Part shown: positions 1 through 64,000 of the stretch, one piece after another
Layout of the letters: each line of letters begins with the position of its first letter
How positions within the stretch are numbered: position 1 is the first letter of the stretch
NCBI GenBank assembly: GCA_026392035.1
Contig: JAPLCX010000083.1
Location: 4,597 to 68,596, forward strand
DNA from: Candidatus Auribacterota bacterium
Lineage (GTDB): Bacteria > Auribacterota > Tritonobacteria > UBA1439
DNA length: 64,000 bases
Reading direction: 5' to 3'
Position numbers and translations under genes: made by a program
Notes under the pieces: model-generated
Database searches by the model: none
What the model was told of the DNA's origin: nothing
Seen by the model: only the letters and a program-made list of their open reading frames with translations

Positions 1-8
1 AATCGCGC

Positions 9-911
9 TCACTCGAAATGCGAGAGGGGCATGAACTCGCGGTAGCGCTCGCCTATCGCTTTCTCCGTGAGCGTCTTCATCCTGTCGAGGCTGAAATCCT
101 CGACGTTGAACGAGGCCATCACGCTCCCGTAGATCACCGCCTGGCGCATGGTATTCCATTCAGTGTTCCCCGCCCGCGACAGGTGCCCCATGAATCCGCC
201 GGCGAATGTATCGCCTGCCCCCGTGGGATCAATGATGTTTTCCATCGGGTACGCGGGCGCCGCGAAGATGTGGCCGTCGCCGAACAGCAGCGCGCCATGC
301 TCGCCCTTCTTGATGACCACCCACTCCGGACCCCACTCCCTGATCATCCTTCCCGCACGCACGAGGTTCGGCTGGCGCGTGAGCTGCCTCGCCTCCGCCT
401 CATTGAGCACGGCCACATCCACCATGCCCAGGAGCTTGAGGAGGGTATCCCGCTTCCCGTCGATCCAGAAATTCATGGTATCGCACGCCACGAGCCTAGG
501 CCGCTCGATCTGCCCGAGCACTTCCATCTGGAGATCGGGATCGATGTTGGCGAGAAAAACGCACTCGCTCTTCTTGTATTCCTCGGGGATCTCGGGCTTG
601 AAATTTTGGAACACGTTGAGGCATGTCGAGTGGGTTATCGCGGTGTTCATGTCATATCCGTAGGCTCCCACCCAGTGGAATGTCTCGCCGTCCAGCACCC
701 GTAACCCCCGCGTATCTATCCCGCGGGATTTGAGGAGCTCGATGTGCTCACGGGGGAAATCCTTGCCCACCACCGCGACCATATTGACCCGGTCAAAAAA
801 GCTCGCCGAGAAAGAGAAGAACGTCGCTGAACCGCCGAGCGTGCGCTCCCGCTTGCCGAACGGGGTTTCCACCGTATCGAGGGCCACGGAACCGACCACG
901 AGAATGCTCAC
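9..911 (-). CDS. PfkB-family carbohydrate kinase (ribokinase-like; possibly heptose-7-phosphate kinase HldA)
   Basis: 300-aa ORF with C-terminal DPTGAGDTFAGGF anion-hole motif typical of PfkB/ribokinase kinases; start overlaps thiC stop by 4 nt. Confidence 0.75.
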   Translation of the reverse strand: MSILVVGSVALDTVETPFGKRERTLGGSATFFSFSASFFDRVNMVAVVGKDFPREHIELLKSRGIDTRGLRVLDGETFHWVGAYGYDMNTAITHSTCLNVFQNFKPEIPEEYKKSECVFLANIDPDLQMEVLGQIERPRLVACDTMNFWIDGKRDTLLKLLGMVDVAVLNEAEARQLTRQPNLVRAGRMIREWGPEWVVIKKGEHGALLFGDGHIFAAPAYPMENIIDPTGAGDTFAGGFMGHLSRAGNTEWNTMRQAVIYGSVMASFNVEDFSLDRMKTLTEKAIGERYREFMPLSHFE

Positions 912-2287
912 TCAACCTCCTCAGTTTGGGATTTGGGACCCGCCTGAGGCGGGTAAATTTGGGACTTGCCCGCCGAATGGCGGGTTTGGGATTTTTTAAA
1001 ATATTCCTCGACCAGCTTTATCGAGCAGTAGTCACCGCACATGGTGCAGACATCCGAGCTGCGCGAAGGGCTCGCTGCACGTATCGATTCGGCCCTGCGC
1101 GTGTCCAGGGCGAGCGCAATCATCCCCTCCCAGTCCCTCTGCTTGCGTTTTTTTGCCATGGCCAGGTCCCAGCCGGCCGCCCCGCGGATGCCCTTGGCGA
1201 TGTCCGCCGCGTGCGCCGCGATTCTCGTCGTGATGACTCCCTCCCTCACATCCGCGGGCCCCGGCAGGCCAAGGTGCTCCGTGGAGGTTACGTAGCAGAG
1301 GTAATCCGCGCCGGCACTCGCCGCGATCGCTCCGCCGATGGCCGAGGTGATGTGATCATACCCGGGGGCCACATCGGTCACCAGCGGCCCGAGGACGTAG
1401 AACGGCGCGCCATGACAGACCTCTTTCTCGAGCTTGACATTTTCCTCGATCTTCCCGATCGGCACGTGCCCCGGTCCCTCAATCATCACCTGCACGCCCT
1501 CCCTCAGCGCGTACGTTTGGAGCTCCCCCAGCGTGATCAATTCCTGAAACTGCGCCCGGTCGTTGGCGTCCGCGAGGCAGCCGGGCCTCATCCCGTCGCC
1601 GAGGCTCAGCGTCATGTCATGCTGCGCGGCGAGCTCGACCAGGCGGCTGAAATCGCTGTAGAGCGGGTTCTCTTTCCCATTGGCGATCATCCATGTCACA
1701 AGAAACGCTCCCCCGCGGCTCACCACGTCCAGGATGCGCCCCTCTCGCTTGAGCCGCTCGAGGGCCGAAAGGGTCACGCCGCAGTGGACAGTGATGAAAT
1801 CCACTCCATCCACCCCATGCTCCTCGATGGCGGCGAACATCTCGTCAGCGGTCATGCTCCCGATGCCGCCCCCGGCCCTGGCGCGACGTACCGCCGCCTG
1901 ATATATGGGGACCGTCCCGAGCGGAACGGTGCACGCGGCGAGCAGTTTCCTCCGTATCCCGGGCAGGTCGCCCCCCGTGGAGAGATCCATCACCGTATCG
2001 GCGAGCGCGTCGAGGGCCGCGTCGAGCTTCTCGCGTTCACGCGCCTCGTCCGCAACATCCATCGAGGTGCCGATGTTCGCGTTGACCTTCGTCCTCAACC
2101 CCTTCCCGATTCCGCACTGTCGGGCGATCCGATGGCGTCGGTTGTGGGGTATTACCACCGTGCCCCCGGCGACGGATTCCATGAGGGCCTCTGGAGGCAC
2201 ACCCTCGATCTCGGCCACCGCCCGCACCTCCTCGGTCAGATTGCCGCGCTTCGCCTCGACAACCTGCAGGATTTTTTTGTTCTTCAT
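908..2287 (-). CDS. thiC: phosphomethylpyrimidine synthase ThiC
   Basis: 459-aa ORF, ThiC-like along its length, with CTMCGDYCS cysteine cluster near the C-terminus; the last ~27 codons are encoded by a TTTGGGA repeat element. Confidence 0.9.
   Translation of the reverse strand: MKNKKILQVVEAKRGNLTEEVRAVAEIEGVPPEALMESVAGGTVVIPHNRRHRIARQCGIGKGLRTKVNANIGTSMDVADEAREREKLDAALDALADTVMDLSTGGDLPGIRRKLLAACTVPLGTVPIYQAAVRRARAGGGIGSMTADEMFAAIEEHGVDGVDFITVHCGVTLSALERLKREGRILDVVSRGGAFLVTWMIANGKENPLYSDFSRLVELAAQHDMTLSLGDGMRPGCLADANDRAQFQELITLGELQTYALREGVQVMIEGPGHVPIGKIEENVKLEKEVCHGAPFYVLGPLVTDVAPGYDHITSAIGGAIAASAGADYLCYVTSTEHLGLPGPADVREGVITTRIAAHAADIAKGIRGAAGWDLAMAKKRKQRDWEGMIALALDTRRAESIRAASPSRSSDVCTMCGDYCSIKLVEEYFKKSQTRHSAGKSQIYPPQAGPKSQTEEVE
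925..997. repeat. TTTGGGA heptamer repeat element, copy A (two heptamers, GC hairpin, heptamer, GC hairpin, heptamer)
   Basis: tttgggatttggga-cccgcctgaggcggg-...-tttggga-cttgcccgccgaatggcggg-tttggga; provides the last codons and stop of thiC. Confidence 0.7.
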
Positions 2288-2296
2288 ATATCAATT

Positions 2297-2347
2297 TTCA
2301 CCACGGACCTGCCTGCCGGCGGGCAGGGACACGGAGTGCACGGAGAA
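2297..2347. repeat. CACGGAG-repeat / CCTGCCTGCCGGC(A/G)GGCAGG palindrome element, copy 1
   Basis: ttcaccacgg-acctgcctgccggcgggcaggga-cacggag-tgcacggag, between thiE stop and thiC start. Confidence 0.65.
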
Positions 2348-2400
2348 GTAGAATTTAAGATGTTTTTATCTCCGCGTCATTCGTATCTCCGTGGTGCATA

Positions 2401-3039
2401 TTATTTCTCTCTAAATGCTCTTATTTCTTCCAGGAGGGCGCGGGCGACCGCAGCGGGATCAGGGGCGGATAGTATTGCCGAAGCCACCGCGATTCCCGTC
2501 GCGCCCGCACCCAGGACGTCGCTTACCCGTGGGCGCGTGATGCCCCCGACGGCGATCACCGGGAGCTTTACCCTCCGGGTTATCTCGGCGAGCCTCGCCA
2601 CTCCGACAACGCGCGCATCCGGCTTCGTGCGCGTTTGATATATCGCGCCGACACCAAGATAATCGGCCCCCTCGGCCTCAGCCCTCTCTGCCTCTTCCAC
2701 CAGCCGCGTGCTGCAACCGATGATCTTATCTTTCCCGAGGGTGCGCCGCGCCGCGACGACGGCCATATCGCCCTGGCCGAGGTGAACCCCATCGGCGCCG
2801 AGACGTGATGCGATATCCGCGCGATCATTCACAATGAGCCGAGCGCCAGCCTCTCGGCAGAGGGGGAGCATGCTGCTGACCGCGCGAGCGATTTCACCGT
2901 CTCCCGAGCACTTGTCCCTGTACTGGAACCACCTCACACCGGCATTGATGAGGGAATAGACTAGATCCTCTAGTCCCTTTTTAATGTATATTCCCCTATC
3001 GATAATCACACATAGATTAAAGGAAGGCACTACTATCAT
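2401..3039 (-). CDS. thiE: thiamine-phosphate synthase ThiE
   Basis: ORF extends to 3177, but ThiE-like sequence (LCVIIDRG..., VGAIYQTRTKP, IAVGGI) starts at Met-47 (ATG at 3039); the upstream codons span a hairpin-rich leader and do not look protein-like. Confidence 0.8.
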   Translation of the reverse strand: MIVVPSFNLCVIIDRGIYIKKGLEDLVYSLINAGVRWFQYRDKCSGDGEIARAVSSMLPLCREAGARLIVNDRADIASRLGADGVHLGQGDMAVVAARRTLGKDKIIGCSTRLVEEAERAEAEGADYLGVGAIYQTRTKPDARVVGVARLAEITRRVKLPVIAVGGITRPRVSDVLGAGATGIAVASAILSAPDPAAVARALLEEIRAFREK

Positions 3040-3082
3040 ATCTCGATTTTTTACGCGACACCGTTGAAGCTTTTTCACTCGC

Positions 3083-3153
3083 CTGTAGGGGCTTGATTTA
3101 TCAAGCCCGTCACCCATATATAATGCGGGTTCGATAAATCGAACCCCTACAAT
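3083..3153 (-). ncRNA. thiE leader with twin near-identical 9-bp hairpins and a competing outer stem (candidate cis-regulatory RNA; not a recognisable TPP riboswitch)
   Basis: Minus-strand RNA: GUAGGGG-[GGGUUCGAU uu AUCGAACCC]-gcauuauauaugggugac-[GGGCUUGAU aa AUCAAGCCC]-CUACAGG. Confidence 0.35.
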
Positions 3154-3188
3154 GAGAGACATATAATTCTGAAACAATAATCCCTAAT

Positions 3189-3686
3189 CTATTTCTTGGT
3201 TTTGATCACAATACCTATATCTTTAATTTCCTCTATGATACCTGTGGTGGACCGCCCTTTCACGAGAGGGATAATCGCCACGCGCCCTCCTGACGCTTCA
3301 ACTATTTCTTTCCCCACGACTTCCTCCGCCCGATAGTCCCCCCCCTTTACAAGAATATCCGGCCTGAGTTCCGCGATGAGCTCTGCGGGGGTATCCTCGC
3401 CGAAAACCGTCACGTAGTCAACCATCTCAAGCGCCGCGAGCACCTCCGCCCGCTCACGCTCCCCGACAAGGGGGCGGCCTGCGCCCTTCAGCCGCCGCAC
3501 CGACCTGTCGCTGTTCATGCCGATCACCAGGATGTCACCCAGCGCTCTCGCCTCACTGAGATAGCGCACGTGCCCCACGTGGAGAATGTCAAAACAGCCG
3601 TTGGTGAACACAACGCGCCTCCCCGCACGCTGGAGTTTCCGCACGATGGCGCGGAGCTTCGTCCTACTCGCTATTTTATCCTTCAT
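3189..3686 (-). CDS. D-glycero-beta-D-manno-heptose-1-phosphate adenylyltransferase (RfaE domain II / HldC-like cytidylyltransferase fold)
   Basis: [12 protein letters not shown] nucleotidyltransferase motif and ...DILVKGGDY...; ORF continues to 3758, likely start at Met-25. Confidence 0.75.
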
Positions 3687-3888
3687 GGGTTTATTACTCG
3701 GACACATGAACGCGCCTAGATAGCTGGAACACGATGATGCGGGTAACAGCGTGGCCACTCGTAGATTACAATCCCCGATGTCCCCCCTGTATCGTAGCGC
3801 ACCCTTAAGGGTGCGCTACAGACTTAAACGATGTGAGAGCCCGCGCCTATCGATTCATGATCCGGGGCACCACCGGACATTTCTGCTT

Positions 3889-4455
3889 TTAGAAGAGCGC
3901 CTTCTCGATCAGGGAGCAGAGTATATGACCGATCGCCCCATGCACCTCCTGGATGCGGGGAGAGACGTCTGAGGGGACCATGACACAGAGATCGGCGGCC
4001 CGCGCGAGCCTTCCGCCGCCCTTGCCGCTCAAGGCGATCACCTTCATTTTCAATCGCCTGGCCTGCTCGACAGCCTTGAGGATGTTGGGAGAGTTGCCGC
4101 TCGTGGATATCGCGAGCAAGACGTCCCCCTCCCTGCCGTGGGCCAGCACCTGGCGCGCGAATATTTCCTCGTACCCGTAGTCGTTCCCGATGGCGGTGAG
4201 CACCGAGGTGTCAGTGGTCAGGGCGATGCAGCTCAGGGGCTCCCGCTCCTTGAGGAACCGCCCCACCAGCTCACCCGCCAGATGCTGTGCGTCAGCGGCG
4301 CTGCCTCCATTCCCGCAGATGAGCAGCGTGCCGTTCTGACGGTACGATTCGATTACGAGTTCGGCCATCCGGCAGATGGTATCAGCCGATTCCCGCGCCA
4401 CCCTCGACGCGAGAGAAGCCGACTCCTCGAGCTGTGCCGCTATGTCCTTTTTCAT
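3889..4455 (-). CDS. gmhA: phosphoheptose isomerase (SIS domain)
   Basis: LICGNGGSAADAQH and ISTSGNSPN SIS-domain motifs; ORF extends to 4485, start probably MKKDIAAQLEE (Met-11). Confidence 0.8.
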   Translation of the reverse strand: MKKDIAAQLEESASLASRVARESADTICRMAELVIESYRQNGTLLICGNGGSAADAQHLAGELVGRFLKEREPLSCIALTTDTSVLTAIGNDYGYEEIFARQVLAHGREGDVLLAISTSGNSPNILKAVEQARRLKMKVIALSGKGGGRLARAADLCVMVPSDVSPRIQEVHGAIGHILCSLIEKALF

Positions 4456-4456
4456 C

Positions 4457-5482
4457 TCAGATGAAGAACATGCGCGCTTCGTCATAGAGCTCCCTTGGCA
4501 CCGTCCTCAGCTTTGCAACCGCGTCAGCGAGGGGGACGGACACCACCTCGTTACCCCTCAGGCTCACCATCCTGCCGAACGCGCCCTGCATGATCAACCC
4601 GACGGCGTGAACCCCGAAGCGGAGGCCGATGAATCGGTCGAGGGCGGTCGGGCTGCCTCCGCGCTGGAGGTGCCCCAGGACCACGCAGCGGGTCTCGTAC
4701 CCCGTGCGCTTCTCTATCTCCCATGCCAACCGCTCACCGATGCCGCCGAGCCTGACATGGCCAAAGGCGTCCCGTTCCTCGGTCTGCAGCGCCACGCTAC
4801 CCCCGAGCTCAGCCCCCTCCGCGACGGCCACAATGCTGAAATCGGCGTAGTGCTCGTGCCGCTCCCTGAGCACGCGGCAGAGATCATCCAGATCGGCCTT
4901 GACCTCGGGGATGAGGATGTAGCTGGCGGCGCCCGCCAGGCCTGCCCAGATGGTGATCCACCCCGCGTGCCGCCCCATAATCTCAACAACCATCACGCGC
5001 TCGTGTGATTCCGCGGTTGTCTTCAAGCGGTCGCACGCCTCCATGGCGGTGTTGACGGCGGTGTCAAAACCGAATGTCCTGTCCGTCCCCGACAGGTCGT
5101 TGTCGATTGTCTTGGGCACGCCCACCGCGGGAAGGCCTGCCTCAGACAACCTCTTGGCGGCCCCGAGCGTGTCATCGCCGCCAACCGCCACGAGGGCGTG
5201 AAGCCCCATCTTCTTGAAGTTGTCCATTACCAGGCGAATCTGATCATCGCTCTCGCATGGATTGGTGCGTGATGTACGGAGGATTGTCCCGCCCTGGCAC
5301 ACAATGCCGAGGATGTCCTTCATCGAAAGCTCAACCCGGTCACACTCCAGCATGCCTCGCCAGCCGTGCCGTATCCCCAGAACCCTGTACCCCTCAACCG
5401 TGGCTCTGCGCACCACCCCCGCGATCACCGCATTCAATCCGGGGCAGTCGCCGCCCCCCGTCAGAATCCCTATTGTCTTCAT
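4457..5482 (-). CDS. pfkA: 6-phosphofructokinase
   Basis: GILTGGGDCPGLN, GGDDTL and MGRHAGW motifs; ORF extends to 5575, start likely Met-32 (MKTIGILTGGG). Confidence 0.85.
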   Translation of the reverse strand: MKTIGILTGGGDCPGLNAVIAGVVRRATVEGYRVLGIRHGWRGMLECDRVELSMKDILGIVCQGGTILRTSRTNPCESDDQIRLVMDNFKKMGLHALVAVGGDDTLGAAKRLSEAGLPAVGVPKTIDNDLSGTDRTFGFDTAVNTAMEACDRLKTTAESHERVMVVEIMGRHAGWITIWAGLAGAASYILIPEVKADLDDLCRVLRERHEHYADFSIVAVAEGAELGGSVALQTEERDAFGHVRLGGIGERLAWEIEKRTGYETRCVVLGHLQRGGSPTALDRFIGLRFGVHAVGLIMQGAFGRMVSLRGNEVVSVPLADAVAKLRTVPRELYDEARMFFI

Positions 5483-5561
5483 GCCAACTCCCCCTACTGG
5501 ATAATGACAGATGACAAAGCGCAAAGAACAAATATTATTTGATCCGTTGTTCTGTCGCTCG

Positions 5562-6125
5562 TCAGAGCTGCTCATCCGCTGATTCGGCTGCCTCTTCGCC
5601 GCTGCCCACGATCTTCCCTATGCTCACGCCCACATAGCTCACATTGATGCCCAGGGAGTCCTGAACCTTCGTCTTGACGGCATTCTGCATCTCCTCGCTC
5701 AGCCTGGGGATGTTCGTTCCCGCCCACACATCGAGGCGGATGTCGATGCCGATCCCCTCCGGCCCAGCGTGGATCCTCGGCACCAGACTCTTTATCCCAT
5801 GGAACTCGCTCCCGCTGCGCTTGATAAAGTCCTCAACCGCATCCATCGAAATGGCCACCTCGCCTCCGGGGTTGTCAAAAGCGATGCACTGCTCCCGCCT
5901 GAGCTCCCTCATCTTCAGCATAATCATACCGGCACCGATCGCAAGGAGCGCCAGGCCCAATCGCCAGTTCCAGGGGCTAGAGCTGAAAAGCCGCACCGTG
6001 GCCACGAGATCAAAGGGCATCGCGACGATACCCTTCTCAGCGAGGAACGCCCAGATAAAAATGACGCCGAGGAAGAGTGAACCCGCGATAAATATCACCA
6101 CAATGACCGGCCGTATCAGTTTCAT
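5562..6125 (-). CDS. membrane protein with Asp23/Gls24-like soluble domain (hypothetical)
   Basis: 187 aa with two N-terminal hydrophobic helices and an acidic C-terminal tail; family assignment from memory only. Confidence 0.4.
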   Translation of the reverse strand: MKLIRPVIVVIFIAGSLFLGVIFIWAFLAEKGIVAMPFDLVATVRLFSSSPWNWRLGLALLAIGAGMIMLKMRELRREQCIAFDNPGGEVAISMDAVEDFIKRSGSEFHGIKSLVPRIHAGPEGIGIDIRLDVWAGTNIPRLSEEMQNAVKTKVQDSLGINVSYVGVSIGKIVGSGEEAAESADEQL

Positions 6126-6216
6126 TTCGCCTTCTCCCGTTGTATAGTATCACACACCAGAACGCCCGCGTGCCTGCCGCCGCGGTGCGCACGGAGTGCC
6201 CACGCGGCGAGACCAC

Positions 6217-7578
6217 CTACGCCCTCTTCTTCTTCTGCACCTCAACAAGTTCGTCGACAAAATCCGTGTAATATTTGCCTCTGCGGAACCGTGGGTCGCT
6301 CAGGATGAGCCGGTGCAGGGGGATCGTTGTCTTCACTCCTTCAATGATATACTCGTCGAGCGCCCGCCGCATCCGGTTGATCGCGCTCTCCCTGCTGTGC
6401 CCGACGCAGATGACCTTGCCCACCATCGAATCGTAGTATGAGGGGATCTCATAGCCGGCATACACATGGGAATCCACGCGAACCCCCGGTCCCCCGGGGG
6501 CACTGTAGGCTGTTACCCTCCCGGCACAGGGAGCAAAGTCTCTCTCCCAATCCTCAGCGTTGACGCGGCACTCAATCGCGTGGCCGAAAAGAACCACGCC
6601 ACTCTGCTGGAGCTTGAGCGCCTCGCCCTGGGCGATTCGCACCTGCTCCTTCACAATGTCAACCTGCGTGACAATCTCCGTCACGGGGTGCTCCACCTGA
6701 ATGCGCGTATTCATCTCAAGAAAATAGAAATAGTCATCCCTGTCGAGCAGGAATTCAACCGTCCCCGCGCTCACGTACCCGATCGCCTCCGCCACGCGCA
6801 CCGCCGCGCGCCCCATCTTCGCGCGCAGCCTGGGGGAGAGCCTGGGCGATGGCGATTCCTCGATGAGCTTCTGGTACCGCCGCTGAATGCTGCAATCCCT
6901 CTCATTGAGGTGAATCACGTTCCCGTGCGTATCCGCGAGAATCTGCACCTCTACATGCCGGGTACGATCGAGCCGCTTCTCGATGTAGACGGCGGGATTC
7001 CCGAAGCCGGCCTCCGATTCCGCCTGGGCAGTGAGGAACGCATTGGCGAGGCTCACGTCGTTATGAGCCATCCGCATCCCCCGGCCGCCGCCGCCGGCGA
7101 CCGCCTTGATCATTACCGGATAGCCGATCCGCCTGGCCACGGCGAGCGCATTGTCGCGATCGCTCACCACACCCTCGCTGCCCGGCAGTATGGAGATGCC
7201 CGCTTTTTTCACCGTCTTGAGGGCTTCCACCTTATCGCCCATCAGCCGCATATTCTCAGGCCTCGGCCCGATGAACCTGATGCCGCAGCTCTCGCATATT
7301 TCGGCGAAATGCGCGTTCTCCGCCAGGAAGCCGTAACCCGGATGGATGGCTTCGACATCCGCGATCTCCGCGGCGCTGATGATCGCGGCGATATTCAGAT
7401 AACTCTTCGCGCTCTGCGCCGGGCCGATGCATATCGCCTCATCGGCCTGCCGGACATGCATGGAATTCACATCCGCTTCTGAGTACACCGCCACCGTGCG
7501 GATCCCGAGTTCCTTGCACGCCCGGATGATCCGAAGGGCAATCTCGCCACGGTTTGCGATCAAAATCTTTTCGAACAT
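6217..7578 (-). CDS. accC: acetyl-CoA carboxylase, biotin carboxylase subunit
   Basis: 453 aa starting [17 protein letters not shown] with ATP-grasp motifs ([17 protein letters not shown]). Confidence 0.95.
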
Positions 7579-7629
7579 ACCCTCACCTCAGCGCGGCGCT
7601 CGCAGATTACTTCGAGCGCGCAATCGCGC

Positions 7630-8076
7630 TCATCCCACGCTGATCCTGAAGAGCTTTTTCCCAAACTCGACCGCCTCTCCGTTTTCCACGAACGCCTCGA
7701 GGATTTTACCCTTCCTCTCTGACTTGATCTCGTTCATGACCTTCATCGCCTCGATGATACAGACAACCGTCTCTCCGTCAACTTCCTGGCCGACCTCCAC
7801 AAAGGGGCGGGAGTCAAGGGAGGGCGCAGAATAAAAAGTCCCGACCATCGGTGAGACGATGAACGCGCCCTCCGGTTCCTTGGTCCCCACGGTCGGAGGG
7901 GGGGGAGACGACACCCCCGGTGCGATCGGCAATGCAACCTGCGTGATCGCCGGGCCCTTTTCGAACTGCGGCCCCTTCCTGATAGAGAGCTTGAAACCCT
8001 CCCGCTCGATCACAAACTCGGTAATCTCATTCTCGTTCATGAGCGTGACAATATCCTTGATCTCTTTTATGTTCAT
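7630..8076 (-). CDS. accB: acetyl-CoA carboxylase biotin carboxyl carrier protein
   Basis: EAMKVMNEI biotinyl-lysine motif with Pro/Ala-rich linker; directly upstream of accC; ORF reaches 8124, start likely Met-17. Confidence 0.85.
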   Translation of the reverse strand: MNIKEIKDIVTLMNENEITEFVIEREGFKLSIRKGPQFEKGPAITQVALPIAPGVSSPPPPTVGTKEPEGAFIVSPMVGTFYSAPSLDSRPFVEVGQEVDGETVVCIIEAMKVMNEIKSERKGKILEAFVENGEAVEFGKKLFRISVG

Positions 8077-9164
8077 AGCACACTTTCCTCTATCCCTTTC
8101 GCCGAGGACGTCAACACCCTGCAACCGCCTGCTTCAACCAGCACCATATCCTCGATCCTCACGCCTCCCCACCCGGGCATGTAGATTCCCGGCTCCACGG
8201 TGCACACCATGCCCGCCTCCAGCGTTTCCAGGCTCTTGCGGTTGAGCCGGGGGGCCTCATGCACCTCGAGGCCAAGGCCGTGCCCGAGACCATGCCCGAA
8301 ATGGCGCTCGAATCCCCTCGAAGCGATGTGCTCGCGGGCGCAGGCGTCAACGGACGAGGCTGCTGCCCCTGGTCTAATTTCTTTCAGCGCAAGTTGTTGC
8401 GCTTCCAGCACTATCCCGTAGATCTCACGGTACCGTTTCGTTAATTTACCCAATTGAAATGTGCGAGTCAAGTCGGAATTATACCCGCCCACCTCGAGGC
8501 CGAAATCGATCAGGAGCGGCTTCCCCCGGCTCAGCCTGTACCTGCTGCATCTGTAATGCGGCATGGCGGCTCTCGAACCGGACGCGACAATAGGACGGAA
8601 TGCCAGCGCGTCAGCGCCAGCTGTTCGGGCGTTGTATTCCAGGCGCGTCTCCACCTCTCGCTCCGTCATGCCTGCCCTGATCTCCCCGAGACAGCAGGAG
8701 AGAACATTGTCTGTCATGCGCGCCAGCCGGAGGATCAGTGCGATCTCCTCTTTGTCCTTGAGCATCCTCAGGCGCTCCACCATCGCCCCTGCGGGATAGA
8801 GCCGGCAGGCCCCTGAGAGCGCGCGTTTCATCTCACGGTAACTCCCGTAGGAGAGCGAGGCCGGTTCAAATCCAAGCTGCGTGAGATTAAGACTGCGCAC
8901 CCGCGCGGCGAGCTGTGGGAACAGTTCACCGGCGCCCACCGTCGCCACGTCAAATCCCCGAATCTCTCCGCGGGCCTGAAGCTGGTAGCGGAAATCCGTA
9001 AAGAAGAGGCAGCCCGCTGAGGAGACGAGGCAGCTCGCCGAGCTCCCGGTAAAACCGGTGAGGTAGCGGATATTCGGGATGCTCGTGACGAAGAGGCTCT
9101 CCAGGCCGTGCGATTCCAGAAGCGCGACGAGGCTTTTGAGACGCCTATTGTGTGCCATGCGCAC
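8073..9164 (-). CDS. M24-family Xaa-Pro aminopeptidase/dipeptidase
   Basis: Creatinase-like N-domain followed by a pita-bread fold with [13 protein letters not shown] metal-site motif. Confidence 0.8.
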
Positions 9165-9597
9165 GATCTCTCAGGAGGGCCGCGGCGGCTCTAAATCCGA
9201 GGTAGTAGCTCAGCGCCCCGAATCCGGACACCTGCCCGACCGCCACAGGCGCGATGAGCGAGGTGTGGCGGAATTCCTCCCGCGCGTAGATGTTCGAGAG
9301 GTGCACCTCAACCGTGGGGATTTTTACGGAGAGAATGGCGTCCCTGATCGCGACGCTCGTGTGGGTGTAGGCCGCGGGGTTGATGAGAATCGCATCGCAC
9401 GCGCCCATCGCCCTGCCGATTCTGTCCACGATTTCACCCTCGTGGTTAGACTGGAAGATTTCAACGCCAATCCCCTCCTCGGCGGCGATCTTCTCCAGCG
9501 TCGCATCGATCTCCTCAAGGCGCGCATCTCCGTACACGTCCTTTTCCCTCACGCCGAGGAGCTGGAGATTGGGCCCATGGATAACCAGAATTTTCAT
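9145..9597 (-). CDS. aroQ: type II 3-dehydroquinate dehydratase
   Basis: 150 aa, [18 protein letters not shown]...[13 protein letters not shown]; heads the classic aroQ-accBC arrangement. Confidence 0.9.
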
Positions 9598-9649
9598 ATC
9601 GTTCTCCCGCGTTTCGCTTCGGTAATGTCAAAAGATATTGTAAAGCAAC

Positions 9650-9719
9650 CACAGATTTCTCTGATTATTTATGCCTTTTCTGAGTAAATCAGTGGTGATT
9701 CATCTGTGGTAACATCCGT
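9650..9719. promoter_or_regulatory. ATC(A/T/C)GTG half-site cluster upstream of aroQ
   Basis: CACAGAT 9650; ATCAGTG 9688, ATCTGTG 9702, ATCCGTA 9714. Confidence 0.35.
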
Positions 9720-11849
9720 ATAATTAAGCCGCTGTATAGAAATTCTTTCCTTTCTCCATTTATGCTCGATCTCAGCCACCCGCTCCCTGACCATCGCGTC
9801 CAGCCTCTCGTACTCGGCGGGGCTGTGGCGGCGGATTCTCTTCGGTTTCTCACGCGCGACATGGATCAATCCCAACCCGCGGCGGTATTCACCCAGGGAC
9901 TCCGCCGGTCTCCCTGTCGTTTCGAGCCAGTAGGCCAGCAGGAGGTGATAGTCAACATCGTGCGGACTGCACGCGATGGCCTTCCGGAGCTCATCCATCG
10001 CTGCGGCGGCTTTTCCCTTGTCAGAGCCGCCGCCCGCATGGCGCCAGTAGCAGGCCGCGAGACGGAAATGGTAGGCGGGGATGCCCTCCCCGCGCACCGC
10101 AGCCTGCCGATATGCGGCCAGGGCGCCCCCGACATTCCCTGCCCTTTCCAGTATTTCCGCGAGGGAGTTCCAGTAGACCGGGTTATCACCCTCGAGTGAA
10201 AGCGCCTTGAGAACCTCTTCGCCGGCCCGGTCCCGCATCCCCCGTGTTTCCAGTTCTTGAGACCTCAGGCGGTGCCACTCAGCCCCGGCACGCGGCCCGA
10301 TCCAAAAAATCGCGGCCCCGAGGACGAGAAACCCCAGGAGCACACCGGACAACGCGGGCAGCCGGCGCGCGCGCGAGTGCGCCGTGGAAGCGCCGATTCC
10401 GAGCCCCGCGAGGGCCCAGAGCGTGAGACTCGTTTCCGGCACGCTCAGGTTCACGTCTATCGCGCCGTGCACCAGGAAGGCGCAGATGGAGATTGTCACT
10501 GCAAACGGGATAGCCTTTTCTGCCCGCGCCTGGTCGCATGAACAATTACTCTGGGATTTGGGATGCGCTTGTCCCGAGCGAAGCCGAGGGAAGATTTGGG
10601 ATTTAATAAGTGCCCGGATGCAGGAAACCCAGAGGCATATGAACGCGGCGAGGCCGATGGCGCCCATTTCTGAGGCGAGCCCCAGGTAGATATTATGGGG
10701 TAACCTCCCCTCCTCGGACCCCGGCGCCCTGAAACGCGCGTACGCGCCCGCAAAGCCTCCCGGCCCAAGTCCGCGCACCGGATTCTCCCGCCACATCCCC
10801 AGTGCGGCCCGCCAATAGTCAACGCGCGCCCCGGCGCTGTCTTTCATACCGGCTGGAACCATGTCCGCGAGCACCGCGACCACCACCAGGGCGAGCACCA
10901 CGAGTCCTATGGCAGACGCGATCTTGTACCTCCCCCGCAACAGGAGCGGGGTGAAAAGGACGGAAAATAGTAACGCGAGCCATGCCCCTTCGGACGCGGT
11001 GAGCGAGAGCGCCCAGAGGGGAAGGATCACCAGCGGGAGGGCGCACAGGTTCAGCAAGAGCCGGCTCCCTTTTCTCTCGGCGATGGCGAGCCCCGACAGG
11101 ACGGTGCTCGCGGCGGCAAAGAGGCACACCAGGAGGAGCGGCCTGGCGCTGAGATCGCTGAAGAATCCCCAGGCGACCGATGCGGCCAGGAGCGCGCCCA
11201 GGTACGTGCCGTAGCACGCGGCCAGTGAATCCGCCCGCGGCCAGAAAAATATCGAGGCGACGAACGGGATCGCGATGATGAGGTACCCCGCAAGTGCGTT
11301 CGGATAGAAAAAGGTTGAAAAAATGGCGTTCGAAGAAACTCTGCTCACGAATGCCGAACTTTGGTCGCCGGCCATCATTGCCCCGCTCAGGAGCGCGCGG
11401 GTCTCGCTCAAACCATAGAAGTATTGATGCAGACCGTACAGCGACACAAGGATAACGCCGGAAGCCACGCCGATAGAGAGGGCAATCCTTGCGGGGCGCG
11501 AGGAGCCGAGGTTCTCCGCGAGGAGGTACGCGGCGGTACAGGCGGCGGTCTGAAAAAAGAAATCCCTCGCGAGCCACTGCCGGCCCGAGCACATGGAGAG
11601 CAGGAGTACCACAAGGAAATAGAGCAGGACAAAGGCGCCGGTACGGGTCACACGCCATGGTATTCCGCCCCTGAGGGCAGAGCTATACAGGGAGAAGGCG
11701 AGGAGCATGGCGAGGATGAGGAGGATGGCCACGTTGCTCTCGGGGTAGGTCACTCCAGACCAGAGGACCCTCAGGACAAGGACTGCGCCAAGCGCGATGC
11801 CCAGTGCGATCGGCGCGGCTGATCCACTTTTTCCCGCTTCGCTGCTCAC
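9669..11849 (-). CDS. O-antigen ligase (Wzy_C)-like polytopic membrane protein fused to C-terminal TPR repeats
   Basis: About 12 TM helices and a Wzy_C-like loop, then TPR-like repeats (AAYRQAAVRGEGIPAYHFRLAACYW...); carries an in-frame TTTGGGA-repeat insertion (KSQIFPRLRSGQAHPKSQ). Confidence 0.7.
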   Translation of the reverse strand: MSSEAGKSGSAAPIALGIALGAVLVLRVLWSGVTYPESNVAILLILAMLLAFSLYSSALRGGIPWRVTRTGAFVLLYFLVVLLLSMCSGRQWLARDFFFQTAACTAAYLLAENLGSSRPARIALSIGVASGVILVSLYGLHQYFYGLSETRALLSGAMMAGDQSSAFVSRVSSNAIFSTFFYPNALAGYLIIAIPFVASIFFWPRADSLAACYGTYLGALLAASVAWGFFSDLSARPLLLVCLFAAASTVLSGLAIAERKGSRLLLNLCALPLVILPLWALSLTASEGAWLALLFSVLFTPLLLRGRYKIASAIGLVVLALVVVAVLADMVPAGMKDSAGARVDYWRAALGMWRENPVRGLGPGGFAGAYARFRAPGSEEGRLPHNIYLGLASEMGAIGLAAFICLWVSCIRALIKSQIFPRLRSGQAHPKSQSNCSCDQARAEKAIPFAVTISICAFLVHGAIDVNLSVPETSLTLWALAGLGIGASTAHSRARRLPALSGVLLGFLVLGAAIFWIGPRAGAEWHRLRSQELETRGMRDRAGEEVLKALSLEGDNPVYWNSLAEILERAGNVGGALAAYRQAAVRGEGIPAYHFRLAACYWRHAGGGSDKGKAAAAMDELRKAIACSPHDVDYHLLLAYWLETTGRPAESLGEYRRGLGLIHVAREKPKRIRRHSPAEYERLDAMVRERVAEIEHKWRKERISIQRLNYTDVTTDESPLIYSEKA
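10551..10604. repeat. TTTGGGA heptamer repeat element, copy B (inside the ligase-TPR CDS)
   Basis: ctgggatttggga-...gcttgtcccgagcgaagccgaggg...-atttgggattt; keeps the reading frame. Confidence 0.65.
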
Positions 11850-12937
11850 CTCTTACCCCTGCCGAAGTATTCCAGTATCGCGATTACTGAAACGATGAGA
11901 ATCGTCTGGGCGAACACAATCATTCCCCCTCCCCACCCCACCCGGGGGAGAAGCAGGGCCGATAACCCCGTGGCGAGCGTCACGAGATAAATGAAACAGA
12001 CCGCCCCCCGCTGCGACATTCCCAGCGTGACGAGCCGATGCGAGAAGTGGCGCCTGTCCGCTGTGAATATGCTCTCGCCGCGCGAGATCCTGATCGCGAC
12101 CACCGAGAGGGTATCGTACAGCGGCACCGCGAGGATCACCAGCGGCATGAGCACGGCGAGCGGCCCGCCCTCCGCGGGACTGTAATAGGTCTGTATGACG
12201 GTCATGACCGCGATGAAGTAGCCGATGAACATGCTCCCGGCATCACCCATGAAGATTGTCGCCGGGTGAAAGTTATAGCGGAGGAACCCAAGGAGGCTCC
12301 CCGCGAAAACCAGGAGCATGACGGAGATGAAATACTGGCCCCTGGATGTCGAGATCCCCAGGAATACCGCAGACGCGACGAGCGCCACGCCCGCGCAGAG
12401 GCCGTCCATGTTGTCGAGGAGATTGAACGCGTTGGTGATCACCACGATCCATGCGATGGTGACTGCCGCGCTCAAATAGTAGTTCGGCATAAATAAGGTG
12501 ACCCGTATGTCGAGGCAGACGAGGCTGATCGCCACGAGGAGCTGCCCGAGGAGCTTGACGCGCGGCTTTAGATCAGTCACGTCGTCCCAGATCCCGATAC
12601 AGAAGATCGTGAAGCCGCCAATCAGGATAACCGCGAGTTTGGGAAAGACCGAACGTGCGCCGCTCAGGTACGCCGCGAGCGACGAGGGGATGAGCGAGGC
12701 GCGCGCAGCGCAGCGGGAGACCAGAAATACGAGCGCCGAGTTAACGAGGAGCGCAATGGCCACCGAGGTGAAAATGGCGGCACCGCCGAACAAAGGTATC
12801 GGGCGCTGGTGTGGCTTTCTCCCGCCGGGCAGATCCAGCATGCCCGCGCGTCCGGCGATCCTCCTGGCGATCGGCGTCAGGACGAGGCTGAGCGCCAGCG
12901 CGAGGACGAACACGTAGCAATAGACAACGATCCACAT
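11846..12937 (-). CDS. polyprenyl-phosphate N-acetylhexosamine-1-phosphate transferase (MraY/WecA family)
   Basis: NAFNLLDNMDGL and FMGDAGSM motifs of the MraY/WecA family; ORF runs to 13039, but the first 34 codons cover a direct-repeat region and a Met-35 start (MWIVVYCYVF) fits homologues. Confidence 0.75.
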   Translation of the reverse strand: MWIVVYCYVFVLALALSLVLTPIARRIAGRAGMLDLPGGRKPHQRPIPLFGGAAIFTSVAIALLVNSALVFLVSRCAARASLIPSSLAAYLSGARSVFPKLAVILIGGFTIFCIGIWDDVTDLKPRVKLLGQLLVAISLVCLDIRVTLFMPNYYLSAAVTIAWIVVITNAFNLLDNMDGLCAGVALVASAVFLGISTSRGQYFISVMLLVFAGSLLGFLRYNFHPATIFMGDAGSMFIGYFIAVMTVIQTYYSPAEGGPLAVLMPLVILAVPLYDTLSVVAIRISRGESIFTADRRHFSHRLVTLGMSQRGAVCFIYLVTLATGLSALLLPRVGWGGGMIVFAQTILIVSVIAILEYFGRGKR

Positions 12938-12979
12938 GGCGTGGATAAGTGTAAGCTCCGGGATAAAACTTGTAAACAA

Positions 12980-13005
12980 GGATTCGCACACGTGGATTCG
13001 CACAC
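12980..13005. repeat. tandem 12-bp direct repeat GGATTCGCACAC (two copies, spaced by GT)
   Basis: ggattcgcacac gt ggattcgcacac, just upstream of the probable WecA-like start (12937). Confidence 0.5.
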
Positions 13006-13243
13006 GCATTTCGTCGCTCGATAGAGGTGGTACACCCAATCCTACAAAGAGTCTACAGACGTCACCTTGAGGGAGGGAGTTGTATCACTGTTTGAGTCAA
13101 GGGGATACCCCCATCAGGATAATTGTATCTGAAAATAGCGTCTGTGGAATCCCCCTGTACGGAAGAGAATGCTCGGGAGCATCACGACGGCGACGAGCAG
13201 TAACAGCAGCAAAATGATGGCGATTCCTTTGCCCATCTCCCTA

Positions 13244-14050
13244 CTATCCTTTCGCATTCTGCTTGAGGAAGAGGTACTCCGTGTTCGCCTCGCCCGTGCT
13301 GATATTGATCAGCTCCAGATTAAGTTTGTTGCGGCAGAATCGCAGCACGTCTTCGATCTTCGCATCCTCGTAAGGCCATCCCCCAAGCCAGTCTCTCAGA
13401 TCCGTGAGATACGACATCCCCCGCATACTCTCGTAGTTTCTTATCCATCGCAGCGGATTCTTCCTGTGGAGGAGCTGCGGGAGGAAGGTGTGGCGCACGA
13501 TGTAGCGCAACTCCATCAGCCTCTTCTGGAAAGCTTGAGCACTGTTGTATCGCTTTTTCACCTTCACCCAGTAATCGGACTTTGAGCTTCTCGTGTAGAG
13601 CGCCACATAGAACACTCCATGTTCCCTCATCAAACCCGCGGCATATTCAATGGCTTTCCACATCTGGCCGGTATGGTGCAGCACTCCCCACGCGTACACG
13701 ATATCCGCAGGTTCAAGTGACGCAACAAATGCCTCATCGAGGATAGATCCACGTAACACGGTCCAGTGGGGCGGGCTCCCGCTCATCTGCCTGACCCTCT
13801 CGGTCGTCCTCACTGAATCGGGATCGCTGTCAAAACTCACAACTCTCTCCGCGCCTGCCTCGAGGGCCGCACGCGAGGAGAGCCCGCTTCCACATCCCAC
13901 GTCTAAAAAGTATTTCCCCGCGAGATCCGGCAACTCTAGAAACTTGAGGATGTGCTCCCGTGAAATACGAATCCGCTCATCGCTCAGCGCGCGCCGTATG
14001 AACAGGTCCCAGTTTTTGCCGAATCTGAACGCGCGTCCGCTGTCATCCAT
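13244..14050 (-). CDS. class I SAM-dependent methyltransferase
   Basis: LDVGCGSGL SAM-binding motif I. Confidence 0.7.
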   Translation of the reverse strand: MDDSGRAFRFGKNWDLFIRRALSDERIRISREHILKFLELPDLAGKYFLDVGCGSGLSSRAALEAGAERVVSFDSDPDSVRTTERVRQMSGSPPHWTVLRGSILDEAFVASLEPADIVYAWGVLHHTGQMWKAIEYAAGLMREHGVFYVALYTRSSKSDYWVKVKKRYNSAQAFQKRLMELRYIVRHTFLPQLLHRKNPLRWIRNYESMRGMSYLTDLRDWLGGWPYEDAKIEDVLRFCRNKLNLELINISTGEANTEYLFLKQNAKG

Positions 14051-15617
14051 GATTCACACCCCCTACCCTCTCCTTCACCACTTTAGTCACATAATTCAAC
14101 TCTTCAACTTTCATGAGGAAACCGAGCACGCCGAAAATAAGGCAGCCTGAGACCACCGTGATGAGCACGCACACCGCGCCGCTCATCTCAGTCGGCTGTA
14201 CCATCATCCGCCGGCACAGTCCGTATATCACGTGCATCCCCAACCCCATCACCACGGCGACCGCGACTACCTTAACAATACCGATCGCCACAGACCTTCC
14301 ACTCATGGCGCCGATTTTCTTCCTCAGCGCCACGAAGAAGGCGGCCGTCATGATCATCTGCACGCATGAGGTGGACAGCGCGATCCCCGCAGCGGGTGGC
14401 CGAACCAGCCGTATAAACAGCACATTGAGCAGCACGTTCAAGAGCACTCCCGCCGATGCCACCTTCACGAGTATCGCCATTTCCTGAAACGCGAGAAATA
14501 CCCTGATGATGATGATGCCCACGGTGTAAAAAAAGAGCTGCAATGAATAGCAGATGAGGAGTGCCGAGGTCAATTCCGTTGCGTCGCGCCCAAAGGCACC
14601 CCGTTGGAACACAAGCTGAATAATCGGTTTTGCCAGGACGATCAGCATCGCGGTCAGCGGTATGAAAATCAATCCTGATATCCGTATGCTCTTCGACAGC
14701 GAATCTTTCAGCTCCTCGATTCTTTTTTCCGCTACCTGACTCGAAAAAAATGGGTAGACCGCGGTGGCGAGGGAACCGGTGAAGATAATAATCGGGACCT
14801 GAATCAATTTCTCCGCATAGCCCAGCGCCGCGATGCTCCCGGGGGCGAGATATGAGGCCATCACACGGTCAACGAGAAGATTTACCTGCGCGGCGATAAT
14901 CGCCCAGAAATACACGCACGAGAGGGAAAGCATTTCCTTCACCGCCGGATGACCCGCAGTGAGAGAGAGGGAGTGATGGAAGCCCTTCGCCCTCAGCATC
15001 GGGACGAGGAAAAGAAACTGGGCCACGAGGCCGGCGAGCAAACCATAGGGGAGCACGAGGACGCCCCATCGATTTACAAAAAGGACAATGCACAGGATCG
15101 CGCTCGCCGTAATCATCATATTTGAAAATGCGGGGGCAGTGAAATGCTCCTGCGCGTTGAGGATACCGGTCATGATGCCTATCATCCCGCTCAACACAAC
15201 CGTAATACACAAGATCCGCAACATGTGCACGGCCATCGCGGCCGTATCCCTTGAGAGGCCGTGAAATCCGTATTGTATTATCCACGGTGCGCATAGTGCG
15301 AGGAAGAGTGCGGCGAATACCAGAAATATCACGAGGTAATTGATCGTGATCGAGGCAAGGAGGTTCGCTTCCATACGGTCTTTGAGCCTGTACCTGATAA
15401 AGAGAGGTATGAACACTGCACCGAAGGTGGTGAGGAGCACGTTATTGATCAGGGCGGGGAACGCAACCGCTGCGTAGAACGCGTCCATCGCCTTCGTGAT
15501 GCCAAAGTAGTTTGCCACCATAATCTCTTTGACCAAGGAAAGGATATAGCCGAGACTGCTGGCGGTGATCAAAATGATCGAGGCCTTCGCGATTTTACGG
15601 TTTGTGCTCATGTCCAT
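14043..15617 (-). CDS. MOP-superfamily flippase (MurJ/MviN-like polysaccharide or lipid II flippase)
   Basis: 524 aa, about 14 TM helices, MviN-like N-terminus (VANYFGITKAMDAFYAAVAFP). Confidence 0.7.
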   Translation of the reverse strand: MDMSTNRKIAKASIILITASSLGYILSLVKEIMVANYFGITKAMDAFYAAVAFPALINNVLLTTFGAVFIPLFIRYRLKDRMEANLLASITINYLVIFLVFAALFLALCAPWIIQYGFHGLSRDTAAMAVHMLRILCITVVLSGMIGIMTGILNAQEHFTAPAFSNMMITASAILCIVLFVNRWGVLVLPYGLLAGLVAQFLFLVPMLRAKGFHHSLSLTAGHPAVKEMLSLSCVYFWAIIAAQVNLLVDRVMASYLAPGSIAALGYAEKLIQVPIIIFTGSLATAVYPFFSSQVAEKRIEELKDSLSKSIRISGLIFIPLTAMLIVLAKPIIQLVFQRGAFGRDATELTSALLICYSLQLFFYTVGIIIIRVFLAFQEMAILVKVASAGVLLNVLLNVLFIRLVRPPAAGIALSTSCVQMIMTAAFFVALRKKIGAMSGRSVAIGIVKVVAVAVVMGLGMHVIYGLCRRMMVQPTEMSGAVCVLITVVSGCLIFGVLGFLMKVEELNYVTKVVKERVGGVNHG

Positions 15618-16786
15618 TGTTCGCGCCCCGACAGTTCGGTATAGAGGCGGGTAATATCGTTGAGGAGCCTCTGCTTCGCGTAGCGACCGCGCACGAACTT
15701 TTTCCCCGCCTCCCCCATGATCTCCGCGCGCGCCCGGTCTCCCAGGAGATCGAGCATCAGCGCCGCGATTTCCCGCGGATCGCGCGTTCGCGCGAGTAAT
15801 CCGCTCACCCCATGCCGGACGACATCGCCCACCCCGCCGACATCAGTCGCGACGACCGCCCTGCCCGCGGCCGAGGCCTCGATGAGAGAAACGGGCGTCC
15901 CCTCGTTGAGAGAGGTGAGCGCAACCAGATCTGAATCCGCGTAGACCCGCTCAAGGTCGCTGTGCCACCCAAGGAAGAATATCCTATCCCCGAACCCTCG
16001 CCCGCGGGCAGTCTCCTCGAGTTCCCCCCTGAGCGGCCCGTCTCCCACCACCAGGAAAACGGCGTCCGGGCGCTCGTCGAGCACGCGGCGGGCCGCGCTG
16101 AGGAACAGATCGTGGTCCTTGATGGGGACCAGCCGCCCCACCGTGGATACGATTGGCGAGGTAGGGGGGATGGCAAGTTCCCGTCTCAGTTCGCCCCTCA
16201 GCGTCTGTGAGTGATCGAATCTCTCCAGATCAAAGCCGAGGGGGATAACCGCGTACTGCGATGCCCGGCCTATCCTGTACCGCCCCACGAGCTCTTCGCG
16301 CTGTGATTCGCTCAGGACGACAATCCTGTCAGTGTGTCGGGCGAGCCATCGCTCGAGGCGCAGATACAGGCGCGTGCGCGCGGGTGAGAAATAGCCGCTG
16401 AACACATGGCCGTGAAACGTGTGCACTGTTTTTACCCCCGGACAGAAAAGCCCCGCGATCCTCCCGATCGTTCCCGCCTTCGCCAGATGCGTGTGTATGA
16501 TATCCGGCCTCTCCCTCCTCACAATGCCGATAATTTTAACGAGGCTCCTGATGTCGTCACACGGGTTGAGCTCGCGCTGGAGGGCGGGAATGACCACGGG
16601 CGTGACGCCCCGTTCCTCCGCGCGCGCGCGCATATCTCCCTCGCGCGGGCCCGGCCTGCCGCACACGAGCGTCGTCGTGAATTTATCCGCCGGCAGATCG
16701 GCGCTGAGCGCGATGGCGTGGATGGACGGCCCTCCGATATTCAGGCGCGTGATGAGCCTGAGTATCTTGAGGGGGCGGGAACTCAC
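15608..16786 (-). CDS. glycosyltransferase family 4 (GT-B, group 1)
   Basis: N-terminal IGGPSIH GT4 motif and C-terminal E-x7-E-like region (SLNEGTPVSLIEASAAG). Confidence 0.8.
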   Translation of the reverse strand: MSSRPLKILRLITRLNIGGPSIHAIALSADLPADKFTTTLVCGRPGPREGDMRARAEERGVTPVVIPALQRELNPCDDIRSLVKIIGIVRRERPDIIHTHLAKAGTIGRIAGLFCPGVKTVHTFHGHVFSGYFSPARTRLYLRLERWLARHTDRIVVLSESQREELVGRYRIGRASQYAVIPLGFDLERFDHSQTLRGELRRELAIPPTSPIVSTVGRLVPIKDHDLFLSAARRVLDERPDAVFLVVGDGPLRGELEETARGRGFGDRIFFLGWHSDLERVYADSDLVALTSLNEGTPVSLIEASAAGRAVVATDVGGVGDVVRHGVSGLLARTRDPREIAALMLDLLGDRARAEIMGEAGKKFVRGRYAKQRLLNDITRLYTELSGREQWT

Positions 16787-18672
16787 GGCAGCCCCCCGCG
16801 GTCAATAAACGCCCTGTGCCAGAGCTCCAGGACCAGCAGCGCCCAGAGTCGGGGCGCATGGTCCGTGATCCCTTTTTGATGTGCGTCGACAAGTTCCCTG
16901 ACGCGCGCCGGATCAAAATATCCCCTCGAGAGAGAAGACGGGTCGAGGATGATCTCGCGGAGGTACTCCCTGAGCTCTCCCCTGAACCAGCCGCCGATCG
17001 GCACGCCGAACCCCATCTTCCCCCGGTGGAGGATACGCGGGGGCAGGAGATCAGAGAATGTCTCCTTGAGGATATACTTGCTCTTCCTCCCCCGGAGCTT
17101 CCATGCCGAGGGGAGGGACGCCGCGAACTCCACGACCCGGTGGTCAAGGAAGGGGGAGCGCGCCTCCAGTGACGTCGCCATCGTCGCGATATCCACTTTC
17201 ACGAGAAGGTCGTCGGGCAGGTAGCTGTGGAGATCGACAAAGAGCAGCCTGGCAATCTCATCCTCGGAACGGCATGACCTGAACAGGCGCACAAGAAACC
17301 CCCCGGCATCATACCCATGGCTCAGCGCCCGCATCCCCGGCAGGTAGAGCTGCTCTTTCTCCTCGTCATCGAAAAAAACCATGTAGGTCAGGTAGCGGTC
17401 GGGCCCATCACAGATGAGCGAGGGCATAAAGCGCCTCACCTTGCCCAGGAATGAGCCGCGCCGTGAGGAGCGGAGGACACGCTTCCAGAACTGCGCCTGG
17501 CGCTTCAGGAAAGGGATTCTGTCAAGCCGGCCGGCGAGCGTGTAGGCGAGATATCGAGGATAGCCGGCGAAGAGCTCGTCGCCGGCGTCGCCGTTCAGCG
17601 CCACGGTCACGTGCCGCCGGCTCATCTCCGCGACGTAGTATGTGGGGAGGGCGGAAGAATCGGCGAACGGCTCGCCGTAATGCCATACAAGCTTGGGGAG
17701 GAGGTCAACGGCGCTCGGCTTGACGATAAATTCGTGGTGGTCCGTCGAATACCTCCGCGCGAGCGCCCTCGCGTAGGGGAGCTCGTTGTAGCTCTGGTCC
17801 TCAAAACCGATGGAGAAGGTTTTGACCGGTCGATCCAAAAGCCCGCTCATGAGGGACACCACGATGCTCGAATCGATCCCGCCGCTCAGAAATGCCCCCA
17901 GGGGGACGTCGCTGATCAACCTCAGACGCGTCGCCTCGGTCAGGAGATCGCGCAGCCGCTCCCGGGTCTCATCGTAGTCCATTGTCACGGTCCCGGGAGG
18001 ATTGACCTCCCAGTAGCGCGTGATCGAGAGGCGCCCGTCTTTTAACAGCAGGTAATGGGCGGGGGATAACTTCTTCATCCCCTCAAATATTGACAGCGGC
18101 GAGGGGACATACTGATAGGTGAGGTAGAGATCCAGCGCGCGGAGATCAACGGCGCGCTCGAAACCGGGGAAGCGGAGGAGCGGGGCCGGGGTAGAGGCGA
18201 AAATGAAATCGCCGTTCGTGACGCTGTAGAAAAAGGGCTTCACCCCGAGGCGGTCCCGCGCGCAGAAAAGCTGCCGCTCCCGCTCGTCCCACAGCGCGAA
18301 CGAGAACATCCCCCTCAGATGGCTCAGGCAGTCCGTCCCGTACTCCTCGTAGAGGTGCAGGATGACCTCGGTGTCGCATCGCGTGACAAACGTGTGTCCC
18401 CGCGCTTTCAGATCCCTGGTCAATTCCTGGAAGTTGTATATCTCGCCGTTGTAGACGAGCCAGAGCGAGCGGTCCTCGTTCGTCATCGGCTGGACGCCGG
18501 CCTCGACGTCGATAATGCTGAGGCGGCGGTGGCCGAGCCCCACGGGGCCGTTCAGATAGTACCCCTCACCGTCGGGTCCCCGGTGGGCCATCAGCCGGGT
18601 CATCGCTTCAAGTGCCTCTCTGTCAACAGGTCTTGAACGATCGGCGTATACAACTCCGCAGATACCACACAT
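16783..18672 (-). CDS. asnB: asparagine synthase (glutamine-hydrolysing)-like amidotransferase
   Basis: MCGICGVV Ntn glutaminase start and SGGIDSS PP-loop; lies inside a polysaccharide locus (sugar-amidating role possible). Confidence 0.85.
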   Translation of the reverse strand: MCGICGVVYADRSRPVDREALEAMTRLMAHRGPDGEGYYLNGPVGLGHRRLSIIDVEAGVQPMTNEDRSLWLVYNGEIYNFQELTRDLKARGHTFVTRCDTEVILHLYEEYGTDCLSHLRGMFSFALWDERERQLFCARDRLGVKPFFYSVTNGDFIFASTPAPLLRFPGFERAVDLRALDLYLTYQYVPSPLSIFEGMKKLSPAHYLLLKDGRLSITRYWEVNPPGTVTMDYDETRERLRDLLTEATRLRLISDVPLGAFLSGGIDSSIVVSLMSGLLDRPVKTFSIGFEDQSYNELPYARALARRYSTDHHEFIVKPSAVDLLPKLVWHYGEPFADSSALPTYYVAEMSRRHVTVALNGDAGDELFAGYPRYLAYTLAGRLDRIPFLKRQAQFWKRVLRSSRRGSFLGKVRRFMPSLICDGPDRYLTYMVFFDDEEKEQLYLPGMRALSHGYDAGGFLVRLFRSCRSEDEIARLLFVDLHSYLPDDLLVKVDIATMATSLEARSPFLDHRVVEFAASLPSAWKLRGRKSKYILKETFSDLLPPRILHRGKMGFGVPIGGWFRGELREYLREIILDPSSLSRGYFDPARVRELVDAHQKGITDHAPRLWALLVLELWHRAFIDRGGLP

Positions 18673-18719
18673 AAAAAACTCCGCTCAGGCAACACCGCCC
18701 ATCATCGCCTTACAGCAGG

Positions 18720-19472
18720 CTAATTTCCCAAAAAACATATCCCCAGATTCCTAAAAATACGATACTGCAAGTGGTGTCTTCTGCAAAAGTATTTGAATGC
18801 GTTCTTCTTTAATGGAGGACAAAGAACATCATGAGATGACAGCATTCCATTAGGTTTGAGATAACCAAGTGCTGTCTCATATTCCCAGAGCATGTGATTA
18901 AATGTGTGGAGGCTATCATGATGAAAATGATCTATCTGGCTCAAACTCTCTAACAGATTAGGCAGCTCTACCTTGATGTCTCCAAGTAATAACCTCCACC
19001 TATCCATAACAATTTTTCTTACAAGAAAGTTCTGCGATGGCTTTCCTTCCTCACCGGGCAGGTCTATACTATACAACATGCCAAAGCCGTTTTCCCTCAA
19101 CGCTTCGAGGATATGAGAACTGGAGGCGCCATACAGCACCCCTGTTTCAACAACTACTGATGGCTTCGCTGCCCTCACCAGTAGATACAGGGTATCGCAA
19201 TCAAAATCAGAGCTCGTGCCAACGCCCCCTACGAGTTCTATGAGTCTAGATTTCTGAATGCCATACCATGACTTAAATTCCGAACTTAAATAATCTTTAA
19301 AAATAGAACCTATATCAATGTCATATTTTGCAGACAGAAAATCCAGCAGCATGCACCGTGCCCTATTGAGATCAATTAAAACCTTCCTTTTATTAATCAA
19401 AAAGTCGTTGAACTTTCTCATTATCAAGGATGGCTCATTGATTGCCCTTAGAATCTTATTCAACATGTTCAT
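18720..19472 (-). CDS. class I methyltransferase-fold protein (TylF/CmcI-like O-methyltransferase family)
   Basis: VVETGVLYGASSSHILEAL motif-I-like segment; gene is clearly AT-richer than flanking DNA. Confidence 0.45.
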   Translation of the reverse strand: MNMLNKILRAINEPSLIMRKFNDFLINKRKVLIDLNRARCMLLDFLSAKYDIDIGSIFKDYLSSEFKSWYGIQKSRLIELVGGVGTSSDFDCDTLYLLVRAAKPSVVVETGVLYGASSSHILEALRENGFGMLYSIDLPGEEGKPSQNFLVRKIVMDRWRLLLGDIKVELPNLLESLSQIDHFHHDSLHTFNHMLWEYETALGYLKPNGMLSSHDVLCPPLKKNAFKYFCRRHHLQYRIFRNLGICFLGN

Positions 19473-19568
19473 CTCAGCCGATGTATCTTAACATGCATAT
19501 TTTGTCTCACCAGTAACCAAGGTTTTAAAAGATAGTTACATCACCGATTGCGCCGAGGCTCCCCCCAC

Positions 19569-20723
19569 TCATCTTCTGGATAAGAGCGCATTGTATAAAT
19601 TTATATATCTCGGAATAACATACTCGCTGGAATAGCACTTTCCGATCTTTTCCCTTGCTCGCCTTCCCAAAAGCCTTGCGCCCTGTTCATCATTCAATAT
19701 TCCCAGGATAGCCTGCGCCAACTCCTCACTACTGCTTGGTCGCACCAGAATGCCATCAACGCCATCCTCAATCAGATCAGTATTGCCGCCTATCACTGTA
19801 GCAACACACGGGAGGCCGCAAGCCATAGCCTCCATAAGTGAGTTGGATAAACCTTCAGAGAGCGAGTGAAGGATGAAGATATCGCTGGCTTGAAAATAGG
19901 AGGAAATGGTGCTCGTCTTAGGTAAGAACAATACCTTCCCTTGTAAGTTTAAGTCGCATATCTGATTTTCTAAATCCGCTTTCAGCTTCCCCTCACCAAT
20001 CAGCACAAGGATGGAATGCGGGTAGTGAAAAGATACTTCAGCCCATGCTTCGATCAAACACGAAGGAGTCTTCTGGGGAACTAACCTCCCTATAAACAAT
20101 GCTATTTTGTTATCTGCGGGGAGGCAAAGGTCGCTCCGTAATCGCATCTTTACGCCATCTTGAACAGGATGAAACTTCTTCAGATCTACAAAGTTGGGTA
20201 TATGGAATATTTTTCCAGGGCTCAAGCCAAGCATCCCTAACTCATATTCTATTTGCCTGCTAATAGCAATGAAGGCGTCCACTCGATTGCAGATCGCACT
20301 GAGAAGTCTGGTCCCTATTATCTTCCTTATCCTTGCTAATTCACCGAACTGTCCTCCACATGCGATTTTAACTACAACCTTTTTATTGAATAACCAGGAA
20401 ATAACCAATGCAGACAAAGTGTGGTGATACAGAATATGAGTATGAATAACATCGTAATCATCCCTTTTTCTGTAGAGAAATACAAAGGTACTTAACAAAT
20501 AGCTTATGCCGCATATAAATCTCCATCTCAAGGGCATGATATCTCTGTAAACAAGCAGGCCATCTAAATCCTCTACCCTTTGCAAACCCCTTATCCTCTC
20601 AGTAAGGACGAATACTTTCAGGCCGCCTTTTATCAATTCCCGGGCCAGGTTCTCCGTCTGTTTCTCTGCCCCGCCGATAACGGGATGGAACAGGGAGCAA
20701 ATCATGCAAATCCTAGGACTCAT
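19569..20723 (-). CDS. glycosyltransferase family 4
   Basis: HPVIGGAEKQ N-terminal GT4 motif and C-terminal LSEGLSNSLMEAMACGLP; AT-rich gene. Confidence 0.75.
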   Translation of the reverse strand: MSPRICMICSLFHPVIGGAEKQTENLARELIKGGLKVFVLTERIRGLQRVEDLDGLLVYRDIMPLRWRFICGISYLLSTFVFLYRKRDDYDVIHTHILYHHTLSALVISWLFNKKVVVKIACGGQFGELARIRKIIGTRLLSAICNRVDAFIAISRQIEYELGMLGLSPGKIFHIPNFVDLKKFHPVQDGVKMRLRSDLCLPADNKIALFIGRLVPQKTPSCLIEAWAEVSFHYPHSILVLIGEGKLKADLENQICDLNLQGKVLFLPKTSTISSYFQASDIFILHSLSEGLSNSLMEAMACGLPCVATVIGGNTDLIEDGVDGILVRPSSSEELAQAILGILNDEQGARLLGRRAREKIGKCYSSEYVIPRYINLYNALLSRR

Positions 20724-20804
20724 ATCAAATCTCGGATCATGTTCGATGGTCTGGGCTGCAGCCCGGACTTCTGCTCAGGATTAATCGGCATTCTGCGGGA
20801 AAAA

Positions 20805-20978
20805 TCATTTGCTCTTTGCTTCCGGCACCTCGGCCTCGTCAATGAGCATTATCGGAATGCCGTCTCTTATGGGGTACCTGCGACCGCATTGTGTGCAGAC
20901 GATCTTCTCGTCTTCGAGTTTGACATCCGCCTTGCAGGCAGGACATGCGAGAATATCTAATAATTCTTTGTCAATCAT
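20805..20978 (-). CDS. Trm112-family zinc-ribbon protein (UPF0434)
   Basis: LLDILACPACKADV...CTQCGRRYPIRDGIPIML; ORF reaches 21002, start likely MIDKELL. Confidence 0.7.
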   Translation of the reverse strand: MIDKELLDILACPACKADVKLEDEKIVCTQCGRRYPIRDGIPIMLIDEAEVPEAKSK

Positions 20979-21001
20979 CCTTTGTCCTCCTCTCTCATGC
21001 A

Positions 21002-21101
21002 ATCCGCAATCTTGCTATTCAGCAAATGCTTTCTCCCGCGGATAAACGCCTCTTTGAAAGATACTCTGATAATCCGCGATTATCCGCGCCTATCCGCGGA
21101 T
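21002..21101. promoter_or_regulatory. ATCCGCG half-site array (three sites phased at 10 bp, the last palindromic ATCCGCGGAT, plus a mirrored CGCGGAT) in the radC–trm112 intergenic region
   Basis: ATCCGCG at 21072, 21082, 21092; CCGCGGAT at 21036; ATCCGCA at 21002. Confidence 0.45.
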
Positions 21102-21105
21102 TAAA

Positions 21106-21777
21106 TCATAATAAGTTATTCTCTGCAAAGCTGAAATACCCATCCCTGCCGACCACCAGATGGTCCAGGATGCGGATGTCCATGGTACGGCAGGCTTCTG
21201 CGATCGAACTCGTGATGGTTTTATCCTCCGCCGAAGGTTCCGGATGGCCGCTCGGATGATTGTGGACCAAGATCAGCCCCACCGCATGGTGCGCGAGGGC
21301 CGATTCGACAATCTTCCGCGGGTAGACCACCGCGCGGTCAACCGTCCCCTCATGGATGGTCTCGTAGTCCATCACCTCATTCTTGACATTGAGAAAGATG
21401 ACCATAAAATCCTCGCGAGGGAGGGAGGCGAGCTTCATCCTGGCGAAATCCACGACCGCGCGGGGCGAGGAGAGCAGGTCCCGGCTCATCATCTTCTCTG
21501 CCATATACTCCGTGCAGAGCTCTTTGATCAGTGGGATGAGCAATGCCGACCGCGGCCCGATCCCCTTCACCGACTCGAGCTCGCGCGGGCTCGCGTCAAT
21601 GACCGCCGAGAGGCTGCCGAATCGCTCGATGAGACTTTTGGCGAGCGGCTTGACGTCCCTTCGAGAGATCACATAGGTGAGGAGAAGTTCGAGCGACTCG
21701 TAGTCGTGCATCGCCACCGCGCCGCTCTTCTCGAACCGTTCCCGCAGCCGCGTCCGGTGATGGAGATAGTGTGGCAT
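21106..21777 (-). CDS. radC: RadC-like JAB/MPN-domain protein
   Basis: HNHPSG JAMM motif and helix-hairpin-helix N-domain; ATG at 21777 lies 5 nt from the left arm of a 25-bp inverted repeat. Confidence 0.8.
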   Translation of the reverse strand: MPHYLHHRTRLRERFEKSGAVAMHDYESLELLLTYVISRRDVKPLAKSLIERFGSLSAVIDASPRELESVKGIGPRSALLIPLIKELCTEYMAEKMMSRDLLSSPRAVVDFARMKLASLPREDFMVIFLNVKNEVMDYETIHEGTVDRAVVYPRKIVESALAHHAVGLILVHNHPSGHPEPSAEDKTITSSIAEACRTMDIRILDHLVVGRDGYFSFAENNLL

Positions 21778-21781
21778 TTTT

Positions 21782-21911
21782 GAAAAAGGGGACAGGCTAC
21801 TTTTTCTGTTGAGTTTATGCATCGGTAGTGCTTTTCATCTGTGTGAGAGAGTGATTTTTTCTTTCCTTTTGATTCTTATCCGAGGTGAAAAAGTAGCCTG
21901 TCCCCTTTTTC
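21782..21911. repeat. perfect 25-bp inverted repeat (gaaaaaggggacaggctactttttc / gaaaaagtagcctgtcccctttttc) enclosing an 80-bp AT-rich loop
   Basis: Arms at 21782-21806 and 21887-21911; the loop holds the rfbD stop codon and the motif CACACAGATGAAAAGCAC (minus-strand reading). Confidence 0.75.
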
Positions 21912-22750
21912 ATGTACTCCCCTACCGCCTCTCTCCATTGCCGCATCGGGGCGCCAGTCAGCCCGGCGTAGCGTGAGCCATCGAGCGCCGAGAACGGCGG
22001 CCGCGGGGCGGGGCGAGAGAGGCGTTCGCTCGTGATCTCGTTCACCCTCACACCGCTGATCCCCCCGAGTTCGAGGATCGCGCGGGCGTACTCGCACCAG
22101 GAACAGACGCCGCTATTCGTCACATTGACGATGCCCCGGCAGTCTGTCATGAGCAGCGAGCCGATTGCCTTGGCGAGATCGCGCGCGTAGGTGGGGCAAC
22201 CGCGCTGGTCTCCCACCACCTCAAGGACAGGCTGCCTGGCCGCGGCCCTGAGTATCGTGTCAACAAAGTTCTTCCCGTGCAGGCCGAAGAGCCACGAGGT
22301 TCTGACAATGATATAGTCGTCGAGGCCGCGCCGGACCGCCTGCTCCCCGGCCAGTTTCGATTTCCCGTATGCGCTCTGGGGATTTGTCGCCGCGTCCTCT
22401 CGGTAGGGCTTTTTCGCGCGGCCGTCGAAGACGTAGTCCGTGCTCAGGTAAATCATCCTGGCGCAGGCGGCGCGGCAGGCCGCGGCGACGTACCCCGCCC
22501 CCTGCGCGTTAACGGCGAACGCACCGTCCGGGTCACCCTCGCACCCATCGACATCCGTGCGCGCGGCCGCGTTGACGACAGCATGCGGCCTGAGCTCCCT
22601 GATATACGCCTCCGTGCCCTCTCTATCGGTGATATCAACCTCGCCGATGTCAACGCCGGTGAGCTCCCACGCGGGCGAGAGAATATCCATCAGCTCGTGC
22701 CCGAGCATGCCCGCTGCCCCGATCACCAGGATTCTCTCATGTGTGGCCAT
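21815..22750 (-). CDS. rfbD: dTDP-4-dehydrorhamnose reductase
   Basis: ILVIGAAGMLG Rossmann start and YGKSK catalytic motif; the C-terminal ~30 codons run into the inverted-repeat element. Confidence 0.85.
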   Translation of the reverse strand: MATHERILVIGAAGMLGHELMDILSPAWELTGVDIGEVDITDREGTEAYIRELRPHAVVNAAARTDVDGCEGDPDGAFAVNAQGAGYVAAACRAACARMIYLSTDYVFDGRAKKPYREDAATNPQSAYGKSKLAGEQAVRRGLDDYIIVRTSWLFGLHGKNFVDTILRAAARQPVLEVVGDQRGCPTYARDLAKAIGSLLMTDCRGIVNVTNSGVCSWCEYARAILELGGISGVRVNEITSERLSRPAPRPPFSALDGSRYAGLTGAPMRQWREAVGEYMKKGTGYFFTSDKNQKERKNHSLTQMKSTTDA

Positions 22751-22880
22751 TGTTCAACCCTGAAGGCAATCTCTTGATCCGAACCGGCGAACCGGTGTAT
22801 CGGCGAAAAGGAACGTTGATCATTGAACTGTGTATGCTATTGCGCCGTCTCGCCGATTCGCCCTGTCGCCGTTTCGCGGG

Positions 22881-23891
22881 CTATGCCTGCTCACGCTCCA
22901 CGTACTGCTTCCGGTAGTACTCCCAGTACTCCCCGCTCTTCAGCTTATCCCACCACCACTCGTTGCGGGCGTACCAGTCAACCGTCTCCCCCATCGCCTT
23001 CTTGAAATCCCCCCGCGGCCGCCAGCCGAGCTTTTTCACCTTGTCGCAGTTGAGCGAGTAGCGCCGGTCATGCCCCTGCCTGTCCTTGACCTGTTTTATG
23101 AGAGTGCGGGGCTTTTTCAGGCAATCAAGAATGAAATGGGTAAGTTCGACATTGGGAATCTCGTTCCCCCCCCCGACGTTGTACACCTCGCCGTCAGTTC
23201 CCGCTTCGATGAGGAGCGCGACCGCGGCGCAGTGGTCCTCCACGAACAGCCAGTCCCGCACGTTCATGCCGTCGCCGTAGAGCGGGACGGGAATGTCCCT
23301 GAGCGCGTTGGTGACGAAAAGCGGTATAACCTTTTCCGGATACTGGTATGGCCCGAAGTTGTTGGAGGCCCTCGTGATGACCACCGGGAGCTGATAGGTC
23401 GCCCAGTAGGAATAGGCGAGCCTGTCGGCGCCGGCCTTGCTCGCGGCGTAGGGGTTCCTGGGCATGAGGGGATCGGTCTCCTTGAACGACCCTTTCTCGA
23501 TGCTCCCGTACACTTCATCGGTGGAGATCTGTATAAACTTTTTGATCTTGTGCGCGCGGGCGCTCTCGAGCAGCACGAAGGCCCCGTAGACGTCTGTGCG
23601 GATGAAATCCCCCGCGTGGCCGATCGCGCGGTCAACGTGCGTCTCCGCCGCGAAGTTGGCGATCACCTCGATACCCTCACCCACTATCCTCCGCACCAGC
23701 GACGCGTCGGCGATGTCACCCTTGATGAACCGGTAGCGCGGATCCGACTGGATATCCTTCAGGTTGTCCAGATTCCCCGCGTAGGTGAGCTTGTCGAGGT
23801 TGACGATCGAGCAGTCCCTGTGTTTTGAGAGATAGTACCGTATGAAGTTCGAGCCTATGAATCCGGCGCCGCCGGTCACGAGCAGTTTCAT
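22881..23891 (-). CDS. rfbB: dTDP-glucose 4,6-dehydratase
   Basis: LLVTGGAGFIGSNF and YAASKAGAD motifs; ORF reaches 23951, start likely MKLLVTGG. Confidence 0.9.
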   Translation of the reverse strand: MKLLVTGGAGFIGSNFIRYYLSKHRDCSIVNLDKLTYAGNLDNLKDIQSDPRYRFIKGDIADASLVRRIVGEGIEVIANFAAETHVDRAIGHAGDFIRTDVYGAFVLLESARAHKIKKFIQISTDEVYGSIEKGSFKETDPLMPRNPYAASKAGADRLAYSYWATYQLPVVITRASNNFGPYQYPEKVIPLFVTNALRDIPVPLYGDGMNVRDWLFVEDHCAAVALLIEAGTDGEVYNVGGGNEIPNVELTHFILDCLKKPRTLIKQVKDRQGHDRRYSLNCDKVKKLGWRPRGDFKKAMGETVDWYARNEWWWDKLKSGEYWEYYRKQYVEREQA

Positions 23892-23955
23892 GAAGTCACC
23901 ATGTATTGTTGAGGGTTGGGAGTTGAGGACATGAGGCGTTATAACTCTCAACTGC

Positions 23956-24693
23956 TCACATATCCATCTTATTGGCCCCGCGTTCGTAGACGAGCATGTT
24001 GACCTTCATCAACCGATCAATGGAAGCCCCCGCGTCAGCCCACCATCCCTTCAGTATGTCATAGGTCATCTTACCCTTCTCGATGTACGCGTTGTTCACA
24101 TCGGTGATCTCGAGCTCGGCGCGGCCGGAGGGAGTGATGGTTTTTATGATACTGAAAACATCATGATCGTACAGGTAGATACCGATCACGGCGTAGTTGC
24201 TGACAGGTTTATCAGGTTTCTCTACGATATGGACAATCCTGTCTCCTGTGACCTCCGCGACGCCATAATCTTGAGGGTTGTCGACTACCTTCAGGAGGAT
24301 CTTCGCTCCGTCGGCCTGCCGCTTGAAATCACTCACCGCTTTGAGGATGTTCCCCTCGATAATGTTATCGCCCAGCATGACCGCGAGCTTTTCCCCTTCC
24401 GCAAAGTGCTCGGCGAGTGAGAGCGCCTCCGCGATCCCCCCCTCCCGCTCCTGATACGCGTACTGCAACTCCTTGAGGCCGAACTCCCTCCCGCTCCCCA
24501 GAAGCCGGAGAAAATCGCCTGCATTATTGCCCCCCGTCACGATGAGGATATCGTCGATTCCCGCGTTGACCAGAGTCTGGAGAGGATAATAAATCATCGG
24601 CTTGTCATAGATAGGGAGAAGGTGCTTGTTGGTGATTTTTGTGAGCGGCGAGAGCCTCGTCCCAAGCCCTCCCGCGAGTATCACTCCTTTCAT
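23956..24693 (-). CDS. rfbA: glucose-1-phosphate thymidylyltransferase-like sugar nucleotidyltransferase (short form)
   Basis: MKGVILAGGLGTRLSPLT nucleotidyltransferase signature. Confidence 0.8.
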   Translation of the reverse strand: MKGVILAGGLGTRLSPLTKITNKHLLPIYDKPMIYYPLQTLVNAGIDDILIVTGGNNAGDFLRLLGSGREFGLKELQYAYQEREGGIAEALSLAEHFAEGEKLAVMLGDNIIEGNILKAVSDFKRQADGAKILLKVVDNPQDYGVAEVTGDRIVHIVEKPDKPVSNYAVIGIYLYDHDVFSIIKTITPSGRAELEITDVNNAYIEKGKMTYDILKGWWADAGASIDRLMKVNMLVYERGANKMDM

Positions 24694-24771
24694 GGTCACC
24701 CCCTTAATGTGCATGCCGCCACTATTATTCCGCAGCCCCTACCTACTCGCTACCAGCTGCTCACTACCGTA

Positions 24772-25227
24772 CTACTTCTCCTTGATGCCCCACTCATAGG
24801 GAATGTCGTTCTCATGAGGGGGGATCCGGTACTCATCAGGTTCGCTCCTGTTGTAGCATCGCGTGGGCAAATTGATCAGGAGACAGGGTTCACCCCCCAC
24901 CGTTTTATAGCCGTGCATGACGAGTTCGGGGATACGGATGATAATCCTGTTGTGCTCACCCACGAAAAACTCATTCACCTCACCATGCGTGGGGGAGCCC
25001 TCACGCCCGTCATAGGCCACGATCTTTGCCATCCCCTTGACCACCGCGATGAAGTCGACCTGCTTCTTGTGATAATGCCACGCGCGCACCACGCCGGGAT
25101 AATTCAGGGATACGTAGAGCTGGCCAAACCCCTCGAAGAACTCTTCATCGCAGCGCAGGATCTCCTGCAGGCACCCCCGCTCATCGGCATGCGGCCTCAA
25201 CTCTTTGATTTTAACTCCGCTGATCAT
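24772..25227 (-). CDS. rfbC: dTDP-4-dehydrorhamnose 3,5-epimerase (cupin)
   Basis: 151 aa cupin with ...AWHYHKKQVDF... motif; completes the rfbCABD set. Confidence 0.85.
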   Translation of the reverse strand: MISGVKIKELRPHADERGCLQEILRCDEEFFEGFGQLYVSLNYPGVVRAWHYHKKQVDFIAVVKGMAKIVAYDGREGSPTHGEVNEFFVGEHNRIIIRIPELVMHGYKTVGGEPCLLINLPTRCYNRSEPDEYRIPPHENDIPYEWGIKEK

Positions 25228-25354
25228 TGCGTCTCTCCTTTCAGGTTACAGCTCACAAAATGGAAGAGAATCAGAGTTATTATATCACGATGCCGCGGAG
25301 ATTCAGCACTGCTTTTCCCCTCACCCGGTAAGGGGTCACTTATAGAGGGGGGCC

Positions 25355-25451
25355 ACGGATCCCGCTAAGCGGGACGGATTATGACGGATATTCACAGATG
25401 AAAAGAAAGCTTCATCTGCGGCCATCCGTGTGGTTATCCGTGAAAATCCGT
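25355..25451. promoter_or_regulatory. symmetric array of 10-bp-phased ACGGAT/ACAGAT half-sites mirrored by CATCTG/ATCCGT half-sites (putative regulator operator) upstream of rfbC
   Basis: ACGGAT at 25355, 25374, 25384; ACAGATGAA at 25394; then TTCATCTG at 25412 and ATCCGT at 25424, 25436, 25446. Confidence 0.5.
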
Positions 25452-25463
25452 GGCGAACATCAT

Positions 25464-26516
25464 TTAGAGCATCCCGCCGATGAGGCTCCATGACATCACG
25501 AGGGCGCGTATGACCAGGTCAAGTGCCAGGGCTTGATCTGCGTGGATTCCCAGCGCGCCAAACAATTTGCAATACGCGACCTCCCCCGTCCCCCAGCCCG
25601 AGGGGGTAACGGGTATCGCGCATATTGTCCCGATGAGAGGAATGAGGAGGAGGAGGTGTCCATAGGTCACCTCCGCCATGCCGAGCATCTTTGCGATCCG
25701 GTAGACAATGGCGATCGTGACGAGCTGCAATACGAGCGAAATGAGCAGCGCCCCGCAGAGTGCGGATTTGTGCGTGCGATATGTGTACAGCGCGCGGTAG
25801 AGCCGGCGGACATTTTCCTCAAAGGGGAGCCGGCTGAGCGCTCTTTTCGCGAATGGAATTCTCCTGAGGATATCCTTACTGTAGAGCACCAGGAGACCGG
25901 CGCAGGTCACGAGAAAGAACGCGAGAAACAGACATGACGCCGCGCGGAGGCGGGGATTACGGCCATTGATCATAATGCCAGCGAAGCCAATGCCGAAGAA
26001 CGTCAGGAATCCGACAGTCCTGTCTGCGATGACCGAGATGAGGGCGCCCTCCCCCCTCCCCGGAGCTGCCCGCGCTAGGTAATACGCCTTGAGCACGTCG
26101 CCGCCCATCGAGCCGAGCATGATGTTGTTGAAAAAGAGGCCGATAAAGCAGTATCGCAAGATATTGATATACCGAACGCCGATATCCTGGACCTTCACGA
26201 GCATCTGCCAGCGCCAGGCGCTCATCAGCCACAGGACTCCATAGGCCGCCCCGCAGGCAAGAATGCTCCCCCGGTTCACGCCGCGGAGATAGCCGGCGAG
26301 CTCATGCAGGTCCACCTTCCTGTAGATAACGAAGGCGACTATCCCTGCCGCCAGCCCGATCTTACAAAGCATGAGAAGCTTATTCCGCAGCGATATGTTC
26401 ATATGGTGGACCAGGCACATCGATGTGCGAGCTGGCTGAGTGCGAAACTTTGTCGTGATACGCCTCGGCGCTTGATTCTGAGCTGTCGTTTGTGATAGTG
26501 TATTACTGTATAACAA
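25464..26516 (-). CDS. flippase-like membrane protein (lysyl-phosphatidylglycerol synthase TM-region/UPF0104 family)
   Basis: Multi-TM protein with ...NNIMLGSMGGDVLKAYYLA... motif of this family; start codon uncertain (no clear RBS). Confidence 0.55.
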   Translation of the reverse strand: MLYSNTLSQTTAQNQAPRRITTKFRTQPARTSMCLVHHMNISLRNKLLMLCKIGLAAGIVAFVIYRKVDLHELAGYLRGVNRGSILACGAAYGVLWLMSAWRWQMLVKVQDIGVRYINILRYCFIGLFFNNIMLGSMGGDVLKAYYLARAAPGRGEGALISVIADRTVGFLTFFGIGFAGIMINGRNPRLRAASCLFLAFFLVTCAGLLVLYSKDILRRIPFAKRALSRLPFEENVRRLYRALYTYRTHKSALCGALLISLVLQLVTIAIVYRIAKMLGMAEVTYGHLLLLIPLIGTICAIPVTPSGWGTGEVAYCKLFGALGIHADQALALDLVIRALVMSWSLIGGML

Positions 26517-26538
26517 CTACGGACTGGGGAGAAGCACA

Positions 26539-26859
26539 ATGGTGAAGAGATTATCGCTCGCGTGCCTGATACTGCTGCTCGCCGCGGCCCTTGACCGCGC
26601 GGCATGGCCGCAGGGGCCTCAACCGCTACGGCCACCGGACGCTCCCCCGATCGCATCGGCCGGCAGGATGGTCGGTGATAAGAGCCGTGATACCTTTCTC
26701 GCCGCCGGGGGGTTTTTCACGAAATTCGGCGCGACGGTAGCGCAGGAAAGCACACGTCTCTTTATCAAGCAGGGGAAGTTCTGGAAAAGGTTCGGTCAAT
26801 CCTTCGCTGATTTTCAGGAGCAGCCGGTCGGCCAGCCGCGGAAGATCGATCAGCTATGA
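26539..26859 (+). CDS. small predicted secreted protein (hypothetical)
   Basis: 106-aa plus-strand ORF between two minus-strand genes with an N-terminal signal-peptide-like segment (MVKRLSLACLILLLAAALD); no homology recognised. Confidence 0.3.
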   Translation: MVKRLSLACLILLLAAALDRAAWPQGPQPLRPPDAPPIASAGRMVGDKSRDTFLAAGGFFTKFGATVAQESTRLFIKQGKFWKRFGQSFADFQEQPVGQPRKIDQL

Positions 26860-27620
26860 AGGGCAAGGGCCGTTCCCTTGCCGATTTGCCAGGCACGCCC
26901 TATTTCCCGGCTCACATACGCCTTGCCGGCGCGCACCGCTTTCCCGAGCGGCATACCCTTTGCCAATCCCGCAGCGATTGCGGCAGAGAGAATGCAGCCC
27001 GACCCATGCAATTTCCCGCGCGCGCTCCGCGGGGCGCGCAACGTTGACAATGCCGTGCCGTCGTAATACCAGTCTGTCGCTCCCCCACCGCCGTGCCCTC
27101 CCTTGATGAGCACCGCCCGCGGCCCGTGCGCCCTCAGACGTTTCGCCGCCTCAAGAATATCGCCCCTGCCCCTGATCGTTATCCCCGCAACCTCCTCGGC
27201 CTCAAGGAGATTCGGAGTCACCAGGTCCGCGAGGGGGAAAAGATGCCGCACGAGGGCCTTTTCAGCACGCCGTGACAGGAGGCGGCTCCCACCGTGCGAA
27301 GTGATAACCGGATCGATCACGAGATGCGGGATCCGATACTTTAACAGGCTGCGCCACACCGCAATGATTATCCCCTCGCTCCAGAGCATCCCTGTTTTTA
27401 CCGCGTGCACGCGCATCTCTCCGAGGACCGCATTTATCTGCTCCGATACGATCCGTGGTGAGAGCGGCAGCACGTCCGTCACGCGCGCGCTGTCCTGCGC
27501 GGTTACCGCCGTCACCGCGCAGACGCCGTACACCCCGCACCGCTGGAATGTTTTGAGATCCGCCTGGATCCCCGCCCCGCAGGAGGAATCAGAACCGGCA
27601 ATCGTGAGCACCGTACGCAT
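26850..27620 (-). CDS. thiD: hydroxymethylpyrimidine/phosphomethylpyrimidine kinase
   Basis: VLTIAGSDSSCGAGIQADLKTF... and HGSGCILSAAIAA motifs; ORF reaches 27668. Confidence 0.85.
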   Translation of the reverse strand: MRTVLTIAGSDSSCGAGIQADLKTFQRCGVYGVCAVTAVTAQDSARVTDVLPLSPRIVSEQINAVLGEMRVHAVKTGMLWSEGIIIAVWRSLLKYRIPHLVIDPVITSHGGSRLLSRRAEKALVRHLFPLADLVTPNLLEAEEVAGITIRGRGDILEAAKRLRAHGPRAVLIKGGHGGGGATDWYYDGTALSTLRAPRSARGKLHGSGCILSAAIAAGLAKGMPLGKAVRAGKAYVSREIGRAWQIGKGTALALHS

Positions 27621-27640
27621 CACTCTTCGCACCTCCGCCG

Positions 27641-28057
27641 TTAGCGCGCGTTGAACAGACAGTTGCAAACCTTTGCGACTATAGGAATGTCAGCTGCGGC
27701 AAAATCAAAGCGCCCTATTTCGCCGCTCCCCACCCACCTCAGGTCGTGGCACTCAATGGGGCGTGGCTGGCCGCGAAGGTAGGTGCAGAGATAGCAGAGC
27801 AGGAGCACATGGTACGTTTCGCCGCCCTTCTGGTAGTTGTGTGAAACGACCTCGAAAATGTCATTGACCTCGATATCGAAATCCATTTCCTCTTTGATCT
27901 CCCGGGCAAGACAGACCCGCGGATCTTCCGTGAATTCAATTTTGCCTCCGGGGAACTCCCACTTCAGCGGCTCGAGATTGGAGTCATGCTCCCTCTGGGC
28001 GATGAGGATCTTATCACCTCTGCGGATCACCGCTGCCGCACAGATGATCGGCTTCAC
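27641..28057 (-). CDS. NUDIX hydrolase
   Basis: Nudix box GGKIEFTEDPRVCLAREIKEEMDF; likely GTG start at 28057 overlapping the upstream stop (GTGA), since earlier codons overlap the ArsC-like gene. Confidence 0.65.
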   Translation of the reverse strand: MKPIICAAAVIRRGDKILIAQREHDSNLEPLKWEFPGGKIEFTEDPRVCLAREIKEEMDFDIEVNDIFEVVSHNYQKGGETYHVLLLCYLCTYLRGQPRPIECHDLRWVGSGEIGRFDFAAADIPIVAKVCNCLFNAR

Positions 28058-28461
28058 GCCTTCTCCCTGGACTGCCTGATCAGCCCCAGTATCCGCGCTC
28101 CTATTTCCTCCCGGGCCTTCCGGTACGCGGCGTAGGGCTTGCCCGCGGGATCGGCTATGCCCCCCCAGTCCACGCGTCCTCCGGCACACAACGCGGCGGG
28201 GAGGTCAGCCTCCGGACAGCCGAAATGCACGCAGAGGTCAAATGTTTCATTGTGGAGCGAGTCCAGCCCCCTGGGCGTGAACTCTCCGACCTCAAAGCCG
28301 CGCTCTCTCATCGCCGCTTTCGCCATCCGGTCACCTTCCGGTGCCGGGTGAATACCCGCACTCCTGGCGTCAATGATCCCCTTGCCGAATCTCACCGCGA
28401 ACGCCTCCGCCATCTGGCTGAGGCACGAATTATCCCTGCAGATAAATACAATCTTCTTCAT
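28054..28461 (-). CDS. low-molecular-weight phosphotyrosine-phosphatase / ArsC-family arsenate reductase
   Basis: MKKIVFICRDNSCLSQMAEA P-loop (C-x5-R) at the N-terminus. Confidence 0.7.
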   Translation of the reverse strand: MKKIVFICRDNSCLSQMAEAFAVRFGKGIIDARSAGIHPAPEGDRMAKAAMRERGFEVGEFTPRGLDSLHNETFDLCVHFGCPEADLPAALCAGGRVDWGGIADPAGKPYAAYRKAREEIGARILGLIRQSREKA

Positions 28462-28542
28462 CGGGATCTCTCCTCACGTACCAACACCCGGAATCAGGAA
28501 TACTGAATTCAGTAACCAGAACCGGCGCTCTATGATAGCATA

Positions 28543-29568
28543 ATGGCAATCAACCTTCACCTGTGCATGAAAACGCATTGGAAATCCCATCGGGACAAGC
28601 TCCTTGGAACAAAAATCAGCAGGCTTGGACTTAGCCTCGGCGCCCCGCCGCTCTCACGCTGCGTTGCCGCCCTCTACCGCGAGCTCGCGGATGCGGGCAT
28701 TCGGTTTCGACCGCCCTGCTATCTCTCAGACGCGTGGGGGTGTCCGGACCTGACCCCCGTCATCAGCATTCCCTTCTACCTCGCACGCCCCGACCTGTCC
28801 CGCCTCCACAGGGAAATGGGCTATGACGTTGAGGATGCGCCGGCCATCATGAGGCTCCTGAGGCATGAGGCCGGCCACGCGCTCTGCTACGCGTACCAAC
28901 TCCACCGGCGGCCGGACTGGCAGGAGCTATTCGGCCCCTTCCACAAGGCGTACCACGATCACTACGTCCCAAACCCTTTCAGCGGGCGGCACGTGACACA
29001 CGCCAAACACTACTACGCACAGAAGCACCCCGACGAAGATTTCGCCGAAGCGTTTGCCGTGTGGGCCGCCCCCCGCAGCGGCTGGAGAAGAATGTATGCG
29101 GGCACATCGGCGATCCGCAAACTCTTTTACATCCATGATATTGTCCGGGAGATCGGCGCATCCCCCCCCACGATGCGCAGCCGGAAGAAGGATGTTCCCG
29201 TGAAGGAGATGCGCTTCACCCTTCTGGAATATTACGGCCTCACCCCTGAAGCGCACCGGCGAGAAATGGCCGCCTACAGAGATGAAATTTTAAGAAAGGT
29301 ATTCTCTGCCGAGGCTGCGCCACGGTCCATGAGCGCGCGCGAGTTCATGCGCCTGCACAGCCCCATGCTCGTTGAGAGGATCTCGTTCTGGTCCGGTCTC
29401 GACCGGTCGGACGTAAAAAGACTGCTCCATGGCTTCATGCGAAGAGCCGCGCGCCTCACGCTCCGGGTGCCGCAGGGGCGCTCCCATTCAACACTGATAG
29501 ATCTCGCGTCGCTCCTTACGTTCTTTGTCCATACGTACATTCACACGAAAAAAATTGCAATATATTAG
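28543..29568 (+). CDS. HExxH zinc-metallopeptidase-like protein (putative zinc-binding metallopeptidase family)
   Basis: LLRHEAGHALCYAY HExxH motif; family assignment from memory. Confidence 0.55.
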   Translation: MAINLHLCMKTHWKSHRDKLLGTKISRLGLSLGAPPLSRCVAALYRELADAGIRFRPPCYLSDAWGCPDLTPVISIPFYLARPDLSRLHREMGYDVEDAPAIMRLLRHEAGHALCYAYQLHRRPDWQELFGPFHKAYHDHYVPNPFSGRHVTHAKHYYAQKHPDEDFAEAFAVWAAPRSGWRRMYAGTSAIRKLFYIHDIVREIGASPPTMRSRKKDVPVKEMRFTLLEYYGLTPEAHRREMAAYRDEILRKVFSAEAAPRSMSAREFMRLHSPMLVERISFWSGLDRSDVKRLLHGFMRRAARLTLRVPQGRSHSTLIDLASLLTFFVHTYIHTKKIAIY

Positions 29569-29771
29569 TGTAGCGACTCGTACGTGTCTTCATATCTGAC
29601 TATGTCACTCCTGCGAACGCAGGAGTCCAGCTTCTATTCCGGATCCCTGCCTATGCCGGAGCGGCTTCGCGCAGGCAGGCCCGCTTCCGCGGAAATGACA
29701 GACGCTTAAATTAAGGTTGTCGTATATAATTTTACTTTCAACGTTACGCCTTACACGTTGGGCTGTAGTTT

Positions 29772-31178
29772 ATGTATGACCAACTGCCCATAGACAATAA
29801 ACTGCTGGGGGATTTTCTCGCGCTTCCCCCGCAGGAGCACCTCGATCTGCGGGAGAAAATACTCCGGCGCTCGCTCACGCGCGGGCTCACCTACCAGAGG
29901 AAGGCCGGCCTCACCCAGGCAATGAACCTCATCCCCCTTCCCGCCACGCTCCCCGTCACGCACGCGCGCTACCTCGCATGGCTCTGCCGTGAGATTATCG
30001 CTCTCGTGAAGGGGATCGTACCACGCTATCTCGACACTCCCACGTTACGGGAAGCCCTGCCACTGCTTCCGCGAGAGGGGAAATGGCTCAGGGAATGCTG
30101 GCATCCGACACACGGGACCCGCCAGCCGATCATCTACCGTCTCGATGCGGATATGCCACTCGCATCACCGCGCGCCGGGCAGTCGGCGCGTTTCTTCGAG
30201 AACAATTCCGTCGCGGTGGGGGGCATGCTCTACGCGCCGGTGGCTGAGTCGATCATCGCCGACGTGACGCTCCGCGCCCTCTACGGGGCGAGAGGCATCT
30301 CCAGTCTCCAGCCCAACGAGGACACGCGGCTCATCATTCTCAGAGAGCTCGCCTCTCACGCCCGAGCCCTCGGCCGCCGAGGGCTCACGGTCGCCATGAT
30401 CGAAAACAAGAGCTGGGATGTGGGGACCACTGAACTGCCGTCACTCGTCAAATTCTTCAGGCGCCACAGGGTCAGGGCATACCTCGCGGATCCCCGGGAG
30501 CTTTCGCTGCGGCGCGGCGAGGTCTGCTATCGGGGCCGCGTCATTGACATCGCCTACAGAAACGTTGAGCTCCGCGATCTGCTCGAACTGGAGGACCAAG
30601 GGGCGCGGCTCCCCGCGCTCAGGGAGCTCTTCAAACGAAATCAGATGGTCTCGAGCCTCAGCGGGGAGTTCGACCACAAGAGCCTCCTCGAGGTGTTCAC
30701 CGATGACCGGTTCCACAAACTCTTCACCAGCCGGCAGCGGGCCCTCCTCGCGCGACACATCCCCTGGACGCGGCTCATCTATGAGAGAACCACCACCGAT
30801 CGAAAGGGGCGGAAGATAGATCTCTCTCGCACCATCACCAAAAACAGGGAGCAGCTCGTGATAAAACCCAACAGGCACTGCGGTGGTGAGGGAGTTGCGA
30901 TAGGCCTGGAAATGGCACAGGGGCAATGGGAGCGCCTCGTTCAACAAACGCTCAAGGAATCACGAGAGTGGGTCGTACAGGAGTGGATCGACAATAAGGT
31001 CAAGCGCCTGCCGTGGTTCGCGGGGAGGAATGGCTTTCAGGCGGTCCCCATGTATACGACGTATGGTTTCATCTCAACGCCCCACGGGTTCGGGATGGTG
31101 GGGCGCGCGTGCCGGGAGAGGGTGGTCAATATCGCGAGCGGCGGCGCCCTCCTGTCAGTGTTTAAGTCGCAGGGCTAG
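29772..31178 (+). CDS. glutathionylspermidine-synthase-like ATP-grasp amidoligase
   Basis: 468 aa, same strand and directly downstream of the metallopeptidase-like gene; pre-ATP-grasp plus ATP-grasp-like organisation recognised from memory. Confidence 0.55.
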   Translation: MYDQLPIDNKLLGDFLALPPQEHLDLREKILRRSLTRGLTYQRKAGLTQAMNLIPLPATLPVTHARYLAWLCREIIALVKGIVPRYLDTPTLREALPLLPREGKWLRECWHPTHGTRQPIIYRLDADMPLASPRAGQSARFFENNSVAVGGMLYAPVAESIIADVTLRALYGARGISSLQPNEDTRLIILRELASHARALGRRGLTVAMIENKSWDVGTTELPSLVKFFRRHRVRAYLADPRELSLRRGEVCYRGRVIDIAYRNVELRDLLELEDQGARLPALRELFKRNQMVSSLSGEFDHKSLLEVFTDDRFHKLFTSRQRALLARHIPWTRLIYERTTTDRKGRKIDLSRTITKNREQLVIKPNRHCGGEGVAIGLEMAQGQWERLVQQTLKESREWVVQEWIDNKVKRLPWFAGRNGFQAVPMYTTYGFISTPHGFGMVGRACRERVVNIASGGALLSVFKSQG

Positions 31179-32088
31179 CCGCGGGGCTCAATGTGCCAAA
31201 AAGGGCGGAGACTTTGGCTTCAATCTCCGCGAGCTTGTTCGATGCCCCCGCCGGCTCCCCGCACATCAACGCGCGTGCTTCTTTGATCCCCGCCGCGATC
31301 TTTGTCAGGGCGTCTGCCTCAGCCTCATCGACCAGGTAGCTCCCCTTTCTGATTTTTCTCGCGCCGCGCCACAGTGCCCACCCTGCCCTGCAGCGCTTGC
31401 CGTCTCGCAGCATGAGGCGCGCGTGAGCGAGGATTATCTTCGCCTGTGCGAGCCTCGCCCCCAGATAGGCTCTGCGGAGTGAATATTTTGCTTCAACGAT
31501 GGCCTTCACGGCGTCCATTTCATATCCCTTTGAGTGCTTCTCTCGCGCGACCTTCAATTGGGCGCCGGCACTATCGAGGCATCGCTGCAGCGGGTCGATC
31601 CGCACGAGGTCGGCGAGCGACTGTACGCCGGCGAGCGCCGTCTGAGCATCTCCCTTCTCCACAAGGGCGGAGAGCTCGCCCATCTTCGCCTCCTCGCCAC
31701 CGACATCCCAGACGCTCGCGAGCTTGTGGAGTTCATCCGTCGCGCGTTTCACGCTCCAGGCTGCCTTCTTATTATTTTTTTTCTCAAGGTCCGCGCGAAC
31801 CTGTGAAAGCCTTTCATGAAACTCGGCATTGGGCAAGCCGCCGCGCGCATCGGCCAGCATGCTCTGGGCAGATGAGAGCAGCCAGCGGCCAATGGTCTGG
31901 TGGTTGGTGTCAATGGCCTGCTCGGCCTCGGTCAGGACAGAGATGGTGTCTCTGATCCTGCGCGAGGCGGTGTCACCGGCGTAGCTCATGAAATATTGAG
32001 CACTCGCCGTGCCCGGCAGGACGAGCACGCTCAACGCCGCCATGGATGCAGCGGCACATGACCATCGCCTTACCGCGACTATGAACAT
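31162..32088 (-). CDS. hypothetical secreted alpha-helical protein
   Basis: Signal peptide (MFIVAVRRWSCAAASMAALSVLVLPGTASA) then an Ala/Lys/Glu-rich helical domain; ORF reaches 32109. Confidence 0.45.
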   Translation of the reverse strand: MFIVAVRRWSCAAASMAALSVLVLPGTASAQYFMSYAGDTASRRIRDTISVLTEAEQAIDTNHQTIGRWLLSSAQSMLADARGGLPNAEFHERLSQVRADLEKKNNKKAAWSVKRATDELHKLASVWDVGGEEAKMGELSALVEKGDAQTALAGVQSLADLVRIDPLQRCLDSAGAQLKVAREKHSKGYEMDAVKAIVEAKYSLRRAYLGARLAQAKIILAHARLMLRDGKRCRAGWALWRGARKIRKGSYLVDEAEADALTKIAAGIKEARALMCGEPAGASNKLAEIEAKVSALFGTLSPAASPAT

Positions 32089-32181
32089 ACCCACCTCCTT
32101 GTCATGCAATCACGCCGCTCGCACAATTAAATTACCCGCATACATGCTTCATGCCCCCACACGATACGCACGCGCCCCATG

Positions 32182-32685
32182 CTACTGGTCTGCGAACCGA
32201 CCGCTGTAGTGCCCCTTGCCTATGGTCTTTTCAAAGATGAACTGGCAGATTTTCGTCCCCGGATGAACGGCGAGCGGGATCGGGCTCGCATTATACATCT
32301 CCAGCACCTGATGGTTGGATATTCCGGGATGCATGAATGACGCGGTGATGTGCACCAGGAGGCCCAACCTCGAGAACCTGCTCCGGCCCTCGAGCCTTCC
32401 GCAGATGTCATCCGGGAGCGTAATTTTTTCAACCGTTTTCGCGAGCGCGGATTCGCCCGGCATGAGCACGAAAAAGTCGTGGACGCGTATCGTCTCGCTG
32501 ATCATCCGGTAGTCGGTATCATCCTTGATATGGAAGACCTCCCGCACCTTCTTGAAGACGGTGAATTCATTCCCCAGGTGAAGGTCTATCGAGCCGGGGC
32601 CGAGCTGTTCCCGCGTGAACGGTTCGACCTTTATGATCCCTTCCCTCAGCAACTTCTCAAGCTCAGTCTGCGCGATAACGCTCAT
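32182..32685 (-). CDS. dcd: dCTP deaminase (dUTPase superfamily)
   Basis: 167 aa, GSIDLHLG and ...PGESALAKTVEKITLP... motifs. Confidence 0.8.
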   Translation of the reverse strand: MSVIAQTELEKLLREGIIKVEPFTREQLGPGSIDLHLGNEFTVFKKVREVFHIKDDTDYRMISETIRVHDFFVLMPGESALAKTVEKITLPDDICGRLEGRSRFSRLGLLVHITASFMHPGISNHQVLEMYNASPIPLAVHPGTKICQFIFEKTIGKGHYSGRFADQ

Positions 32686-32811
32686 TGATCCTCCTCATCT
32701 ATTTTCGAAGTGAACGTATCCTACCATATGGCGAGGGAACGGTCAATCGCCACCAGAGTCGTTTGAGTTCTCTACGGGCATATTTCCTGCTGACCACCAG
32801 AAGCGTTTGCA

Positions 32812-34440
32812 TCACTTTGCGACTCTGTAGATACTCACTCCTCCCCCATCGTAAATCTTTTCGAGATAACCGGCTGTCTCCAGGCTGAAGGGGCCTTTCA
32901 TGCGTTCGAAATTTCCAAAGTAGATATAACTGATGCCGTTCGCCTTTAAAAATTCTCGCTTCTCTCTCTCGGCCCTGGGACCGTAGAGCACCCAGTCCGC
33001 CAGCCGTGCTTTATCAGTGAACCTCAATGTCTCAGACCAGTGCCCCACATACACCCTGTTTCCGGTGTAGGCAGGCAGATAGAGGCCGCTCTTGTATGAA
33101 GAAATGACTGCAGCATCCTCATTATTGTTCTCCTTCATCCATCTCATTGCCGCGACATCTCCCTCATACAGGTAGAACTCGAGCGGCTTGGTTTTCATAT
33201 CGGTGATGCAGCTCATGACCTTGACGATGTTGGAAGGGGTGGTCATCAGAAAGATGAGCACGAGGATAATCGCCTCCACGTGACGTCTCTTCCCCGTGTC
33301 GAGGGCTGTCACCGGGATAAATATGCCAGAGCACGCGGGCAGGAGGTACCTGAATGTCCCCCGCGCCGCAAGGATGCACAGCGGCACGTGGACGGCCGTT
33401 GAGAGCCTCCGCTGGAAGGAGAGTGGCGCGTAGAGGAGTATTGCCACAGCGATTACCCATACCGCAAGGAGCCAATCGTCGCGATTTCCCCTCCTAAAAA
33501 TCCACGCCAGCTCAGGCATGGCGATGAAGAGCACGATGCCGTAGCCGATGACGTAGCTCAACGGGTGCGGGGACAAAAACTTCTCTTTCGACCACTCGAT
33601 GAATACGGGCTCCGTCCTAAAGAGATAAAGCATGTAGAGGAAGGCGGGCAGCGCGACGAGAGCGATAACCGCAGAGGAAGCAAGGACGCGCGCGGCGTCA
33701 TGCCGGTACTTGAAATACACCGTGATGCAATACGTCACCATAACTACCGTGATGGTCACCATGTCGACCGTGTGCACGAAGCTGAGGGCAACGAGCGAGA
33801 GCCCCCCATAGATACTGTTGACCAGTAGCCTCCCCCTGAGCGCCCTGAGCAAGAAGCCGAACCCGAGCAGCATCAGGGCCGCGGTGAGCGCGAATTGGGG
33901 GAATGAGAAAATCGTTTCAAACGTGATCGTCTCCGCGATCCAGTAGTCTATCGGGACGATGTTGAGCCTCGAGAAAAGCATCTCCCACTGGTGATCGGGG
34001 ATCACCCAGCAGAGCCCCGACGAGAACGCGCACAGGGCGAAGGCAAAGGTGCGCTCCCGTTGATCTTCGATAAAAAAGCCGATAAACCAATAGATCACAT
34101 AAAAGAGCAGCAGGGTGTAAAAAACCAGCGCGCCGTAGTAGACCGCGAGGGGGCTCAAACGCGAATAACGCGCCACGATTCCAAGCGTCCACGTGAACGG
34201 ATTGAAAAAAAGCGGCCGCTGTTCCTCCAGCGTAAAATCGCGCCTGATGAAAAATTTTCCCTCGGACGCCTGCTGGATGCGGGAGAGGTAGCTGTTCTGA
34301 TCATAGGGATGGTCGGGGAATCCCATGTACACCATCCCCGGAAGAGTATTGAAGTATCCCCAGGTATACGGGATGAACACAATCGCCACGACCGCGATTG
34401 CAATCGCCCTGACCACACATGCGTGTTTATCTGCGCTCAT
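32812..34440 (-). CDS. polytopic membrane protein, putative GT-C glycosyltransferase
   Basis: 542 aa, about 12 TM helices plus a C-terminal soluble domain; first gene of the GT-C block; upstream ATC(C/T)GTG array. Confidence 0.5.
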   Translation of the reverse strand: MSADKHACVVRAIAIAVVAIVFIPYTWGYFNTLPGMVYMGFPDHPYDQNSYLSRIQQASEGKFFIRRDFTLEEQRPLFFNPFTWTLGIVARYSRLSPLAVYYGALVFYTLLLFYVIYWFIGFFIEDQRERTFAFALCAFSSGLCWVIPDHQWEMLFSRLNIVPIDYWIAETITFETIFSFPQFALTAALMLLGFGFLLRALRGRLLVNSIYGGLSLVALSFVHTVDMVTITVVMVTYCITVYFKYRHDAARVLASSAVIALVALPAFLYMLYLFRTEPVFIEWSKEKFLSPHPLSYVIGYGIVLFIAMPELAWIFRRGNRDDWLLAVWVIAVAILLYAPLSFQRRLSTAVHVPLCILAARGTFRYLLPACSGIFIPVTALDTGKRRHVEAIILVLIFLMTTPSNIVKVMSCITDMKTKPLEFYLYEGDVAAMRWMKENNNEDAAVISSYKSGLYLPAYTGNRVYVGHWSETLRFTDKARLADWVLYGPRAEREKREFLKANGISYIYFGNFERMKGPFSLETAGYLEKIYDGGGVSIYRVAK

Positions 34441-34531
34441 CTGCGGCTATTGTGGACCAATGAAGAAATTTTACTCAGTATCTTCTGCGACTATTTCCAA
34501 GACAATCCGTGTCTATCTGTGTTCATCTGTG
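34428..34531. promoter_or_regulatory. ATC(C/T)GTG half-site array (three sites phased at 10 bp) upstream of and over the start of the first GT-C gene
   Basis: ATCCGTG 34505, ATCTGTG 34515, ATCTGTG 34525; ATCTGCG at 34428 and 34439. Confidence 0.45.
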
Positions 34532-34542
34532 GCTAATACTAA

Positions 34543-35682
34543 TCATCGAATGTAATCATTTTTTCTCAGATAGTCAATCATCGCATCAGCAACAACCCTG
34601 TGGCCATAGCTATTCCAGTGCCCTACTTTCCTATGCACCACCGGGCGAATCCTGCCATGGAGACAGGGTCCGAGATCCACATACCCTATCCTTGCTCCCT
34701 GGCAGAAGCGCTTGAGAAGCGGTGAATAGACTGAGTGTATGTCAGCGATTATGAAGCGGGCGCTATTTTCACGGCAGAGATCGTCAATCCGTTTGAGGAG
34801 CTTTTCTGTCAATGCTAACTCACGCGCCAGTTTCTCCGGGTCGCCTTCTCCCGCAACAGGTTCCGATCCAGCCCATACAGGGTGCGCGAGTCGGAATGTG
34901 AGCCAGTTATACAGGTGGGAGTGGGTAAGAAGTTCTCTCTTCAGATAATCCACCGACCAGTGCGATTCGGACTCTCTACCGGGGATGCCATAGCTCTGGG
35001 CGAGCAGTCTCTTTTTTGCCCAGTATGCCGGCTCGAAGGGAACAGGCGTATTCTTCAACACCAGCCGGTCCCCCTCCCCGACAAAGAACGGCTTCGGCTG
35101 CATCCCGTCTATCACCTTTGCGTTATTCCCCTCAACCACGTCGTTCCGGTCGAAGAGGAGGATCACGATGTCCGGGCGATACTTAAGGCCTTCGGTTTCC
35201 AGGACGAGAAGCTCCTGATCCGTGGAGTAACCGGCTTGGGCGAGGTTGATCACCTCCCATCCGGGGAGCCGCCGCTCCAGGATATCTGAAAATCTCTCCA
35301 ACGCCTCAACCCCCCAGCCCCACGCCGTCGAATCGCCGAGGACGACAATCCTCTTTTTGCCCCACTTTTCGTACGATCGCTCCCGCTCCCTGAATCCTCG
35401 CGAGTTATTCACGATTCTGTGCTTAAAATCGGGGAGGATGAACCACGTCTCAAGGTTCGGCACACCGGCATAGCCGAGGAGTGGATCGTATTGGTCGGGG
35501 AACGAATGAATTGTATCAGAGGTATAATCCGGGAATGGCGCGAAGAGGCGCAGGACTATCTCTGCTGCCGCCAGCGCAATCACAACGGCACCGAGCAGGG
35601 CGCACAGCCTCTTCGCCAGAGCAATCTTACCGCCAGTATCCATAATCCCGCCCGTGTCCACCTCGCAGGTGGATTTGAACAC
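34543..35682 (-). CDS. SGNH/GDSL-hydrolase family protein with N-terminal membrane anchor
   Basis: IVVLGDSTAWGWG block-I serine motif; start may be Met-14. Confidence 0.65.
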   Translation of the reverse strand: MFKSTCEVDTGGIMDTGGKIALAKRLCALLGAVVIALAAAEIVLRLFAPFPDYTSDTIHSFPDQYDPLLGYAGVPNLETWFILPDFKHRIVNNSRGFRERERSYEKWGKKRIVVLGDSTAWGWGVEALERFSDILERRLPGWEVINLAQAGYSTDQELLVLETEGLKYRPDIVILLFDRNDVVEGNNAKVIDGMQPKPFFVGEGDRLVLKNTPVPFEPAYWAKKRLLAQSYGIPGRESESHWSVDYLKRELLTHSHLYNWLTFRLAHPVWAGSEPVAGEGDPEKLARELALTEKLLKRIDDLCRENSARFIIADIHSVYSPLLKRFCQGARIGYVDLGPCLHGRIRPVVHRKVGHWNSYGHRVVADAMIDYLRKNDYIR

Positions 35683-35692
35683 GTTTGTTCAC

Positions 35693-37288
35693 CTACGATG
35701 TGGATTTCGGTCTGAGCTCGTAAAGTCTAAGACTCCCGTTATAATACGAAGTCACCGGCACAAAGTTAAAATCCTTTTCCAATGCCGCGCGGTACCGCGC
35801 CCACCAGTTGAACGTGAAACCGTCCATGTAGACCCTCTTCCCGCTGGCCAGGAGGCTCCTGATATACCCCGGGTTCTCCATGGCGACCTTGAGCGGAAGA
35901 TCCCTCTGCCTGATATACTCCACCTCCCTCGATATAGGCATATACGTACGGTGGGTGCCCCCTATGAAATAATGAGTCACATACACCCCATCAATACCTG
36001 ATATTAGAAAGGCATCATCCGGGGCGATTTGATTCAGCACCTTGAATCCCTCATACCACCACGTCGGGGCATGATGTGTGAGATCTCCGCCCATGAACGG
36101 CTTCGCGCAGCCCCACGCAGTGACCGCGAGGAGGATCGCCACGGGTACGCGCAGGAGAAGCCGGCGACTGACGCTCCCACCTCTGAATACGCCAAGGAGC
36201 ATCACCGTGCCGTTTGCCGCGAGCATGCACACAAACGGCACGACCGGCAGGAAAAACTTGGCCATCTGGAAGGCATAGAAGAGGAGCATGAAAAGGGTGC
36301 CGAAAATGAGTGAAAGTATCATCACTGCAAAACTGAATCTCACCCCTCCCCTATTTTGTCTCACACAGCCAGCGACTCCGAATATCGCGAGCAGAAGCAC
36401 GGCCGGGAAATATGGGGCGAACAGCGTCGGCCAGCTCAGGCCGAAGAAATGCCAGAGATAATAGACGATGTTTCCCCGTTGGTCTCCCCGTTCTGAAACG
36501 GCAGTGTTTCTGATTGCATAGTGCAGGGAGAAATAATCTTTACCTCCCTCCCATCGCTCCCAGTAGTAATAGCCAGTCTTGAATATATCGCCAAACGCCA
36601 TACCGTTATACATAAGGACAGGTGAAATGCCAACAACAAATCCAGCGACAAGATACGCGAGAGAAATGGCTTGGCAACGGATATTCCTGCGGGAACCGAT
36701 AAGGCACGTGGCGCATAGAGGCAGGAGAGTGATGATCCTCATTATATGTACCGCTGTTGAAAAACCACATAGCGCACCCGCAGCGAACCAGAGCCGCGAC
36801 GTTTTCCTCTCACCGACTGCGGCCATCCACGCGAGCCAGAGGCCTGCGATCATAAAGGTGTTGGAGACCATATCACTGATGAGTACCTGGCTGTAACCCA
36901 CATACGAAGGAGCTACCGAGAGAAAGAGGGCTGCAAGAAGAGCCGTCGGGCAGCCGAATACGGATCGCGCAAACAGGTACGCGAGCACTATGGAAGCGAG
37001 GCTAAATGCGAGAACCAGGTAAATCGCCGTGTGGAGTGCTGCCCCTGTCAGCAAGTAATAGAGCGCCAGTATGAGCGGAAAACCGCAGGGGTACATCAGC
37101 GGGAGCCTCAGATCATTTATATATATCCATAACCCCCTACCGTGTGCGAGATTATATCCCGCCACCGCGTACTGGGCGGAATCAGGAACGATCGCGAGAT
37201 CGGCGAGGTAGTACGGCTCAGTATAGCGGAGCGCAAACGCCAGGACCAACACCGCAGCGAGTGACAGCACTTCAAGTGGTTTTTTCAT
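35693..37288 (-). CDS. GT39 (ArnT/PMT-like) polytopic membrane glycosyltransferase
   Basis: About 530 aa, about 12 TM helices, ArnT/PMT_2-like N-terminal region; ATG at 37288 (ORF track extends to TTG at 37300). Confidence 0.7.
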   Translation of the reverse strand: MKKPLEVLSLAAVLVLAFALRYTEPYYLADLAIVPDSAQYAVAGYNLAHGRGLWIYINDLRLPLMYPCGFPLILALYYLLTGAALHTAIYLVLAFSLASIVLAYLFARSVFGCPTALLAALFLSVAPSYVGYSQVLISDMVSNTFMIAGLWLAWMAAVGERKTSRLWFAAGALCGFSTAVHIMRIITLLPLCATCLIGSRRNIRCQAISLAYLVAGFVVGISPVLMYNGMAFGDIFKTGYYYWERWEGGKDYFSLHYAIRNTAVSERGDQRGNIVYYLWHFFGLSWPTLFAPYFPAVLLLAIFGVAGCVRQNRGGVRFSFAVMILSLIFGTLFMLLFYAFQMAKFFLPVVPFVCMLAANGTVMLLGVFRGGSVSRRLLLRVPVAILLAVTAWGCAKPFMGGDLTHHAPTWWYEGFKVLNQIAPDDAFLISGIDGVYVTHYFIGGTHRTYMPISREVEYIRQRDLPLKVAMENPGYIRSLLASGKRVYMDGFTFNWWARYRAALEKDFNFVPVTSYYNGSLRLYELRPKSTS

Positions 37289-37293
37289 TTCTG

Positions 37294-38372
37294 GGGTCAA
37301 ACCCGAAGTTCTAAGTTATTGACTCCATTATTTTTCCTACGCGCTCTTCTAGCTGCTTGTTCTGCTTCAGCTCTATCTGAACCTTCTTATGAACCTGGTT
37401 GATTCGCTCACCGCTAACCCCACCCAATTCTTGGCCCATTTCTTTAAGACTCATAATCTTGAAATTAGTTCGATACGTTATATCGAGTAACACTTGCCGG
37501 GCTTCCTTATGTCTCGATCTACTCTTGCTAATTTCTTCCGCTTTGACTCCATATTCTTTTGCTACCGCTTCAGCCAATTCCTTAATTGGAATCGCCTTCT
37601 TAATCTCTTTTAAATGCGAGTAATCATAAACCAGCAATTCTCTTTGTTTCAAGATATTCGTAGAAACCCAGGTCACAAAATTATCAGTTCCCAACAAAGC
37701 ATTTGCTCTTGCTTTTTCCAATGGATTGTTTAGATCCAATGCTATCCCCTTCAAAACAAAATCCCTATACGCCGCCCTGCACAGCTTATCATCCCCTCCC
37801 ATATAGGCCAATACCATGTCATAACGCATAAAATCATCCCGTTCTCTTGACCTAATATAACCAAGAAAACTGCTCCAATAATACCCCCCCAATATACCAA
37901 TCTTTTTTTCAAGCGGAAGATTGCGATACTTCTCTAACCGCACAGGATTTAAATGAATGTAGCGGCTCAGTTCCAACAAGTATTCATCTGCTTCGATTAG
38001 AATAGCCTTATATCGACCTTGATAGAGATGCCCCGCGCGGTGATGGCGCAGATTGTAATACGTGATATAGGTAGTGTTAAAGCGCTGCATAAATCTACTT
38101 AGATTTGCATCTAATGTCCTCAACAAAAAATGGAAATGGTTACCCATTAATACATAACCGTGCACTTCTATATTGAATAATGCTGCGCTTTCCCTTAGAA
38201 TCTGAAGAAATTTGTTCCGATCTTTATCATCCCTAAAGATATTTGCCCTCTGGTTTCCTCGAGAGGTTACATGATACCATGCATTGTGATATTCTATTCT
38301 CAATGGTCTGGCCATGTTTAAAGAATATCATCAATGAGCACTATTGTCAATTTAGAACTTCGGGTTTGACCC
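37294..38372. mobile_element. compact transposase cassette bounded by perfect 21-bp inverted repeats (gggtcaaacccgaagttctaa / ttagaacttcgggtttgaccc)
   Basis: Repeats at 37294-37314 and 38352-38372 exactly enclose the AT-rich transposase gene, between two divergent GT39 genes. Confidence 0.6.
37311..38315 (-). CDS. IS200/IS605-like Y1 (HUH) transposase with C-terminal DnaA-type HTH (RAYT-like)
   Basis: HUH motif EVHGYVLMGNHFHFLL and catalytic-Tyr region, plus a C-terminal Bac_DnaA_C-like helix-turn-helix; markedly AT-rich. Confidence 0.75.
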   Translation of the reverse strand: MARPLRIEYHNAWYHVTSRGNQRANIFRDDKDRNKFLQILRESAALFNIEVHGYVLMGNHFHFLLRTLDANLSRFMQRFNTTYITYYNLRHHRAGHLYQGRYKAILIEADEYLLELSRYIHLNPVRLEKYRNLPLEKKIGILGGYYWSSFLGYIRSRERDDFMRYDMVLAYMGGDDKLCRAAYRDFVLKGIALDLNNPLEKARANALLGTDNFVTWVSTNILKQRELLVYDYSHLKEIKKAIPIKELAEAVAKEYGVKAEEISKSRSRHKEARQVLLDITYRTNFKIMSLKEMGQELGGVSGERINQVHKKVQIELKQNKQLEERVGKIMESIT

Positions 38373-38373
38373 T

Positions 38374-39843
38374 ATGAGATTCATGAGTTATCTATCATCG
38401 GTTTATTCACATAACAAAATCATATACCTCTCTCCGGTATTCTTGATAGGCATAATTTTTGCCATACTCAATAAGCCACTTTTGCTCAAAGAGCCTCCGG
38501 TATGGCCCGACGATTCCCTCTTCGCAAGCCCTGCGTATATCCTCGCCACCCATGGGTATCTGGGATCAGAGCTCTACTATGGAATTGTGCCCGGCCTGGA
38601 GCGCTACACCTATTCCAATCCCCCCCTCTATTTCCTTTTCCTGGCCGGGATCATAAAATTATTTGGCATGAACATCCTGGTCCTGCGTTGGACCTCTGTC
38701 GCCTTGGGGATGTCGCTTTTTGTCCTGCTTTTCTTCCTTGCAAAAGCGGTGGCCCGAACCGGATGGGTCGGCATCCTCGCCTGCACCCTTCTTGCCATCG
38801 ATCCGGAGTTCCTGCGAGGATGCCGTATCGCCCGCCCCGATATCTTGTGCGTGGTGCTGATAACCGCGGCATCGTACTTCTATGCGCGATGCATAAACTG
38901 TCCGGCACATAAAGTGAACCTCACTATGACAGGCCTCTGCATGGGGCTGGCGGTGCTCACCCATCCTCTGGGACTCATTGCCGTCATATCCATTTGCATC
39001 CATTATTTCATAAACGTCGCGCGCGGCAAAGCCAGGTTAAGCGGCACTGTCTATCTGCTCATCCCTTTTCTGCTATTGATTGCCCTCTGGGGGATATATA
39101 TCGCACAGCACTATACATACTTTGAGAAGCAGATGCTTGGCCAATTCGGCCGTAAAATGGGTGTCAGATACTGGCTGTGGTCGCTTTGGGGGCAGAGCGG
39201 ACGCCGGGTCTCATTGCTAATATATATCGCGGCAACGCTTGGCATATTTACAATATCATTAAGGGGAAAAGATAACTCCCTCTTCTTTCTCTCACTATTA
39301 TGCTCCACGGCATTAATCATGGCGCTCAGCGGCAGAGAGATGTGGTACTCGATTTACTATGCGCCCTTTTGCGCATTCGCGGTGGCATTATGTGCAGGCC
39401 GGCTATGGAGAATACGCGCGCCGGTGCCATGCATCGCTCTGTTCTTTATCGGATTCCTCATATACAATAATGCGGCTGATTACCGATGGACCTATATCGC
39501 CACGATGCGCTATGACTACTCCGGCATCTGCGAGGATATAGAGAAGGAACTGCGCCCACATTCAACCATTTTCCTGCACTGTGTTCCCGACCCTTATTTC
39601 TGCCTGATAAATAGCCCTAAGAGCCTCACTATCCGGGAATTTCATCCTACCGCCCCCCTTGCTGACTTAAAGGCAGCCATCGCGCGTTCGGACTATCTGA
39701 TCATCAGTCCGGGCGATACGTACCTGGTCAAGGACATGCCGCCGTGGCGCATCAAGCGTATTGTGCGCATCGGCGCCCATCAACCGGGGCAATATCAGTT
39801 GCTCTTAGTAGAATTTAGAAATATCCGGCGGGAGGAAGAATAA
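38374..39843 (+). CDS. GT39 (ArnT/PMT-like) polytopic membrane glycosyltransferase
   Basis: 489 aa, the only plus-strand gene of the block; ArnT-like N-terminal loop and about 11 TM helices. Confidence 0.65.
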   Translation: MRFMSYLSSVYSHNKIIYLSPVFLIGIIFAILNKPLLLKEPPVWPDDSLFASPAYILATHGYLGSELYYGIVPGLERYTYSNPPLYFLFLAGIIKLFGMNILVLRWTSVALGMSLFVLLFFLAKAVARTGWVGILACTLLAIDPEFLRGCRIARPDILCVVLITAASYFYARCINCPAHKVNLTMTGLCMGLAVLTHPLGLIAVISICIHYFINVARGKARLSGTVYLLIPFLLLIALWGIYIAQHYTYFEKQMLGQFGRKMGVRYWLWSLWGQSGRRVSLLIYIAATLGIFTISLRGKDNSLFFLSLLCSTALIMALSGREMWYSIYYAPFCAFAVALCAGRLWRIRAPVPCIALFFIGFLIYNNAADYRWTYIATMRYDYSGICEDIEKELRPHSTIFLHCVPDPYFCLINSPKSLTIREFHPTAPLADLKAAIARSDYLIISPGDTYLVKDMPPWRIKRIVRIGAHQPGQYQLLLVEFRNIRREEE

Positions 39844-39852
39844 GGGTTTCTT

Positions 39853-41553
39853 TCAATCAGGTATTGGGTTGCCCTTTCGGACAAAATCAGCTTCTTTCAA
39901 CACAAGTTGATCATTCTTGTATACCACTTTTACGCTCCGGGGATCAATCCGGATAAAGCTCTCATCTGACACATACACAAACGGAATGTGCACCGCACCT
40001 ATAAAAAGTAGCTTGTCCATCTGTCCGCTGCTGGCGAGACCCATGATTTGCTGAGGGCTTTTGAGTTGCCTCATTCGATAATTTTTAGAATATAGCCTGA
40101 AGTACTTATCAATGATATCTGGCGCCCGGGGTTGCGACAACGATAGCGGCAACACGTATGTTTTAGCATCAAAATAATGATCCAGATTCACCGCCAAATT
40201 GTAAATATCCTTATGACTGAATAGCATAAAGCAGAAAGGCGGCCATCTCCATTTCTTGGAGCTTTTTTCGGCCTGCAGGTGACCTGTCGTTACATCAATC
40301 AGAAGACGGGTATTATTAATATTGGCCCACACCAATACCGAGAAGACAGCTATTGCCCCTGCAAGATAAGCCCTCTTCAATAGCGGATAACATCTCCGAA
40401 TATGATTCAGGAGCAGTTCATCGCTGCACATACCTATAGTAAGAAACATCGGGATCAATATCGAGTCCCACCTCTCGTATACCCATGAGTCATATACCGA
40501 TGAATGCAGGAAGTGGAGAAGAAAGAAGAAGAAAAGGATTCGACTCGCCCTTTGTGTTCTTGTTTTGAATAATGCGATCAAGTATAGCAGGAAAAAGGAA
40601 CCTATCACTACGTGGCCGAGAATATCATGGTCCATAATATTCAAAAGAAACAGCTCAACTTCCGCATACAGAGACGATTTTATGCCCTGATACACAAAAT
40701 CCACCTGCACAGAGAAAGGCTGGCTCCCCTGGATGAAAAAGAAACGCCCAGGCACACGGTGAAAAACCCAGAAGTCCGTCTTTGAACCAATCGGCTCAGC
40801 GCTGCTCTGATACCAGTAAATACAATACAGACTTCCCATACACAGCACAATGCTCAGTATTATGTGAGCCATCGCCTTCAGCCTTGTTTTCCGTGAGAAG
40901 TCCTTTAGGAAAAGCGGTGTCAGAATAAGCGGCGATGTAACGATACTCTTCATGTGTATTGCCAAACCAAGCGAAACAGAGACACCGATGAGCCATGCGG
41001 CCTTATAAGTATGATGTCTGGCCCAATCGCCGCCCAGAGCGCCCGCAAAAAACAAAAGGGCCATTATAAAAAGCAGATCGCACAGTGTTGCAATAACGTT
41101 ATCGTCACAGGTGGTGATAAGCCAGCATGGCCCAAACGTCAGAAATGGAATAAGACTGATGACCAGGCCGATCCAAAAGTTATTAATCAACTTGCGACAG
41201 ATATAATAAAGCAGGCCGAATGTGCCAAGGGCGGAGAGATACGAGATAATTTTGAACCCCATCAAAAAATCCCATCCGTTCCACAGCGAATATGCGCCCG
41301 TCACCAAATACACCAAGGGGAAAAACAGCAGATGGAACTTGGAAAACCAACCCGTCACCCCAAAGGTCTTGAAAAAAGTCAGTGTATCCTTCTTCCCATC
41401 GAGATCCATGACATAATTCAACGTGTCACTGTCAATGCATAGGTTGCCAAATATCCGCGAGTAATAAAAAATCGCCAGTCCGGAAACAGCAAGTAGGAAT
41501 AGAAAAAGATGAAGATATTTACTGAAATCTTTATTCATACATGCATCCCACAT
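39853..41553 (-). CDS. polytopic membrane protein, putative GT-C glycosyltransferase (AT-rich, likely acquired)
   Basis: 566 aa, many TM helices plus a C-terminal soluble domain; strongly AT-biased codon usage unlike its neighbours. Confidence 0.45.
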   Translation of the reverse strand: MWDACMNKDFSKYLHLFLFLLAVSGLAIFYYSRIFGNLCIDSDTLNYVMDLDGKKDTLTFFKTFGVTGWFSKFHLLFFPLVYLVTGAYSLWNGWDFLMGFKIISYLSALGTFGLLYYICRKLINNFWIGLVISLIPFLTFGPCWLITTCDDNVIATLCDLLFIMALLFFAGALGGDWARHHTYKAAWLIGVSVSLGLAIHMKSIVTSPLILTPLFLKDFSRKTRLKAMAHIILSIVLCMGSLYCIYWYQSSAEPIGSKTDFWVFHRVPGRFFFIQGSQPFSVQVDFVYQGIKSSLYAEVELFLLNIMDHDILGHVVIGSFFLLYLIALFKTRTQRASRILFFFFLLHFLHSSVYDSWVYERWDSILIPMFLTIGMCSDELLLNHIRRCYPLLKRAYLAGAIAVFSVLVWANINNTRLLIDVTTGHLQAEKSSKKWRWPPFCFMLFSHKDIYNLAVNLDHYFDAKTYVLPLSLSQPRAPDIIDKYFRLYSKNYRMRQLKSPQQIMGLASSGQMDKLLFIGAVHIPFVYVSDESFIRIDPRSVKVVYKNDQLVLKEADFVRKGNPIPD

Positions 41554-43260
41554 TTAATGTCTTGCCTTGCACCATAGGATAAGAATAGCAAATCCTCCCA
41601 ACATTGACACTACCACCCCCGTATAATAAAGTGGTGGTCTATAATACAAGGATACTTCCGCGTCAGAAGGGGCGATAGGCACCGAAAGGAGCCCATTCTT
41701 TGAAATTGCCTGCTTCCCTCCTTCCGTGCGCCAGCCTGGATCGTAACGCTGATTTATCATAAGCAAATCCCGCGCGGTACATCGAACTCTGTAGCACAGC
41801 CTGTTCGGGCTCCACATAACAGTTTCTACAGAACCGCTCCCATGAGCAAGCCAGACCTCGCCCCGGTAGCCTGGTTCATCGAAGGCATTCACGCCCACCA
41901 GCGGCAGATCGAATCCGTCGTAATTATTAATCAAGCCTTCGTTCTGAAGAAAACAGAGGAACGAGCGAGGTCCCTGCTGCTCTTCTTTAGGAAGTCGCAC
42001 CTGGTGGAAGGGACCTGACCTTTTTGGCTCAAGCGGAGCACTGGTGGAGACGCTGGTGTAGATTGGGGCTGACACCACCATGAGGTCCGTCACCACAGCC
42101 ACAGTAGCTATCCCTAATGCCATGGTGAGCGCCCATGGCCATTCTCCGTGAAGCACGCGCACCAATTCCTCCAATCGCGAAACGGTCATCGCGCTCATCA
42201 GCGCGAGACAGAATATCAATATCACCCGGAACCTAACCGGATCATGAAGGGATGTGAACATGGGGAGCAGATGTATCCAGTGCCATGGTGACATCATTCC
42301 GTAATCACCAAACATGAGGCAGAAGAATAGCAGTGCCATAATCCCCATGGGGAGCGCTCTTTTACGCGCAAGAAAAGGCGCGCTCACGGCGAGGAGCATC
42401 GGGAGCACCCCGACGTAGGCTCCATATTCCCACCATCCGAGCCAGGCACCCGTAAAGTTGGTCTCACTTATCTGGTCGCGCCCGAGAAACATGCGTGGTA
42501 GCGCCAACCAAGAAAGCACCGGCTCTCTCCAAAACGTCGGCCGAGGATTCCTTGAGAGAAATTCCGTCATCGGGACTAGCTTCACTCCGCTCAGTGCCAG
42601 GCCGAGTATCACCGTGATGAGAAAGACTCCAATCGGTAAAAGACGCTTTCTCATAACAGCCTCGATCAGCGCGTATAGCGAAAGGAAGAGAAGCGCGTAC
42701 GGCACCGGATATATCCCGCCTTCGAAAATCATGAGCGCAAGCACCAGACCTCCTCCCGCGCACCAGCGCATATTCTCCAGCGCCTTTTCATAAAAAAGGA
42801 TCAGCCATGGAAGATATGCAAAGGGAATAAATTCGTCATGCCAGTGCGACATATAGAGCGGGTACCAGCTGCTGAACATGTACACGAAGGCACATAGAAA
42901 AGGTGCGAATCGCCCTGGCGTAAAACGCCTTCCGAGCAGATATCCCCCGCAGAGCCCTACCCAGAGAACCAAGAGAATGCGCAGCTTCGACCCTACCACC
43001 GGTCCAAAGGCCACGGTGAGTATAAAGGCGGGAGAAAAAAATGAGGAAATGGGATACGCGAAAAATGGCACTCCTCCCGATGCCCATGGATTCCAGAAGG
43101 GGAACTGGTGATACCTCAAGAGAGTGAGCCGCGGCACGCCGGCAAGGAGAAAGGCCCGGTGCCACACGTCTATACCCCACCCCCCCAGCTGGAAGGCGAC
43201 GGGAAGCCACATCACAACTGAGAGTGCCAGAAGCAGCTTTACCGCTGCCGACGTTTTCAT
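41554..43260 (-). CDS. YfhO-like polytopic membrane protein (GT-C)
   Basis: QFPFWNPWASGGVP motif typical of the YfhO family; ORF reaches 43368, start likely Met-37. Confidence 0.55.
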   Translation of the reverse strand: MKTSAAVKLLLALSVVMWLPVAFQLGGWGIDVWHRAFLLAGVPRLTLLRYHQFPFWNPWASGGVPFFAYPISSFFSPAFILTVAFGPVVGSKLRILLVLWVGLCGGYLLGRRFTPGRFAPFLCAFVYMFSSWYPLYMSHWHDEFIPFAYLPWLILFYEKALENMRWCAGGGLVLALMIFEGGIYPVPYALLFLSLYALIEAVMRKRLLPIGVFLITVILGLALSGVKLVPMTEFLSRNPRPTFWREPVLSWLALPRMFLGRDQISETNFTGAWLGWWEYGAYVGVLPMLLAVSAPFLARKRALPMGIMALLFFCLMFGDYGMMSPWHWIHLLPMFTSLHDPVRFRVILIFCLALMSAMTVSRLEELVRVLHGEWPWALTMALGIATVAVVTDLMVVSAPIYTSVSTSAPLEPKRSGPFHQVRLPKEEQQGPRSFLCFLQNEGLINNYDGFDLPLVGVNAFDEPGYRGEVWLAHGSGSVETVMWSPNRLCYRVRCTARDLLMINQRYDPGWRTEGGKQAISKNGLLSVPIAPSDAEVSLYYRPPLYYTGVVVSMLGGFAILILWCKARH

Positions 43261-43301
43261 AACTGGTTCACCACTACCGTTATCCCCTCCAGTCCCTCGT
43301 A

Positions 43302-45278
43302 TCAGGGAGTCAGCCCTGGACTCACGTGCGACGCCGCCTCCCTGTCTCTTTGCGCAGCGGCGGAGCACCCCATCCTATCGAGGAGGGCGGCGCGTCCGAG
43401 CAGGAGTTCTCTCTGTTGAGGAGAAGAATCGATCACGTTTGAAACATCCACAATGCGCGCGAGCAGCGCTGCTCGTGCCTTTATTTCCTGCTCCTCTGGC
43501 CTCACCGCGAGCGCGCGGAGATGAATCTCGAGCGATTTCCGATACTCACCTCTCTCAATGAGAATCGCCGTGAGGTCGTTGAGCACGAGCGGATTCAAGG
43601 GATCCATTTGAAGGGACTTCTCAAAATAGGGGATCGCCGCCTCCCTGTCACCCGAATAGTCATAGCTGTGCCCGATCACCGCGTACCTGTAGGCGCTCTC
43701 CGGTGTCTCATAGAATATGAAGAGAAGAATCATTGCACATGTGATCAGAATACAGAGCCACAGAAAACACATGTCCAGCGATGTCAAAGGAGATCGTGCT
43801 CCCACTGTTCCCATTCTTTTCCCCGTGGCTAGGAACAAGGCGATACCTCCGCCAATGAGTGTGACCAACACCACGAGGCTCGCCCCGCGAGGACATCCCA
43901 GGAGTGTGAGCCAGTTCGGCCGCACATTACCCCTCAGGAAGGATGGCAATAAAAATTCCCTCACTGGATTATGCAGGTGCTCATGGGCAGATGCCCCCGC
44001 CGCGGTGCCAATAAAATTAAAGATTACCGAATAAATAACGAGAACGCTGAGCATCCAGCCGTACCCCTTGGGCTGCCGCGCCATGAGGGACGCGATCGGT
44101 ACTATAAAAAACGGAATCACAGGGACTAAAAACCTCGGACCGTAACCCGCGCCGCCCGCCCACGCAGTGTACGAAGAGTTGAAGATGGCATAGCCGAGAA
44201 CAGTGATAAGGCATAGCCAAAAAAGTCTCCCCCTGCCCAGGCCGACGACACTCTCCACCGCATCGTTATCTGTACTCCTTTTTGCGAGCGAATACAGCCC
44301 TGGCACTATCAGCAGCAAAAACGGCGAGACAAAAAATATGCCGCGAAAAGGGCTCACCATCAACATCAGGAACGGGATGAGTTCCGGCATTCTCACGCCG
44401 AAAAGACCCTGTGACTGAACCTCCCTCGCGATCGGCATCGCCTCGTGGGCATAGGGGAAACTGAGCATGTCACCAAAGCAGGCGTAGTTATACAAGAGGA
44501 TTAAAAAAACACCGGGGATGCACCCGAGGGCAAAAATGATGGTATCTCCGATCCGCCGGAAAGAGAATGCAGTGAAGATGAATATCACGCACAGAATGAG
44601 CATCACCTGGTAGTCAGCCGCGACCGCGAGCCCGCCGAGCACTCCCGCCACCAGAAGCGACGAGCGGGCGAAACGGCCCCTCGACTCCGCTCGGGACAAG
44701 CTCGTCGGCGAAATGGCGGAAGCCAAGACTCTTCTCCATTTTAGCAATACTATAAAACAGCCGAATAACAGTACGGCAGCGAGCTGGTGTCCCACAAACT
44801 GAGTGCTGTATGGGAAGGCCATGGTCCCCAGGCTGTAGGCGACGACGAGCAGATCGGCATAATATTCAGATCGCACGAAACGGTTGAGAACATCGTGCAG
44901 GAGAAGGGCCAGGAGCACGCTCGGCAGGGCGATCACGCACACCTGAACCAGGTAGAGATAAACCCAGTCGGGAATGGCGAAATACCTTCCGACTGTTTCC
45001 CATGCCAACCAGTACACAGGAACGGCGAGGAACGATGTCGCGGGAGCCTTCCCGCTGTAGTAATGGCCCTGATAAAACGCGGCGTCTATTCCGCCGAGGT
45101 AATATTTCTCTATGGAAAAGCTCCGATCGAGCGCGAGGCTTTTGGCGAGATAGAACCTGACGCTGGTGTTCGTACCGAAATTTTCCGGGGACGGCGGCGG
45201 CACGAAAAAGGTGTAGGCAATCAGAATGGTGCACGTCAGCGCCGCGCAGTGCAGCATGCGATTGGACCGCTTGGCCAT
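43302..45278 (-). CDS. GT39-like membrane glycosyltransferase with C-terminal TPR repeats (TMTC-like architecture)
   Basis: About 500-aa polytopic N-domain then TPR repeats (YRYAVIGHSYDYSGDREAAIPYFEKSLQMDP...). Confidence 0.65.
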   Translation of the reverse strand: MAKRSNRMLHCAALTCTILIAYTFFVPPPSPENFGTNTSVRFYLAKSLALDRSFSIEKYYLGGIDAAFYQGHYYSGKAPATSFLAVPVYWLAWETVGRYFAIPDWVYLYLVQVCVIALPSVLLALLLHDVLNRFVRSEYYADLLVVAYSLGTMAFPYSTQFVGHQLAAVLLFGCFIVLLKWRRVLASAISPTSLSRAESRGRFARSSLLVAGVLGGLAVAADYQVMLILCVIFIFTAFSFRRIGDTIIFALGCIPGVFLILLYNYACFGDMLSFPYAHEAMPIAREVQSQGLFGVRMPELIPFLMLMVSPFRGIFFVSPFLLLIVPGLYSLAKRSTDNDAVESVVGLGRGRLFWLCLITVLGYAIFNSSYTAWAGGAGYGPRFLVPVIPFFIVPIASLMARQPKGYGWMLSVLVIYSVIFNFIGTAAGASAHEHLHNPVREFLLPSFLRGNVRPNWLTLLGCPRGASLVVLVTLIGGGIALFLATGKRMGTVGARSPLTSLDMCFLWLCILITCAMILLFIFYETPESAYRYAVIGHSYDYSGDREAAIPYFEKSLQMDPLNPLVLNDLTAILIERGEYRKSLEIHLRALAVRPEEQEIKARAALLARIVDVSNVIDSSPQQRELLLGRAALLDRMGCSAAAQRDREAASHVSPGLTP

Positions 45279-45316
45279 AATTCCCCTTATCCTCTCGGGA
45301 GAAAGAATGACACCCG

Positions 45317-47296
45317 CTAGCGTTCTCCTTTTCCCATCTTCAGTCGCCCGCCTACTACCGCGAAAAAGACTATTATATATAACAAGATTATGGTGAAGAT
45401 ATTGATGTATGAGGCACCCTTAAACTGGAAGTTCTTCGGCCTTATGGAAAGCCATACGCTGTCGAGCCATCCTGTGCGCTGGCCAAGCTCGACGCCATAA
45501 TCGACCCCGTCAATGCGGCATCTGGTCACTTTGACCTTCCCGTCAAGCATGTGGCCGTACGGGTCCCAATCCCTCCCCTGTCCGATCAGGCGCGCCGTGA
45601 TGGTATTGATCCCCCGTATCGAACAGAGATAATTTATGATGGTCACCTTGAATCCACTCTCCCGTAATGCCTCATAGGTGAGGGGGTATGAGATCCCCCA
45701 CCAGAAGCTGTAGAGTTTATTCCCGTCACCCCGATAGGGGCCCAGGGTGTGATTCGCGAGTCGGATCAAAAAGTAGGAATCCCCTGACACACGAACTGCG
45801 TCACCCGGCCTCATGCCGGTGAATTGCAACTCATATTCCCCTCTGCCTCCATACCAATTCAGGGTAGATGGAGGTTCAAGCATGGTGTTGCAATTTACCG
45901 CCTCCGGGAATCCATTGTCAGGATAGGAGAAGGGATTCCCTGCGAAACGCATGCTGAAGAACGACAGCCCCCAGAGTAAAAGGAGCGCTCCGCAGAAAAG
46001 GCGTCTGAATGTCAGGCTGATTTCCCTTGAAAGGGCTCCGGCATTCTGCCTCCCACCTTGTGCTGGCAGATATATCCACACGAAGAGGAAGGACGCAATG
46101 AGATAGAGATATCCCCAGACGTACAGGGAGATAGGTTCCTTGAGCCTATCCCAGAATACCAAGGCTCCGGGACTGATCGACATGAAATTCAACACCCTGA
46201 GGAGACAGTAGCTACCGTTCATTTCCTCGTCAAGAAGATAAAAGAAGACCAAAATAATCGCATAGGCAGCATTGGCGAAGATGAGCGCCCCTTTTCTTTT
46301 GGCCAGCACTGCAAATGGGATTACGAAAATGAAATATTGCGGGGCATTCTTCACAGAGAAAAGCAGGAGAAGAGCGAAGTAGAGCCCCATCGAACGAAAT
46401 AGTGTGATCTTGCGGAACAAAACGAGGAACCCTGCCACCAGAACAAGAACGATGGCAATCCATTGAAACGAAAAGTCCGCGCTCGTAAACAGCCGCCTGA
46501 CGAACCAGGCATATAGCCCCTCTCCCTGTGCCGCCATCGCGATACGGTTCAAACCGAAACGGCAGACGTAGCTATGACCGATGGCATCGGCGTACGTCTT
46601 CGCCCACCCTATTGTGCACAGCCAGGGAATTTCCGGGATTATAAAGAAAAGGGCGACGCTCATATAAAAAATGGCCTTATCCCTCGTACGACTGCTCCTG
46701 TCGAAGATAAACAGGGGGAGCAGGAGGAGCGGGAAGGCCTTGATGCTCACCGCGACAGCCCAGCTCATACCCGCCAGGATTTTCGAGGGTGCCCCTTTTG
46801 CATTATAGAGGGCCAGCCCGGTGATCATCAGGAATAGAACCGTCGCGTCTGATTGCACGTGGTAATGGATGGCGAACATGGCAACCGGATTAAAGGCAAG
46901 CATGATAAACCACCATGGGGAGGACCCGGTTCTGCGGTTGTGAAAAATTGTCACCACAATATACGAACAGGCAATCCAGCTGAGTGCGTGAATACACTTC
47001 GCACACGTCGTGAGAGGGATATCACATAGACATGACAGCAGATGGGGGATGGCGAGGACACTGAACGACGCGCTGAAATAGTGGCAGCGCCCGCTCGGCA
47101 TACCAAATGCATACTGGCTGTAATAGCTAAAAAAGTTGGCCCCATCGACACCGGTATAGTTATGGAATGCCATAACCGCGTGAACTACTATCGCACTCCA
47201 AACATACGGCGTCAAGGAAGCGCGCGCGTGTGCTACAGCCCGATTAGGATTCTCCGATAGCCCTTTCATAACACAGGGGATAAACGCACGACGCAC
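45317..47296 (-). CDS. GT-C membrane protein (DUF2029/GT87-like) with C-terminal extracytoplasmic domain
   Basis: 659 aa, about 12 TM helices and a roughly 200-aa C-terminal soluble region. Confidence 0.5.
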   Translation of the reverse strand: MRRAFIPCVMKGLSENPNRAVAHARASLTPYVWSAIVVHAVMAFHNYTGVDGANFFSYYSQYAFGMPSGRCHYFSASFSVLAIPHLLSCLCDIPLTTCAKCIHALSWIACSYIVVTIFHNRRTGSSPWWFIMLAFNPVAMFAIHYHVQSDATVLFLMITGLALYNAKGAPSKILAGMSWAVAVSIKAFPLLLLPLFIFDRSSRTRDKAIFYMSVALFFIIPEIPWLCTIGWAKTYADAIGHSYVCRFGLNRIAMAAQGEGLYAWFVRRLFTSADFSFQWIAIVLVLVAGFLVLFRKITLFRSMGLYFALLLLFSVKNAPQYFIFVIPFAVLAKRKGALIFANAAYAIILVFFYLLDEEMNGSYCLLRVLNFMSISPGALVFWDRLKEPISLYVWGYLYLIASFLFVWIYLPAQGGRQNAGALSREISLTFRRLFCGALLLLWGLSFFSMRFAGNPFSYPDNGFPEAVNCNTMLEPPSTLNWYGGRGEYELQFTGMRPGDAVRVSGDSYFLIRLANHTLGPYRGDGNKLYSFWWGISYPLTYEALRESGFKVTIINYLCSIRGINTITARLIGQGRDWDPYGHMLDGKVKVTRCRIDGVDYGVELGQRTGWLDSVWLSIRPKNFQFKGASYINIFTIILLYIIVFFAVVGGRLKMGKGER

Positions 47297-47568
47297 CTAT
47301 GAGTACCTATCCCTCCGACGGCACCTGAACAAGTATTTGCTCCCCCTCCTTCGAACATTCGCGCGGATTCCCCAGCGGATGAACTTTCGTCTTCCGCCCC
47401 ACATCCTTTCCGTTATCCACCACTATGACGTGGAATGATACTATAGTGCGCCTCTTCCTTCCATAATATACGCGGTTGCCATAAGTCCTGATAAATAAGA
47501 AGTGCCTACGCCATCTCGCGGCGCACCATGAGGCACTCGAGATTAAGACCATACCGCAACCACCATTA

Positions 47569-48336
47569 TCATTCTTCTGGCATGCCTTTCTTTTCGGCAA
47601 GCGCAATGAGACTGAGCCCGAATGGGAGTGTGCATCTCCGCAACAGAAACCGTTCTGCACCCATAATCCCCTCAAACATGCGATTAAAAGGTGGAGGGGG
47701 AAACCAGAAATCAGTTCTATAGCGCGCACCCTTCCGCAAGGGGAGGATGAGCTTTCTGAGCAGCCGAATAATAATCGCGGGGAGGCAGAGCAGTGAATTA
47801 TAATACGAGATGTAACTGATTTCGAATCCAGATTGTGCCAGTTCCTTTTGAAGGCGGGAGCGATTATAACGCCTCAGATGCCCGAAGGCGAGGTCATGCT
47901 CGCTGAAGATGCATTGACCTGCGGGCACGGTGACGAGCAGGAGAGTGCCTGCGGCCACAGATGAAGAGAGCGTGGCAAGAAAGCCCACAGTATCTTTCAG
48001 GTGCTCCAATAGGTCGAGGAGGAGCACCCCCTTGATATCACCCTCCATCCCGATGAGGCCATCAAGACCATCTCCAAGAAATACAGGACACCCTGTGCGC
48101 TTTCGTGCCACGTCGGCAGCGAATTCGGATATCTCTGTGCCGACCGCCCGGTAATACTTATTGAGCTGTACAAGGTTGCCGCCCGTGCCACACCCAACTT
48201 CCACAACGGTGAAGCCCTTCTGCGGGGGGATGTATCTCGTGAGGAGGTCAATGATAATCCTTCTCCTGGCCAGGAACCACCAGTGTGTATCCTCTATCTC
48301 ACGATGAAGTTCATATCGTGGCAGCGGCATCTCCCT
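47569..48336 (-). CDS. class I SAM-dependent methyltransferase
   Basis: VVEVGCGTGGNL motif I; ORF reaches 48516, start likely MREMPLPRYELHREIEDTHWWF. Confidence 0.7.
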   Translation of the reverse strand, partial: REMPLPRYELHREIEDTHWWFLARRRIIIDLLTRYIPPQKGFTVVEVGCGTGGNLVQLNKYYRAVGTEISEFAADVARKRTGCPVFLGDGLDGLIGMEGDIKGVLLLDLLEHLKDTVGFLATLSSSVAAGTLLLVTVPAGQCIFSEHDLAFGHLRRYNRSRLQKELAQSGFEISYISYYNSLLCLPAIIIRLLRKLILPLRKGARYRTDFWFPPPPFNRMFEGIMGAERFLLRRCTLPFGLSLIALAEKKGMPEE

Positions 48337-49438
48337 CATGGAATGGTCCCCCGATCTCCTCGGCGATGAGGCTATGGGGCCGACGTTTGACCTCGATGTA
48401 CACATGCCCCAGATAGCACCCGATGATGCTGATGTAAAGGGAGAGAAAGCCGCCAAGCCCGATGAGAAGGGTGGTATAGGTCGCCCACCCCGGTATAGCC
48501 CGACTGGTAAATGCACGGATGCACACGATCACCAGGATCGCGATCAGACTGAGCGCACAGCTTAAAACGCCTATACCGAGGCCAAATTGGAGTGGCGCGC
48601 TCGAAAAAGACGTGAGTGCCTCGATGGCCATCTGGACCAGAGTGAATAATGATTGCCTGGGAGTCGCATCGTAGCGCCTGTCTCGGGAATAATGTACCTC
48701 TGCCTGGGAAAATCCGACCCACGTCCGCAATCCGGGAATATAACGCACACGCTCCGGGAACTGTGCGATCACGTCGACGGCCCGTCGGTCGAGCAAGCAG
48801 AAAAGCCCTGACTGTGGAATCATCGGGGGAGACGCGAGTCGTGTGAAGAGCGAATAAAATGCTTTGAAAAGAAGGCCCTTGAGCACGCCCGCCCTTCGAT
48901 CTTCTTTGACAGTGTAAACGATCTTTGCTCCATCCCGCCATTTCTGATAGAGCGTTGGAATGAGCTCGGGGGGATCCTCGAGATCGCCGTCAATGATGAC
49001 CACCGCCCGTCCGCGCGCCTTTTGGAGAGCGGTGGTAACCGCCGCTTGGAGCCCGAAGTTTCGAGAGTGCCGGATGCCGCGGAGGTATGGCTTTTGTCGC
49101 GAAAGCCGCGTGATTTTCTCCCACGTCGCATCGCGGCTCCCGTCATCAACGATAATAATTTCAAATTCGCGGCTACAGCTTAAGGCAGCACGGGCGGCAC
49201 GCTCAACAAATGCCTCGACAACACATTCCTCACACCACATCGGCGCACAGATTGAGAGATCAATCGGAATGCGTTGAGCGTTGAGCGGCGTTTGGCAGAA
49301 CGGGCACACGCGAGCCACCGTGACACCCGCAGAGGCAAATACCTCCCTGCATTTATTGCACGTATACATTTTCATCATGCACCACACACCAATGCTAGCA
49401 CGGAGCGATCGTAACGGCAAGTACCTCTCTATCCCCAA
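48311..49438 (-). CDS. GT2 polyprenyl-phosphate sugar synthase-like glycosyltransferase with N-terminal zinc ribbon and C-terminal TM helices
   Basis: CNKCREV...CPFCQ zinc ribbon; GT-A core IIIVDDGSRD...VIIDGDLEDPPE (DXD); two C-terminal TM helices, as in ArnC/DPM1-like enzymes. Confidence 0.7.
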   Translation of the reverse strand: MGIERYLPLRSLRASIGVWCMMKMYTCNKCREVFASAGVTVARVCPFCQTPLNAQRIPIDLSICAPMWCEECVVEAFVERAARAALSCSREFEIIIVDDGSRDATWEKITRLSRQKPYLRGIRHSRNFGLQAAVTTALQKARGRAVVIIDGDLEDPPELIPTLYQKWRDGAKIVYTVKEDRRAGVLKGLLFKAFYSLFTRLASPPMIPQSGLFCLLDRRAVDVIAQFPERVRYIPGLRTWVGFSQAEVHYSRDRRYDATPRQSLFTLVQMAIEALTSFSSAPLQFGLGIGVLSCALSLIAILVIVCIRAFTSRAIPGWATYTTLLIGLGGFLSLYISIIGCYLGHVYIEVKRRPHSLIAEEIGGPFHEGDAAATI

Positions 49439-51114
49439 AGAAGGGGCGCAGGGAGGGGCTTGTTCATACCCTTCTTTGTTTCCACGGCATCGCCGTGAGT
49501 CGCGACGTCATGCCCGACATCCCTTCTCCTAAAAATGAGAAAATCCTCAATTCCCCTATCGAATATATAATTTCCCGCGATGAACTTCTCTATACCTGGA
49601 TATCTCCCGAGGCTTCTCAGCGAATCGTCACGCGTCCCAGTCGCCCACCAGGCAGGATCGTTTCTCACAATGAGAATAAGCTTCGGCCTGCCCCGAACCA
49701 GGGACGCGAGAAGCTCATCACCATAGCGGTCAGGGGACCAGTTGCAACGCAGCGGGAAATTGTGAATAAAGCGCGAGACATGCGGCCTCCCGGCACAATA
49801 GTACACGAGTGTCTCGCACCCCCATATAAAAACCGTCTCGTCCGGTCTTGTAGTATGCTTAATGTAATCTGCCACGACCAGGTCTGCGGGCAGGGAGAAA
49901 TCATCCGAGGTGAACCTCACGTTCATGTAATAATCGTTCAGATCCCTTCGTTTTAGCAACCGGTCTGCGAGCGCGCGCGCGCTGTCCCTATACACCTGCA
50001 TACAATACACATTATACCGGCTGTTTACGGTAAGGAGCGGTATCGCGACGACAAGCACAAGCACCAGCACTGCCACGCGCCTGAGGGGCTGCGCGTGATG
50101 CTTCCGAAACGGGAACGCCAGCGCGGATGAAGCGCCTATCGATAGAGGCGCGGCAAGGGGAGCAAAATGGTAGATGTAGAACTTGTTCTGGATGTAAAGA
50201 TTCATCAGCGCGGCAAGCGCCCAGAGGGCAATCAGGTTGATTCGGAGACCGGGAGATCTCGTCGTCGCCGCCCAGGCATAGCTGATCAGCGCGAGGATCG
50301 CGAGGCTCACAAAACTGAAATGCGAGCTGAAGATGTCGCCGAGATGCAACAAGCCGGACACAGTGTGCGGCGGGGCGCCGACACGGCCGTACTCCCTTGC
50401 CCAGGTGAATTCTGTATACAGGAATTCTCTCCAGGCCCCTGTCAAATAAAGATAGACGGCATAACTCCCCACACAGAGAACGAACCCGCCCACCATGCAG
50501 GCGAGGCCCCCGAACGTTCTCCTGCTCCTCCCTTTCCCTACCAGCAGCACCACCATGCAGACGGCGAGCATCAATCCCATGGGATACTTGAGATAAAAGG
50601 CCGCCCCTACAAGGATTCCCTCTGCGAACGACAGAAAGAGAATCCGCTCCCTGTCGAGGGAGCGGAGCAGCAGAAGAACCGCGAGCGCGAGCGGGAGATT
50701 GAGAAAATCGTCCGGCTGCGCGGTGTTCCACCATCCCCTGCTCGCGTAGGCACTCACATAGATAAGGCCGGCGATCACCGCCACGTCATCGCTCTTTGCG
50801 ATACGCCTGGTGATCTGGAAAAGCACCGCCGCGGTTGCAACCTGCCAGAAAAGGTCCAGCCATCTTATTGCGTGTATTGAATAGCTGAACAAAAACTCAC
50901 TCAACGCATAGATGTAATAAATCGCAGGGGGTTTCGTATCCCAGAAATCCCTGAAGGGGACCGCTCCTTTGAGCACGAGATGTCCCGCGTAGGCAAACAT
51001 CCCCTGGTCCCTGCCTGGTGGGTAGATGAGGGTCGGGAGCATTACAAAGAGGGCGAGCCCAACCAGCAGGAGAAGCTTGACCGGCGAGGTATTTTTGCTA
51101 AAAATAATGTTCAT
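49429..51114 (-). CDS. GT39 (ArnT/PMT-like) polytopic membrane glycosyltransferase
   Basis: 561 aa, ArnT-like N-terminal loop (RDQGMFAYAGHLVLKGAVPFRDFWDTKPP), about 13 TM helices. Confidence 0.7.
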   Translation of the reverse strand: MNIIFSKNTSPVKLLLLVGLALFVMLPTLIYPPGRDQGMFAYAGHLVLKGAVPFRDFWDTKPPAIYYIYALSEFLFSYSIHAIRWLDLFWQVATAAVLFQITRRIAKSDDVAVIAGLIYVSAYASRGWWNTAQPDDFLNLPLALAVLLLLRSLDRERILFLSFAEGILVGAAFYLKYPMGLMLAVCMVVLLVGKGRSRRTFGGLACMVGGFVLCVGSYAVYLYLTGAWREFLYTEFTWAREYGRVGAPPHTVSGLLHLGDIFSSHFSFVSLAILALISYAWAATTRSPGLRINLIALWALAALMNLYIQNKFYIYHFAPLAAPLSIGASSALAFPFRKHHAQPLRRVAVLVLVLVVAIPLLTVNSRYNVYCMQVYRDSARALADRLLKRRDLNDYYMNVRFTSDDFSLPADLVVADYIKHTTRPDETVFIWGCETLVYYCAGRPHVSRFIHNFPLRCNWSPDRYGDELLASLVRGRPKLILIVRNDPAWWATGTRDDSLRSLGRYPGIEKFIAGNYIFDRGIEDFLIFRRRDVGHDVATHGDAVETKKGMNKPLPAPLLWG

Positions 51115-51135
51115 GTGCGATAATCATTATATGAC

Positions 51136-52662
51136 CTACCTTACAGAGAGCGGAATATATTTCCCGCTTTTTTCATCATAGGCCATGATGGGTTTTTCTT
51201 TAAGGTGGTTCCAGCACCGGTAGCCGGCCAGGGCATAGTAGATTTCTTCGTATTGATCAACCGGCCTTCCGAGCCCGTCGATGAGCATAAGTCCCTTGCC
51301 TTCCTCTGTGTGCTTCAACCAAAAGTCCAGAGATTCTGAAGGGGTGGACTTGACGTCATACCATACTATAACACGATAAATGCTGGGATTATCCAGATTA
51401 GAAAGATTTTCCGGATATGCCAGCAGATGATGGATCGGGAGGAGCAGGCAAATCAGTATGCCGGCCCATTTGAGCCCCGCAGGCCGGGTTTCCCGACCGG
51501 TCAGATAATACCAGACGATCGCGTAGACGGCATAGATTGCCGCTAGGATTCCCGTGCACCGGCGGATGCCCGGCGCGTTCATGTCCAGATTGGGAAGAAT
51601 AAGATTGAGGACAAGCAACAACCAGCTGAGAAGCAGGACGAGCCGGAGCGACCTTCTTGTAAAAAACAAAACTATCCCTGCAATCATGACAAATGCAACC
51701 GGGATGATCCCCGTCGCGCCTGAAAATTCGGTGCGTGAGAGCTCGAAGTGATAACCCTGGCCCCGCACAACCAGTTCTCTGAAGACAACTTTCAGACATC
51801 CGGCAAGAGCGGACAGATCCGGCTTGATGCCGCCTCCGCCGCGGAATAAGCCCCTTGTCGTAACTGGGTCATAAACGAGAATACTTCTGTTCTTTACATA
51901 CAGGAAGCCGACCAGTAAGGGCACCATGAAGGCAGCAATGCTTAAAAGCACATTTCCCGTTACATACAGGGCACCGCGCATTTTAGCCCGCTTCCCGAGC
52001 TGTCGAAGATACAGAATAATCAGAACCGGCAGGTAAAGGATAAAAACAGGATACGACGTGCACGCTATCATAACCAGTCCCCAGAGCGCTATTTGTATGA
52101 TGGCAACCAGCCATTTCTTATCGAAATTGAGCTTCGTTACCAGAAAGAGACAAATGGGGAAGTACTGAAGATCGAAGCCGTAGCCGCCTTGCATCATGCT
52201 GAAATAGAGAAAAATCGGCGAGAGTCCTATAGTGATAAGGGGCAGCCAGGCCCTGCCTGCGCCCATCAAGTTCCGAAGCACGCCTGCCAGGCAAAAGATT
52301 GAAACGAGATGGATTGCCAGCCGGACGATCTTGGCCGTGTGAAGTCCGAAGCCAAAGCAGTTATAAACAAAAAGCAACAGACCGTACCACCCGATGTTGG
52401 TTGACGCCCCGTTGTAGACAATGCGGTGCTGTAGCAAATACACGTTGCGAACAGATTCCATCAGTTCTTCATAACGGATCTGATTCATGGAGCGGAAGGA
52501 GTAAACGGCCTGTAAGCCAAAAAGCAGCGCTGCAAGCCACCAGTAGAGTGAAACCGTAGCACCGGTTTTCCCTGAAATAGACTTGCTCGATAAGTTCTGC
52601 AAGAAATTGAACCCCTGAAATAGTTTTCCCGTAACCGGCGAGTAACCGACTCCAAACCTCAT
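51136..52662 (-). CDS. polytopic membrane protein, GT-C-like
   Basis: 508 aa, about 12 TM helices, within the GT-C block. Confidence 0.5.
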   Translation of the reverse strand: MRFGVGYSPVTGKLFQGFNFLQNLSSKSISGKTGATVSLYWWLAALLFGLQAVYSFRSMNQIRYEELMESVRNVYLLQHRIVYNGASTNIGWYGLLLFVYNCFGFGLHTAKIVRLAIHLVSIFCLAGVLRNLMGAGRAWLPLITIGLSPIFLYFSMMQGGYGFDLQYFPICLFLVTKLNFDKKWLVAIIQIALWGLVMIACTSYPVFILYLPVLIILYLRQLGKRAKMRGALYVTGNVLLSIAAFMVPLLVGFLYVKNRSILVYDPVTTRGLFRGGGGIKPDLSALAGCLKVVFRELVVRGQGYHFELSRTEFSGATGIIPVAFVMIAGIVLFFTRRSLRLVLLLSWLLLVLNLILPNLDMNAPGIRRCTGILAAIYAVYAIVWYYLTGRETRPAGLKWAGILICLLLPIHHLLAYPENLSNLDNPSIYRVIVWYDVKSTPSESLDFWLKHTEEGKGLMLIDGLGRPVDQYEEIYYALAGYRCWNHLKEKPIMAYDEKSGKYIPLSVR

Positions 52663-52718
52663 AATCCCTTACTGATTAAGCTAAATAAGGAAGATTGCGC
52701 CCAAGATAATCGAAAAGC

Positions 52719-55133
52719 TCACCTGAGCGGATGAGGCAGGGCGCCCCGCCGGCAAGCCAGAGCGCAAAAATACAGCCCCAGAATTGCCAGTGCCCCTAAT
52801 GTTATTCGCGCACCCAGAGCAAACGATCGCGACTCATAGCGGAATGTCACCATGTGCGCCCCCGCATCAAGTGCAACCGCCCTGAATGCATAGTTCGCGC
52901 GGAGTATTTCATTGCGCTGACCATCGACGTACGCCATCCATCCTGGATAATAGACATCGCTCAGGACAAGCACGCCAGCATCGGGGAGCGTCGCTCTGAT
53001 GACGACCTCCCGCGGGAGCGAGCTCGTCAGCTCAACCCGGGTTATCTGTCCCGCCACCATCTTCTCAGGCAACGTCACGCCCGGTTTCTTCTCAAGGATG
53101 ACCTCGCGGGCGAAATCAAAATGCTCACCCAATTCGTGAAGAATTTTCTCGCGATCGGAAATAATCCGGGCTTTATGGACCACGTATGCGCGGGGAATGG
53201 GTGTCTCCCGCTCATAGATATTTGTCCCGTCGCCTCCAAAACTCAGCCGATAGCCCGCCCTCATAAAACGCTGCTCCGCGGGAAGGATCAGATATCGGAG
53301 GCCAAGTGCCTCCAGCATCGGCGTGACGGTGTTGATGGCAAAGGTGAGCTGCGTTGCGGAGGAGACCCCCTGTGAGAAATCCACATATTCCTTGTAACTT
53401 CCCACGTTCGTCGTCTCATACCCATCAATGGCATAGATCCCCACGTTCATGTTCTGATTGGCGCCGGGCACTGCGATACTGGGGGCGAGGATTCTGAAGT
53501 CCGAACGGTCAGACGTAAAAAAATCAGCCACTCCCCTCGGCCAGTAGCAGGACGAGAGCGGGCTCACCATGATGTACTTCGAACCGTAGTGCCAGAGGTC
53601 AGTGAGGGAGATGCAGAGGATGAGCGCGCTCACAATCGCCGGCCATTGTTTCTTGTGCGTTGCAATCAAGATAACAGAAGATGATACTCCCAGCCAGATG
53701 GCAGCAGTGAGAATGCCTCTCCACGCAACGTGGTAGGTGGCGCGTATCAGCTGGATGTCTGCGGGATGGGGCGGAGGAGTCCCCTCAAAACCCCTCGCTG
53801 CGCGATAACGTAATGCCGCCTGCCAGAGAGAGGAGCGTTCCCCTCCGCTGGCGGCCATGACCAGACAGAGCAGCAGAAGAAGAAGGGCCAGCGCAAGCGT
53901 TGCGCCGCCAACGATCAGGAATTGCTTTTTTCTTTCCCCGGAGCACCTGGTCACACAGTGGCACCCATACCCTGCAAGCACGGAGAGAGAAAACGTCGTC
54001 AGGAATATGAATTTAGCCTGCCCCCTGAAGAGGGTAAAGCCGGGAACGTGATAGTAGAATATTTTAAAAAGCGGAGAATAGGCCCCGAATGCCAGCAGGA
54101 GTGAAAAGAGCGCCAATCCTGAAAAGAACAAGGTATAGCGATTCCGGATAAACAGCGATCCTATCAACGCAAGCACGAGTGGGAGGATTCCCACATAGGC
54201 GCAGGTCTCCCAGAGCAGCCATCTCCCCCAATATCGCACCTCGTGCATGTCACCCAAGAAACCGGGGACAAGGAAAGTGACGATATTCTCCGGAGGGAAA
54301 GAAACATCGCTCACCGCCTTTGGATCACGAAGCAACGTGCGACTTGAGTGAGTGGTGAATTCCATGCTCGGGAATAGCTGGATCGCGGAGAGTGCAATGC
54401 CCACCACAAGAATGACCACGATGCCCCCGCATACGTATCCGAGGGGCGAAATACTCCCCGCCCCGCGGCAGTCGATGAGCCCCCGGAACAGCAGATACAG
54501 CACAAGCGCACCCAGGCAATACGCCATGTATTGGGGGTGCCCGGCAAGGACCTGCAGCGCGAGCACGGCCCCCCCGAGGATATAGTAGCGCATCTCCTTC
54601 TTGCGCAACGCAATCTCGGCGAGGAGCAGGGAGAGCGGGAACCAGGACAACGGATTGAATATATGGCCCGGAAAAAGCTGGACGAGGTACGGCCCGGAGA
54701 AGATAAAGGTGAGTGCAGAAACGAGCGCGCTGAAGCGGTCTCCCAGGAGATACCTCACGAACGCGTACGTGAGGACACCGGTGAGAAAGAAATGAAAAGC
54801 GATCGAGTAGTTAAGGGCGCTGTGGACAGGTATAAAGAGGAATATGAGGTTGAGGGGATAGAATATTGCGGAGTGCCAGTTTGCAACAAATGGCACCCCG
54901 CAGAAGAGATACGGATTCCAGAGCGGGATCACTCCCTTTTTCAGAAGACCAAACCCGAAGAGCCTCAAGGGATATATGTGGTGGGTGAGATCGAGAAAAA
55001 TGGGATGGCTGAGGATAACCTGGGAATTGAAGAACGATTTCCTGAAAAGGGCAACTGTAACAAAGAGAAGGAGCAGGATACAATACCGATCTCTCAACCG
55101 CGGCATCGCTTCCTCGGGTGCATTGTTACTCAT
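52719..55133 (-). CDS. YfhO-like large polytopic membrane protein (GT-C)
   Basis: 804 aa; VIPLWNPYLFCGVPFVANWH YfhO-like motif; long C-terminal soluble domain. Confidence 0.6.
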   Translation of the reverse strand: MSNNAPEEAMPRLRDRYCILLLLFVTVALFRKSFFNSQVILSHPIFLDLTHHIYPLRLFGFGLLKKGVIPLWNPYLFCGVPFVANWHSAIFYPLNLIFLFIPVHSALNYSIAFHFFLTGVLTYAFVRYLLGDRFSALVSALTFIFSGPYLVQLFPGHIFNPLSWFPLSLLLAEIALRKKEMRYYILGGAVLALQVLAGHPQYMAYCLGALVLYLLFRGLIDCRGAGSISPLGYVCGGIVVILVVGIALSAIQLFPSMEFTTHSSRTLLRDPKAVSDVSFPPENIVTFLVPGFLGDMHEVRYWGRWLLWETCAYVGILPLVLALIGSLFIRNRYTLFFSGLALFSLLLAFGAYSPLFKIFYYHVPGFTLFRGQAKFIFLTTFSLSVLAGYGCHCVTRCSGERKKQFLIVGGATLALALLLLLLCLVMAASGGERSSLWQAALRYRAARGFEGTPPPHPADIQLIRATYHVAWRGILTAAIWLGVSSSVILIATHKKQWPAIVSALILCISLTDLWHYGSKYIMVSPLSSCYWPRGVADFFTSDRSDFRILAPSIAVPGANQNMNVGIYAIDGYETTNVGSYKEYVDFSQGVSSATQLTFAINTVTPMLEALGLRYLILPAEQRFMRAGYRLSFGGDGTNIYERETPIPRAYVVHKARIISDREKILHELGEHFDFAREVILEKKPGVTLPEKMVAGQITRVELTSSLPREVVIRATLPDAGVLVLSDVYYPGWMAYVDGQRNEILRANYAFRAVALDAGAHMVTFRYESRSFALGARITLGALAILGLYFCALACRRGALPHPLR

Positions 55134-55236
55134 TACGTTCTCGTGGAGATTGTCAGTGCAGACGCTTTACGCGCCAAAACTATCACCAACACTGATTCAC
55201 TGTGCACACCAGCATAATTTTGTACTGTGCCCCCTG

Positions 55237-55948
<712 letters not shown>

Positions 55949-55956
<8 letters not shown>

Positions 55957-57193
55957 AGCGCAGCGCCTCCACCGGGTCGAGCCGGGAGGCCTGCCACGCC
56001 GGATAGAGCGCAGCAGCCGTGCTCAGGGCGATGGCGATGGCGGCGGTCAGGGAGATCCTCACCCATGACAGTTCCACGGGGATCTTGTCCAGGTAGTAGA
56101 TATCGCTCTTGAACAACTGGAACCCCGTGAGCCAGCCGATGAAATCCGCGATCGGATTGATCGAATCCGAAAAGAGGTATCCCGCCGCCACCCCCATGAG
56201 GGCGCCTGTGATGCCGATGAGCGCGCCCTCCATCGTGAAGATGGTCATGATGCTGCGGGGTTTTACCCCGATCGCCTTCAGAATCCCGATATCCTTCGTC
56301 TTCTCCATCACCACCATGATCATGGTGCTCGCGATATTGAGGGCGGCGACGAGCACGATGAGGGCGACAATAAAGAACATGACCTTCTTCTCCATCCTCA
56401 CCGCGGCGAAGAGGTTGGGGTTCTTCTCCATCCAGCTCTTGACCAGATACGGGGAGGGGAACGCCGTCTTGAGCTCCCGTTCCACCCTGCGCGTCAGGTC
56501 CATATCTCTAATCTTCACGCTCACGCCATGGACCGCGCCATCGAACCGGAAGAGCTTCTGAGCGGTGTTCAGGTCAACATAGACGAGCGAGGAGTCGTAC
56601 TCGTACATGCCGGAGTTGAAAATGCCGGCGATGACCCGGTCGAGCACGACGGGGACGGGCCCCGCGGGGGTCTGCACCTCAACGGGGGAGACGATCTTGA
56701 CCTCGTCGCCCACGTCAAATCCCATATCCTTCGCGAGCTCCTCCCCCACGATGATCCCGGCCCCCGATTCGAGGAGATTCCCCTGCGCAATGTACTTCCT
56801 GAGCGCGGTCGTCTTCCCCTCGCGCAGGGGATCAATTCCCTTCACAACCACGCCGCGCGCCTGCCGTGCGCCCCTCACAATCACCTGGCCGATGATATAC
56901 GGCGCCGCGGCGAGCACGTCCGGGAGCTGCTCGGCATTCCTGATCACCCCCTCGTAGTCCCGCATCACCGGCCTCACCTCGATCGTGAGCTCGGAATACA
57001 CTCCAATCACCTTATCCTTCATCTCGCGCTCAAACCCGCTCATCACCGCGAGCACCACGATGAGCGCCATCACCCCGAGCGCCACGCCTGCCAGGGATAT
57101 CACGGTGATAAAGGAGATAAAGCGGTGCTTGCGCTTCGCCTTGAGGTACCTGAACCCCACGAACAGTTCGAATGGGAGTTGCATGAGATACAC
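55949..57193 (-). CDS. FtsX-like ABC permease, LolC/E family
   Basis: 414 aa, four TM helices with a large periplasmic loop; overlaps the ATPase gene. Confidence 0.8.
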
Positions 57194-57210
57194 CTTGATG
57201 CTGATGCTGT

Positions 57211-57368
57211 TTCACCACGGAGACACGGAGAACACGGAGAACAAGAGATTATTACAAAGGGCAAAAGAACCGAATGAATAACATACCTGGAAGCTCCACC
57301 ACAGAGGGTATGAGACTGCTTTCATAAGCCATATCCTTACTCCGTGCTCTCCGTGCCTCCGTGGTAAA
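57211..57368. repeat. inverted pair of CACGGAG-repeat arms flanking about 100 bp (MITE-like or long stem)
   Basis: Left ttcaccacggagacacggagaacacggaga at 57211-57241; right tccgtgctctccgtgcctccgtggtaaa at 57341-57368 is its near reverse complement. Confidence 0.6.
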
Positions 57369-57389
57369 AATCCCTACGATATTTTCGTC

Positions 57390-58886
57390 TCACCTCTCAA
57401 GTCCCACTTCTGACTTATCTTCCGGTTTTAATTGCGGGAACAGGATCACGTCCCGGATGGACTCCCTGCCGCTGAAGAGCATGACGAGCCTGTCAACACC
57501 GATCCCCAGCCCCCCCGCCGGCGGCATGCCGTACTCGAGCGCCCTGATGAAGTCCTCATCCATCCGGTGCGCCTCATCGTCTCCCCTGTCCCTCGCGGCC
57601 CGCTGGGCCTCAAACCGCTCCCGCTGGTCGAGGGGATCGCAGAGTTCCGAGAAGGCGTTGACAACCTCCAGGCCGCCGATGAAAAGCTGGAATCGCTCCG
57701 TGAGTAGTGGCTTCTCCGGTATCTTTTTCGCGAGGGGGGAGAGCGCAACGGGATAGTCAATGAGGAAGGTGGGCGCGATCAGGATGGGGACCACGCGGCT
57801 CTTCACCACCTCATCCACGATCTTGGCATATGTTTTCGGCCCCTCGATCTGGAGCTCCAGCCTCGCCGCAGCCGCCGCGGCCGCCGCTTCTCCCCTCTCG
57901 GGAGAGAGGTCCTCGCCCGTGTGCGTTCGTACCGCCTCAAGAATGGGCAGGCGCGGCCAGGGTGGCGAGAGGGAGATGTCGTGTCCGCGAAAGCTGATGC
58001 GCTCAGACCCCAGCACCTCCCGCGACAGCGTGCCGATCATCTCCTCGACAAGCTCCATGATGTTCCTGTAGTCGGCGTACGCCTCGTAGAGCTCGAGCAT
58101 CGTGAATTCGGGGTTGTGCCTGGTGGAGATGCCCTCGTTGCGGAAATTCCGGTTGAGCTCGTAAATCTTCTCCATTCCCCCGACGAGCAACCTCTTGAGG
58201 TACAGCTCCGGCGCCACGCGCAGGTAGAGATCCGTGTCGAGCGCCCGATGGTGGGTGACGAACGGCCTCGCGGTCGCCCCCCCGGGGAGCGGCTGCATCA
58301 TCGGGGTTTCAACCTCTATAAACCCGCGCGCATCCAGAAACGCGCGCAGGCCGCTGATGACGCGGCTCCTGAGCATGAACACGCGGCGCGATTCCTCGTT
58401 GGACATGAGATCCAGGTACCGCTGCCGGTAGCGGGTCTCCACATCGGCGAGGTTGTACCAGTGCCTGTCTTCCTTGCTCTTGCCGAGCGGAGGCTCCCTG
58501 AGGGCTTTCACGAGGATCTCGATGCGCTTTACCTCAAGCGTCTTTTCGCCCATTTTTGTCGTGAAAAGCTTCCCCTCCACGCCGACGATATCGCCGGTAT
58601 CGAGATTTTTCACCTGGGAGAACACGTCGCTCCCGAGCACATCCTGCCTCAGATAGAGCTGGATCTTTCCGCTCGCATCCCGGAGGTCGGCAAAGATAGC
58701 CTTCCCATGCCCCCGCATTGAGACAAGCCTGCCCGCGAGGCGCGCCTCCCCCCCTTCGGTAAAACGTTCCACGGCTTCGCCCACCGCCTGGCGGCGCGGG
58801 AATGCGTCCTGGTACACGCGCGCCCCCGCCTCGCGGAGCCGCTTCAGTTTCTCCAGCCTCTGTTCGTACAGGTTGTCTATTTCCAT
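57390..58886 (-). CDS. lysS: lysine--tRNA ligase (class II)
   Basis: 498 aa with N-terminal OB fold and class II motifs. Confidence 0.95.
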   Translation of the reverse strand: MEIDNLYEQRLEKLKRLREAGARVYQDAFPRRQAVGEAVERFTEGGEARLAGRLVSMRGHGKAIFADLRDASGKIQLYLRQDVLGSDVFSQVKNLDTGDIVGVEGKLFTTKMGEKTLEVKRIEILVKALREPPLGKSKEDRHWYNLADVETRYRQRYLDLMSNEESRRVFMLRSRVISGLRAFLDARGFIEVETPMMQPLPGGATARPFVTHHRALDTDLYLRVAPELYLKRLLVGGMEKIYELNRNFRNEGISTRHNPEFTMLELYEAYADYRNIMELVEEMIGTLSREVLGSERISFRGHDISLSPPWPRLPILEAVRTHTGEDLSPERGEAAAAAAAARLELQIEGPKTYAKIVDEVVKSRVVPILIAPTFLIDYPVALSPLAKKIPEKPLLTERFQLFIGGLEVVNAFSELCDPLDQRERFEAQRAARDRGDDEAHRMDEDFIRALEYGMPPAGGLGIGVDRLVMLFSGRESIRDVILFPQLKPEDKSEVGLER

Positions 58887-58918
58887 TGCCTCACCCGAAA
58901 CCGCTCCTCAGTTCTCTA

Positions 58919-58983
58919 ACCACTGAAAACACTGAATATTCTGAATCGTTGTTTCTCCAGTGATTTCTGTGTCTTCAGTGGTT
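58919..58983. repeat. 10-bp inverted repeat (aaccactgaa / ttcagtggtt) enclosing a ctgaat-rich 45-nt loop
   Basis: Lies in the lysS–TIGR04073 intergenic region, directly next to CACGGAG element copy 3. Confidence 0.5.
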
Positions 58984-58999
58984 AAAACATTACACGATC

Positions 59000-59050
59000 T
59001 TCTCCGTGCCCTCCGTGCCCCTGCCTGCCGGCAGGCAGGTCCGTGGTGAA
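59000..59050. repeat. CACGGAG-repeat / CCTGCCTGCCGGCAGGCAGG palindrome element, copy 3 (inverted relative to copy 1)
   Basis: tctccgtgccctccgtgcc-cctgcctgccggcaggcagg-tccgtggtgaa. Confidence 0.65.
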
Positions 59051-59128
59051 AACCAATTAAACAAAAGCGCACGGGCGCTCCATTCCTCCACGCCCGCGCG
59101 CCTCGCGTGCTGCGCCTCTTCAACAACC

Positions 59129-59539
59129 TCACTGCGCCTGAATGGGTTGCTCCTGTGCGGGTGGGGGCGGGGCATCAGGCGGCTTCTGCTGCAATGGCCC
59201 CTCCGGCGCCTCGACCCACGGATTGTACTCGGGCTGAACCAATCCATTCCATTCTGTTTTCGGCAACGGCATGGGGAAGGTTGCAAGGTCCGCCGCGCCC
59301 GAGAGGACACGCAGCGGCACCATGATGATTCCCTTCCCCACTCCCATCGGGGCTCCCCGCATGATGCCCTTTTCCTTACACATCGCGTACGGCTGGTAGG
59401 GAAGTTCCAGCCAGCAGCCCAGCACGTTGGAGAATCCCCTGTCCGCCTTATGGCTGACATCGTCCCAGTAACCGGCAAACGCAACCGCGCTCAGCACCAC
59501 GAGCAGGATCCCCGCGCATAATACACGTATCACACTCAT
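59129..59539 (-). CDS. small secreted protein, exosortase-system-associated TIGR04073-like
   Basis: 136 aa from ATG 59539 with strong RBS (AAGGAGGAGGGC); signal peptide, GFSNVLGCWLELP and GAADLATFP motifs, Pro-rich C-tail. Confidence 0.5.
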   Translation of the reverse strand: MSVIRVLCAGILLVVLSAVAFAGYWDDVSHKADRGFSNVLGCWLELPYQPYAMCKEKGIMRGAPMGVGKGIIMVPLRVLSGAADLATFPMPLPKTEWNGLVQPEYNPWVEAPEGPLQQKPPDAPPPPAQEQPIQAQ

Positions 59540-59565
59540 GCCCTCCTCCTTTCCAACCGGGTGAG

Positions 59566-59595
59566 ATTGTACCGTATATTCGCTCCCCGCGTAAA
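59566..59595 (-). promoter_or_regulatory. candidate sigma70-type promoter (TTTACG-N18-TACAAT) for the TIGR04073-like gene
   Basis: Hexamers read on the minus strand about 30-55 nt upstream of ATG 59539. Confidence 0.3.
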
Positions 59596-59636
59596 GCCCA
59601 TTGCCTTTTTTCTTTTCACTATTCACCATCCACTTT

Positions 59637-60735
59637 TCACTCTCCACTGTGTCTGAGGTACGCCTCGATAAACGGCTGGATCTCTCCATCCATGACCGCC
59701 TGCACATTGCCTGTTTCATGCCTGGTCCGGTGGTCCTTGACCATCTGGTAGGGCTGGAAGACGTAGGAGCGGATCTGGCTTCCCCAGGCAATTTCCTGTT
59801 TCTCCCCCCGCTCCTTTGCAAGTTCCTCCTCTTTGATCCGCCGGAAGTGCTCCGCCACGCGCGCGGTGAGCACGCGCATCGCGGTCACGCGGTTCTTGTA
59901 CTGCGAGCGCTCGTTCTGGCACTGCACGACGATCCCGGTCGGGAAGTGCGTGATGCGGACGGCGGAGTCCGTCTTGTTCACGTGCTGGCCGCCCGCCCCG
60001 TGGGCGCGGAAGGTGTCGATCCTCAGATCCTCGTCCTTGATCTCGATCTCCTGCTCTCCCTCCACCTCCGGCACCACGTCCGCCGATGCGAACGAGGTGT
60101 GCCGCCGCTTATTCGAGTCGAACGGGGAAATCCGCACGAGCCGGTGAACGCCGCGCTCCGCCTTAAGGTAGCCATAGGCGTAGGCTCCCCTGACGGACAG
60201 CGTGACGCTGCGGAATCCGGCCTCCTCGCCCGGGGTCATGTCGAGGACCTCCACCGCGCACCCGCGCTGCTCCGCCCACCGCCGGTACATCCGAAGCAAC
60301 ATCGCGACCCAGTCGCAGGACTCGGTGCCGCCGGCCCCCGCGTGGATCATCATGATCGCCCCCGCCTGGTCGTGCGGGTCAGCCAGCATCGACTTGAGCT
60401 CGAGCTCGCGGTACTCGCCTTCGACGCGCTCGAGGTCCTTCGCCAGTTCTGGGGCGGAGCTCTCGTCCCCCTCAGCCCTGATGAGTTCGAGGAATACGCC
60501 GATGTCCTCCGCTTCCTTGCTGATCTTCTCCCAGCACCCGACTGTCTCCTTGATCCTGCTGAGCGTTTCGGTGACGGTCCGTGCGCCGGCCTGGTCGCTC
60601 CAGAAACCCGACCTGCCTATCTTCTCCTCGAGGCCGGAAATCTCCTTCCGCTTGCCGGGGACGTCAAAGGTAGTCTCCGAGCTTCTGCAGGCCATCAATG
60701 AGCCGCATTTGCCGGTCGATCAGTTCGTCAAGCAT
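59637..60735 (-). CDS. prfB: peptide chain release factor 2, requiring programmed +1 frameshift
   Basis: Frame-0 MLDELIDRQMRLIDGLQKLGDYL* ends at CTT TGA C (60669-60663); the +1 frame continues DVPGKRKEISGLEE... with RF2 GGQ and SPF motifs. Confidence 0.9.
60660..60675 (-). promoter_or_regulatory. prfB: prfB autoregulatory +1 frameshift site (CTT TGA C preceded by internal SD-like GGAG)
   Basis: Minus strand reads ...CTCGGAGACTACCTTTGACGTC...; canonical RF2 recoding heptamer. Confidence 0.85.
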
Positions 60736-60749
60736 ATAACCCTCCGGAT

Positions 60750-60802
60750 AAATCCCAAATCCCAAACCTTAAATCCCAAATCCAAAATCCCAAATCCCAA
60801 TA
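60750..60802. repeat. TTTGGGA heptamer repeat element, copy C (seven tandem heptamers in the prfB 5' leader)
   Basis: Minus strand reads ATTGGGA TTTGGGA TTTTGGA TTTGGGA TTTAAGG TTTGGGA TTTGGGA, ending 15 nt before the prfB ATG. Confidence 0.75.
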
Positions 60803-60838
60803 TAGCAACTGCATCTCCAGGCGGCAATCGTCACATAA

Positions 60839-62320
60839 TCAGGAGCGCCTGAACAGCCTCCCGCAGAAGATGGTGAGTACTGCCGCCAGGCAGTAGATCG
60901 AAAAAACATTCCCCCACTTCGTATACAGCGTGGGTGTTCCCCCGATCCGGATGTTCTCCACCGCCGTTCCCTGGACGCAGAGCTCCCTTCCCAACGCATC
61001 CCGCAGAACATGATACACCCTTCCATGTCGATCGATGAAGCATGAGAGGCCGCTGTTGGTGGCCCGCACCATGGGAACCGCGTTTTCAACGCACCGGAAC
61101 ACCGCGTAGGCGGCGTGCTGGTATGGCTGGCTCGACCTGCCGAACCAGGCATCGTTCGTTATATTGACGAGGAACCGCGCCCCCCGCTGCACGGCCTCGC
61201 GCGCGAGATCGGGGAATATGTCCTCGAAACAGATGAGCGGGGCGAAGTCCACCTGAGAAATCGAGAAGACGGTCGCGGTCTTCCCCTGGCTGAAGCCCTC
61301 CTCGAAGGGGACGAGCTTTTTCAGGAACGGAAAAAACCGCTTGCACGGGATGATCTCGCCGAAGAGGACGAGGTGGATCTTGTCGTAGCGCGCGACCGGG
61401 CCCCCCTGTGCGTCAAGAAGGAAGGCGCTGTTGAAATAGTCAGTGCCGCGGTCCGTCGCAATCGCGTGCGTACTGCCGAAGAAGAGCGGCGTCCGCGTCT
61501 CCTGCTGGAGCGCGGCAAGCGAGTCCCTGAGAACCGGGTCATACATGTAGTAACCGGGCGCCGAGGTCTCCGGCCAGACAATGATGTCCGGTTTCTCGTT
61601 CATGACCGAGAGGGTGAGGTCATGGAAGCGTTGGATAATCTCCCGCTGGAAACCCTCCCCGAATTTTTCTTCCTGTGGCACATTCCCCTGGATGACGGCG
61701 ACCTTGACCAATTTCGCCTCCGGGGCGCCTATGACAAGGCTCACGGCGCCATACGCGGAGCACAACCCCACCACCAGGAATGTCGCGGCAGCCGGCGCCA
61801 CGCATCGCCGGCCGCGCCTGAGCGCACACTCGTATATCACCGCGTTCACGAGCACGACGATGAATGACACGCCATAGACCCCGGTCAAAGAGGCTATCTG
61901 TATGAGGTGCAGAAACCGGTACTGCGTCGCTCCCAGCACACCCCAGGGAAGCCCCGTTAAGGCGTACGTCCGAACGTATTCCAGGGCGGTCCAGAAGAGC
62001 GGGGCGAAGAGCCAGCCGGGTACTCTCCCTTCCCGGCGCACCCAGTTCATGCCGATCCCGAAAACCGGGAAGTAGAGGGCGAGATAGAGCGTGAGGACGA
62101 AAAAGCCAGCGACAGTCACGTTATTGAGCCAGTAGAAGAGGCTCCAGTAAAAGGCGACTCCCCCCGCGTACCCGATCCGGAGTGTCTCCTTCCATCCCCT
62201 GCCTTCGATGGCCGTGAAAAAAGGTATCAGGCAGATCCAGGCGAGGCAATTCCAGTCCGTGTTCGGGAAGGACACGGTCATCATCAGACCGGATAAAATC
62301 GACAGGAGGTATGGTTGCAT
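60839..62320 (-). CDS. lnt: apolipoprotein N-acyltransferase
   Basis: Eight-TM N-domain plus C-terminal nitrilase-like domain (VVWPETS..., CFEDIFP catalytic Cys region). Confidence 0.9.
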   Translation of the reverse strand: MQPYLLSILSGLMMTVSFPNTDWNCLAWICLIPFFTAIEGRGWKETLRIGYAGGVAFYWSLFYWLNNVTVAGFFVLTLYLALYFPVFGIGMNWVRREGRVPGWLFAPLFWTALEYVRTYALTGLPWGVLGATQYRFLHLIQIASLTGVYGVSFIVVLVNAVIYECALRRGRRCVAPAAATFLVVGLCSAYGAVSLVIGAPEAKLVKVAVIQGNVPQEEKFGEGFQREIIQRFHDLTLSVMNEKPDIIVWPETSAPGYYMYDPVLRDSLAALQQETRTPLFFGSTHAIATDRGTDYFNSAFLLDAQGGPVARYDKIHLVLFGEIIPCKRFFPFLKKLVPFEEGFSQGKTATVFSISQVDFAPLICFEDIFPDLAREAVQRGARFLVNITNDAWFGRSSQPYQHAAYAVFRCVENAVPMVRATNSGLSCFIDRHGRVYHVLRDALGRELCVQGTAVENIRIGGTPTLYTKWGNVFSIYCLAAVLTIFCGRLFRRS

Positions 62321-62324
62321 AAAA

Positions 62325-62430
62325 GTTCAAACGGTTTAAACCCCTGCACTCAGGTTCAAACCGTTCAAATTGTTGAAATTGTTAAAGTCGTTCACCGTAT
62401 CGAATCAAACGGCTCCAACGACTTAAACGA
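62325..62430. repeat. degenerate 9-bp tandem repeat TT(C/A)AA(A/C)N(C/T)G, about 8 copies, in the secA–lnt intergenic region
   Basis: ttcaaacgg tttaaaccc ... ttcaaaccg ttcaaattg ttgaaattg ttaaagtcg ttcaccg ... tcaaacggc ... ttaaacgat. Confidence 0.5.
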
Positions 62431-64000
62431 TTACGATTGCCCGCAGCACTTCTTGTACTTCCTGCCGCTGCCGCAGGGGCATGGCTCGTTGGGACCCACC
62501 TTCTTGTCCTTCCTCACAAATGGTTTTTTCACGGGCTGCTCTCCCTCGTCGCCCCCGCCCGCTGAATATGCGAGCTCACCCCGCGCCCCCACTCCCGCGA
62601 GGGCCGGTTCTTCCTCCTCGGCCATGTGGAAGGCGCTCACTTCCCTGTGCACGTACTGCTGCGCCGATGGCTCCTGGGCAATCTTCCGCATCGCCTCGGG
62701 AGAAAAGGTGATCCGGAAGATGCCGCTCACGATCTCTCCTTTCACGCTCCCCATCATCTCGGCGAACATATCAAAGCCTTCCCTCTTGTACTCCACCAGC
62801 GGGTCCTTCTGACCATATGCCCTGAGGAAGATGCCCTCGCGCAGCGCATCCATGTTGTAGAGGTGCTCTTTCCAGAGCCGGTCCACCACGCTGAGCATGA
62901 GGAGGCGCGTGAGCCGCTGCATCGCTGACTCCGCTCCCTCGCCGGCCTGGCCCATCTGCCGCGACGCCTCATCTTCGAACCGCCCCTTCCGTTCGTAGGC
63001 GGAAGAGAGCGCGGACACTATCGCCGCCCTGACCTCCTCAGGGCCGAACCCTTCCTTTTCGAGGTCCGCCGGTTTGAGAAACACGGGGAACGTAAGATTG
63101 AGCCAGCGGAGGAAACCGTCCAGGTCCCACTCATCCCGGTGAGCCCCCTCGGGAATATAGAGGGGGAGCTTTTCATCAACGGCCTCCGTGATCAGCTCCA
63201 TCACCATGCCCGTGGGGTCATCGGTCCTGAGAATCTCTTCCCGAAACTCGTAGATGACCTCCCGCTGCTTGTTCATCACGTCATCGTACTCGAGCGTGTG
63301 CTTCCGGACGGCGAAGTTGCGCTGCTCGACACGCTTCTGCGCGGTCTCAATAGACTTGGTGAGCAGCGGGTGGACGAGCTCTTCGCCCTCTTTCATCCCG
63401 ATCCTGTCCATGACCCTCGCAATACGGTCTGAACCGAACAGCCGCATGAGGTCGTCCTCGAGCGAGAGATAGAAACGCGACGAGCCCGGATCCCCCTGGC
63501 GCGCGCTCCGCCCGCGGAGCTGACGGTCTATACGCCGCGCCTCATGGCGCTCCGTGCCGATGATGTGCAGGCCGCAGGGCGGGTCGTCCCCGCACTCGAA
63601 CATCCGCACCGTCTTGCCATCCGGCGGCTGGGCCGCGCGCCTGCATTCTTTTTCTCTCGCGCACTTCATGCAGCACCAGCGCGCACCCTCCACGATGCAC
63701 TCAGGATTGACGACCCCCTCGCCGAGCTTGATATCGGTGCCGCGCCCGGCCATGTTCGTGGCGATGGTGACCGCGCCCTTCTGTCCCGTCCCGGCGATGA
63801 TCTCCGCCTCCTGCTGGTGGTGGCGCGCGTTGAGGACGGAGTGCGTGATCCCGCGCCGCTGGAGGAGCCGACTGAGCACTTCCGACTGCTCAACGCTTAT
63901 GGTCCCGACCAGCACCGGTCTCCCCTTCTTGTTCAACGCTTCGATCTCGTCAACGACCGCGTTGTATTTCTCGCGGCGGGTCTTGTAGATCACGTCGTGG
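62431..64000 (-). CDS. secA: preprotein translocase SecA (3' portion; gene continues beyond window end)
   Basis: C-terminal zinc-binding tail KKVGPNEPCPCGSGRKYKKCCGQS and upstream SecA helical scaffold and wing domains. Confidence 0.9.
   Translation of the reverse strand, partial: HDVIYKTRREKYNAVVDEIEALNKKGRPVLVGTISVEQSEVLSRLLQRRGITHSVLNARHHQQEAEIIAGTGQKGAVTIATNMAGRGTDIKLGEGVVNPECIVEGARWCCMKCAREKECRRAAQPPDGKTVRMFECGDDPPCGLHIIGTERHEARRIDRQLRGRSARQGDPGSSRFYLSLEDDLMRLFGSDRIARVMDRIGMKEGEELVHPLLTKSIETAQKRVEQRNFAVRKHTLEYDDVMNKQREVIYEFREEILRTDDPTGMVMELITEAVDEKLPLYIPEGAHRDEWDLDGFLRWLNLTFPVFLKPADLEKEGFGPEEVRAAIVSALSSAYERKGRFEDEASRQMGQAGEGAESAMQRLTRLLMLSVVDRLWKEHLYNMDALREGIFLRAYGQKDPLVEYKREGFDMFAEMMGSVKGEIVSGIFRITFSPEAMRKIAQEPSAQQYVHREVSAFHMAEEEEPALAGVGARGELAYSAGGGDEGEQPVKKPFVRKDKKVGPNEPCPCGSGRKYKKCCGQS

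Follow-up and report, generated by a model that had tools for sequence, protein, structure and literature searches.

The mirror-symmetric array at positions 25352-25454, upstream of an rfbC-like gene, very probably belongs to a dispersed family of intergenic repeats that appears to be undescribed; a literature search for the repeat sequence, or for palindromic arrays of decamers or heptamers, returned nothing specific. The family is found not only in the analysed 64-kb stretch of DNA (the window) but also in relatives, metagenomes and phages. Its arms are copied as discrete modules and are polar, lying just downstream of the stop codon of the gene on the strand that reads CRCRGAT, and throughout the family it is the stop codon, rather than the start codon, that serves as their anchor. 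Our best reading overall, to which we assign a probability of roughly 0.5, is a gene-end element similar to REP/BIME sequences, with a putative function.

Structure of the array upstream of rfbC

The element is composed of two arms that face each other across a short spacer:

25352-25454, no strand assigned: whole quasi-palindromic element, 4+4 units, outer pair GCCACGGAT/ATCCGTGGC
25354-25402, plus strand: left arm, with CACGGAT (25354), GACGGAT (25373), GACGGAT (25383) and CACAGATGAA (25393-25402)
25361-25373, no strand assigned: small GC hairpin CCCGCTAAGCGGG of 13 nt, an insertion that follows the first unit and folds as a side branch
25403-25410, no strand assigned: central loop or spacer AAGAAAGC, 8 nt
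25411-25459, plus strand: right arm, with TTCATCTGCG, ATCCGTG at 25424, 25436 and 25446, then the outer end GCGAA

The first-pass annotation had described a mirror-symmetric repeat array here, and the array is real: ACGGAT occurs on the plus strand at 25355, 25374 and 25384 and on the minus strand (as ATCCGT) at 25424, 25436 and 25446, together with a pair of CAGATGAA sequences at 25395-25402 (plus) and 25411-25418 (minus). Because CAGATGAA occupies 25395-25402, ACAGATGAA starts at 25394 as claimed, while TTCATCTG starts at 25411, one base to the left of the 25412 reported. The two halves had been called reverse complements of each other; the symmetry holds but is imperfect, the arms being 79-100% complementary and the outermost pair perfect. 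All half-sites had also been placed on one 10-bp phase, which agrees with five of the six intervals (10-13 bp) but not with one of 19 bp: start-to-start distances are 19, 10 and 10 bp on the left and 13, 12 and 10 bp on the right (the first right-hand interval becomes 10 bp when counted from ATCTGCG at 25414), the 19-bp interval being due to the inserted mini-hairpin. ACGGAT/ATCCGT shows no excess across the window (33 matches versus 37 +/- 5.5 in shuffles); six copies fall within 97 bp at this site, where about 0.05 would be expected (Poisson P ~1e-11, computed from the window frequency).

Folded as RNA, the element reaches -53.3 kcal/mol on the minus strand (z -6.45) and -52.1 kcal/mol on the plus strand (z -5.10), and as single-stranded DNA -27.5 kcal/mol (z -5.20 against shuffles). 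The short-read contigs of the source strain all break at the base of this stem. A terminator scan at the element found none, and no U-tract follows the stem. An Rfam search of 24900-25800 gave nothing at E values up to 1, and across the window no family reached its gathering score; in 13 other loci, the single overlap with an array was a microRNA-type hairpin attributable to chance, which scored far under its threshold.

The array and its neighbouring genes in orthologous regions

On the transcribed minus strand, the right arm presents CRCRGAT units immediately after a stop codon. The surrounding features are:

25464-26420, minus strand: upstream gene, membrane protein of the LPG_synthase_TM family (Pfam PF03706, E 1e-43)
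25279-25317, minus strand: conserved promoter-like block GAAAAGCAGTGCTGAATC...CGTGATATAAT, with an extended -10 at 25279-25288 and a -35-like sequence at 25301-25306
25235-25242, minus strand: ribosome-binding site (RBS) GAAAGGAG of the rfbC-like gene, the same in 7/7 orthologous regions
24772-25227, minus strand: rfbC-like cupin of the dTDP-4-dehydrorhamnose 3,5-epimerase family (Pfam PF00908), heading an rmlA-rmlB-rmlD run

The element's outer end (25454) and the TAA stop codon of the LPG-synthase-like gene (25464-25466) are 10 nt apart. The start codon of this gene is uncertain (26516, 26420 or 26402), its protein is about 15 codons shorter at its end than those of orthologues, and an exact protein look-up with the three candidate starts retrieved no contigs carrying it. 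The promoter-like block was not called by a simple sigma-70 scan because its -35 is weak. The array lies at least ~46 bp upstream of the -35 region.

An alignment of seven orthologous LPG-synthase-to-rfbC regions served as the conservation check. The extended -10 (CGTGrTATAaT) and GAAAGGAG are invariant. The array is missing in three regions (L008, L009, L010), reduced to its inner hairpin in L007, decayed in L089 (folding z +0.4) and provided with a different core in L087. An rfbC operator should keep its sequence, its phase and its position relative to the promoter, but here promoter and RBS are conserved in 7/7 regions whereas the array varies; it is lost or remodelled and is not kept with the rfbC promoter.

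Further copies in the window

At least seven arms or pairs, both singlets and inverted doublets, occur in the 64 kb, all of them intergenic. Besides the array upstream of rfbC they include:

2295-2396, no strand assigned: class II copy with CACGGAG/CTCCGTG units, period 8-9, filling the thiE-thiC gap
21030-21105, no strand assigned: CGCGGAT/ATCCGCG copy whose outer end abuts the radC stop codon (21106); profile match at 21070-21105, E 2e-7
34422-34538, plus strand: two single arms in the same orientation, 34422-34449 (E 7.4e-6) and 34504-34538 (E 2.8e-10)
57213-57365, no strand assigned: class II inverted pair, 3+3 CACGGAG units around a ~85-nt spacer, downstream of a class II aminoacyl-tRNA synthetase gene
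58999-59052, plus strand: lone class II arm that repeats the 2295-2348 arm as a dispersed copy

Copies also follow a GDSL-lipase gene and adjoin FtsX-type genes. By our own reading of the gene map, all seven arms or pairs follow the stop-codon polarity rule; the outer end of the second single arm (34504-34538), for example, lies 4 nt from the stop codon of the gene at 34543-35682 (minus strand). The claim that the ATCYGYG/CACAGATGAA vocabulary recurs elsewhere was upheld for intergenic regions in general: ATCYGYG is found at 5.1/kb in intergenic and 0.71/kb in coding DNA, and this 7-fold depletion in genes argues against a compositional artefact.

Class II arms (CTCYGYG) have a period of 8-9 bp and are therefore not helically phased. 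The arms at 2295-2348 and 58999-59052 are 94% identical over 54 nt, which is exactly one arm, and each carries a GC hairpin CCTGCCTGCCGGCGGGCAGG (2307-2326 and 59020-59039) that is analogous to CCCGCTAAGCGGG and sits in the same position. The inverted pair at 57213-57365 folds to -75.4 kcal/mol on the sense and -62.1 kcal/mol on the antisense strand. Several window copies sit within the polysaccharide gene cluster, and in a locus from another phylum (L047) three direct arrays were found inside a polysaccharide locus. Heptamer arrays also occur at 60749-60804 and 62321-62430, and in relatives too, and a separate GTAG-type hairpin is located at 3795-3826.

A repeat family shared with metagenomes and phages

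To delimit the family independently of the window, a profile HMM was trained on 98 metagenome arms only and used for an nhmmer search of the window. In the right arm it gave two matches, 25430-25459 (E 4.3e-5) and 25412-25430 (E 0.014); the match in the left arm was marginal (25376-25400, minus strand, E 0.053). Three other window arms were matched, at 34504-34538, 21070-21105 and 34422-34449. Each arm comprises three to four tandem units of ~10 bp, CRCRGAT-(G/T/A)AA (complement ATCYGYG-Ttc), with the outer end ATCYGYG-G-Y-T-A-A. The period is exactly 10 bp in 109 of 114 intervals, and flanks outside the search pattern are conserved as well (T after inner units, GYTAA after the outer unit). 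Among the matches listed, over 120 contigs from JGI metagenomes and likewise over 120 viral contigs from IMG/VR carry the three-unit pattern; about 15 chance matches would be expected in the metagenome collection, a rough estimate with an assumed collection size. Two viral contigs with multiple copies are Mu-like phages (terminase, Gam, MuA/MuB-like proteins).

Arms are single or form inverted pairs with the outer ends facing outward. Among 234 seed arms, an inverted partner was found inward in 96 cases and outward in 5, and the element at 25352-25454 has the same polarity: its arms point towards one another, GAT ends innermost, and the minus strand reads CACGGAT units. Spacers between paired arms measure 4-235 nt. 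The R/Y positions covary between arms (118/164 Watson-Crick versus 82 +/- 6.6 in shuffles), complementarity continues for 2-8 nt past the units, and units are homogenised inside an arm (52/82 unit pairs identical). About half of all arms are single and, without a partner, are therefore unable to form a paired-arm stem. These genomes, and other phyla too, commonly contain tandem 7-10 nt arrays built from unrelated units.

Position of the arms relative to genes and transcripts

In 73/219 arms, versus 26/219 in a mirror control, the CRCRGAT strand has a gene's stop codon no more than 15 nt ahead of the outer end, and these distances peak at 1-10 nt, whereas distances to the next start codon are evenly spread over 0-60 nt. 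Phage arrays occupy the gap from a stop codon to the RBS that follows; in phage contigs, single arms sit a few bases ahead of this RBS and its start codon. Metagenome copies were found between tandem (27), convergent (12) and divergent (7) genes, a distribution that is suggestive only, with 46 classifiable copies and crude ORF calls.

At the RNA level, sense-strand folding was better in 11/17 elements from the window and relatives, a weak trend, but in larger sets hairpin stability showed no sense-strand bias and on the sense strand G:U was no more frequent than A:C (n = 32), which argues against selection on an RNA stem; we rejected that reading. A canonical terminator was likewise discarded, there being no U-tract and, family-wide, no agreement between the T-runs adjoining arms and the direction from which transcription arrives. 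A stop codon arises on the sense strand in half of the spacers, versus roughly 23% for random spacers by our own estimate, and all three frames are blocked in 16/99 arms versus 8.1 +/- 2.5 in shuffles, too mild an enrichment for a three-frame stop cassette. CsrA-type sites were dismissed, since R varies freely and the G of GGA is thus not conserved, as was an invertible promoter (the central spacer has only 8 nt and the inverted repeats differ among copies).

With regard to mobility, no target-site duplication was present in 34 paired copies; the flanks are inverted complements, not direct repeats, so that a TTAA or YTAA duplication was rejected, and no mobilising enzyme linked to the family was found. 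A RAYT-like/DnaA-domain protein is encoded at 37311-38315, and a link to it was attractive because the units match DnaA boxes in 6/9 bases. It proved unsupported: the inverted repeats of this gene are unrelated to the arrays and conserved across phyla, 2/3 homologue loci are without arrays, and a Y1 transposase gene occurs at 1/80 array-bearing metagenome loci.

Interpretation

How a gene-end element might act can be proposed tentatively, with the odds somewhat against the specific terminator or insulator mechanism. Once transcribed, or when the DNA is unwound, the paired arms may fold into a long stem-loop, a possibility favoured by the z-scores of -5.1 to -6.5 at 25352-25454. Such a stem-loop could halt or delay transcription running on from the LPG-synthase-like gene, or shield the 3' end of that gene, and by this effect the rfbC promoter, ~46 bp further on, would be insulated. 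A putative trans-acting factor probably recognises the polar, regularly spaced units and could spread the arms or use them; recognition by such a factor is the simplest account of specificity, polarity and spacing. Against the mechanism speak the missing U-tract, the unoriented T-runs and the single state of about half of the arms; moreover, phage single arms are placed directly before RBS and start codon and are therefore not efficient terminators there. A more far-reaching version, that the arrays are gene-end marks for a putative conserved oligomeric nucleic-acid-binding factor in several uncultivated lineages and Mu-like phages, we regard as unlikely. If true, it would constitute a new sequence-specific gene-boundary signal (termination, insulation or processing), distinct from hairpin-plus-U terminators and REPs, and inverted pairs such as 25352-25454 would be its bidirectional form.

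An abundant oligomeric protein might instead read the duplex arms genome-wide, as a polar roadblock, a nucleoid protein or an MraZ-like ring, the hairpin being incidental. The strict 10-bp period, the conserved positions within and just outside the units, and the single arms, half of the total and still oriented to genes, would fit such a protein, as would the absence of strand asymmetry in G:U versus A:C and the many co-oriented copies in compact Mu-like phage genomes, in which junk DNA is unlikely. There are also precedents: MraZ operators contain at least three direct repeats of a 5-7 nt box with a 10-bp period, and oriC contains two oppositely oriented arrays of DnaA sites. However, class II arms are out of helical phase, a protein reading duplex arms does not account for arm-to-arm covariation, for complementarity beyond the units or for spacers of such variable length, and no candidate protein was found, so we consider this explanation rather improbable.

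A neutral palindromic microsatellite, in which slippage expands the units and template switching keeps the arms complementary without any function, is distinctly improbable. It would agree with the unrelated tandem arrays of 7-10 nt, the identity of units within arms, the decayed orthologue in L089 and the wide distribution of heptamer simple-sequence repeats among bacteria (Mrazek 2007, as cited in PMC4679880), but not with an identical unit, flanks and three-unit format across unrelated contigs and phages, nor with the strict inward polarity, the anchoring to stop codons and the 94% identity of a dispersed arm copy.

We think it similarly improbable that the signal acts in RNA, with an RNA-binding protein or nuclease acting on post-stop CRCRGAU in intercistronic processing, 3'-end protection or translational coupling. 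Here the sense strand does carry CRCRGAU after stop codons, phage arrays are situated between stop codon and next RBS, spacer stop codons and three-frame blocks are enriched, the 11/17 trend points in the same direction, and the TAACTGA heptamer repeats upstream of start codons (PMC4679880) offer an analogy; yet the larger sets are without sense-strand bias, the next start codon is at no preferred distance, no Rfam family matches, and the GGA that a CsrA-type site requires is not conserved.

Least probable is the local operator that the first-pass annotation had proposed, with a cooperative oligomeric transcription factor occupying eight half-sites on one helix face and controlling rfbC and an envelope regulon. 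Dyad symmetry with 10-12 bp spacing, the intergenic enrichment of the motif, the window copies in the polysaccharide cluster and the L047 arrays all suggested it, but as a private rfbC operator the array should not be absent, reduced or decayed beside an invariant orthologous promoter, nor abut the stop codon of the upstream gene, 10 nt away, at least ~46 bp upstream of the -35. The envelope regulon fares no better, as copies are located at thiE/thiC, class II aminoacyl-tRNA synthetase, radC, GDSL-lipase and FtsX-type genes, 12/46 classifiable metagenome copies lie between convergent genes (crude gene calls), and hundreds of copies are found in phage and metagenome contigs (more than 240 contigs among the matches listed). 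An oligomeric factor binding the units, if it exists, would be a genome-wide and not a local regulator. A textbook-looking operator array can thus be a dispersed repeat, and inferring a regulon from a single window is therefore unsafe.

Returning to the gene-end element, if the family is as it appears, then many uncultivated bacteria, comprising Auribacterota and taxa from soil, peat and sediment, and the phages infecting them share a short, polar, stop-codon-anchored signal that is absent from every database used in this analysis. It could provide a handle on the punctuation of transcription units or on the spread of small DNA modules, and might aid the linking of phages to hosts in metagenomes. 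For annotators and assemblers, the breaking of short-read contigs at the stem base calls for caution.

Comparison with known systems

The outer ends (TTAAC... / ...GTTAA) only loosely resemble integron attC core sites (RYYYAAC...GTTRRRY), and the copies are located among housekeeping genes, not in integron cassette arrays. ATCTGCGGTT resembles the 3' strand of 16S rRNA helix 45 (CUGCGGUU), a post-hoc 8-mer match that could be due to chance. With intrinsic terminators the element shares the stem but lacks the U-tract on the transcribed strand.

Uptake sequences (DUS of Neisseria, USS of Haemophilus) are over-represented motifs of ~10 nt that often form inverted pairs, that is, terminator-like hairpins after genes, and also occur in host phages. 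The family resembles them in motif length, in inverted pairs downstream of genes and in its occurrence in phages, but its arms are triple tandem arrays instead of single copies, and uptake sequences are common inside genes, whereas ATCYGYG is concentrated between them (0.71/kb coding versus 5.1/kb intergenic). To our knowledge, no stop-codon polarity has been described for DUS or USS.

Multi-site operators (MraZ boxes, omega-repressor heptads, oriC DnaA-box arrays, attP arm-type sites) likewise have at least three direct repeats of ~10 bp, sometimes in opposed arrays, but they are few per genome and located in promoters or origins, while the family's arms follow stop codons at about one per 10 kb and those of class II are not helically phased. 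The first six bases of the DnaA box TTATCCACA and of TTATCCGTG are alike, positions 7-9 are not: the units TTATCCGTG, AAATCCGTG and CCATCCGTG have GTG there and not ACA (consensus TTWTNCACA, as cited in PMC6006769).

Long simple-sequence repeats, the cyanobacterial STRR heptamers and the TAACTGA repeats of Beggiatoaceae, for which a translational or post-transcriptional role has been proposed, are also tandem, intergenic and sporadic among lineages (PMC4679880). Compared with these heptamers, the family has a unit of seven conserved and three semi-conserved bases with a 10-bp period, a copy number fixed at about three, a defined outer end and frequent inverted pairing, and unlike the TAACTGA repeats its arms keep to the stop codon upstream rather than the start codon downstream.

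MITEs and multi-site transposon ends (Tn7, Mu) share with the family inverted ends with several direct, regular sites, a variable interior, solitary ends and dispersed near-identical arm copies. The family differs from them in the absence of target-site duplications, in that no cognate transposase was found, in complementarity that continues past the units into element-specific sequence, and in R/Y positions that differ among copies of one genome.

REP, BIME and REPIN elements, for whose mobilisation RAYT tyrosine transposases are responsible, differ in that their unit is a short imperfect palindrome, whereas the arm of the family is a direct tandem array of three to four 10-bp units and not self-complementary; the 5' tag GTAG or CGTC of REP/REPIN is absent from the arms, and REPs are species-specific while the family unit recurs across very different contigs and phages. 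A RAYT-like protein encoded in the window is a point in common, but instead of decamer arrays its gene at 37311-38315 is flanked by unrelated GGGGTCAA-type inverted repeats (GGGGTCAAACCCGAAGTTCTAAGTT, of which the window has no further copy). In three other taxa the homologues have repeats of the GGGGTCA(A/G)ACC type. In other respects the resemblance is close, since the family, like REP/BIME/REPIN, is short, high-copy and dense, strictly intergenic and often placed right after stop codons, without target-site duplication, and occurs both singly and in inverted doublets whose polarity is fixed and whose spacer varies, the doublet forming a long hairpin.

Sequence and fold of the rfbC element

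The rfbC element (25352-25454) is a quasi-palindrome with four units on each side. Both flanking genes are on the minus strand, and rmlA, rmlB, rmlD and radC follow in this order past the rfbC-like gene:

25464-26420, minus strand, LPG_synthase_TM family gene; its TAA lies 10 nt before the element start in transcript order
24772-25227, minus strand, rfbC-like cupin gene; its start codon lies 125 nt past the element end

The source organism is related to Candidatus Auribacterota. The best genome matches of the rfbC-like protein were from uncultured MAGs (88% identity) and Auribacterota MAGs (81% and 78%). The element reads GCCACGGAT-CCCGCTAAGCGGG-ACGGAT-TATG-ACGGAT-ATT-CACAGATGAA-AAGAAAGC-TTCATCTGCG-GCC-ATCCGTG-TGGTT-ATCCGTG-AAA-ATCCGTGGC. 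The first-pass annotation had described it as a mirror-symmetric array on a 10-bp helical phase, and its ACGGAT copies were recovered (plus strand 25355, 25374, 25384; minus strand 25424, 25436, 25446). CAGATGAA occurs at 25395 (plus) and 25411 (minus), which places the start of TTCATCTG at 25411, one base to the left of the position first assigned. The symmetry holds in part, the arms being 79-100% complementary, and so does the phase: the intervals are 19, 10 and 10 bp on the left and 13, 12 and 10 bp on the right, the 19-bp interval, which contains a 13-nt mini-hairpin, being off phase. ACGGAT is not over-represented in the whole window (33 matches vs 37 +/- 5.5 in shuffles), therefore its six copies within 97 bp form a local cluster (Poisson P ~1e-11 by our own arithmetic).

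The paired form has strong hairpin potential. It is predicted to fold as a rod with interruptions and a single side branch, at -53.3 kcal/mol (z -6.45) for RNA of the transcribed strand, -52.1 kcal/mol (z -5.10) for RNA of the other strand and -27.5 kcal/mol (z -5.20) for ssDNA. The 12 short-read (k = 31) Logan contigs of the window strain come from several runs; all of them match the window at 100% identity and stop at 25355, the stem base, and in another species a contig stops at the homologous position (L001-L006 and L088). Because no 30-mer of the element is repeated within the window, the break points either to hairpin-induced failure of sequencing or assembly, or to heterogeneity in the population.

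Comparison of orthologous regions

Across seven orthologous regions, the extended -10 CGTGrTATAaT and the ribosome-binding site GAAAGGAG are invariant, and a GAAAAGCAGTGCTGAATC block is common to most of them, whereas the array is variable or absent. L087 (89% protein identity) has kept the CACGGAT outer arms around a different core (z -4.8), L007 (88%) has only an inner GCCGCAGATGAA...CCATCTGCGGC hairpin (z -3.5), the units of L089 (85%) are degenerate and lack a stable fold (z +0.4), and L008, L009 and L010 (77-81%) have no array at the orthologous place, where the upstream ORF reaches the promoter. The LPG-synthase-like protein of the window is about 15 codons shorter at its C-terminus than its orthologues, and the array occupies the place that encodes their C-terminal tail (window 25464-25510 vs L007 3740-3785, L089 3100-3156 and L009 3850-3910). 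The array, read earlier as operator-like and as the mark of a cooperatively binding oligomeric regulator, is thus not conserved together with the promoter, and a conserved rfbC operator is not supported.

Related arrays in the window and in metagenomes

The recurrence of the ATCYGYG vocabulary, from which an envelope-gene regulon had been proposed, is real: it occurs in intergenic DNA at 5.1 per kb vs 0.71 per kb in coding DNA, and is also present in relatives, which in addition carry palindromic arrays of unrelated 7-8 nt units. Three further arrays or arms in the window share the architecture of the rfbC element (class I), and a second class has CACGGAG units with an 8-9 bp period (class II):

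21030-21105, class I array of CGCGGAT units; its outer end touches the radC stop codon
34422-34449 and 34504-34538, two class I single arms; a stop codon lies 4 nt away from the second
2295-2396, class II, between thiE and thiC
57213-57365, class II, past an aminoacyl-tRNA synthetase gene
58999-59052, class II single arm

The class II arm at 2295-2348 and the single arm at 58999-59052 are 94% identical over 54 nt and the similarity stops exactly at the arm borders, therefore arms are copied as modules. The class II element fills the 113-nt thiE-thiC gap, ending 8 nt before the annotated start codon; in this region (908-2400) the Rfam scan gave no TPP riboswitch match for thiC.

The three-unit pattern ATCYGYG-NNN-ATCYGYG-NNN-ATCYGYG was found in at least 120 stretches of JGI metagenome contigs, where about 15 chance matches are expected (a rough estimate with an assumed collection size), and in at least 120 IMG/VR viral contigs by an identical scan. 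Among the matches listed, paired copies mostly have three units per arm, keep the 10-bp period in 109 of 114 intervals, have spacers of 4-235 nt and show no target-site duplication. Conservation among these listed matches extends beyond the search pattern, to a T that follows inner units and to G-Y-T-A-A behind the outer one, and partner arms that fail the pattern keep A, T, C, G and G, with only the two Y positions varying. The arms are polar: an inverted partner lies inward in 96 of the 234 listed arms and outward in 5, about 57% of the listed matches being single arms. Between paired arms of the listed matches the R/Y positions covary (118 of 164 Watson-Crick vs 82 +/- 6.6 in shuffles), and complementarity reaches 2-8 nt past the units. 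A profile HMM made from metagenome arms only matched the window at 34504-34538 (E 2.8e-10), 21070-21105 (2e-7), 34422-34449 (7e-6) and 25430-25459 (4e-5); the rfbC element is thus a statistically supported member of the family.

A MAG labelled Proteobacteria (L047) has three direct arrays of ATCTGCG, CGCAGAT and CACAGAG units (484-510, 2792-2819 and 3823-3848) spread over less than 4 kb of a polysaccharide locus, one of them preceding a UDP-glucose-dehydrogenase-like start codon by about 30 nt.

Position relative to genes

Arms are anchored to stop codons. Counting genes of at least 70 codons on the CRCRGAT-reading strand, a stop codon lies within 15 nt before the outer end in 73 of 219 listed arms vs 26 of 219 in the mirror-image control; among the matches listed, the distances peak at 1-10 nt, the bias is also seen in single arms (45 vs 18), and distances from the arms to the following start codon show no peak. 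All seven arms or pairs of the window obey this rule by our own reading of the gene map. By crude gene calling, 27 of the listed copies lie in a tandem, 12 in a convergent and 7 in a divergent context.

Two viral contigs, IMG/VR 3300031885_000054 (L245/L279) and 3300009285_002914 (L285/L220), are Mu-like phages encoding terminase, Gam and MuA/MuB-like proteins, and carry 8-10 arrays each, co-oriented with the genes. Tandem super-repeats of 47 bp contain some of these arrays, and arrays of class II (CTCTGYG, period 9) are found alongside those of class I. That compact phage genomes carry many copies is an argument either for some activity of the arms or for highly efficient spread. Both the phage copies and the orientation of single arms favour the main rival to a gene-end element, a genome-wide array that binds a protein on duplex DNA with the hairpin being incidental; the covariation between arms and the period of 8-9 bp in class II arms speak against it.

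Rejected identities and the RAYT-like gene

No Rfam family matches the arrays. They are not classical REPs, because the arms are not palindromes and lack a GTAG or CGTC tag, nor strict MITEs, because there is no target-site duplication. A canonical terminator was rejected, as there is no U-tract and T-runs do not track the direction of transcription; no sign of selection on an RNA stem was found (n = 32; sense minus antisense +1.8 kcal/mol; G:U 23 vs A:C 28 on the sense strand). Nor do they form a DnaA-box cluster, since they depart from the box at positions 7-9.

A possible partner gene of the family was also considered:

37311-38315, minus strand, RAYT-like tyrosine transposase gene (Y1_Tnp domain at the N-terminus, DnaA-domain-IV-like helix-turn-helix at the C-terminus)

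Its protein matches Pfam Y1_Tnp (1e-12), the DnaA C-terminus (1e-6) and, below the model's cut-off, NCBIfam REP_Tyr_transpos (1e-16); such a protein with a DnaA-type C-terminus is of the 'TIRYT' or subclass 2.1 type (PMC3733652, PMC6006769). Perfect 24-nt inverted repeats (GGGGTCAA... / GGGGTCAAACCCGAAGTTCTAAGTT) surround the gene, and in the terms of Di Nocera 2013, 37294-38372 is a 'TIRtron'. Homologues number more than 7,500, and the ones from three other taxa have retained GGGGTCA(A/G)ACC ends. Since its flanking repeats are unrelated to the arrays, and arrays are absent at two of three homologue loci examined, the gene is not linked to the family.

A perfect 26-nt inverted repeat, TGAAAAAGGGGACAGGCTACTTTTTC, with a GGGGWSAS-type motif inside (21781-21806 and 21887-21912), encloses 80 nt where rmlD ends and radC starts, L087 having one arm only; the structure appears to be a small insertion that originated from TIRtron-type ends. 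A hairpin at 3795-3826, GTAGCGCACCC-TTAA-GGGTGCGCTAC, with a perfect 11-bp stem and a GTAG head, carries the signature of classical GTAG-type REPs, and some metagenome copies (L121, L154) have similar GTAG hairpins in their spacers.

Other short-unit arrays

A palindromic CGGCGAA/TTCGCCG array lies between rmlB and rmlD (22775-22880); a promoter would not fit in ahead of rmlD, so transcription has to cross the array. Units of this type occur at the orthologous place in L009 (6508-6625; rfbC-like protein 78% identical), and AAATGAC units in the corresponding part of L007. A tandem (AAATCCC)n array adjoins the RF-1 gene (60749-60804), where the GGGATTT repeats on the transcribed strand could form a G-quadruplex; the unit is also found in L007 (7487-7517). 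TTCAAAC/GTTTGAA-type arrays occur at 62321-62430, and TTCAACG arrays in a metagenome contig that also bears decamer arrays (L123, about 200-290); different unit families thus occur in company. In the unrelated phyla of Syntrophaceae and Anaerolineae, GGCTTCG, ACGTTTC, ACGCAAT, GATTTCG and other heptamer arrays lie directly up- or downstream of rfbC-like genes (L012, L041, L045, L060, L061, L068, L077 and L080, around 3885-4514).

Discussion

At the rfbC locus, the arm pair may behave as a gene-end element of the REP/BIME type: a long stem-loop just past the LPG-synthase-like gene would hinder read-through or shield the 3' end of the transcript, and might thereby separate this transcript from the rfbC promoter. 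The sequence-specific, regularly spaced and polar units suggest recognition by a putative factor, for spreading or for function, and duplex DNA, ssDNA and RNA are all candidates for what it would read.

Literature searches with the repeat sequence and descriptive terms found nothing, although a description in literature beyond our reach is possible; the family is best placed among the dispersed intergenic repeats. It comes nearest to REP/BIME/REPIN elements, uptake-sequence pairs, MITEs with subterminal repeats, multi-site operators and simple-sequence heptamer repeats such as the TAACTGA repeats (PMC4679880), and differs from each of them in at least one of the features tested.

Follow-up and report, generated by a model that had tools for sequence, protein, structure and literature searches.

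A modular 22-kb block of ten dissimilar GT-C membrane proteins and a GT2 synthase in an uncultured Candidatus Auribacterota bacterium, a candidate locus for extracytoplasmic glycosylation

The analysed DNA (the window, 64,000 nt) of an uncultured Candidatus Auribacterota/Aureabacteria bacterium contains a 22-kb block in which ten dissimilar GT-C membrane proteins lie together with a GT2 synthase, a methyltransferase, an SGNH hydrolase and a transposase unit, as listed in Table 1. The ten polytopic reading frames were all found where a preliminary description of this DNA had placed them, nine of them on the minus strand, and the genes of the block, which share one strand with a single exception, are spaced by −29 to 133 bp. 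Hydropathy gives 6–11 strongly hydrophobic segments per GT-C protein, which is a conservative count, and about 12–13 membrane helices are present in each of two AlphaFold models. Direct Pfam matches are to PMT_2 for three of the ten and to YfhO for two, the latter in line with their earlier assignment; by profile or structure searches all ten belong to the GT-C superfamily, as had been proposed, and no transporter family was matched above noise among them in Pfam and NCBIfam profile searches. No soluble glycosyltransferase was found interleaved in the block, again as described before. Only two pairs among the ten are detectable by BLASTP, g41554/g52719 (4e-20; 31% identity) and g38374/g49429 (4e-4). 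By sequence comparison, the proteins come from GT-C families, at least six in number, that separated long ago and are now gathered in one place, not from a recent expansion of paralogs, and the earlier view of GT-C paralogy in one locus is not upheld. The GC3 is 0.52–0.73 in the block, compared with 0.72–0.86 in housekeeping genes.

Table 1. Features of the 22-kb block (positions in the window).
Feature	Position	Strand	Remarks
g32812, STT3/AglB-like GT-C	32812..34440	-	542 aa; closes trio; TM domain and AglB-type C-terminal globular domain
SGNH/GDSL hydrolase	34543..35682	-	379 aa; mid-trio; Pfam Lipase_GDSL_2 3.2e-9
g35693, PMT_2 GT-C	35693..37288	-	531 aa; opens conserved trio; Pfam PMT_2 3.1e-9
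Y1 (IS200-like/RAYT-like) transposase unit	37294..38372	-	CDS 37311-38315; DnaA_C-type HTH
g38374, PMT/PMT_2 GT-C	38374..39843	+	489 aa; Pfam PMT_2 5.1e-12, PMT 6.2e-9
g39853, lineage-restricted GT-C family	39853..41553	-	566 aa; core; no Pfam model
g41554, YfhO-family GT-C	41554..43260	-	568 aa; core; Pfam YfhO 1.5e-13
g43302, GT-C with C-terminal TPR	43302..45278	-	658 aa; core; TPR at residues ~525-650
g45317, GT87-like GT-C	45317..47173	-	618 aa from ATG at 47173; ORF to 47296; accessory
Class I SAM methyltransferase, Methyltransf_23	47569..48339	-	256 aa; Pfam 8.6e-10
GT2 polyprenyl-phosphate sugar synthase, GtrB/PgfS/ArnC type	48311..49378	-	355 aa; best start 49378
g49429, PMT_2 (ArnT/PMT-like) GT-C	49429..51114	-	561 aa; core; Pfam PMT_2 2.3e-13
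g51136, PMT_2-like GT-C	51136..52662	-	508 aa; variable slot
g52719, YfhO-family GT-C	52719..55133	-	804 aa; opens conserved core; Pfam YfhO 1.4e-16

Differential levels of family evidence were observed for the GT-C members. The YfhO score of g52719 is 60.6 bits against a Pfam cut-off of 28.5, weak C-terminal PgfM1/M2 matches (NCBIfam) occur in the YfhO proteins of the block, and the NCBIfam ArnT and Pmt matches of g49429 are weak. No Pfam match was obtained for g51136 itself, and PMT_2 is matched by 10 of its 34 homologs (best 6.8e-8), whereas g45317 scores 22.6–23.2 bits for GT87, below the 25-bit cut-off that its orthologs exceed (28.4 and 25.9 bits). The C-terminal TPRs of g43302, noticed earlier, are confirmed by Pfam TPR families; the protein matches the LA_3751/LA_3752 putative glycosyltransferases in NCBIfam (4.5e-15), and its TM domain, for which there is no Pfam model, aligns with the g32812 family at 92% probability (hhalign profile-profile, E 6.6e-7), the g43302 family itself comprising 4,244 representative clusters. 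Acidic residues after TM1 are conserved across homologs of four members: D41/D43 are invariant in the g39853 family, E65/E66/E69 near-invariant in that of g51136, D47 of g32812 is conserved at 93%, and D51/D65 form a conserved pair in the g43302 family, in which D65 is nearly invariant and K77, H164 and R382 are invariant.

The closest structural matches of g32812 are STT3, AglB and PglB by two structural methods, AftA and ArnT score nearly as high, and neither the WWDYG motif nor a Pfam STT3 match was found in this protein; its oligosaccharyltransferase-like fold is missing from the preliminary description. The neighbouring SGNH hydrolase, correctly recognised before, has a GDS motif (VVLGDSTAWG) and a single N-terminal TM anchor (residues 26–44). 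The reading frame at 37311-38315, previously taken for a second methyltransferase, was rejected as such, since it matches Pfam Y1_Tnp (1.4e-12) and NCBIfam REP_Tyr_transpos (9.8e-17) and is bracketed by 24-nt inverted repeats (37294-37317 and 38349-38372; 96% complementary) that identify a mobile unit. The 21-nt core of these repeats occurs at just these two sites in the window, the transposase has a GC3 of 0.42, and a homolog of it adjoins the block in two relatives (L004 and L012). The unit is adjoined by g38374, the sole plus-strand member, for which no ortholog was found among nine related loci.

The GT2 is of the polyprenyl-phosphate-sugar type, as previously proposed, and matches the solved GtrB (sll0501, 5ekp) at 7.6e-55 over residues 37–340, full-length and including both TM helices, followed by ArnC (3.6e-27) and DPMS (1e-14). 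Its best NCBIfam match is PgfS (6.4e-53), ahead of ArnC (2.4e-30), both under the equivalog cut-offs. A DxD motif (DGDLEDPPE) is present, the N-terminus carries a CxxC...CxxC extension and the C-terminus two TM helices. The sole methyltransferase gene of the block shares 29 nt with the stop-codon end of the GT2 gene; the methylation proposed earlier keeps one supporting gene, not two. A GT2 and Methyltransf_23 pair is also present in L004, on the opposite side of the block, and the position of the GtrB-like GT2 is not fixed, the 41%-identical GT2 of L004 lying elsewhere; GT2 proteins of other types occur in L005 (synthase-like TM-GT2) and in L008 and L013 (Glyco_transf_21-type).

Most of the gene order is repeated in six other contigs at 40–77% amino-acid identity; the arrangement is not due to chance, and the genes are syntenic, not scattered, in related MAGs. 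The order YfhO, PMT_2, (GT87), TPR-bearing GT-C, YfhO, g39853, PMT_2, SGNH, oligosaccharyltransferase-like was observed in L004, L011 and L013 and partially in L005, L006 and L012. Within it, a conserved core (YfhO, PMT_2, TPR-bearing GT-C, YfhO and g39853) and a conserved trio (PMT_2 GT-C, SGNH and oligosaccharyltransferase-like GT-C) can be recognised, and the five core genes and the trio keep the same order in at least four MAGs, with identities of 46–77%. Orthologs of core members were found for g52719 in L004, L005, L006 and L013 (51–76% identity), and for g49429 (52–73%) and g41554 (52–77%) in five loci each, and those of g35693 in the trio occur in L008, L009, L011, L012 and L013 (50–68%). 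In L008, L009, L012 and L013 the SGNH ortholog (56–70% identity) has the same GT-C neighbours on both sides. The core gene g39853 is inverted relative to its counterparts and has just 40–43% identity to them. The remaining slots are variable, such as g45317, which is found in L004, L005 and L011 and missing from L006 and L013, and g51136, with an ortholog in L011 only (77%), two other PMT_2 genes in its slot in L005 and an empty slot in L004, and both are dispensable in some relatives. The block is thus composite, and it need not be one pathway, because the trio stands alone as an operon in L008 and L009 (two genomes) and the L009 trio lies on a different contig from the L006 core of the same MAG. 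The dedicated multi-step system proposed earlier is borne out only in part, in view of this modularity, the variable slots and the uniqueness of g38374.

These observations suggest a modular, operon-like chromosomal locus for extracytoplasmic glycosylation, in which the stepwise assembly of one complex glycan is the most likely function (probability roughly 0.55). The recurrence of most of the arrangement in related genomes suggests an unusually elaborate extracytoplasmic sugar-assembly line. At the cytoplasmic face, a nucleotide sugar would serve the GtrB/PgfS-type GT2 as the source of the hexose or N-acetylhexosamine that it links to polyprenyl (undecaprenyl) phosphate, and a flippase encoded elsewhere would carry the lipid-linked sugar to the periplasmic face. 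The GT-C series (two YfhO, two to four PMT_2-like, and one each of GT87-like, TPR-bearing and lineage-specific type), each with a conserved acidic set of its own in the first outer loop, might then add sugars stepwise or as branches onto an envelope acceptor; the trio, with its membrane-anchored SGNH protein as a putative esterase or acyl-editing enzyme, may finish, attach or edit the product, and the GT2-coupled methyltransferase probably methylates the sugar. The glycan could be lipid-anchored, or be built on the polysaccharide of a locus 10–25 kb upstream that contains Wzy_C-TPR, WecA-like (PF00953), MurJ/MOP, two GT1, RmlA/B/D and an LPG_synthase_TM flippase-like gene; the core of L006, too, has a Wzy_C-TPR gene upstream, at a distance of a few kb. 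The host is probably diderm, with Lnt and a LolCDE-like ABC transporter encoded nearby. Three-component systems of GT2, flippase and GT-C are experimentally established (PMC11127046), as is the supply of YfhO enzymes by GtrB/PgfS (PMC11092751), and seven distinct GT-C families in a fixed order argue for successive different reactions instead of redundancy. Against a single stepwise glycan stand the unfixed position of the GT2, the stand-alone trio and the dispensable g45317 and g51136, as well as the ratio of one GT2 to ten GT-Cs, with which most donors would need an outside source; no GtrA, SMR or MATE flippase was found in the block or in the blocks of relatives, and no small multi-TM reading frame in the whole window.

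The same modularity would also fit an island of independent glycosylation modules, each decorating a different target (an O-antigen-like polymer, lipid A/core, a peptidoglycan-associated polymer or proteins) from shared polyprenyl-phosphate sugars, much like a row of three-component systems of the Gtr, YfhO or ArnT kind, swapped for surface variation. The stand-alone trio, the variable slots with the window-only g38374, the transposase with its repeats inside the block and its homologs beside it, the GC3 and the inverted, divergent g39853 all point this way; the order of core and trio is nevertheless better conserved than expected for freely shuffled decorators, and every classical seroconversion module brings a GtrA and a GtrB with it, unlike the genes here, leaving this reading rather unlikely. 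More doubtful still is general protein glycosylation, in which YfhO (likened to PgtC2 and PgfM1/M2), PMT-like and TPR-bearing (likened to TMTC) GT-Cs would O-glycosylate periplasmic or surface proteins and g32812 would transfer a preassembled glycan to a non-canonical site. Streptococcal YfhO enzymes glycosylate Ser/Thr-rich protein regions (PMC11092751), and this precedent, the PgfS match of the GT2, the two YfhO proteins with PgfM1/M2 matches, the Pfam PMT match of g38374, the TPRs as protein-binding modules and the structural neighbours of g32812 speak in its favour, but g32812 lacks the sequon-reading WWDYG motif and an STT3 match and scores almost equally against AftA and ArnT, whose acceptors are glycan and lipid, teichoic acids and lipid A are also substrates of the YfhO and PMT_2 families, the block has neither a PgfE-type epimerase nor a candidate Ser/Thr-rich acceptor gene, and one operon with ten different protein glycosyltransferases would have no known precedent. 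That some or most members are inactive GT-C-fold scaffolds (like PIG-U/GAB1), lipid-carrier handlers or transporters, and the enzyme series an illusion, seems highly improbable, as catalytic GT-Cs outscore PIG-U/GAB1 for both models, the first-outer-loop acidic residues are conserved across homologs and transporter families are not matched above noise.

Among known systems, the three-component systems (GtrA/GtrB/GtrC in Shigella and Salmonella, CsbB/GtcA/YfhO in Bacillus and Listeria, ArnC/ArnEF/ArnT, and the C. youngae pentofuranose system) resemble the block in that a GT2 with two C-terminal TM helices adjoins extracytoplasmic GT-C transferases, here including two YfhO and three PMT_2 (ArnT-like family) members; they differ in having one GT-C per GT2 instead of ten from at least six families, in the flippase gene that the block lacks, in the methyltransferase coupled to the GT2 here, and in a single serotype-specific enzyme where the block has a multi-GT-C order conserved across genomes. 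The streptococcal Pgf/GtrB-PgtC2 O-glycosylation system shares the PgfS-like GT2 and two YfhO-type GT-Cs corresponding to PgfM1 and PgfM2, whereas the GT2 here reaches 180 of the 500 bits required by the PgfS equivalog cut-off, no PgfE epimerase, adhesin or Ser/Thr-rich substrate gene is present in the block, and eight non-YfhO GT-Cs are extra. The TMTC likeness drawn earlier for g43302 holds for its architecture, with TPRs placed C-terminal to a polytopic GT-C domain, as in TMTC1-4 and in bacterial PMT_2/LA_3751-type fusions, but not for any TMTC-specific domain or signature or PMT_2 Pfam match, and TPRs occur in only about one fifth of the sampled members of this very large prokaryotic family. 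The logic of the block may also be likened to the ALG series of the ER-lumenal N-glycan path (DPM1/ALG5, ALG3/9/12/6/8/10, then STT3) and to AglB/PglB; g32812 departs from these in its missing WWDYG motif and STT3 Pfam signal and its nearly equal ArnT and AftA scores, the upstream genes would suit an ordinary bacterial O-antigen-type locus just as well, and nothing points to an Asn-linked product. The mycobacterial arabinogalactan/LM-LAM system (EmbA/B/C, AftA-D, PimE and MptA-C with Ppm1 and the DPA pathway) differs in phylum, and the block, from a probably diderm host, has no Emb/Aft family membership at the sequence level, no arabinose or DPA pathway genes and a much denser arrangement (ten genes in 22 kb). 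By analogy, the two may nonetheless share the successive action of many different GT-Cs, outside the membrane and with polyprenyl-phosphate sugars, on a single glycan linked to lipid or wall; the block contains GT87 (PimE-type) and AftA-like folds, and embCAB-aftA is a partial precedent for such clustering of GT-C genes.

The glycosyltransferase block encompasses 14 real genes, named by their start coordinates and listed in the table, with gaps of -29 to 133 bp between them, and those of its proteins that bear any name in public records are called 'hypothetical protein' (locus tags NTX71_08885 and NTX71_08910 among them). Several Logan assemblies hold contigs identical to the window. Housekeeping genes were observed on both flanks, dCTP deaminase and ThiD on one side and a LolCDE/MacB-like ABC pair, LysRS, Lnt and SecA on the other, indicating a chromosomal locus and a host bacterium that is probably diderm. 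The tRNA and Rfam scans of the window gave no matches, and therefore no tRNA-linked island boundary was found, while promoter and terminator consensus scans returned no informative signal from the intergenic regions. An 81-aa ORF of public gene sets, located between g45317 and the methyltransferase gene, was considered as a GtrA-like flippase and rejected, being basic, non-hydrophobic and devoid of a family match; it is probably not a gene, and the 395-bp stretch separating these two genes may be regulatory. The other ORFs of the block merely overlap the main genes. Three ORFs without a confident family, with weak matches to Peptidase_Mx and circularly permuted ATP-grasp, lie between this block and the polysaccharide locus upstream of it.

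Coordinates of the block genes, numbered in minus-strand transcription order, and of the associated features (window positions unless another contig is named)
Order	Feature	Start	End	Strand	Length or remark
	Block	32812	55133		14 genes
1	g52719, GT-C	52719		-	804 aa
2	g51136, GT-C	51136		-	508 aa
3	g49429, GT-C	49429		-	561 aa
4	GT2, polyprenyl-phosphate sugar synthase	48311	49378	-	355 aa from ATG at 49378
5	Methyltransferase			-	256 aa; 29-nt overlap with GT2 stop
6	g45317, GT-C	45317		-	618 aa
7	g43302, GT-C	43302		-	658 aa
8	g41554, GT-C	41554		-	568 aa
9	g39853, GT-C	39853		-	566 aa
10	g38374, GT-C	38374		+	489 aa; sole plus-strand gene of block
11	Y1 transposase	37311	38315	-	334 aa
12	g35693, GT-C	35693		-	531 aa
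13	SGNH protein (g34543)	34543		-	379 aa
14	g32812, GT-C	32812	34440	-	542 aa
	GT2 N-terminal extension	49271	49378	-	about 36 residues
	ORF of public gene sets	47307	47552		81 aa
	TM domain of g43302	43719	45278
	Segment of transposase, g38374 and g39853	37294	41553
	Y1 transposase unit	37294	38372
	Inverted repeat	37294	37317		24 nt
	Inverted repeat	38349	38372		24 nt
	Three ORFs between the glycan loci	28543	32109		341, 468, 315 aa
	LPG_synthase_TM gene	25464	26516
	RadC/JAB-domain gene	21106	21822
	Methyltransf_24 and GT1 genes	18720	20723
	MurJ/MOP gene	14043	15617
	g32812 homolog and neighbors, L010	8249	13039
	Genes following trio, L008	11783	13981
	Genes following trio, L013	1165	3054

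All ten polytopic membrane proteins proved to be GT-C, as the preliminary description had proposed, with evidence of varying strength: each exhibits a polytopic membrane domain (7–13 TM segments) and resembles solved GT-C enzymes in sequence or fold. Half of them pass Pfam cut-offs directly, PMT_2 being matched by g35693, g49429 and g38374 (which also matches Pfam PMT), and the two expected YfhO-type members, g41554 and g52719, both scoring (50.5 and 60.6 bits) above the PF09586 gathering cut-off of 28.5. Against GT87/DUF2029 (PF09594), g45317 reaches 22.6–23.2 bits, below the 25-bit cut-off, and its orthologs in the related loci L004 and L005 score 28.4 and 25.9 over the same region, while g51136 has no Pfam match of its own, PMT_2 being matched by 10 of its 34 homologs. 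For g39853 and g32812, the two members without any family signal, alignments of database homologs were built and structures were predicted. The catalytic residues of GT-C enzymes usually sit just after TM1, and acidic residues at this place, in the first extracytoplasmic loop, are conserved in all five families aligned (D41/D43 in g39853, D47 in g32812, E65/E66/E69 in g51136, D51/D65 in g43302 and D10 in g45317); for the other five GT-Cs they were read from the single sequence only. No meaningful match was obtained with the g39853, g51136 and g45317 alignments as profiles against PDB sequences, and hhalign of shallow ortholog profiles gave no signal (A5 versus A1, A4 versus A3, and likewise A6 versus A1). 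From the fold and the adjacent GtrB-type GT2, we infer that the ten GT-Cs would use a lipid-phosphate-linked sugar donor. The extensive paralogy initially attributed to the locus was not recovered, and a recent paralog expansion was rejected, as all-against-all BLASTP found just two weakly related pairs among the ten (g41554/g52719, 31% identity, 4e-20; g38374/g49429, 4e-4). Judged by sequence, the block brings together at least six anciently separate GT-C lineages.

The likeness of g43302 to eukaryotic TMTC proteins held in part: the C-terminal TPRs are genuine, and a PMT_2/TMTC-type membrane domain with its TMTC-specific region was not detected. No PMT_2 or TMTC-specific Pfam family was matched, and the nearest named family was the NCBIfam LA_3751/LA_3752 putative glycosyltransferase (4.5e-15, 55 bits versus a cut-off of 200). 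Between a 55-sequence profile of the TM domain and the g32812 family, the alignment covered 226 equivalent columns, with a probability of 92% (E 6.6e-7). This domain belongs to a very large prokaryotic family, with 4,244 representative clusters at E <= 1e-3 (2,381 at E <= 1e-10), which has no Pfam model, contains invariant K77, H164 and R382, and looks like an unrecognised major GT-C family; TPRs occur in about one fifth of its sampled members and PA14 domains in a few.

The last three minus-strand genes form a trio of g35693, the SGNH gene and g32812. The presence of an SGNH hydrolase, as first described, was borne out by a Lipase_GDSL_2 match of 38 bits (cut-off 32.9) and by the block I GDS serine in 'GDSTAWG'. 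By two independent structural methods, the predicted structure of g32812 is nearest to oligosaccharyltransferase (OST) catalytic subunits, the top 13 Foldseek matches all being Stt3, STT3A/B or AglB (E 2e-9 to 3e-8), and it combines a GT-C membrane domain with a C-terminal globular domain of the AglB/PglB central-core type; its structural scores to AftA and ArnT are only slightly below those to OST subunits. In OSTs, the +2 Ser/Thr of the sequon is bound by a WWDYG motif in the C-terminal domain; this motif is missing from g32812, where 'SWWDYG' of AfAglB-S2 aligns with 'S-x-Y-K-S-G' in a weak alignment (E 0.09–0.2) of uncertain register; the family's own conserved motif, 'GHWSET', lies downstream of this position. 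No Pfam family was matched at E <= 0.01, and hence no STT3 (PF02516), and the best PDB profile match, to the AglB C-terminal domain, had an E of 0.09. A canonical N-oligosaccharyltransferase was thus not adopted, since the WWDYG motif and the STT3 profile are both absent and AftA and ArnT are nearly as close, and g32812 is described, on its predicted structure, as having an OST-like architecture. A distant homolog (26–29% identity) on the 620-kb metagenomic contig L010 directly follows UppS, the undecaprenyl-diphosphate synthase, and CdsA, and precedes a GT87 GT-C, these neighbors suggesting a link to polyprenyl-phosphate metabolism. After the trio, L008 and L013 both encode a SIMPL-domain protein and a GT2 of the Glyco_transf_21 type, similar to ceramide glucosyltransferase, which may hint at a lipid acceptor.

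The single GT2 displays the ArnC/DPM1 layout ascribed to it, with a GT-A domain, the DxD motif 'DGDLEDPPE', interface helices and two C-terminal TM segments (289–307 and 323–341 of the 375-aa ORF translation). It aligned over its full length with solved GtrB (Synechocystis sll0501, 5ekp) at 7.6e-55 (query 37–340, chain 24–328 of 341), with ArnC over the full length at 3.6e-27 and with archaeal DPMS at 1e-14, and is by these similarities a polyprenyl-phosphate glycosyltransferase of the GtrB/ArnC/DPM1/PgfS type. Its best NCBIfam match was PgfS (6.4e-53), and it scored below all equivalog cut-offs (PgfS 180 bits versus 500, ArnC 105.7 versus 529), so that no sugar specificity can be read from it. 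The N-terminal extension, preceding residue 37, from which solved GtrB and ArnC begin to align, carries a CxxC...CxxC pattern ('CNKC...CPFC') and looks like a zinc ribbon. One methyltransferase was found rather than the two described earlier, the gene taken for the second encoding a Y1 transposase. No dedicated GtrA/SMR/MATE flippase was detected, as the window contains no ORF of 70–200 aa with three or more TM segments, and the blocks of the relatives likewise have no flippase gene. Candidate flippases encoded 17–35 kb from the GT2 are a MurJ/MOP protein and an LPG_synthase_TM membrane protein ('flippase-like', TIGR00374) that adjoins the Rml genes; because the GT-C block has no GtrA-type gene, the latter is a candidate flippase for polyprenyl-phosphate sugars.

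Nine related loci were recovered and every window gene was mapped onto each, and the block was found to be syntenic rather than scattered, in agreement with the initial expectation. The core genes g52719, g49429, g43302, g41554 and g39853 keep the same order in L004 (a Ca. Auribacterota MAG), L006, L011 and L013, with identities of 40–77%; L005, which shares the LysRS, MacB and ABC neighborhood of the window, has the core without g39853 within the fetched part. Accessory members vary: g45317 occurs in three loci and is lacking from two, and g51136 has an ortholog only in L011, its slot holding two other PMT_2 genes in L005 and none in L004, while g38374 has no counterpart in any of the nine. 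The trio adjoins the core in L012 and L013 and forms a stand-alone three-gene operon in L008 and L009, L009 and L006 being separate contigs of one MAG; in L004 the g39853 ortholog is followed by a fragment of g35693, and a contig of equal length carries a homolog of g32812. L004 has the GT2 and methyltransferase genes paired as well, at the other side of the block, and other relatives have different GT2 types nearby.

The transposase is an IS200-like/RAYT-like Y1 protein fused to a DnaA_C-type HTH, and its unit (GC3 0.42) is bounded by inverted repeats that are 96% complementary; only two copies of the repeat occur in the window, and a dispersed REP element was rejected. Homologs with 57% identity lie beside the GT-C blocks of L004 and L012, indicating that this element family recurs at these loci. 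Strain variation at the site was likewise rejected, L001–L003 being 100% identical to the window and differing in gene calling only. Co-oriented with its neighbors in the window, g39853 lies on the opposite strand in all five relatives (L004, L006, L011, L012 and L013) and is 40–43% identical to their counterparts, compared with 50–77% for neighboring genes, and the segment of transposase, g38374 and g39853 has the lowest GC3 of the block (0.42–0.61). The segment was therefore rearranged or replaced, and the strand and divergence of g39853 suggest its inversion or allelic replacement together with insertion of g38374 and the transposase. GC3 of the block genes is 0.52–0.73 overall, versus 0.72–0.86 in housekeeping neighbors, lowered GC3 being usual for surface-glycan loci.

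A conventional polysaccharide locus is located 10–25 kb upstream of the block, with Wzy_C-TPR, a PF00953 WecA/MraY-type initiating transferase, a methyltransferase, the MurJ/MOP flippase, two GT1 genes, AsnB, RmlA, RmlB, RmlD and the LPG_synthase_TM gene. Since L006, too, has a Wzy_C-TPR gene, a few kb upstream of its core, a polysaccharide backbone is a plausible acceptor. Within the upstream locus, the Methyltransf_24 and GT1 genes (GC3 0.44–0.49 versus about 0.75 in neighbors) look like a recently acquired two-gene cassette, and a RadC/JAB-domain gene with a stop/start overlap with RmlD lies between a GT1 gene and RmlD.

The best-supported model, with a probability of roughly 0.55, is extracytoplasmic assembly or branching of an envelope glycan by the conserved GT-C series, with the trio completing it. 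The GtrB-type GT2 would charge polyprenyl phosphate, the lipid-linked sugar would then be flipped, the distinct GT-Cs would assemble or branch the glycan in the extracytoplasmic space, and the trio would act last, finishing, attaching or editing the product; a series of reactions is proposed because seven non-redundant GT-C families keep a fixed order across MAGs. That fixed order has to be weighed against the stand-alone trio, the variable slots, the transposase inside the block and its base composition, which all favor the main rival, an island of independent decorators, regarded as rather unlikely. Unlikelier still is a protein-glycosylation system, with which the YfhO precedents (PMC11092751), the PgfS-like GT2, the TPR domain and the OST-like fold agree, and against which the missing WWDYG and the lack of a substrate gene argue. 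Non-catalytic members or transporters are essentially excluded, profile searches having returned no transporter family; placement in transporter or other non-glycosyltransferase families had been named beforehand as the contrary outcome.

A more specific joint reading, improbable as a whole, is that Auribacterota have a bacterial equivalent of the part of N-glycan biosynthesis that takes place in the ER lumen. In the cytoplasm, the ALG7-family and GT1 enzymes encoded upstream would start a lipid-linked oligosaccharide, which would be flipped and extended stepwise in the periplasm by the fixed GT-C series with donors from the DPM1/GtrB-like synthase, and a compact STT3/AglB-like enzyme would finally transfer it en bloc, to an acceptor other than the N-x-S/T sequon because WWDYG is replaced. 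If true, this would represent a new oligosaccharyltransferase class and a new multi-GT-C pathway outside Actinobacteria and eukaryotes.

Auribacterota, a candidate phylum, is discussed in connection with the PVC group. Extracytoplasmic GT-C glycosylation in bacteria usually involves one enzyme per system, and long GT-C series have been described chiefly for mycobacterial cell walls and the eukaryotic ER. Under the best-supported model, the conservation of seven to ten different GT-Cs in one block in this uncultured phylum points to a complex envelope glycan or glycoconjugate synthesized for the most part outside the cytoplasm, which would be a third, independent example of such serial logic. 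Three GT-C families are missed by current Pfam models, namely those of g43302 (>4,000 representative clusters), g32812 and g39853, the last of which appears restricted to this lineage, and the g32812 family, OST-like in fold and without WWDYG, could yield new glycan-transfer specificities for glycoengineering. In the literature searched, of which coverage was incomplete, there was nothing on glycosylation of the Auribacterota envelope and no GT-C locus of comparable density. The parts of the block (GT-C enzymes, a GtrB-like GT2, an SGNH hydrolase and a methyltransferase) all belong to known kinds, and its logic is that of the known three-component glycosylation systems (PMC11127046), from which it differs in having no dedicated flippase encoded with the GT2 and GT-C. 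What is new is the GT-C multiplicity with conserved order in a candidate phylum, the OST-like GT-C without WWDYG inside a conserved PMT_2-SGNH-OST-like operon, and two more GT-C families without a Pfam model, one of them with 4,244 representative clusters.

Follow-up and report, generated by a model that had tools for sequence, protein, structure and literature searches.

Why should a Y1 HUH nuclease, which is specific for single strands, lie between terminal inverted repeats of double-stranded appearance and carry an HTH predicted to bind double-stranded DNA? This puzzle is posed by a repeat-bounded gene in a 64-kb stretch of DNA (64,000 nt, here called the window) from the uncultured lineage Candidatus Aureabacteria. 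An earlier note, made from the letters alone, had described a RAYT-like Y1 HUH gene with a DnaA-type HTH, bounded by perfect 21-bp inverted repeats, AT-richer than the adjacent genes and inserted between two divergent GT39-type genes whose starts the repeats nearly touch. All of these observations were borne out, that of the perfect repeats in full, and two proposals on the nature of the repeats had to be given up. We consider it likely that the unit is a TIRtron, a minimal transposable unit that was inserted at this locus, replaced the spacer, has been inherited in place and has solo repeats in related genomes.

The unit, its gene and its repeats

The unit and the two genes beside it comprise the following features (positions are those of the window).

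37294-38372: TIRtron, the whole unit of 1,079 bp, one TIRYT gene with its cognate terminal inverted repeats
37294-37314: arm at the 3' end of the TIRYT gene (to 37317 if extended to 24 nt), holding the TAG stop codon at 37311-37313
38352-38372: arm upstream of the TIRYT gene (to 38349 if extended to 24 nt), its inner end leading into the -35 box
37311-38315, minus strand: TIRYT gene, 334 aa, with a Y1 HUH nuclease, a poorly predicted middle and a DnaA-domain-IV-like HTH
38130-38138, minus strand: HUH motif His60-Phe61-His62, invariant in 21 aligned homologues
37959-37961, minus strand: putative catalytic Tyr119 in the motif SRYIHLNP, invariant, with Ser117 adjacent
37317-37598, minus strand: C-terminal HTH, residues 240-333, with DnaA domain IV homology and pLDDT 80-94
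38322-38350, minus strand: sigma-70-type promoter, TTGACA-17-TATTCT with a TG extension, the -10 box ending 6 nt before the ATG
35693-37288, minus strand: PMT_2 glycosyltransferase gene, co-directional and downstream, its ATG 5 nt outside the arm
38374-39843, plus strand: divergent PMT/PMT_2 glycosyltransferase gene, its ATG 1 nt outside the arm

Within the 64-kb window the repeat GGGTCAAACCCGAAGTTCTAA is present at 37294-37314 (+), again at 38352-38372 (-), and nowhere else even when up to 3 mismatches are allowed; 100 shuffles of the sequence gave 0 matches. The inverted repeat lengthens to 24 nt at 96% identity. Both arms are interwoven with the gene, one of them containing its stop codon and the other bearing the -35 box at its inner end. 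GC content is 0.36-0.41 within the TIRtron compared with about 0.51-0.59 in the adjacent genes, both of which have PMT_2/PMT (GT39-type) domains according to Pfam and belong to an envelope-glycan cluster that also includes Wzy_C, MurJ, AsnB and YfhO genes. A search of positions 36800-38900 against Rfam gave no RNA family match.

The 334-aa protein matches Pfam Y1_Tnp at E 1.4e-12, and as a single sequence it also matches Bac_DnaA_C (PF08299) at a sub-threshold E of 1e-3. In NCBIfam the C-terminus of TIGR00362 (DnaA) is matched at E 1e-6, and REP_Tyr_transpos scores 61.2 bits, which does not reach the equivalog cut-off of 80. When 21 homologues (46-85% identity) were aligned, H60-F-H62, Tyr119 (SRYIHLNP) and GHLYQGRYK proved invariant or nearly so, and a PDB search with the profile of this alignment matched residues 240-333 to DnaA domain IV (8btg, E 4e-8; 1j1v, E 8e-7). 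The residues with which DnaA reads the DnaA box are not conserved in the TIRYT HTH. AlphaFold gave a model of medium quality (mean pLDDT 68), good in both terminal domains and poor in the middle. Foldseek ranked 4ER8, the E. coli RAYT with a REP hairpin, first among its matches, followed by the TnpA proteins of ISDra2 and IS608, and matched the C-terminus to DnaA. The description of a RAYT-like Y1 gene with a DnaA-type HTH is thus upheld by the Y1_Tnp match, the invariant HUH and Tyr residues and the DnaA domain IV match. More than 7,500 homologous proteins were found at E <= 1e-3, nearly all of about 335 aa, in Auribacterota, Desulfobacterota, Planctomycetota, Verrucomicrobiota, Nitrospirota and other phyla.

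The promoter of the TIRYT gene lies remarkably close to it also in other genomes: where homologues have strong sigma-70-type matches, the -10 box ends 5-8 nt before the ATG in all 22 of 22 cases, and at these 22 strong-promoter loci the last 14 nt before the ATG show no evident Shine-Dalgarno sequence. Because the -10 box nearly touches the ATG and a Shine-Dalgarno sequence is not evident, the TIRYT mRNA is predicted to be leaderless. At the window locus an antisense promoter-like site (38173-38201) points toward the divergent gene, and no terminator was found between the TIRYT gene and PMT_2.

TIRtrons as a family of repeat-bounded genes

RAYT-like genes that have terminal inverted repeats, not REPs, on their two sides have been described before; the units were named TIRtrons and the proteins TIRYTs (Di Nocera 2013, PMC3733652). 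Many TIRtron repeats show GGGGWSAS at a constant distance from the gene and some form dispersed families (PMC3733652). The window unit is a TIRtron, an added member of this class. Its protein is a RAYT-like Y1 with HUH and catalytic Tyr, terminal inverted repeats stand in the place of REP hairpins, and the arm tips, GGGGTCAA on one side and aGGGTCAA on the other, agree with the published GGGGWSAS motif at 7 of 8 positions and lie at a near-constant distance from the gene (tip to ATG 57 nt, family mode 51-53 nt). Close relatives with the tip GGGGTCAG agree at 8 of 8 positions. The likeness to the 2013 account thus covers the RAYT-like Y1 gene, terminal inverted repeats at a fixed distance with a GGGGWSAS-type start, and dispersed repeat families of moderate abundance in some genomes, whereas the particular tips and the host, Candidatus Aureabacteria, are different. 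Compared with that account, the -35 box in the repeat, the predicted leaderless mRNA, the repeat-bounded copies, the MITE-like derivatives and the orthologous empty site described below appear to be additions.

A second comparative account defined subclass 2.1 of TnpA_REP, whose 2.1.2 members have a Bac_DnaA_C-like HTH and no REP-like neighbours (Quentin 2018, PMC6006769); subclass 2.1 "probably corresponds" to TIRYT in its words (PMC6006769). The window TIRYT is likewise a long Y1 protein with a C-terminal HTH of Bac_DnaA_C / HTH_23 / HTH_28-like type, the serine of S117-R-Y119 and no adjoining REP-like sequences. By its domain architecture and motifs it would be assigned to subclass 2.1.2. 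The link between the protein family and cognate repeats, only suggested there, is shown here for 50 of 66 loci. In the literature searched, TIRYTs are mentioned in these two comparative accounts only (PMC3733652, PMC6006769), and no experimental work on any of them was found.

This link was established on 80 homologue loci from GTDB genomes of many phyla; at the 66 with intact ORFs, the upstream side was compared with the downstream side to find the best inverted repeat. If the repeats were no property of the class, homologues should lack cognate flanking repeats. This was not borne out: inverted repeats scoring at least 13 flank the gene at 50/66 loci, compared with 0/256 control windows. The controls were window pairs from the same loci, a mismatched-locus null having been set aside as inflated by the shared motif. 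Hence the repeats are cognate to the gene, as the earlier note had supposed, and perfect repeats around a RAYT-like gene, which it had called unusual, are instead the hallmark of a family named in 2013 (PMC3733652).

Across the homologue loci GGGTCA is invariant in the tip alignment, mostly with a G before it. Within a locus, agreement between the two arms is 0.8 or higher from position -1 to +22, even at columns with less than 0.5 bit of family conservation; position 12, for example, has 0.08 bit of family conservation and 96% arm-to-arm agreement. Since the agreement within a locus holds at columns barely conserved across the family, the arms co-vary. This co-variation fits equally with one protein reading both ends and with the arms pairing in single-stranded DNA. 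In most of the family 51-58 nt separate the tip from the ATG, the upstream arm usually has TTGACA at its inner end, and the other arm overlaps or closely trails the stop codon. Two further traits of the window locus were considered as family traits and rejected. The tight abutment to start codons is not general, the orientation and distance of neighbouring genes being random across 48 homologue loci. Nor is AT-richness, as the GC content of the element tracks that of its host (median difference -1.9 points across the family) and a gap of -11 to -15 points is found only in the clade of the window and a few others.

In other genomes TIRtrons move. Two units in one Nitrospirota MAG (L033 and L042) share 97.6% identity over 1052 bp, up to the repeats and no further; two others, 680 kb apart on a Planctomycetia chromosome (L053 and L055), are 97% identical over 1126 bp. 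The pairs L009/L010 and L065/L066, from different genomes, have the TIRtron unit alone in common. A Syntrophaceae contig (L013) additionally holds ORF-less MITE-like elements of 175 bp and 89 bp with the same 23-bp ends as its own TIRtron. At the level of the family the TIRtron is therefore mobile as a repeat-bounded block, with MITE-like derivatives. Carriage by plasmids or phages is rare, no full-length match having been found there, and no second full TIRtron copy was seen in the lineage of the window.

Insertion at the window locus and solo repeats in relatives

The earlier note had advised comparing the spacer between the two glycosyltransferase genes in relatives, and this comparison proved informative, revealing both filled syntenic sites and empty ones. 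The TIRtron occupies the same place in five related contigs (L001, L002, L005, L089 and L098), with TIRYT proteins 78-85% identical, the same repeats and the same order of TIRYT, PMT_2, GDSL lipase and a 542-aa gene, a divergent membrane-protein gene lying opposite. Each arm of these relatives shows 0-1 base differences, although the TIRYT gene has diverged to dS 0.4-1.1, at which its dN/dS is 0.12-0.19. In L005 the same A-to-G change is found in both arms. The tree of the Y1 gene is incongruent with the trees of its flanks, so that some exchange by recombination must have taken place. In ten contigs the encoded PMT_2 is the same protein as in the window, and the DNA of the three that were read is 100% identical to the window.

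Empty sites were sought by means of a flanking gene rather than the TIRtron itself. Four relatives (L104, L102, L105 and L106) do not have the TIRtron at this site, and the empty site of L104 is truly orthologous: its divergent gene shares 75% identity with the one in the filled L001, and nucleotide homology restarts within about 20 nt of both start codons. The spacer between called genes measures 130-390 nt at the empty sites. Those whose sequence was read (L102, L104 and L105) have a TATAAT box about 10 nt before the PMT_2 ATG, and no repeat-like sequence was found in empty sites with up to 6 mismatches. At filled sites only 1-13 nt and 4-6 nt of non-element DNA separate the arms from the flanking start codons. 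Because orthologous empty sites exist, the TIRtron was inserted, in agreement with the insertion that the earlier note had proposed. As the whole spacer was replaced, including the native TATAAT, the promoters of both flanking operons must lie inside the TIRtron. These comparisons show that an ancestor of a Candidatus Aureabacteria sub-clade acquired the TIRtron in the spacer that separates two divergent GT-C glycosyltransferase operons. Its descendants have kept the unit in place under purifying selection and with hardly any change in the repeats, and at this locus it is fixed. The earlier note would have taken conservation in synteny in all relatives as a sign of domestication; the unit is indeed syntenic in every contig that carries it, but it is missing from other relatives.

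No match to the 21-mer was obtained in a scan of GTDB representative genomes, among which the source genome is not included. In JGI metagenome contigs the 21-mer occurs in 16 stretches. Four are the syntenic TIRtron, and the remaining ones amount to about ten distinct single-copy sites, mostly intergenic, at which neither a TIRYT gene nor a partner arm (up to 5 mismatches) was found. These solo copies sit in related species (74-84% nucleotide identity), outside the window's own genome; their contigs share the tetranucleotide signature of the window at r 0.86-0.92, compared with a median of 0.54 for unrelated loci. They match the arm at the 3' end of the gene, with an outer TCTCA/CATCTCA and an inner GTTAG in common, and many of them form the first module of a mosaic intergenic repeat of roughly 180 bp. 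The impression that solo copies abut start codons was rejected, since TGAGATGA belongs to the repeat and most copies have no ORF start there. The invariant catalytic residues together with the solo copies argue that nuclease activity has probably been retained.

A longer, 34-nt unit reads TCATCTCAGGGTCAAACCCGAAGTTCTAAGTTAG.

The comparison with RAYT/REP systems that the earlier note had drawn is apt insofar as solo copies of the repeat are scattered over related genomes. Its attempt to tie the dispersed palindromic repeats of the window to the RAYT was mistaken, as these belong to unrelated families. One example is a GTAG REP doublet at 3085-3150, which does not flank the TIRYT gene; this GTAG REP family is common to the window and the solo-copy contigs.

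Possible mechanism and alternative readings

A mechanism for the TIRtron might be sketched as follows. TIRYT would be made from a leaderless mRNA that begins just inside the upstream repeat, the inner end of this repeat serving as its -35 box. The DnaA-like HTH might bind the double-stranded repeats and in doing so also repress its own promoter, an autorepression that we propose because the upstream repeat runs into the -35 box. The HUH/Tyr domain would nick and rejoin single-stranded DNA at the invariant GGGTCA tip. The outcome might be that repeat-bounded DNA (units and MITEs) moves in some genomes, while single repeats of the 3' type would have been seeded in the lineage of the window. Such seeding of repeats by TIRYT would parallel the spread of REPs that has been proposed for RAYTs.

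It might further be possible, although we regard this as rather unlikely, that the TIRtron has been co-opted as the sole promoter region of two divergent envelope-glycosylation operons, so that repeat-bound TIRYT would gate both of them as well as its own gene. If this were true, a tyrosine transposase would serve as a local transcription factor while keeping the nuclease that seeds solo repeats. An unlikely alternative goes one step further and does without transposition altogether: the protein would be a domesticated local regulator that binds the two repeats and controls both glycosyltransferase operons. Such a role would suit the single syntenic locus, the low dN/dS and near-invariant repeats, the loss of the native spacer with its TATAAT and the few nucleotides left outside the repeats, the lack of a terminator before PMT_2 and the antisense promoter-like site toward the divergent gene. 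However, the HUH and Tyr catalytic residues, needless for a pure DNA-binding regulator, are invariant, the solo repeats in related genomes point to DNA processing, and a regulator of neighbours is difficult to reconcile with the random orientation and distance of neighbouring genes in the family.

Very unlikely, in our view, is a classical REPtron in which the arms would be REP hairpins and the protein a canonical RAYT spreading them, as the earlier note had suggested. The E. coli RAYT is indeed the best fold match and the REP_Tyr_transpos model gives a sub-threshold match; related genomes contain scattered solo copies of the arm, and a GTAG REP family is present in the lineage. The arms themselves are not REP-like hairpins, however, as their folding energy is only -2.6 kcal/mol, their stem has 4 bp and they carry no GTAG tag. 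At 61 bits the protein stays below the equivalog threshold, it is about twice the size of a RAYT and has an extra HTH, the GTAG REPs of the lineage do not flank its gene, and no REP-like sequences occur near subclass 2.1 genes (Quentin, PMC6006769). The window unit nevertheless resembles the REPtrons and REPINs of Enterobacteria and Pseudomonas in several respects: it has the same HUH/Tyr fold (best structural match 4ER8) and a single-copy, syntenic gene that evolves under purifying selection, and on both sides lie inverted copies of a short repeat, dispersed here in related genomes. It differs in that its repeats are not GTAG-tagged hairpins and its longer protein is predicted to bind double-stranded DNA by its HTH; moreover, about ten dispersed copies were seen, not hundreds, and the whole TIRtron unit still duplicates in other genomes. 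From IS200/IS605 elements (IS608, ISDra2), with which it shares the Y1 HUH transposase fold and catalytic motifs, the unit is set apart by its repeats and its 334-aa protein with an HTH, as those elements lack terminal inverted repeats, use subterminal hairpins of one strand and encode a TnpA of about 130-150 aa without HTH.

The geometry of the locus would also fit an invertible switch, in which recombination between the arms flips a promoter segment and read-through drives either glycosyltransferase operon, as in phase variation: the repeats abut two outward-facing starts, a promoter lies inside and there is no terminator. Two related contigs (L003 and L004) break in or just after one arm, which would speak for such a switch. 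Yet the left flank of L004 is normal, the neighbours are arranged otherwise in the family, and an inverted orientation of the TIRtron was not found in any recovered contig, including the ten with identical PMT_2 and the five syntenic relatives, which come from different samples. Y1 HUH enzymes are not known to invert double-stranded DNA, and we regard this reading as extremely unlikely. The idea that the repeats are a duplicated or palindromic target site, also raised in the earlier note, or a chance match outside the element is refuted, with nothing in its favour beyond the mere presence of an inverted repeat: the arms hold the element's own -35 neighbourhood and stop codon, homologues in unrelated contexts have cognate arms, empty sites have no similar sequence (up to 6 mismatches) and shuffled sequence gives no match.

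The window unit and its relatives offer a compact test set comprising filled sites and an orthologous empty site, co-varying repeats, solo copies, MITE-like derivatives and the conserved leaderless promoter embedded in the repeat. For annotation it follows that TIRYT genes should be labelled neither as IS200 nor as canonical RAYTs. Gene callers may in addition miss the leaderless TIRYT start: in L108, a contig whose DNA is 100% identical to the window, the gene is called as 259 aa, an apparent truncation that proved to be an artefact of the gene caller.

Mosaic structure of the glycan locus

Gene trees of TIRYT, the transposase-like gene enclosed by the terminal inverted repeats (TIRs) of the TIRtron, did not match trees of its flanks when window positions 32812-43368 were compared with the syntenic contigs L001, L002 and L005. 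Between the window and L001, for instance, dS was 0.42 for TIRYT and 1.43 for the downstream glycosyltransferase gene PMT_2; between L001 and L002 the values were 0.81 and 0.23. The neighbour of the upstream repeat also differs by lineage: it is the 489-aa divergent glycosyltransferase PMT in the window and an unrelated protein of 556-576 aa in L001, L002 and L005. The glycan locus is therefore a mosaic in which synteny breaks off where the repeat begins or ends against its neighbour.

At L108 1474-2478 the DNA is the same as in the window, but the public annotation begins the gene at an internal codon and gives TIRYT 259 aa, not 334 aa. This is likely because the true start is predicted to be leaderless and without a Shine-Dalgarno sequence.

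Further TIRtrons and MITE-like elements

A different TIRtron and two elements without ORFs were found in other genomes:

L105 9230-10094: second TIRtron, Candidatus Aureabacteria MAG GCA_026391995.1
L013 2134-2308: MITE-like, ORF-less, 175 bp, Syntrophaceae MAG
L013 5025-5113: MITE-like, ORF-less, 89 bp, same MAG

The L105 TIRtron lies in the same glycan gene cluster as that of the window but at another position, after a 532-aa gene. It has perfect 19-bp ends (GGGGTCAAACCTTAACAAT), and its TIRYT gene (262 aa) is missing most of the HTH domain. In L105 the PMT_2 upstream spacer is empty. In L013, both MITE-like elements share their 23-bp ends GGGGTCAAACCTCCACTATTGAC with the adjacent TIRtron, and the 89-bp element adjoins its 3' end.

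Modular and REP repeats of the lineage

We noted a modular intergenic repeat of ~180 bp in five related contigs, the first module being a solo TIR copy, that is, a single arm without TIRYT:

L094 3011-3192
L092 4377-4557
L096 7643-7823
L091 5569-5749
L100 4719-4900

Its later modules include nested hairpins (GCCGCGGAT...ATCTGCGGC; ACGCTGAT...ATCAGCGT) and also stand alone, as in L099 (11153-11291) and L097 (10830-10928), among other places. In L102 and L104, modules like these occupy the spacer of the empty site.

A REPIN-like doublet of GTAG-tagged REPs in inverted orientation occurs at window 3085-3150 (GTAGGGGCTTGATTTATCAAGCC ... GGTTCGATAAATCGAACCCCTAC). Its family is also present in the related contigs L002, L088, L092-L094, L096, L099, L100, L102 and L103, and in L086 and L099 a GTAG REP lies ~20-30 nt or less from a solo TIR copy.

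Other repeats in the window

2295-2348 and 58999-59052: 54-nt repeat, two inverted copies, 94% complementary, 56.6 kb apart
21781-21806 and 21887-21912: 26-bp perfect inverted repeat TGAAAAAGGGGACAGGCTACTTTTTC, 80-nt spacer
60749-60804: CCCAAAT-like units (TAAATCCCAAATCCCAAACCT, etc.) in a short tandem array

The 54-nt repeat, to which the 21-mer TIR arm of the TIRtron is unrelated, has CACGGAG motifs in tandem as well as a palindrome, CCTGCCTGCCGGC(G)GGCAGG. The 26-bp repeat overlaps the 3' end of ORF 21815-22750 (-), and the tandem array sits between ORFs 59601-60701 (+) and 60839-62320 (-).
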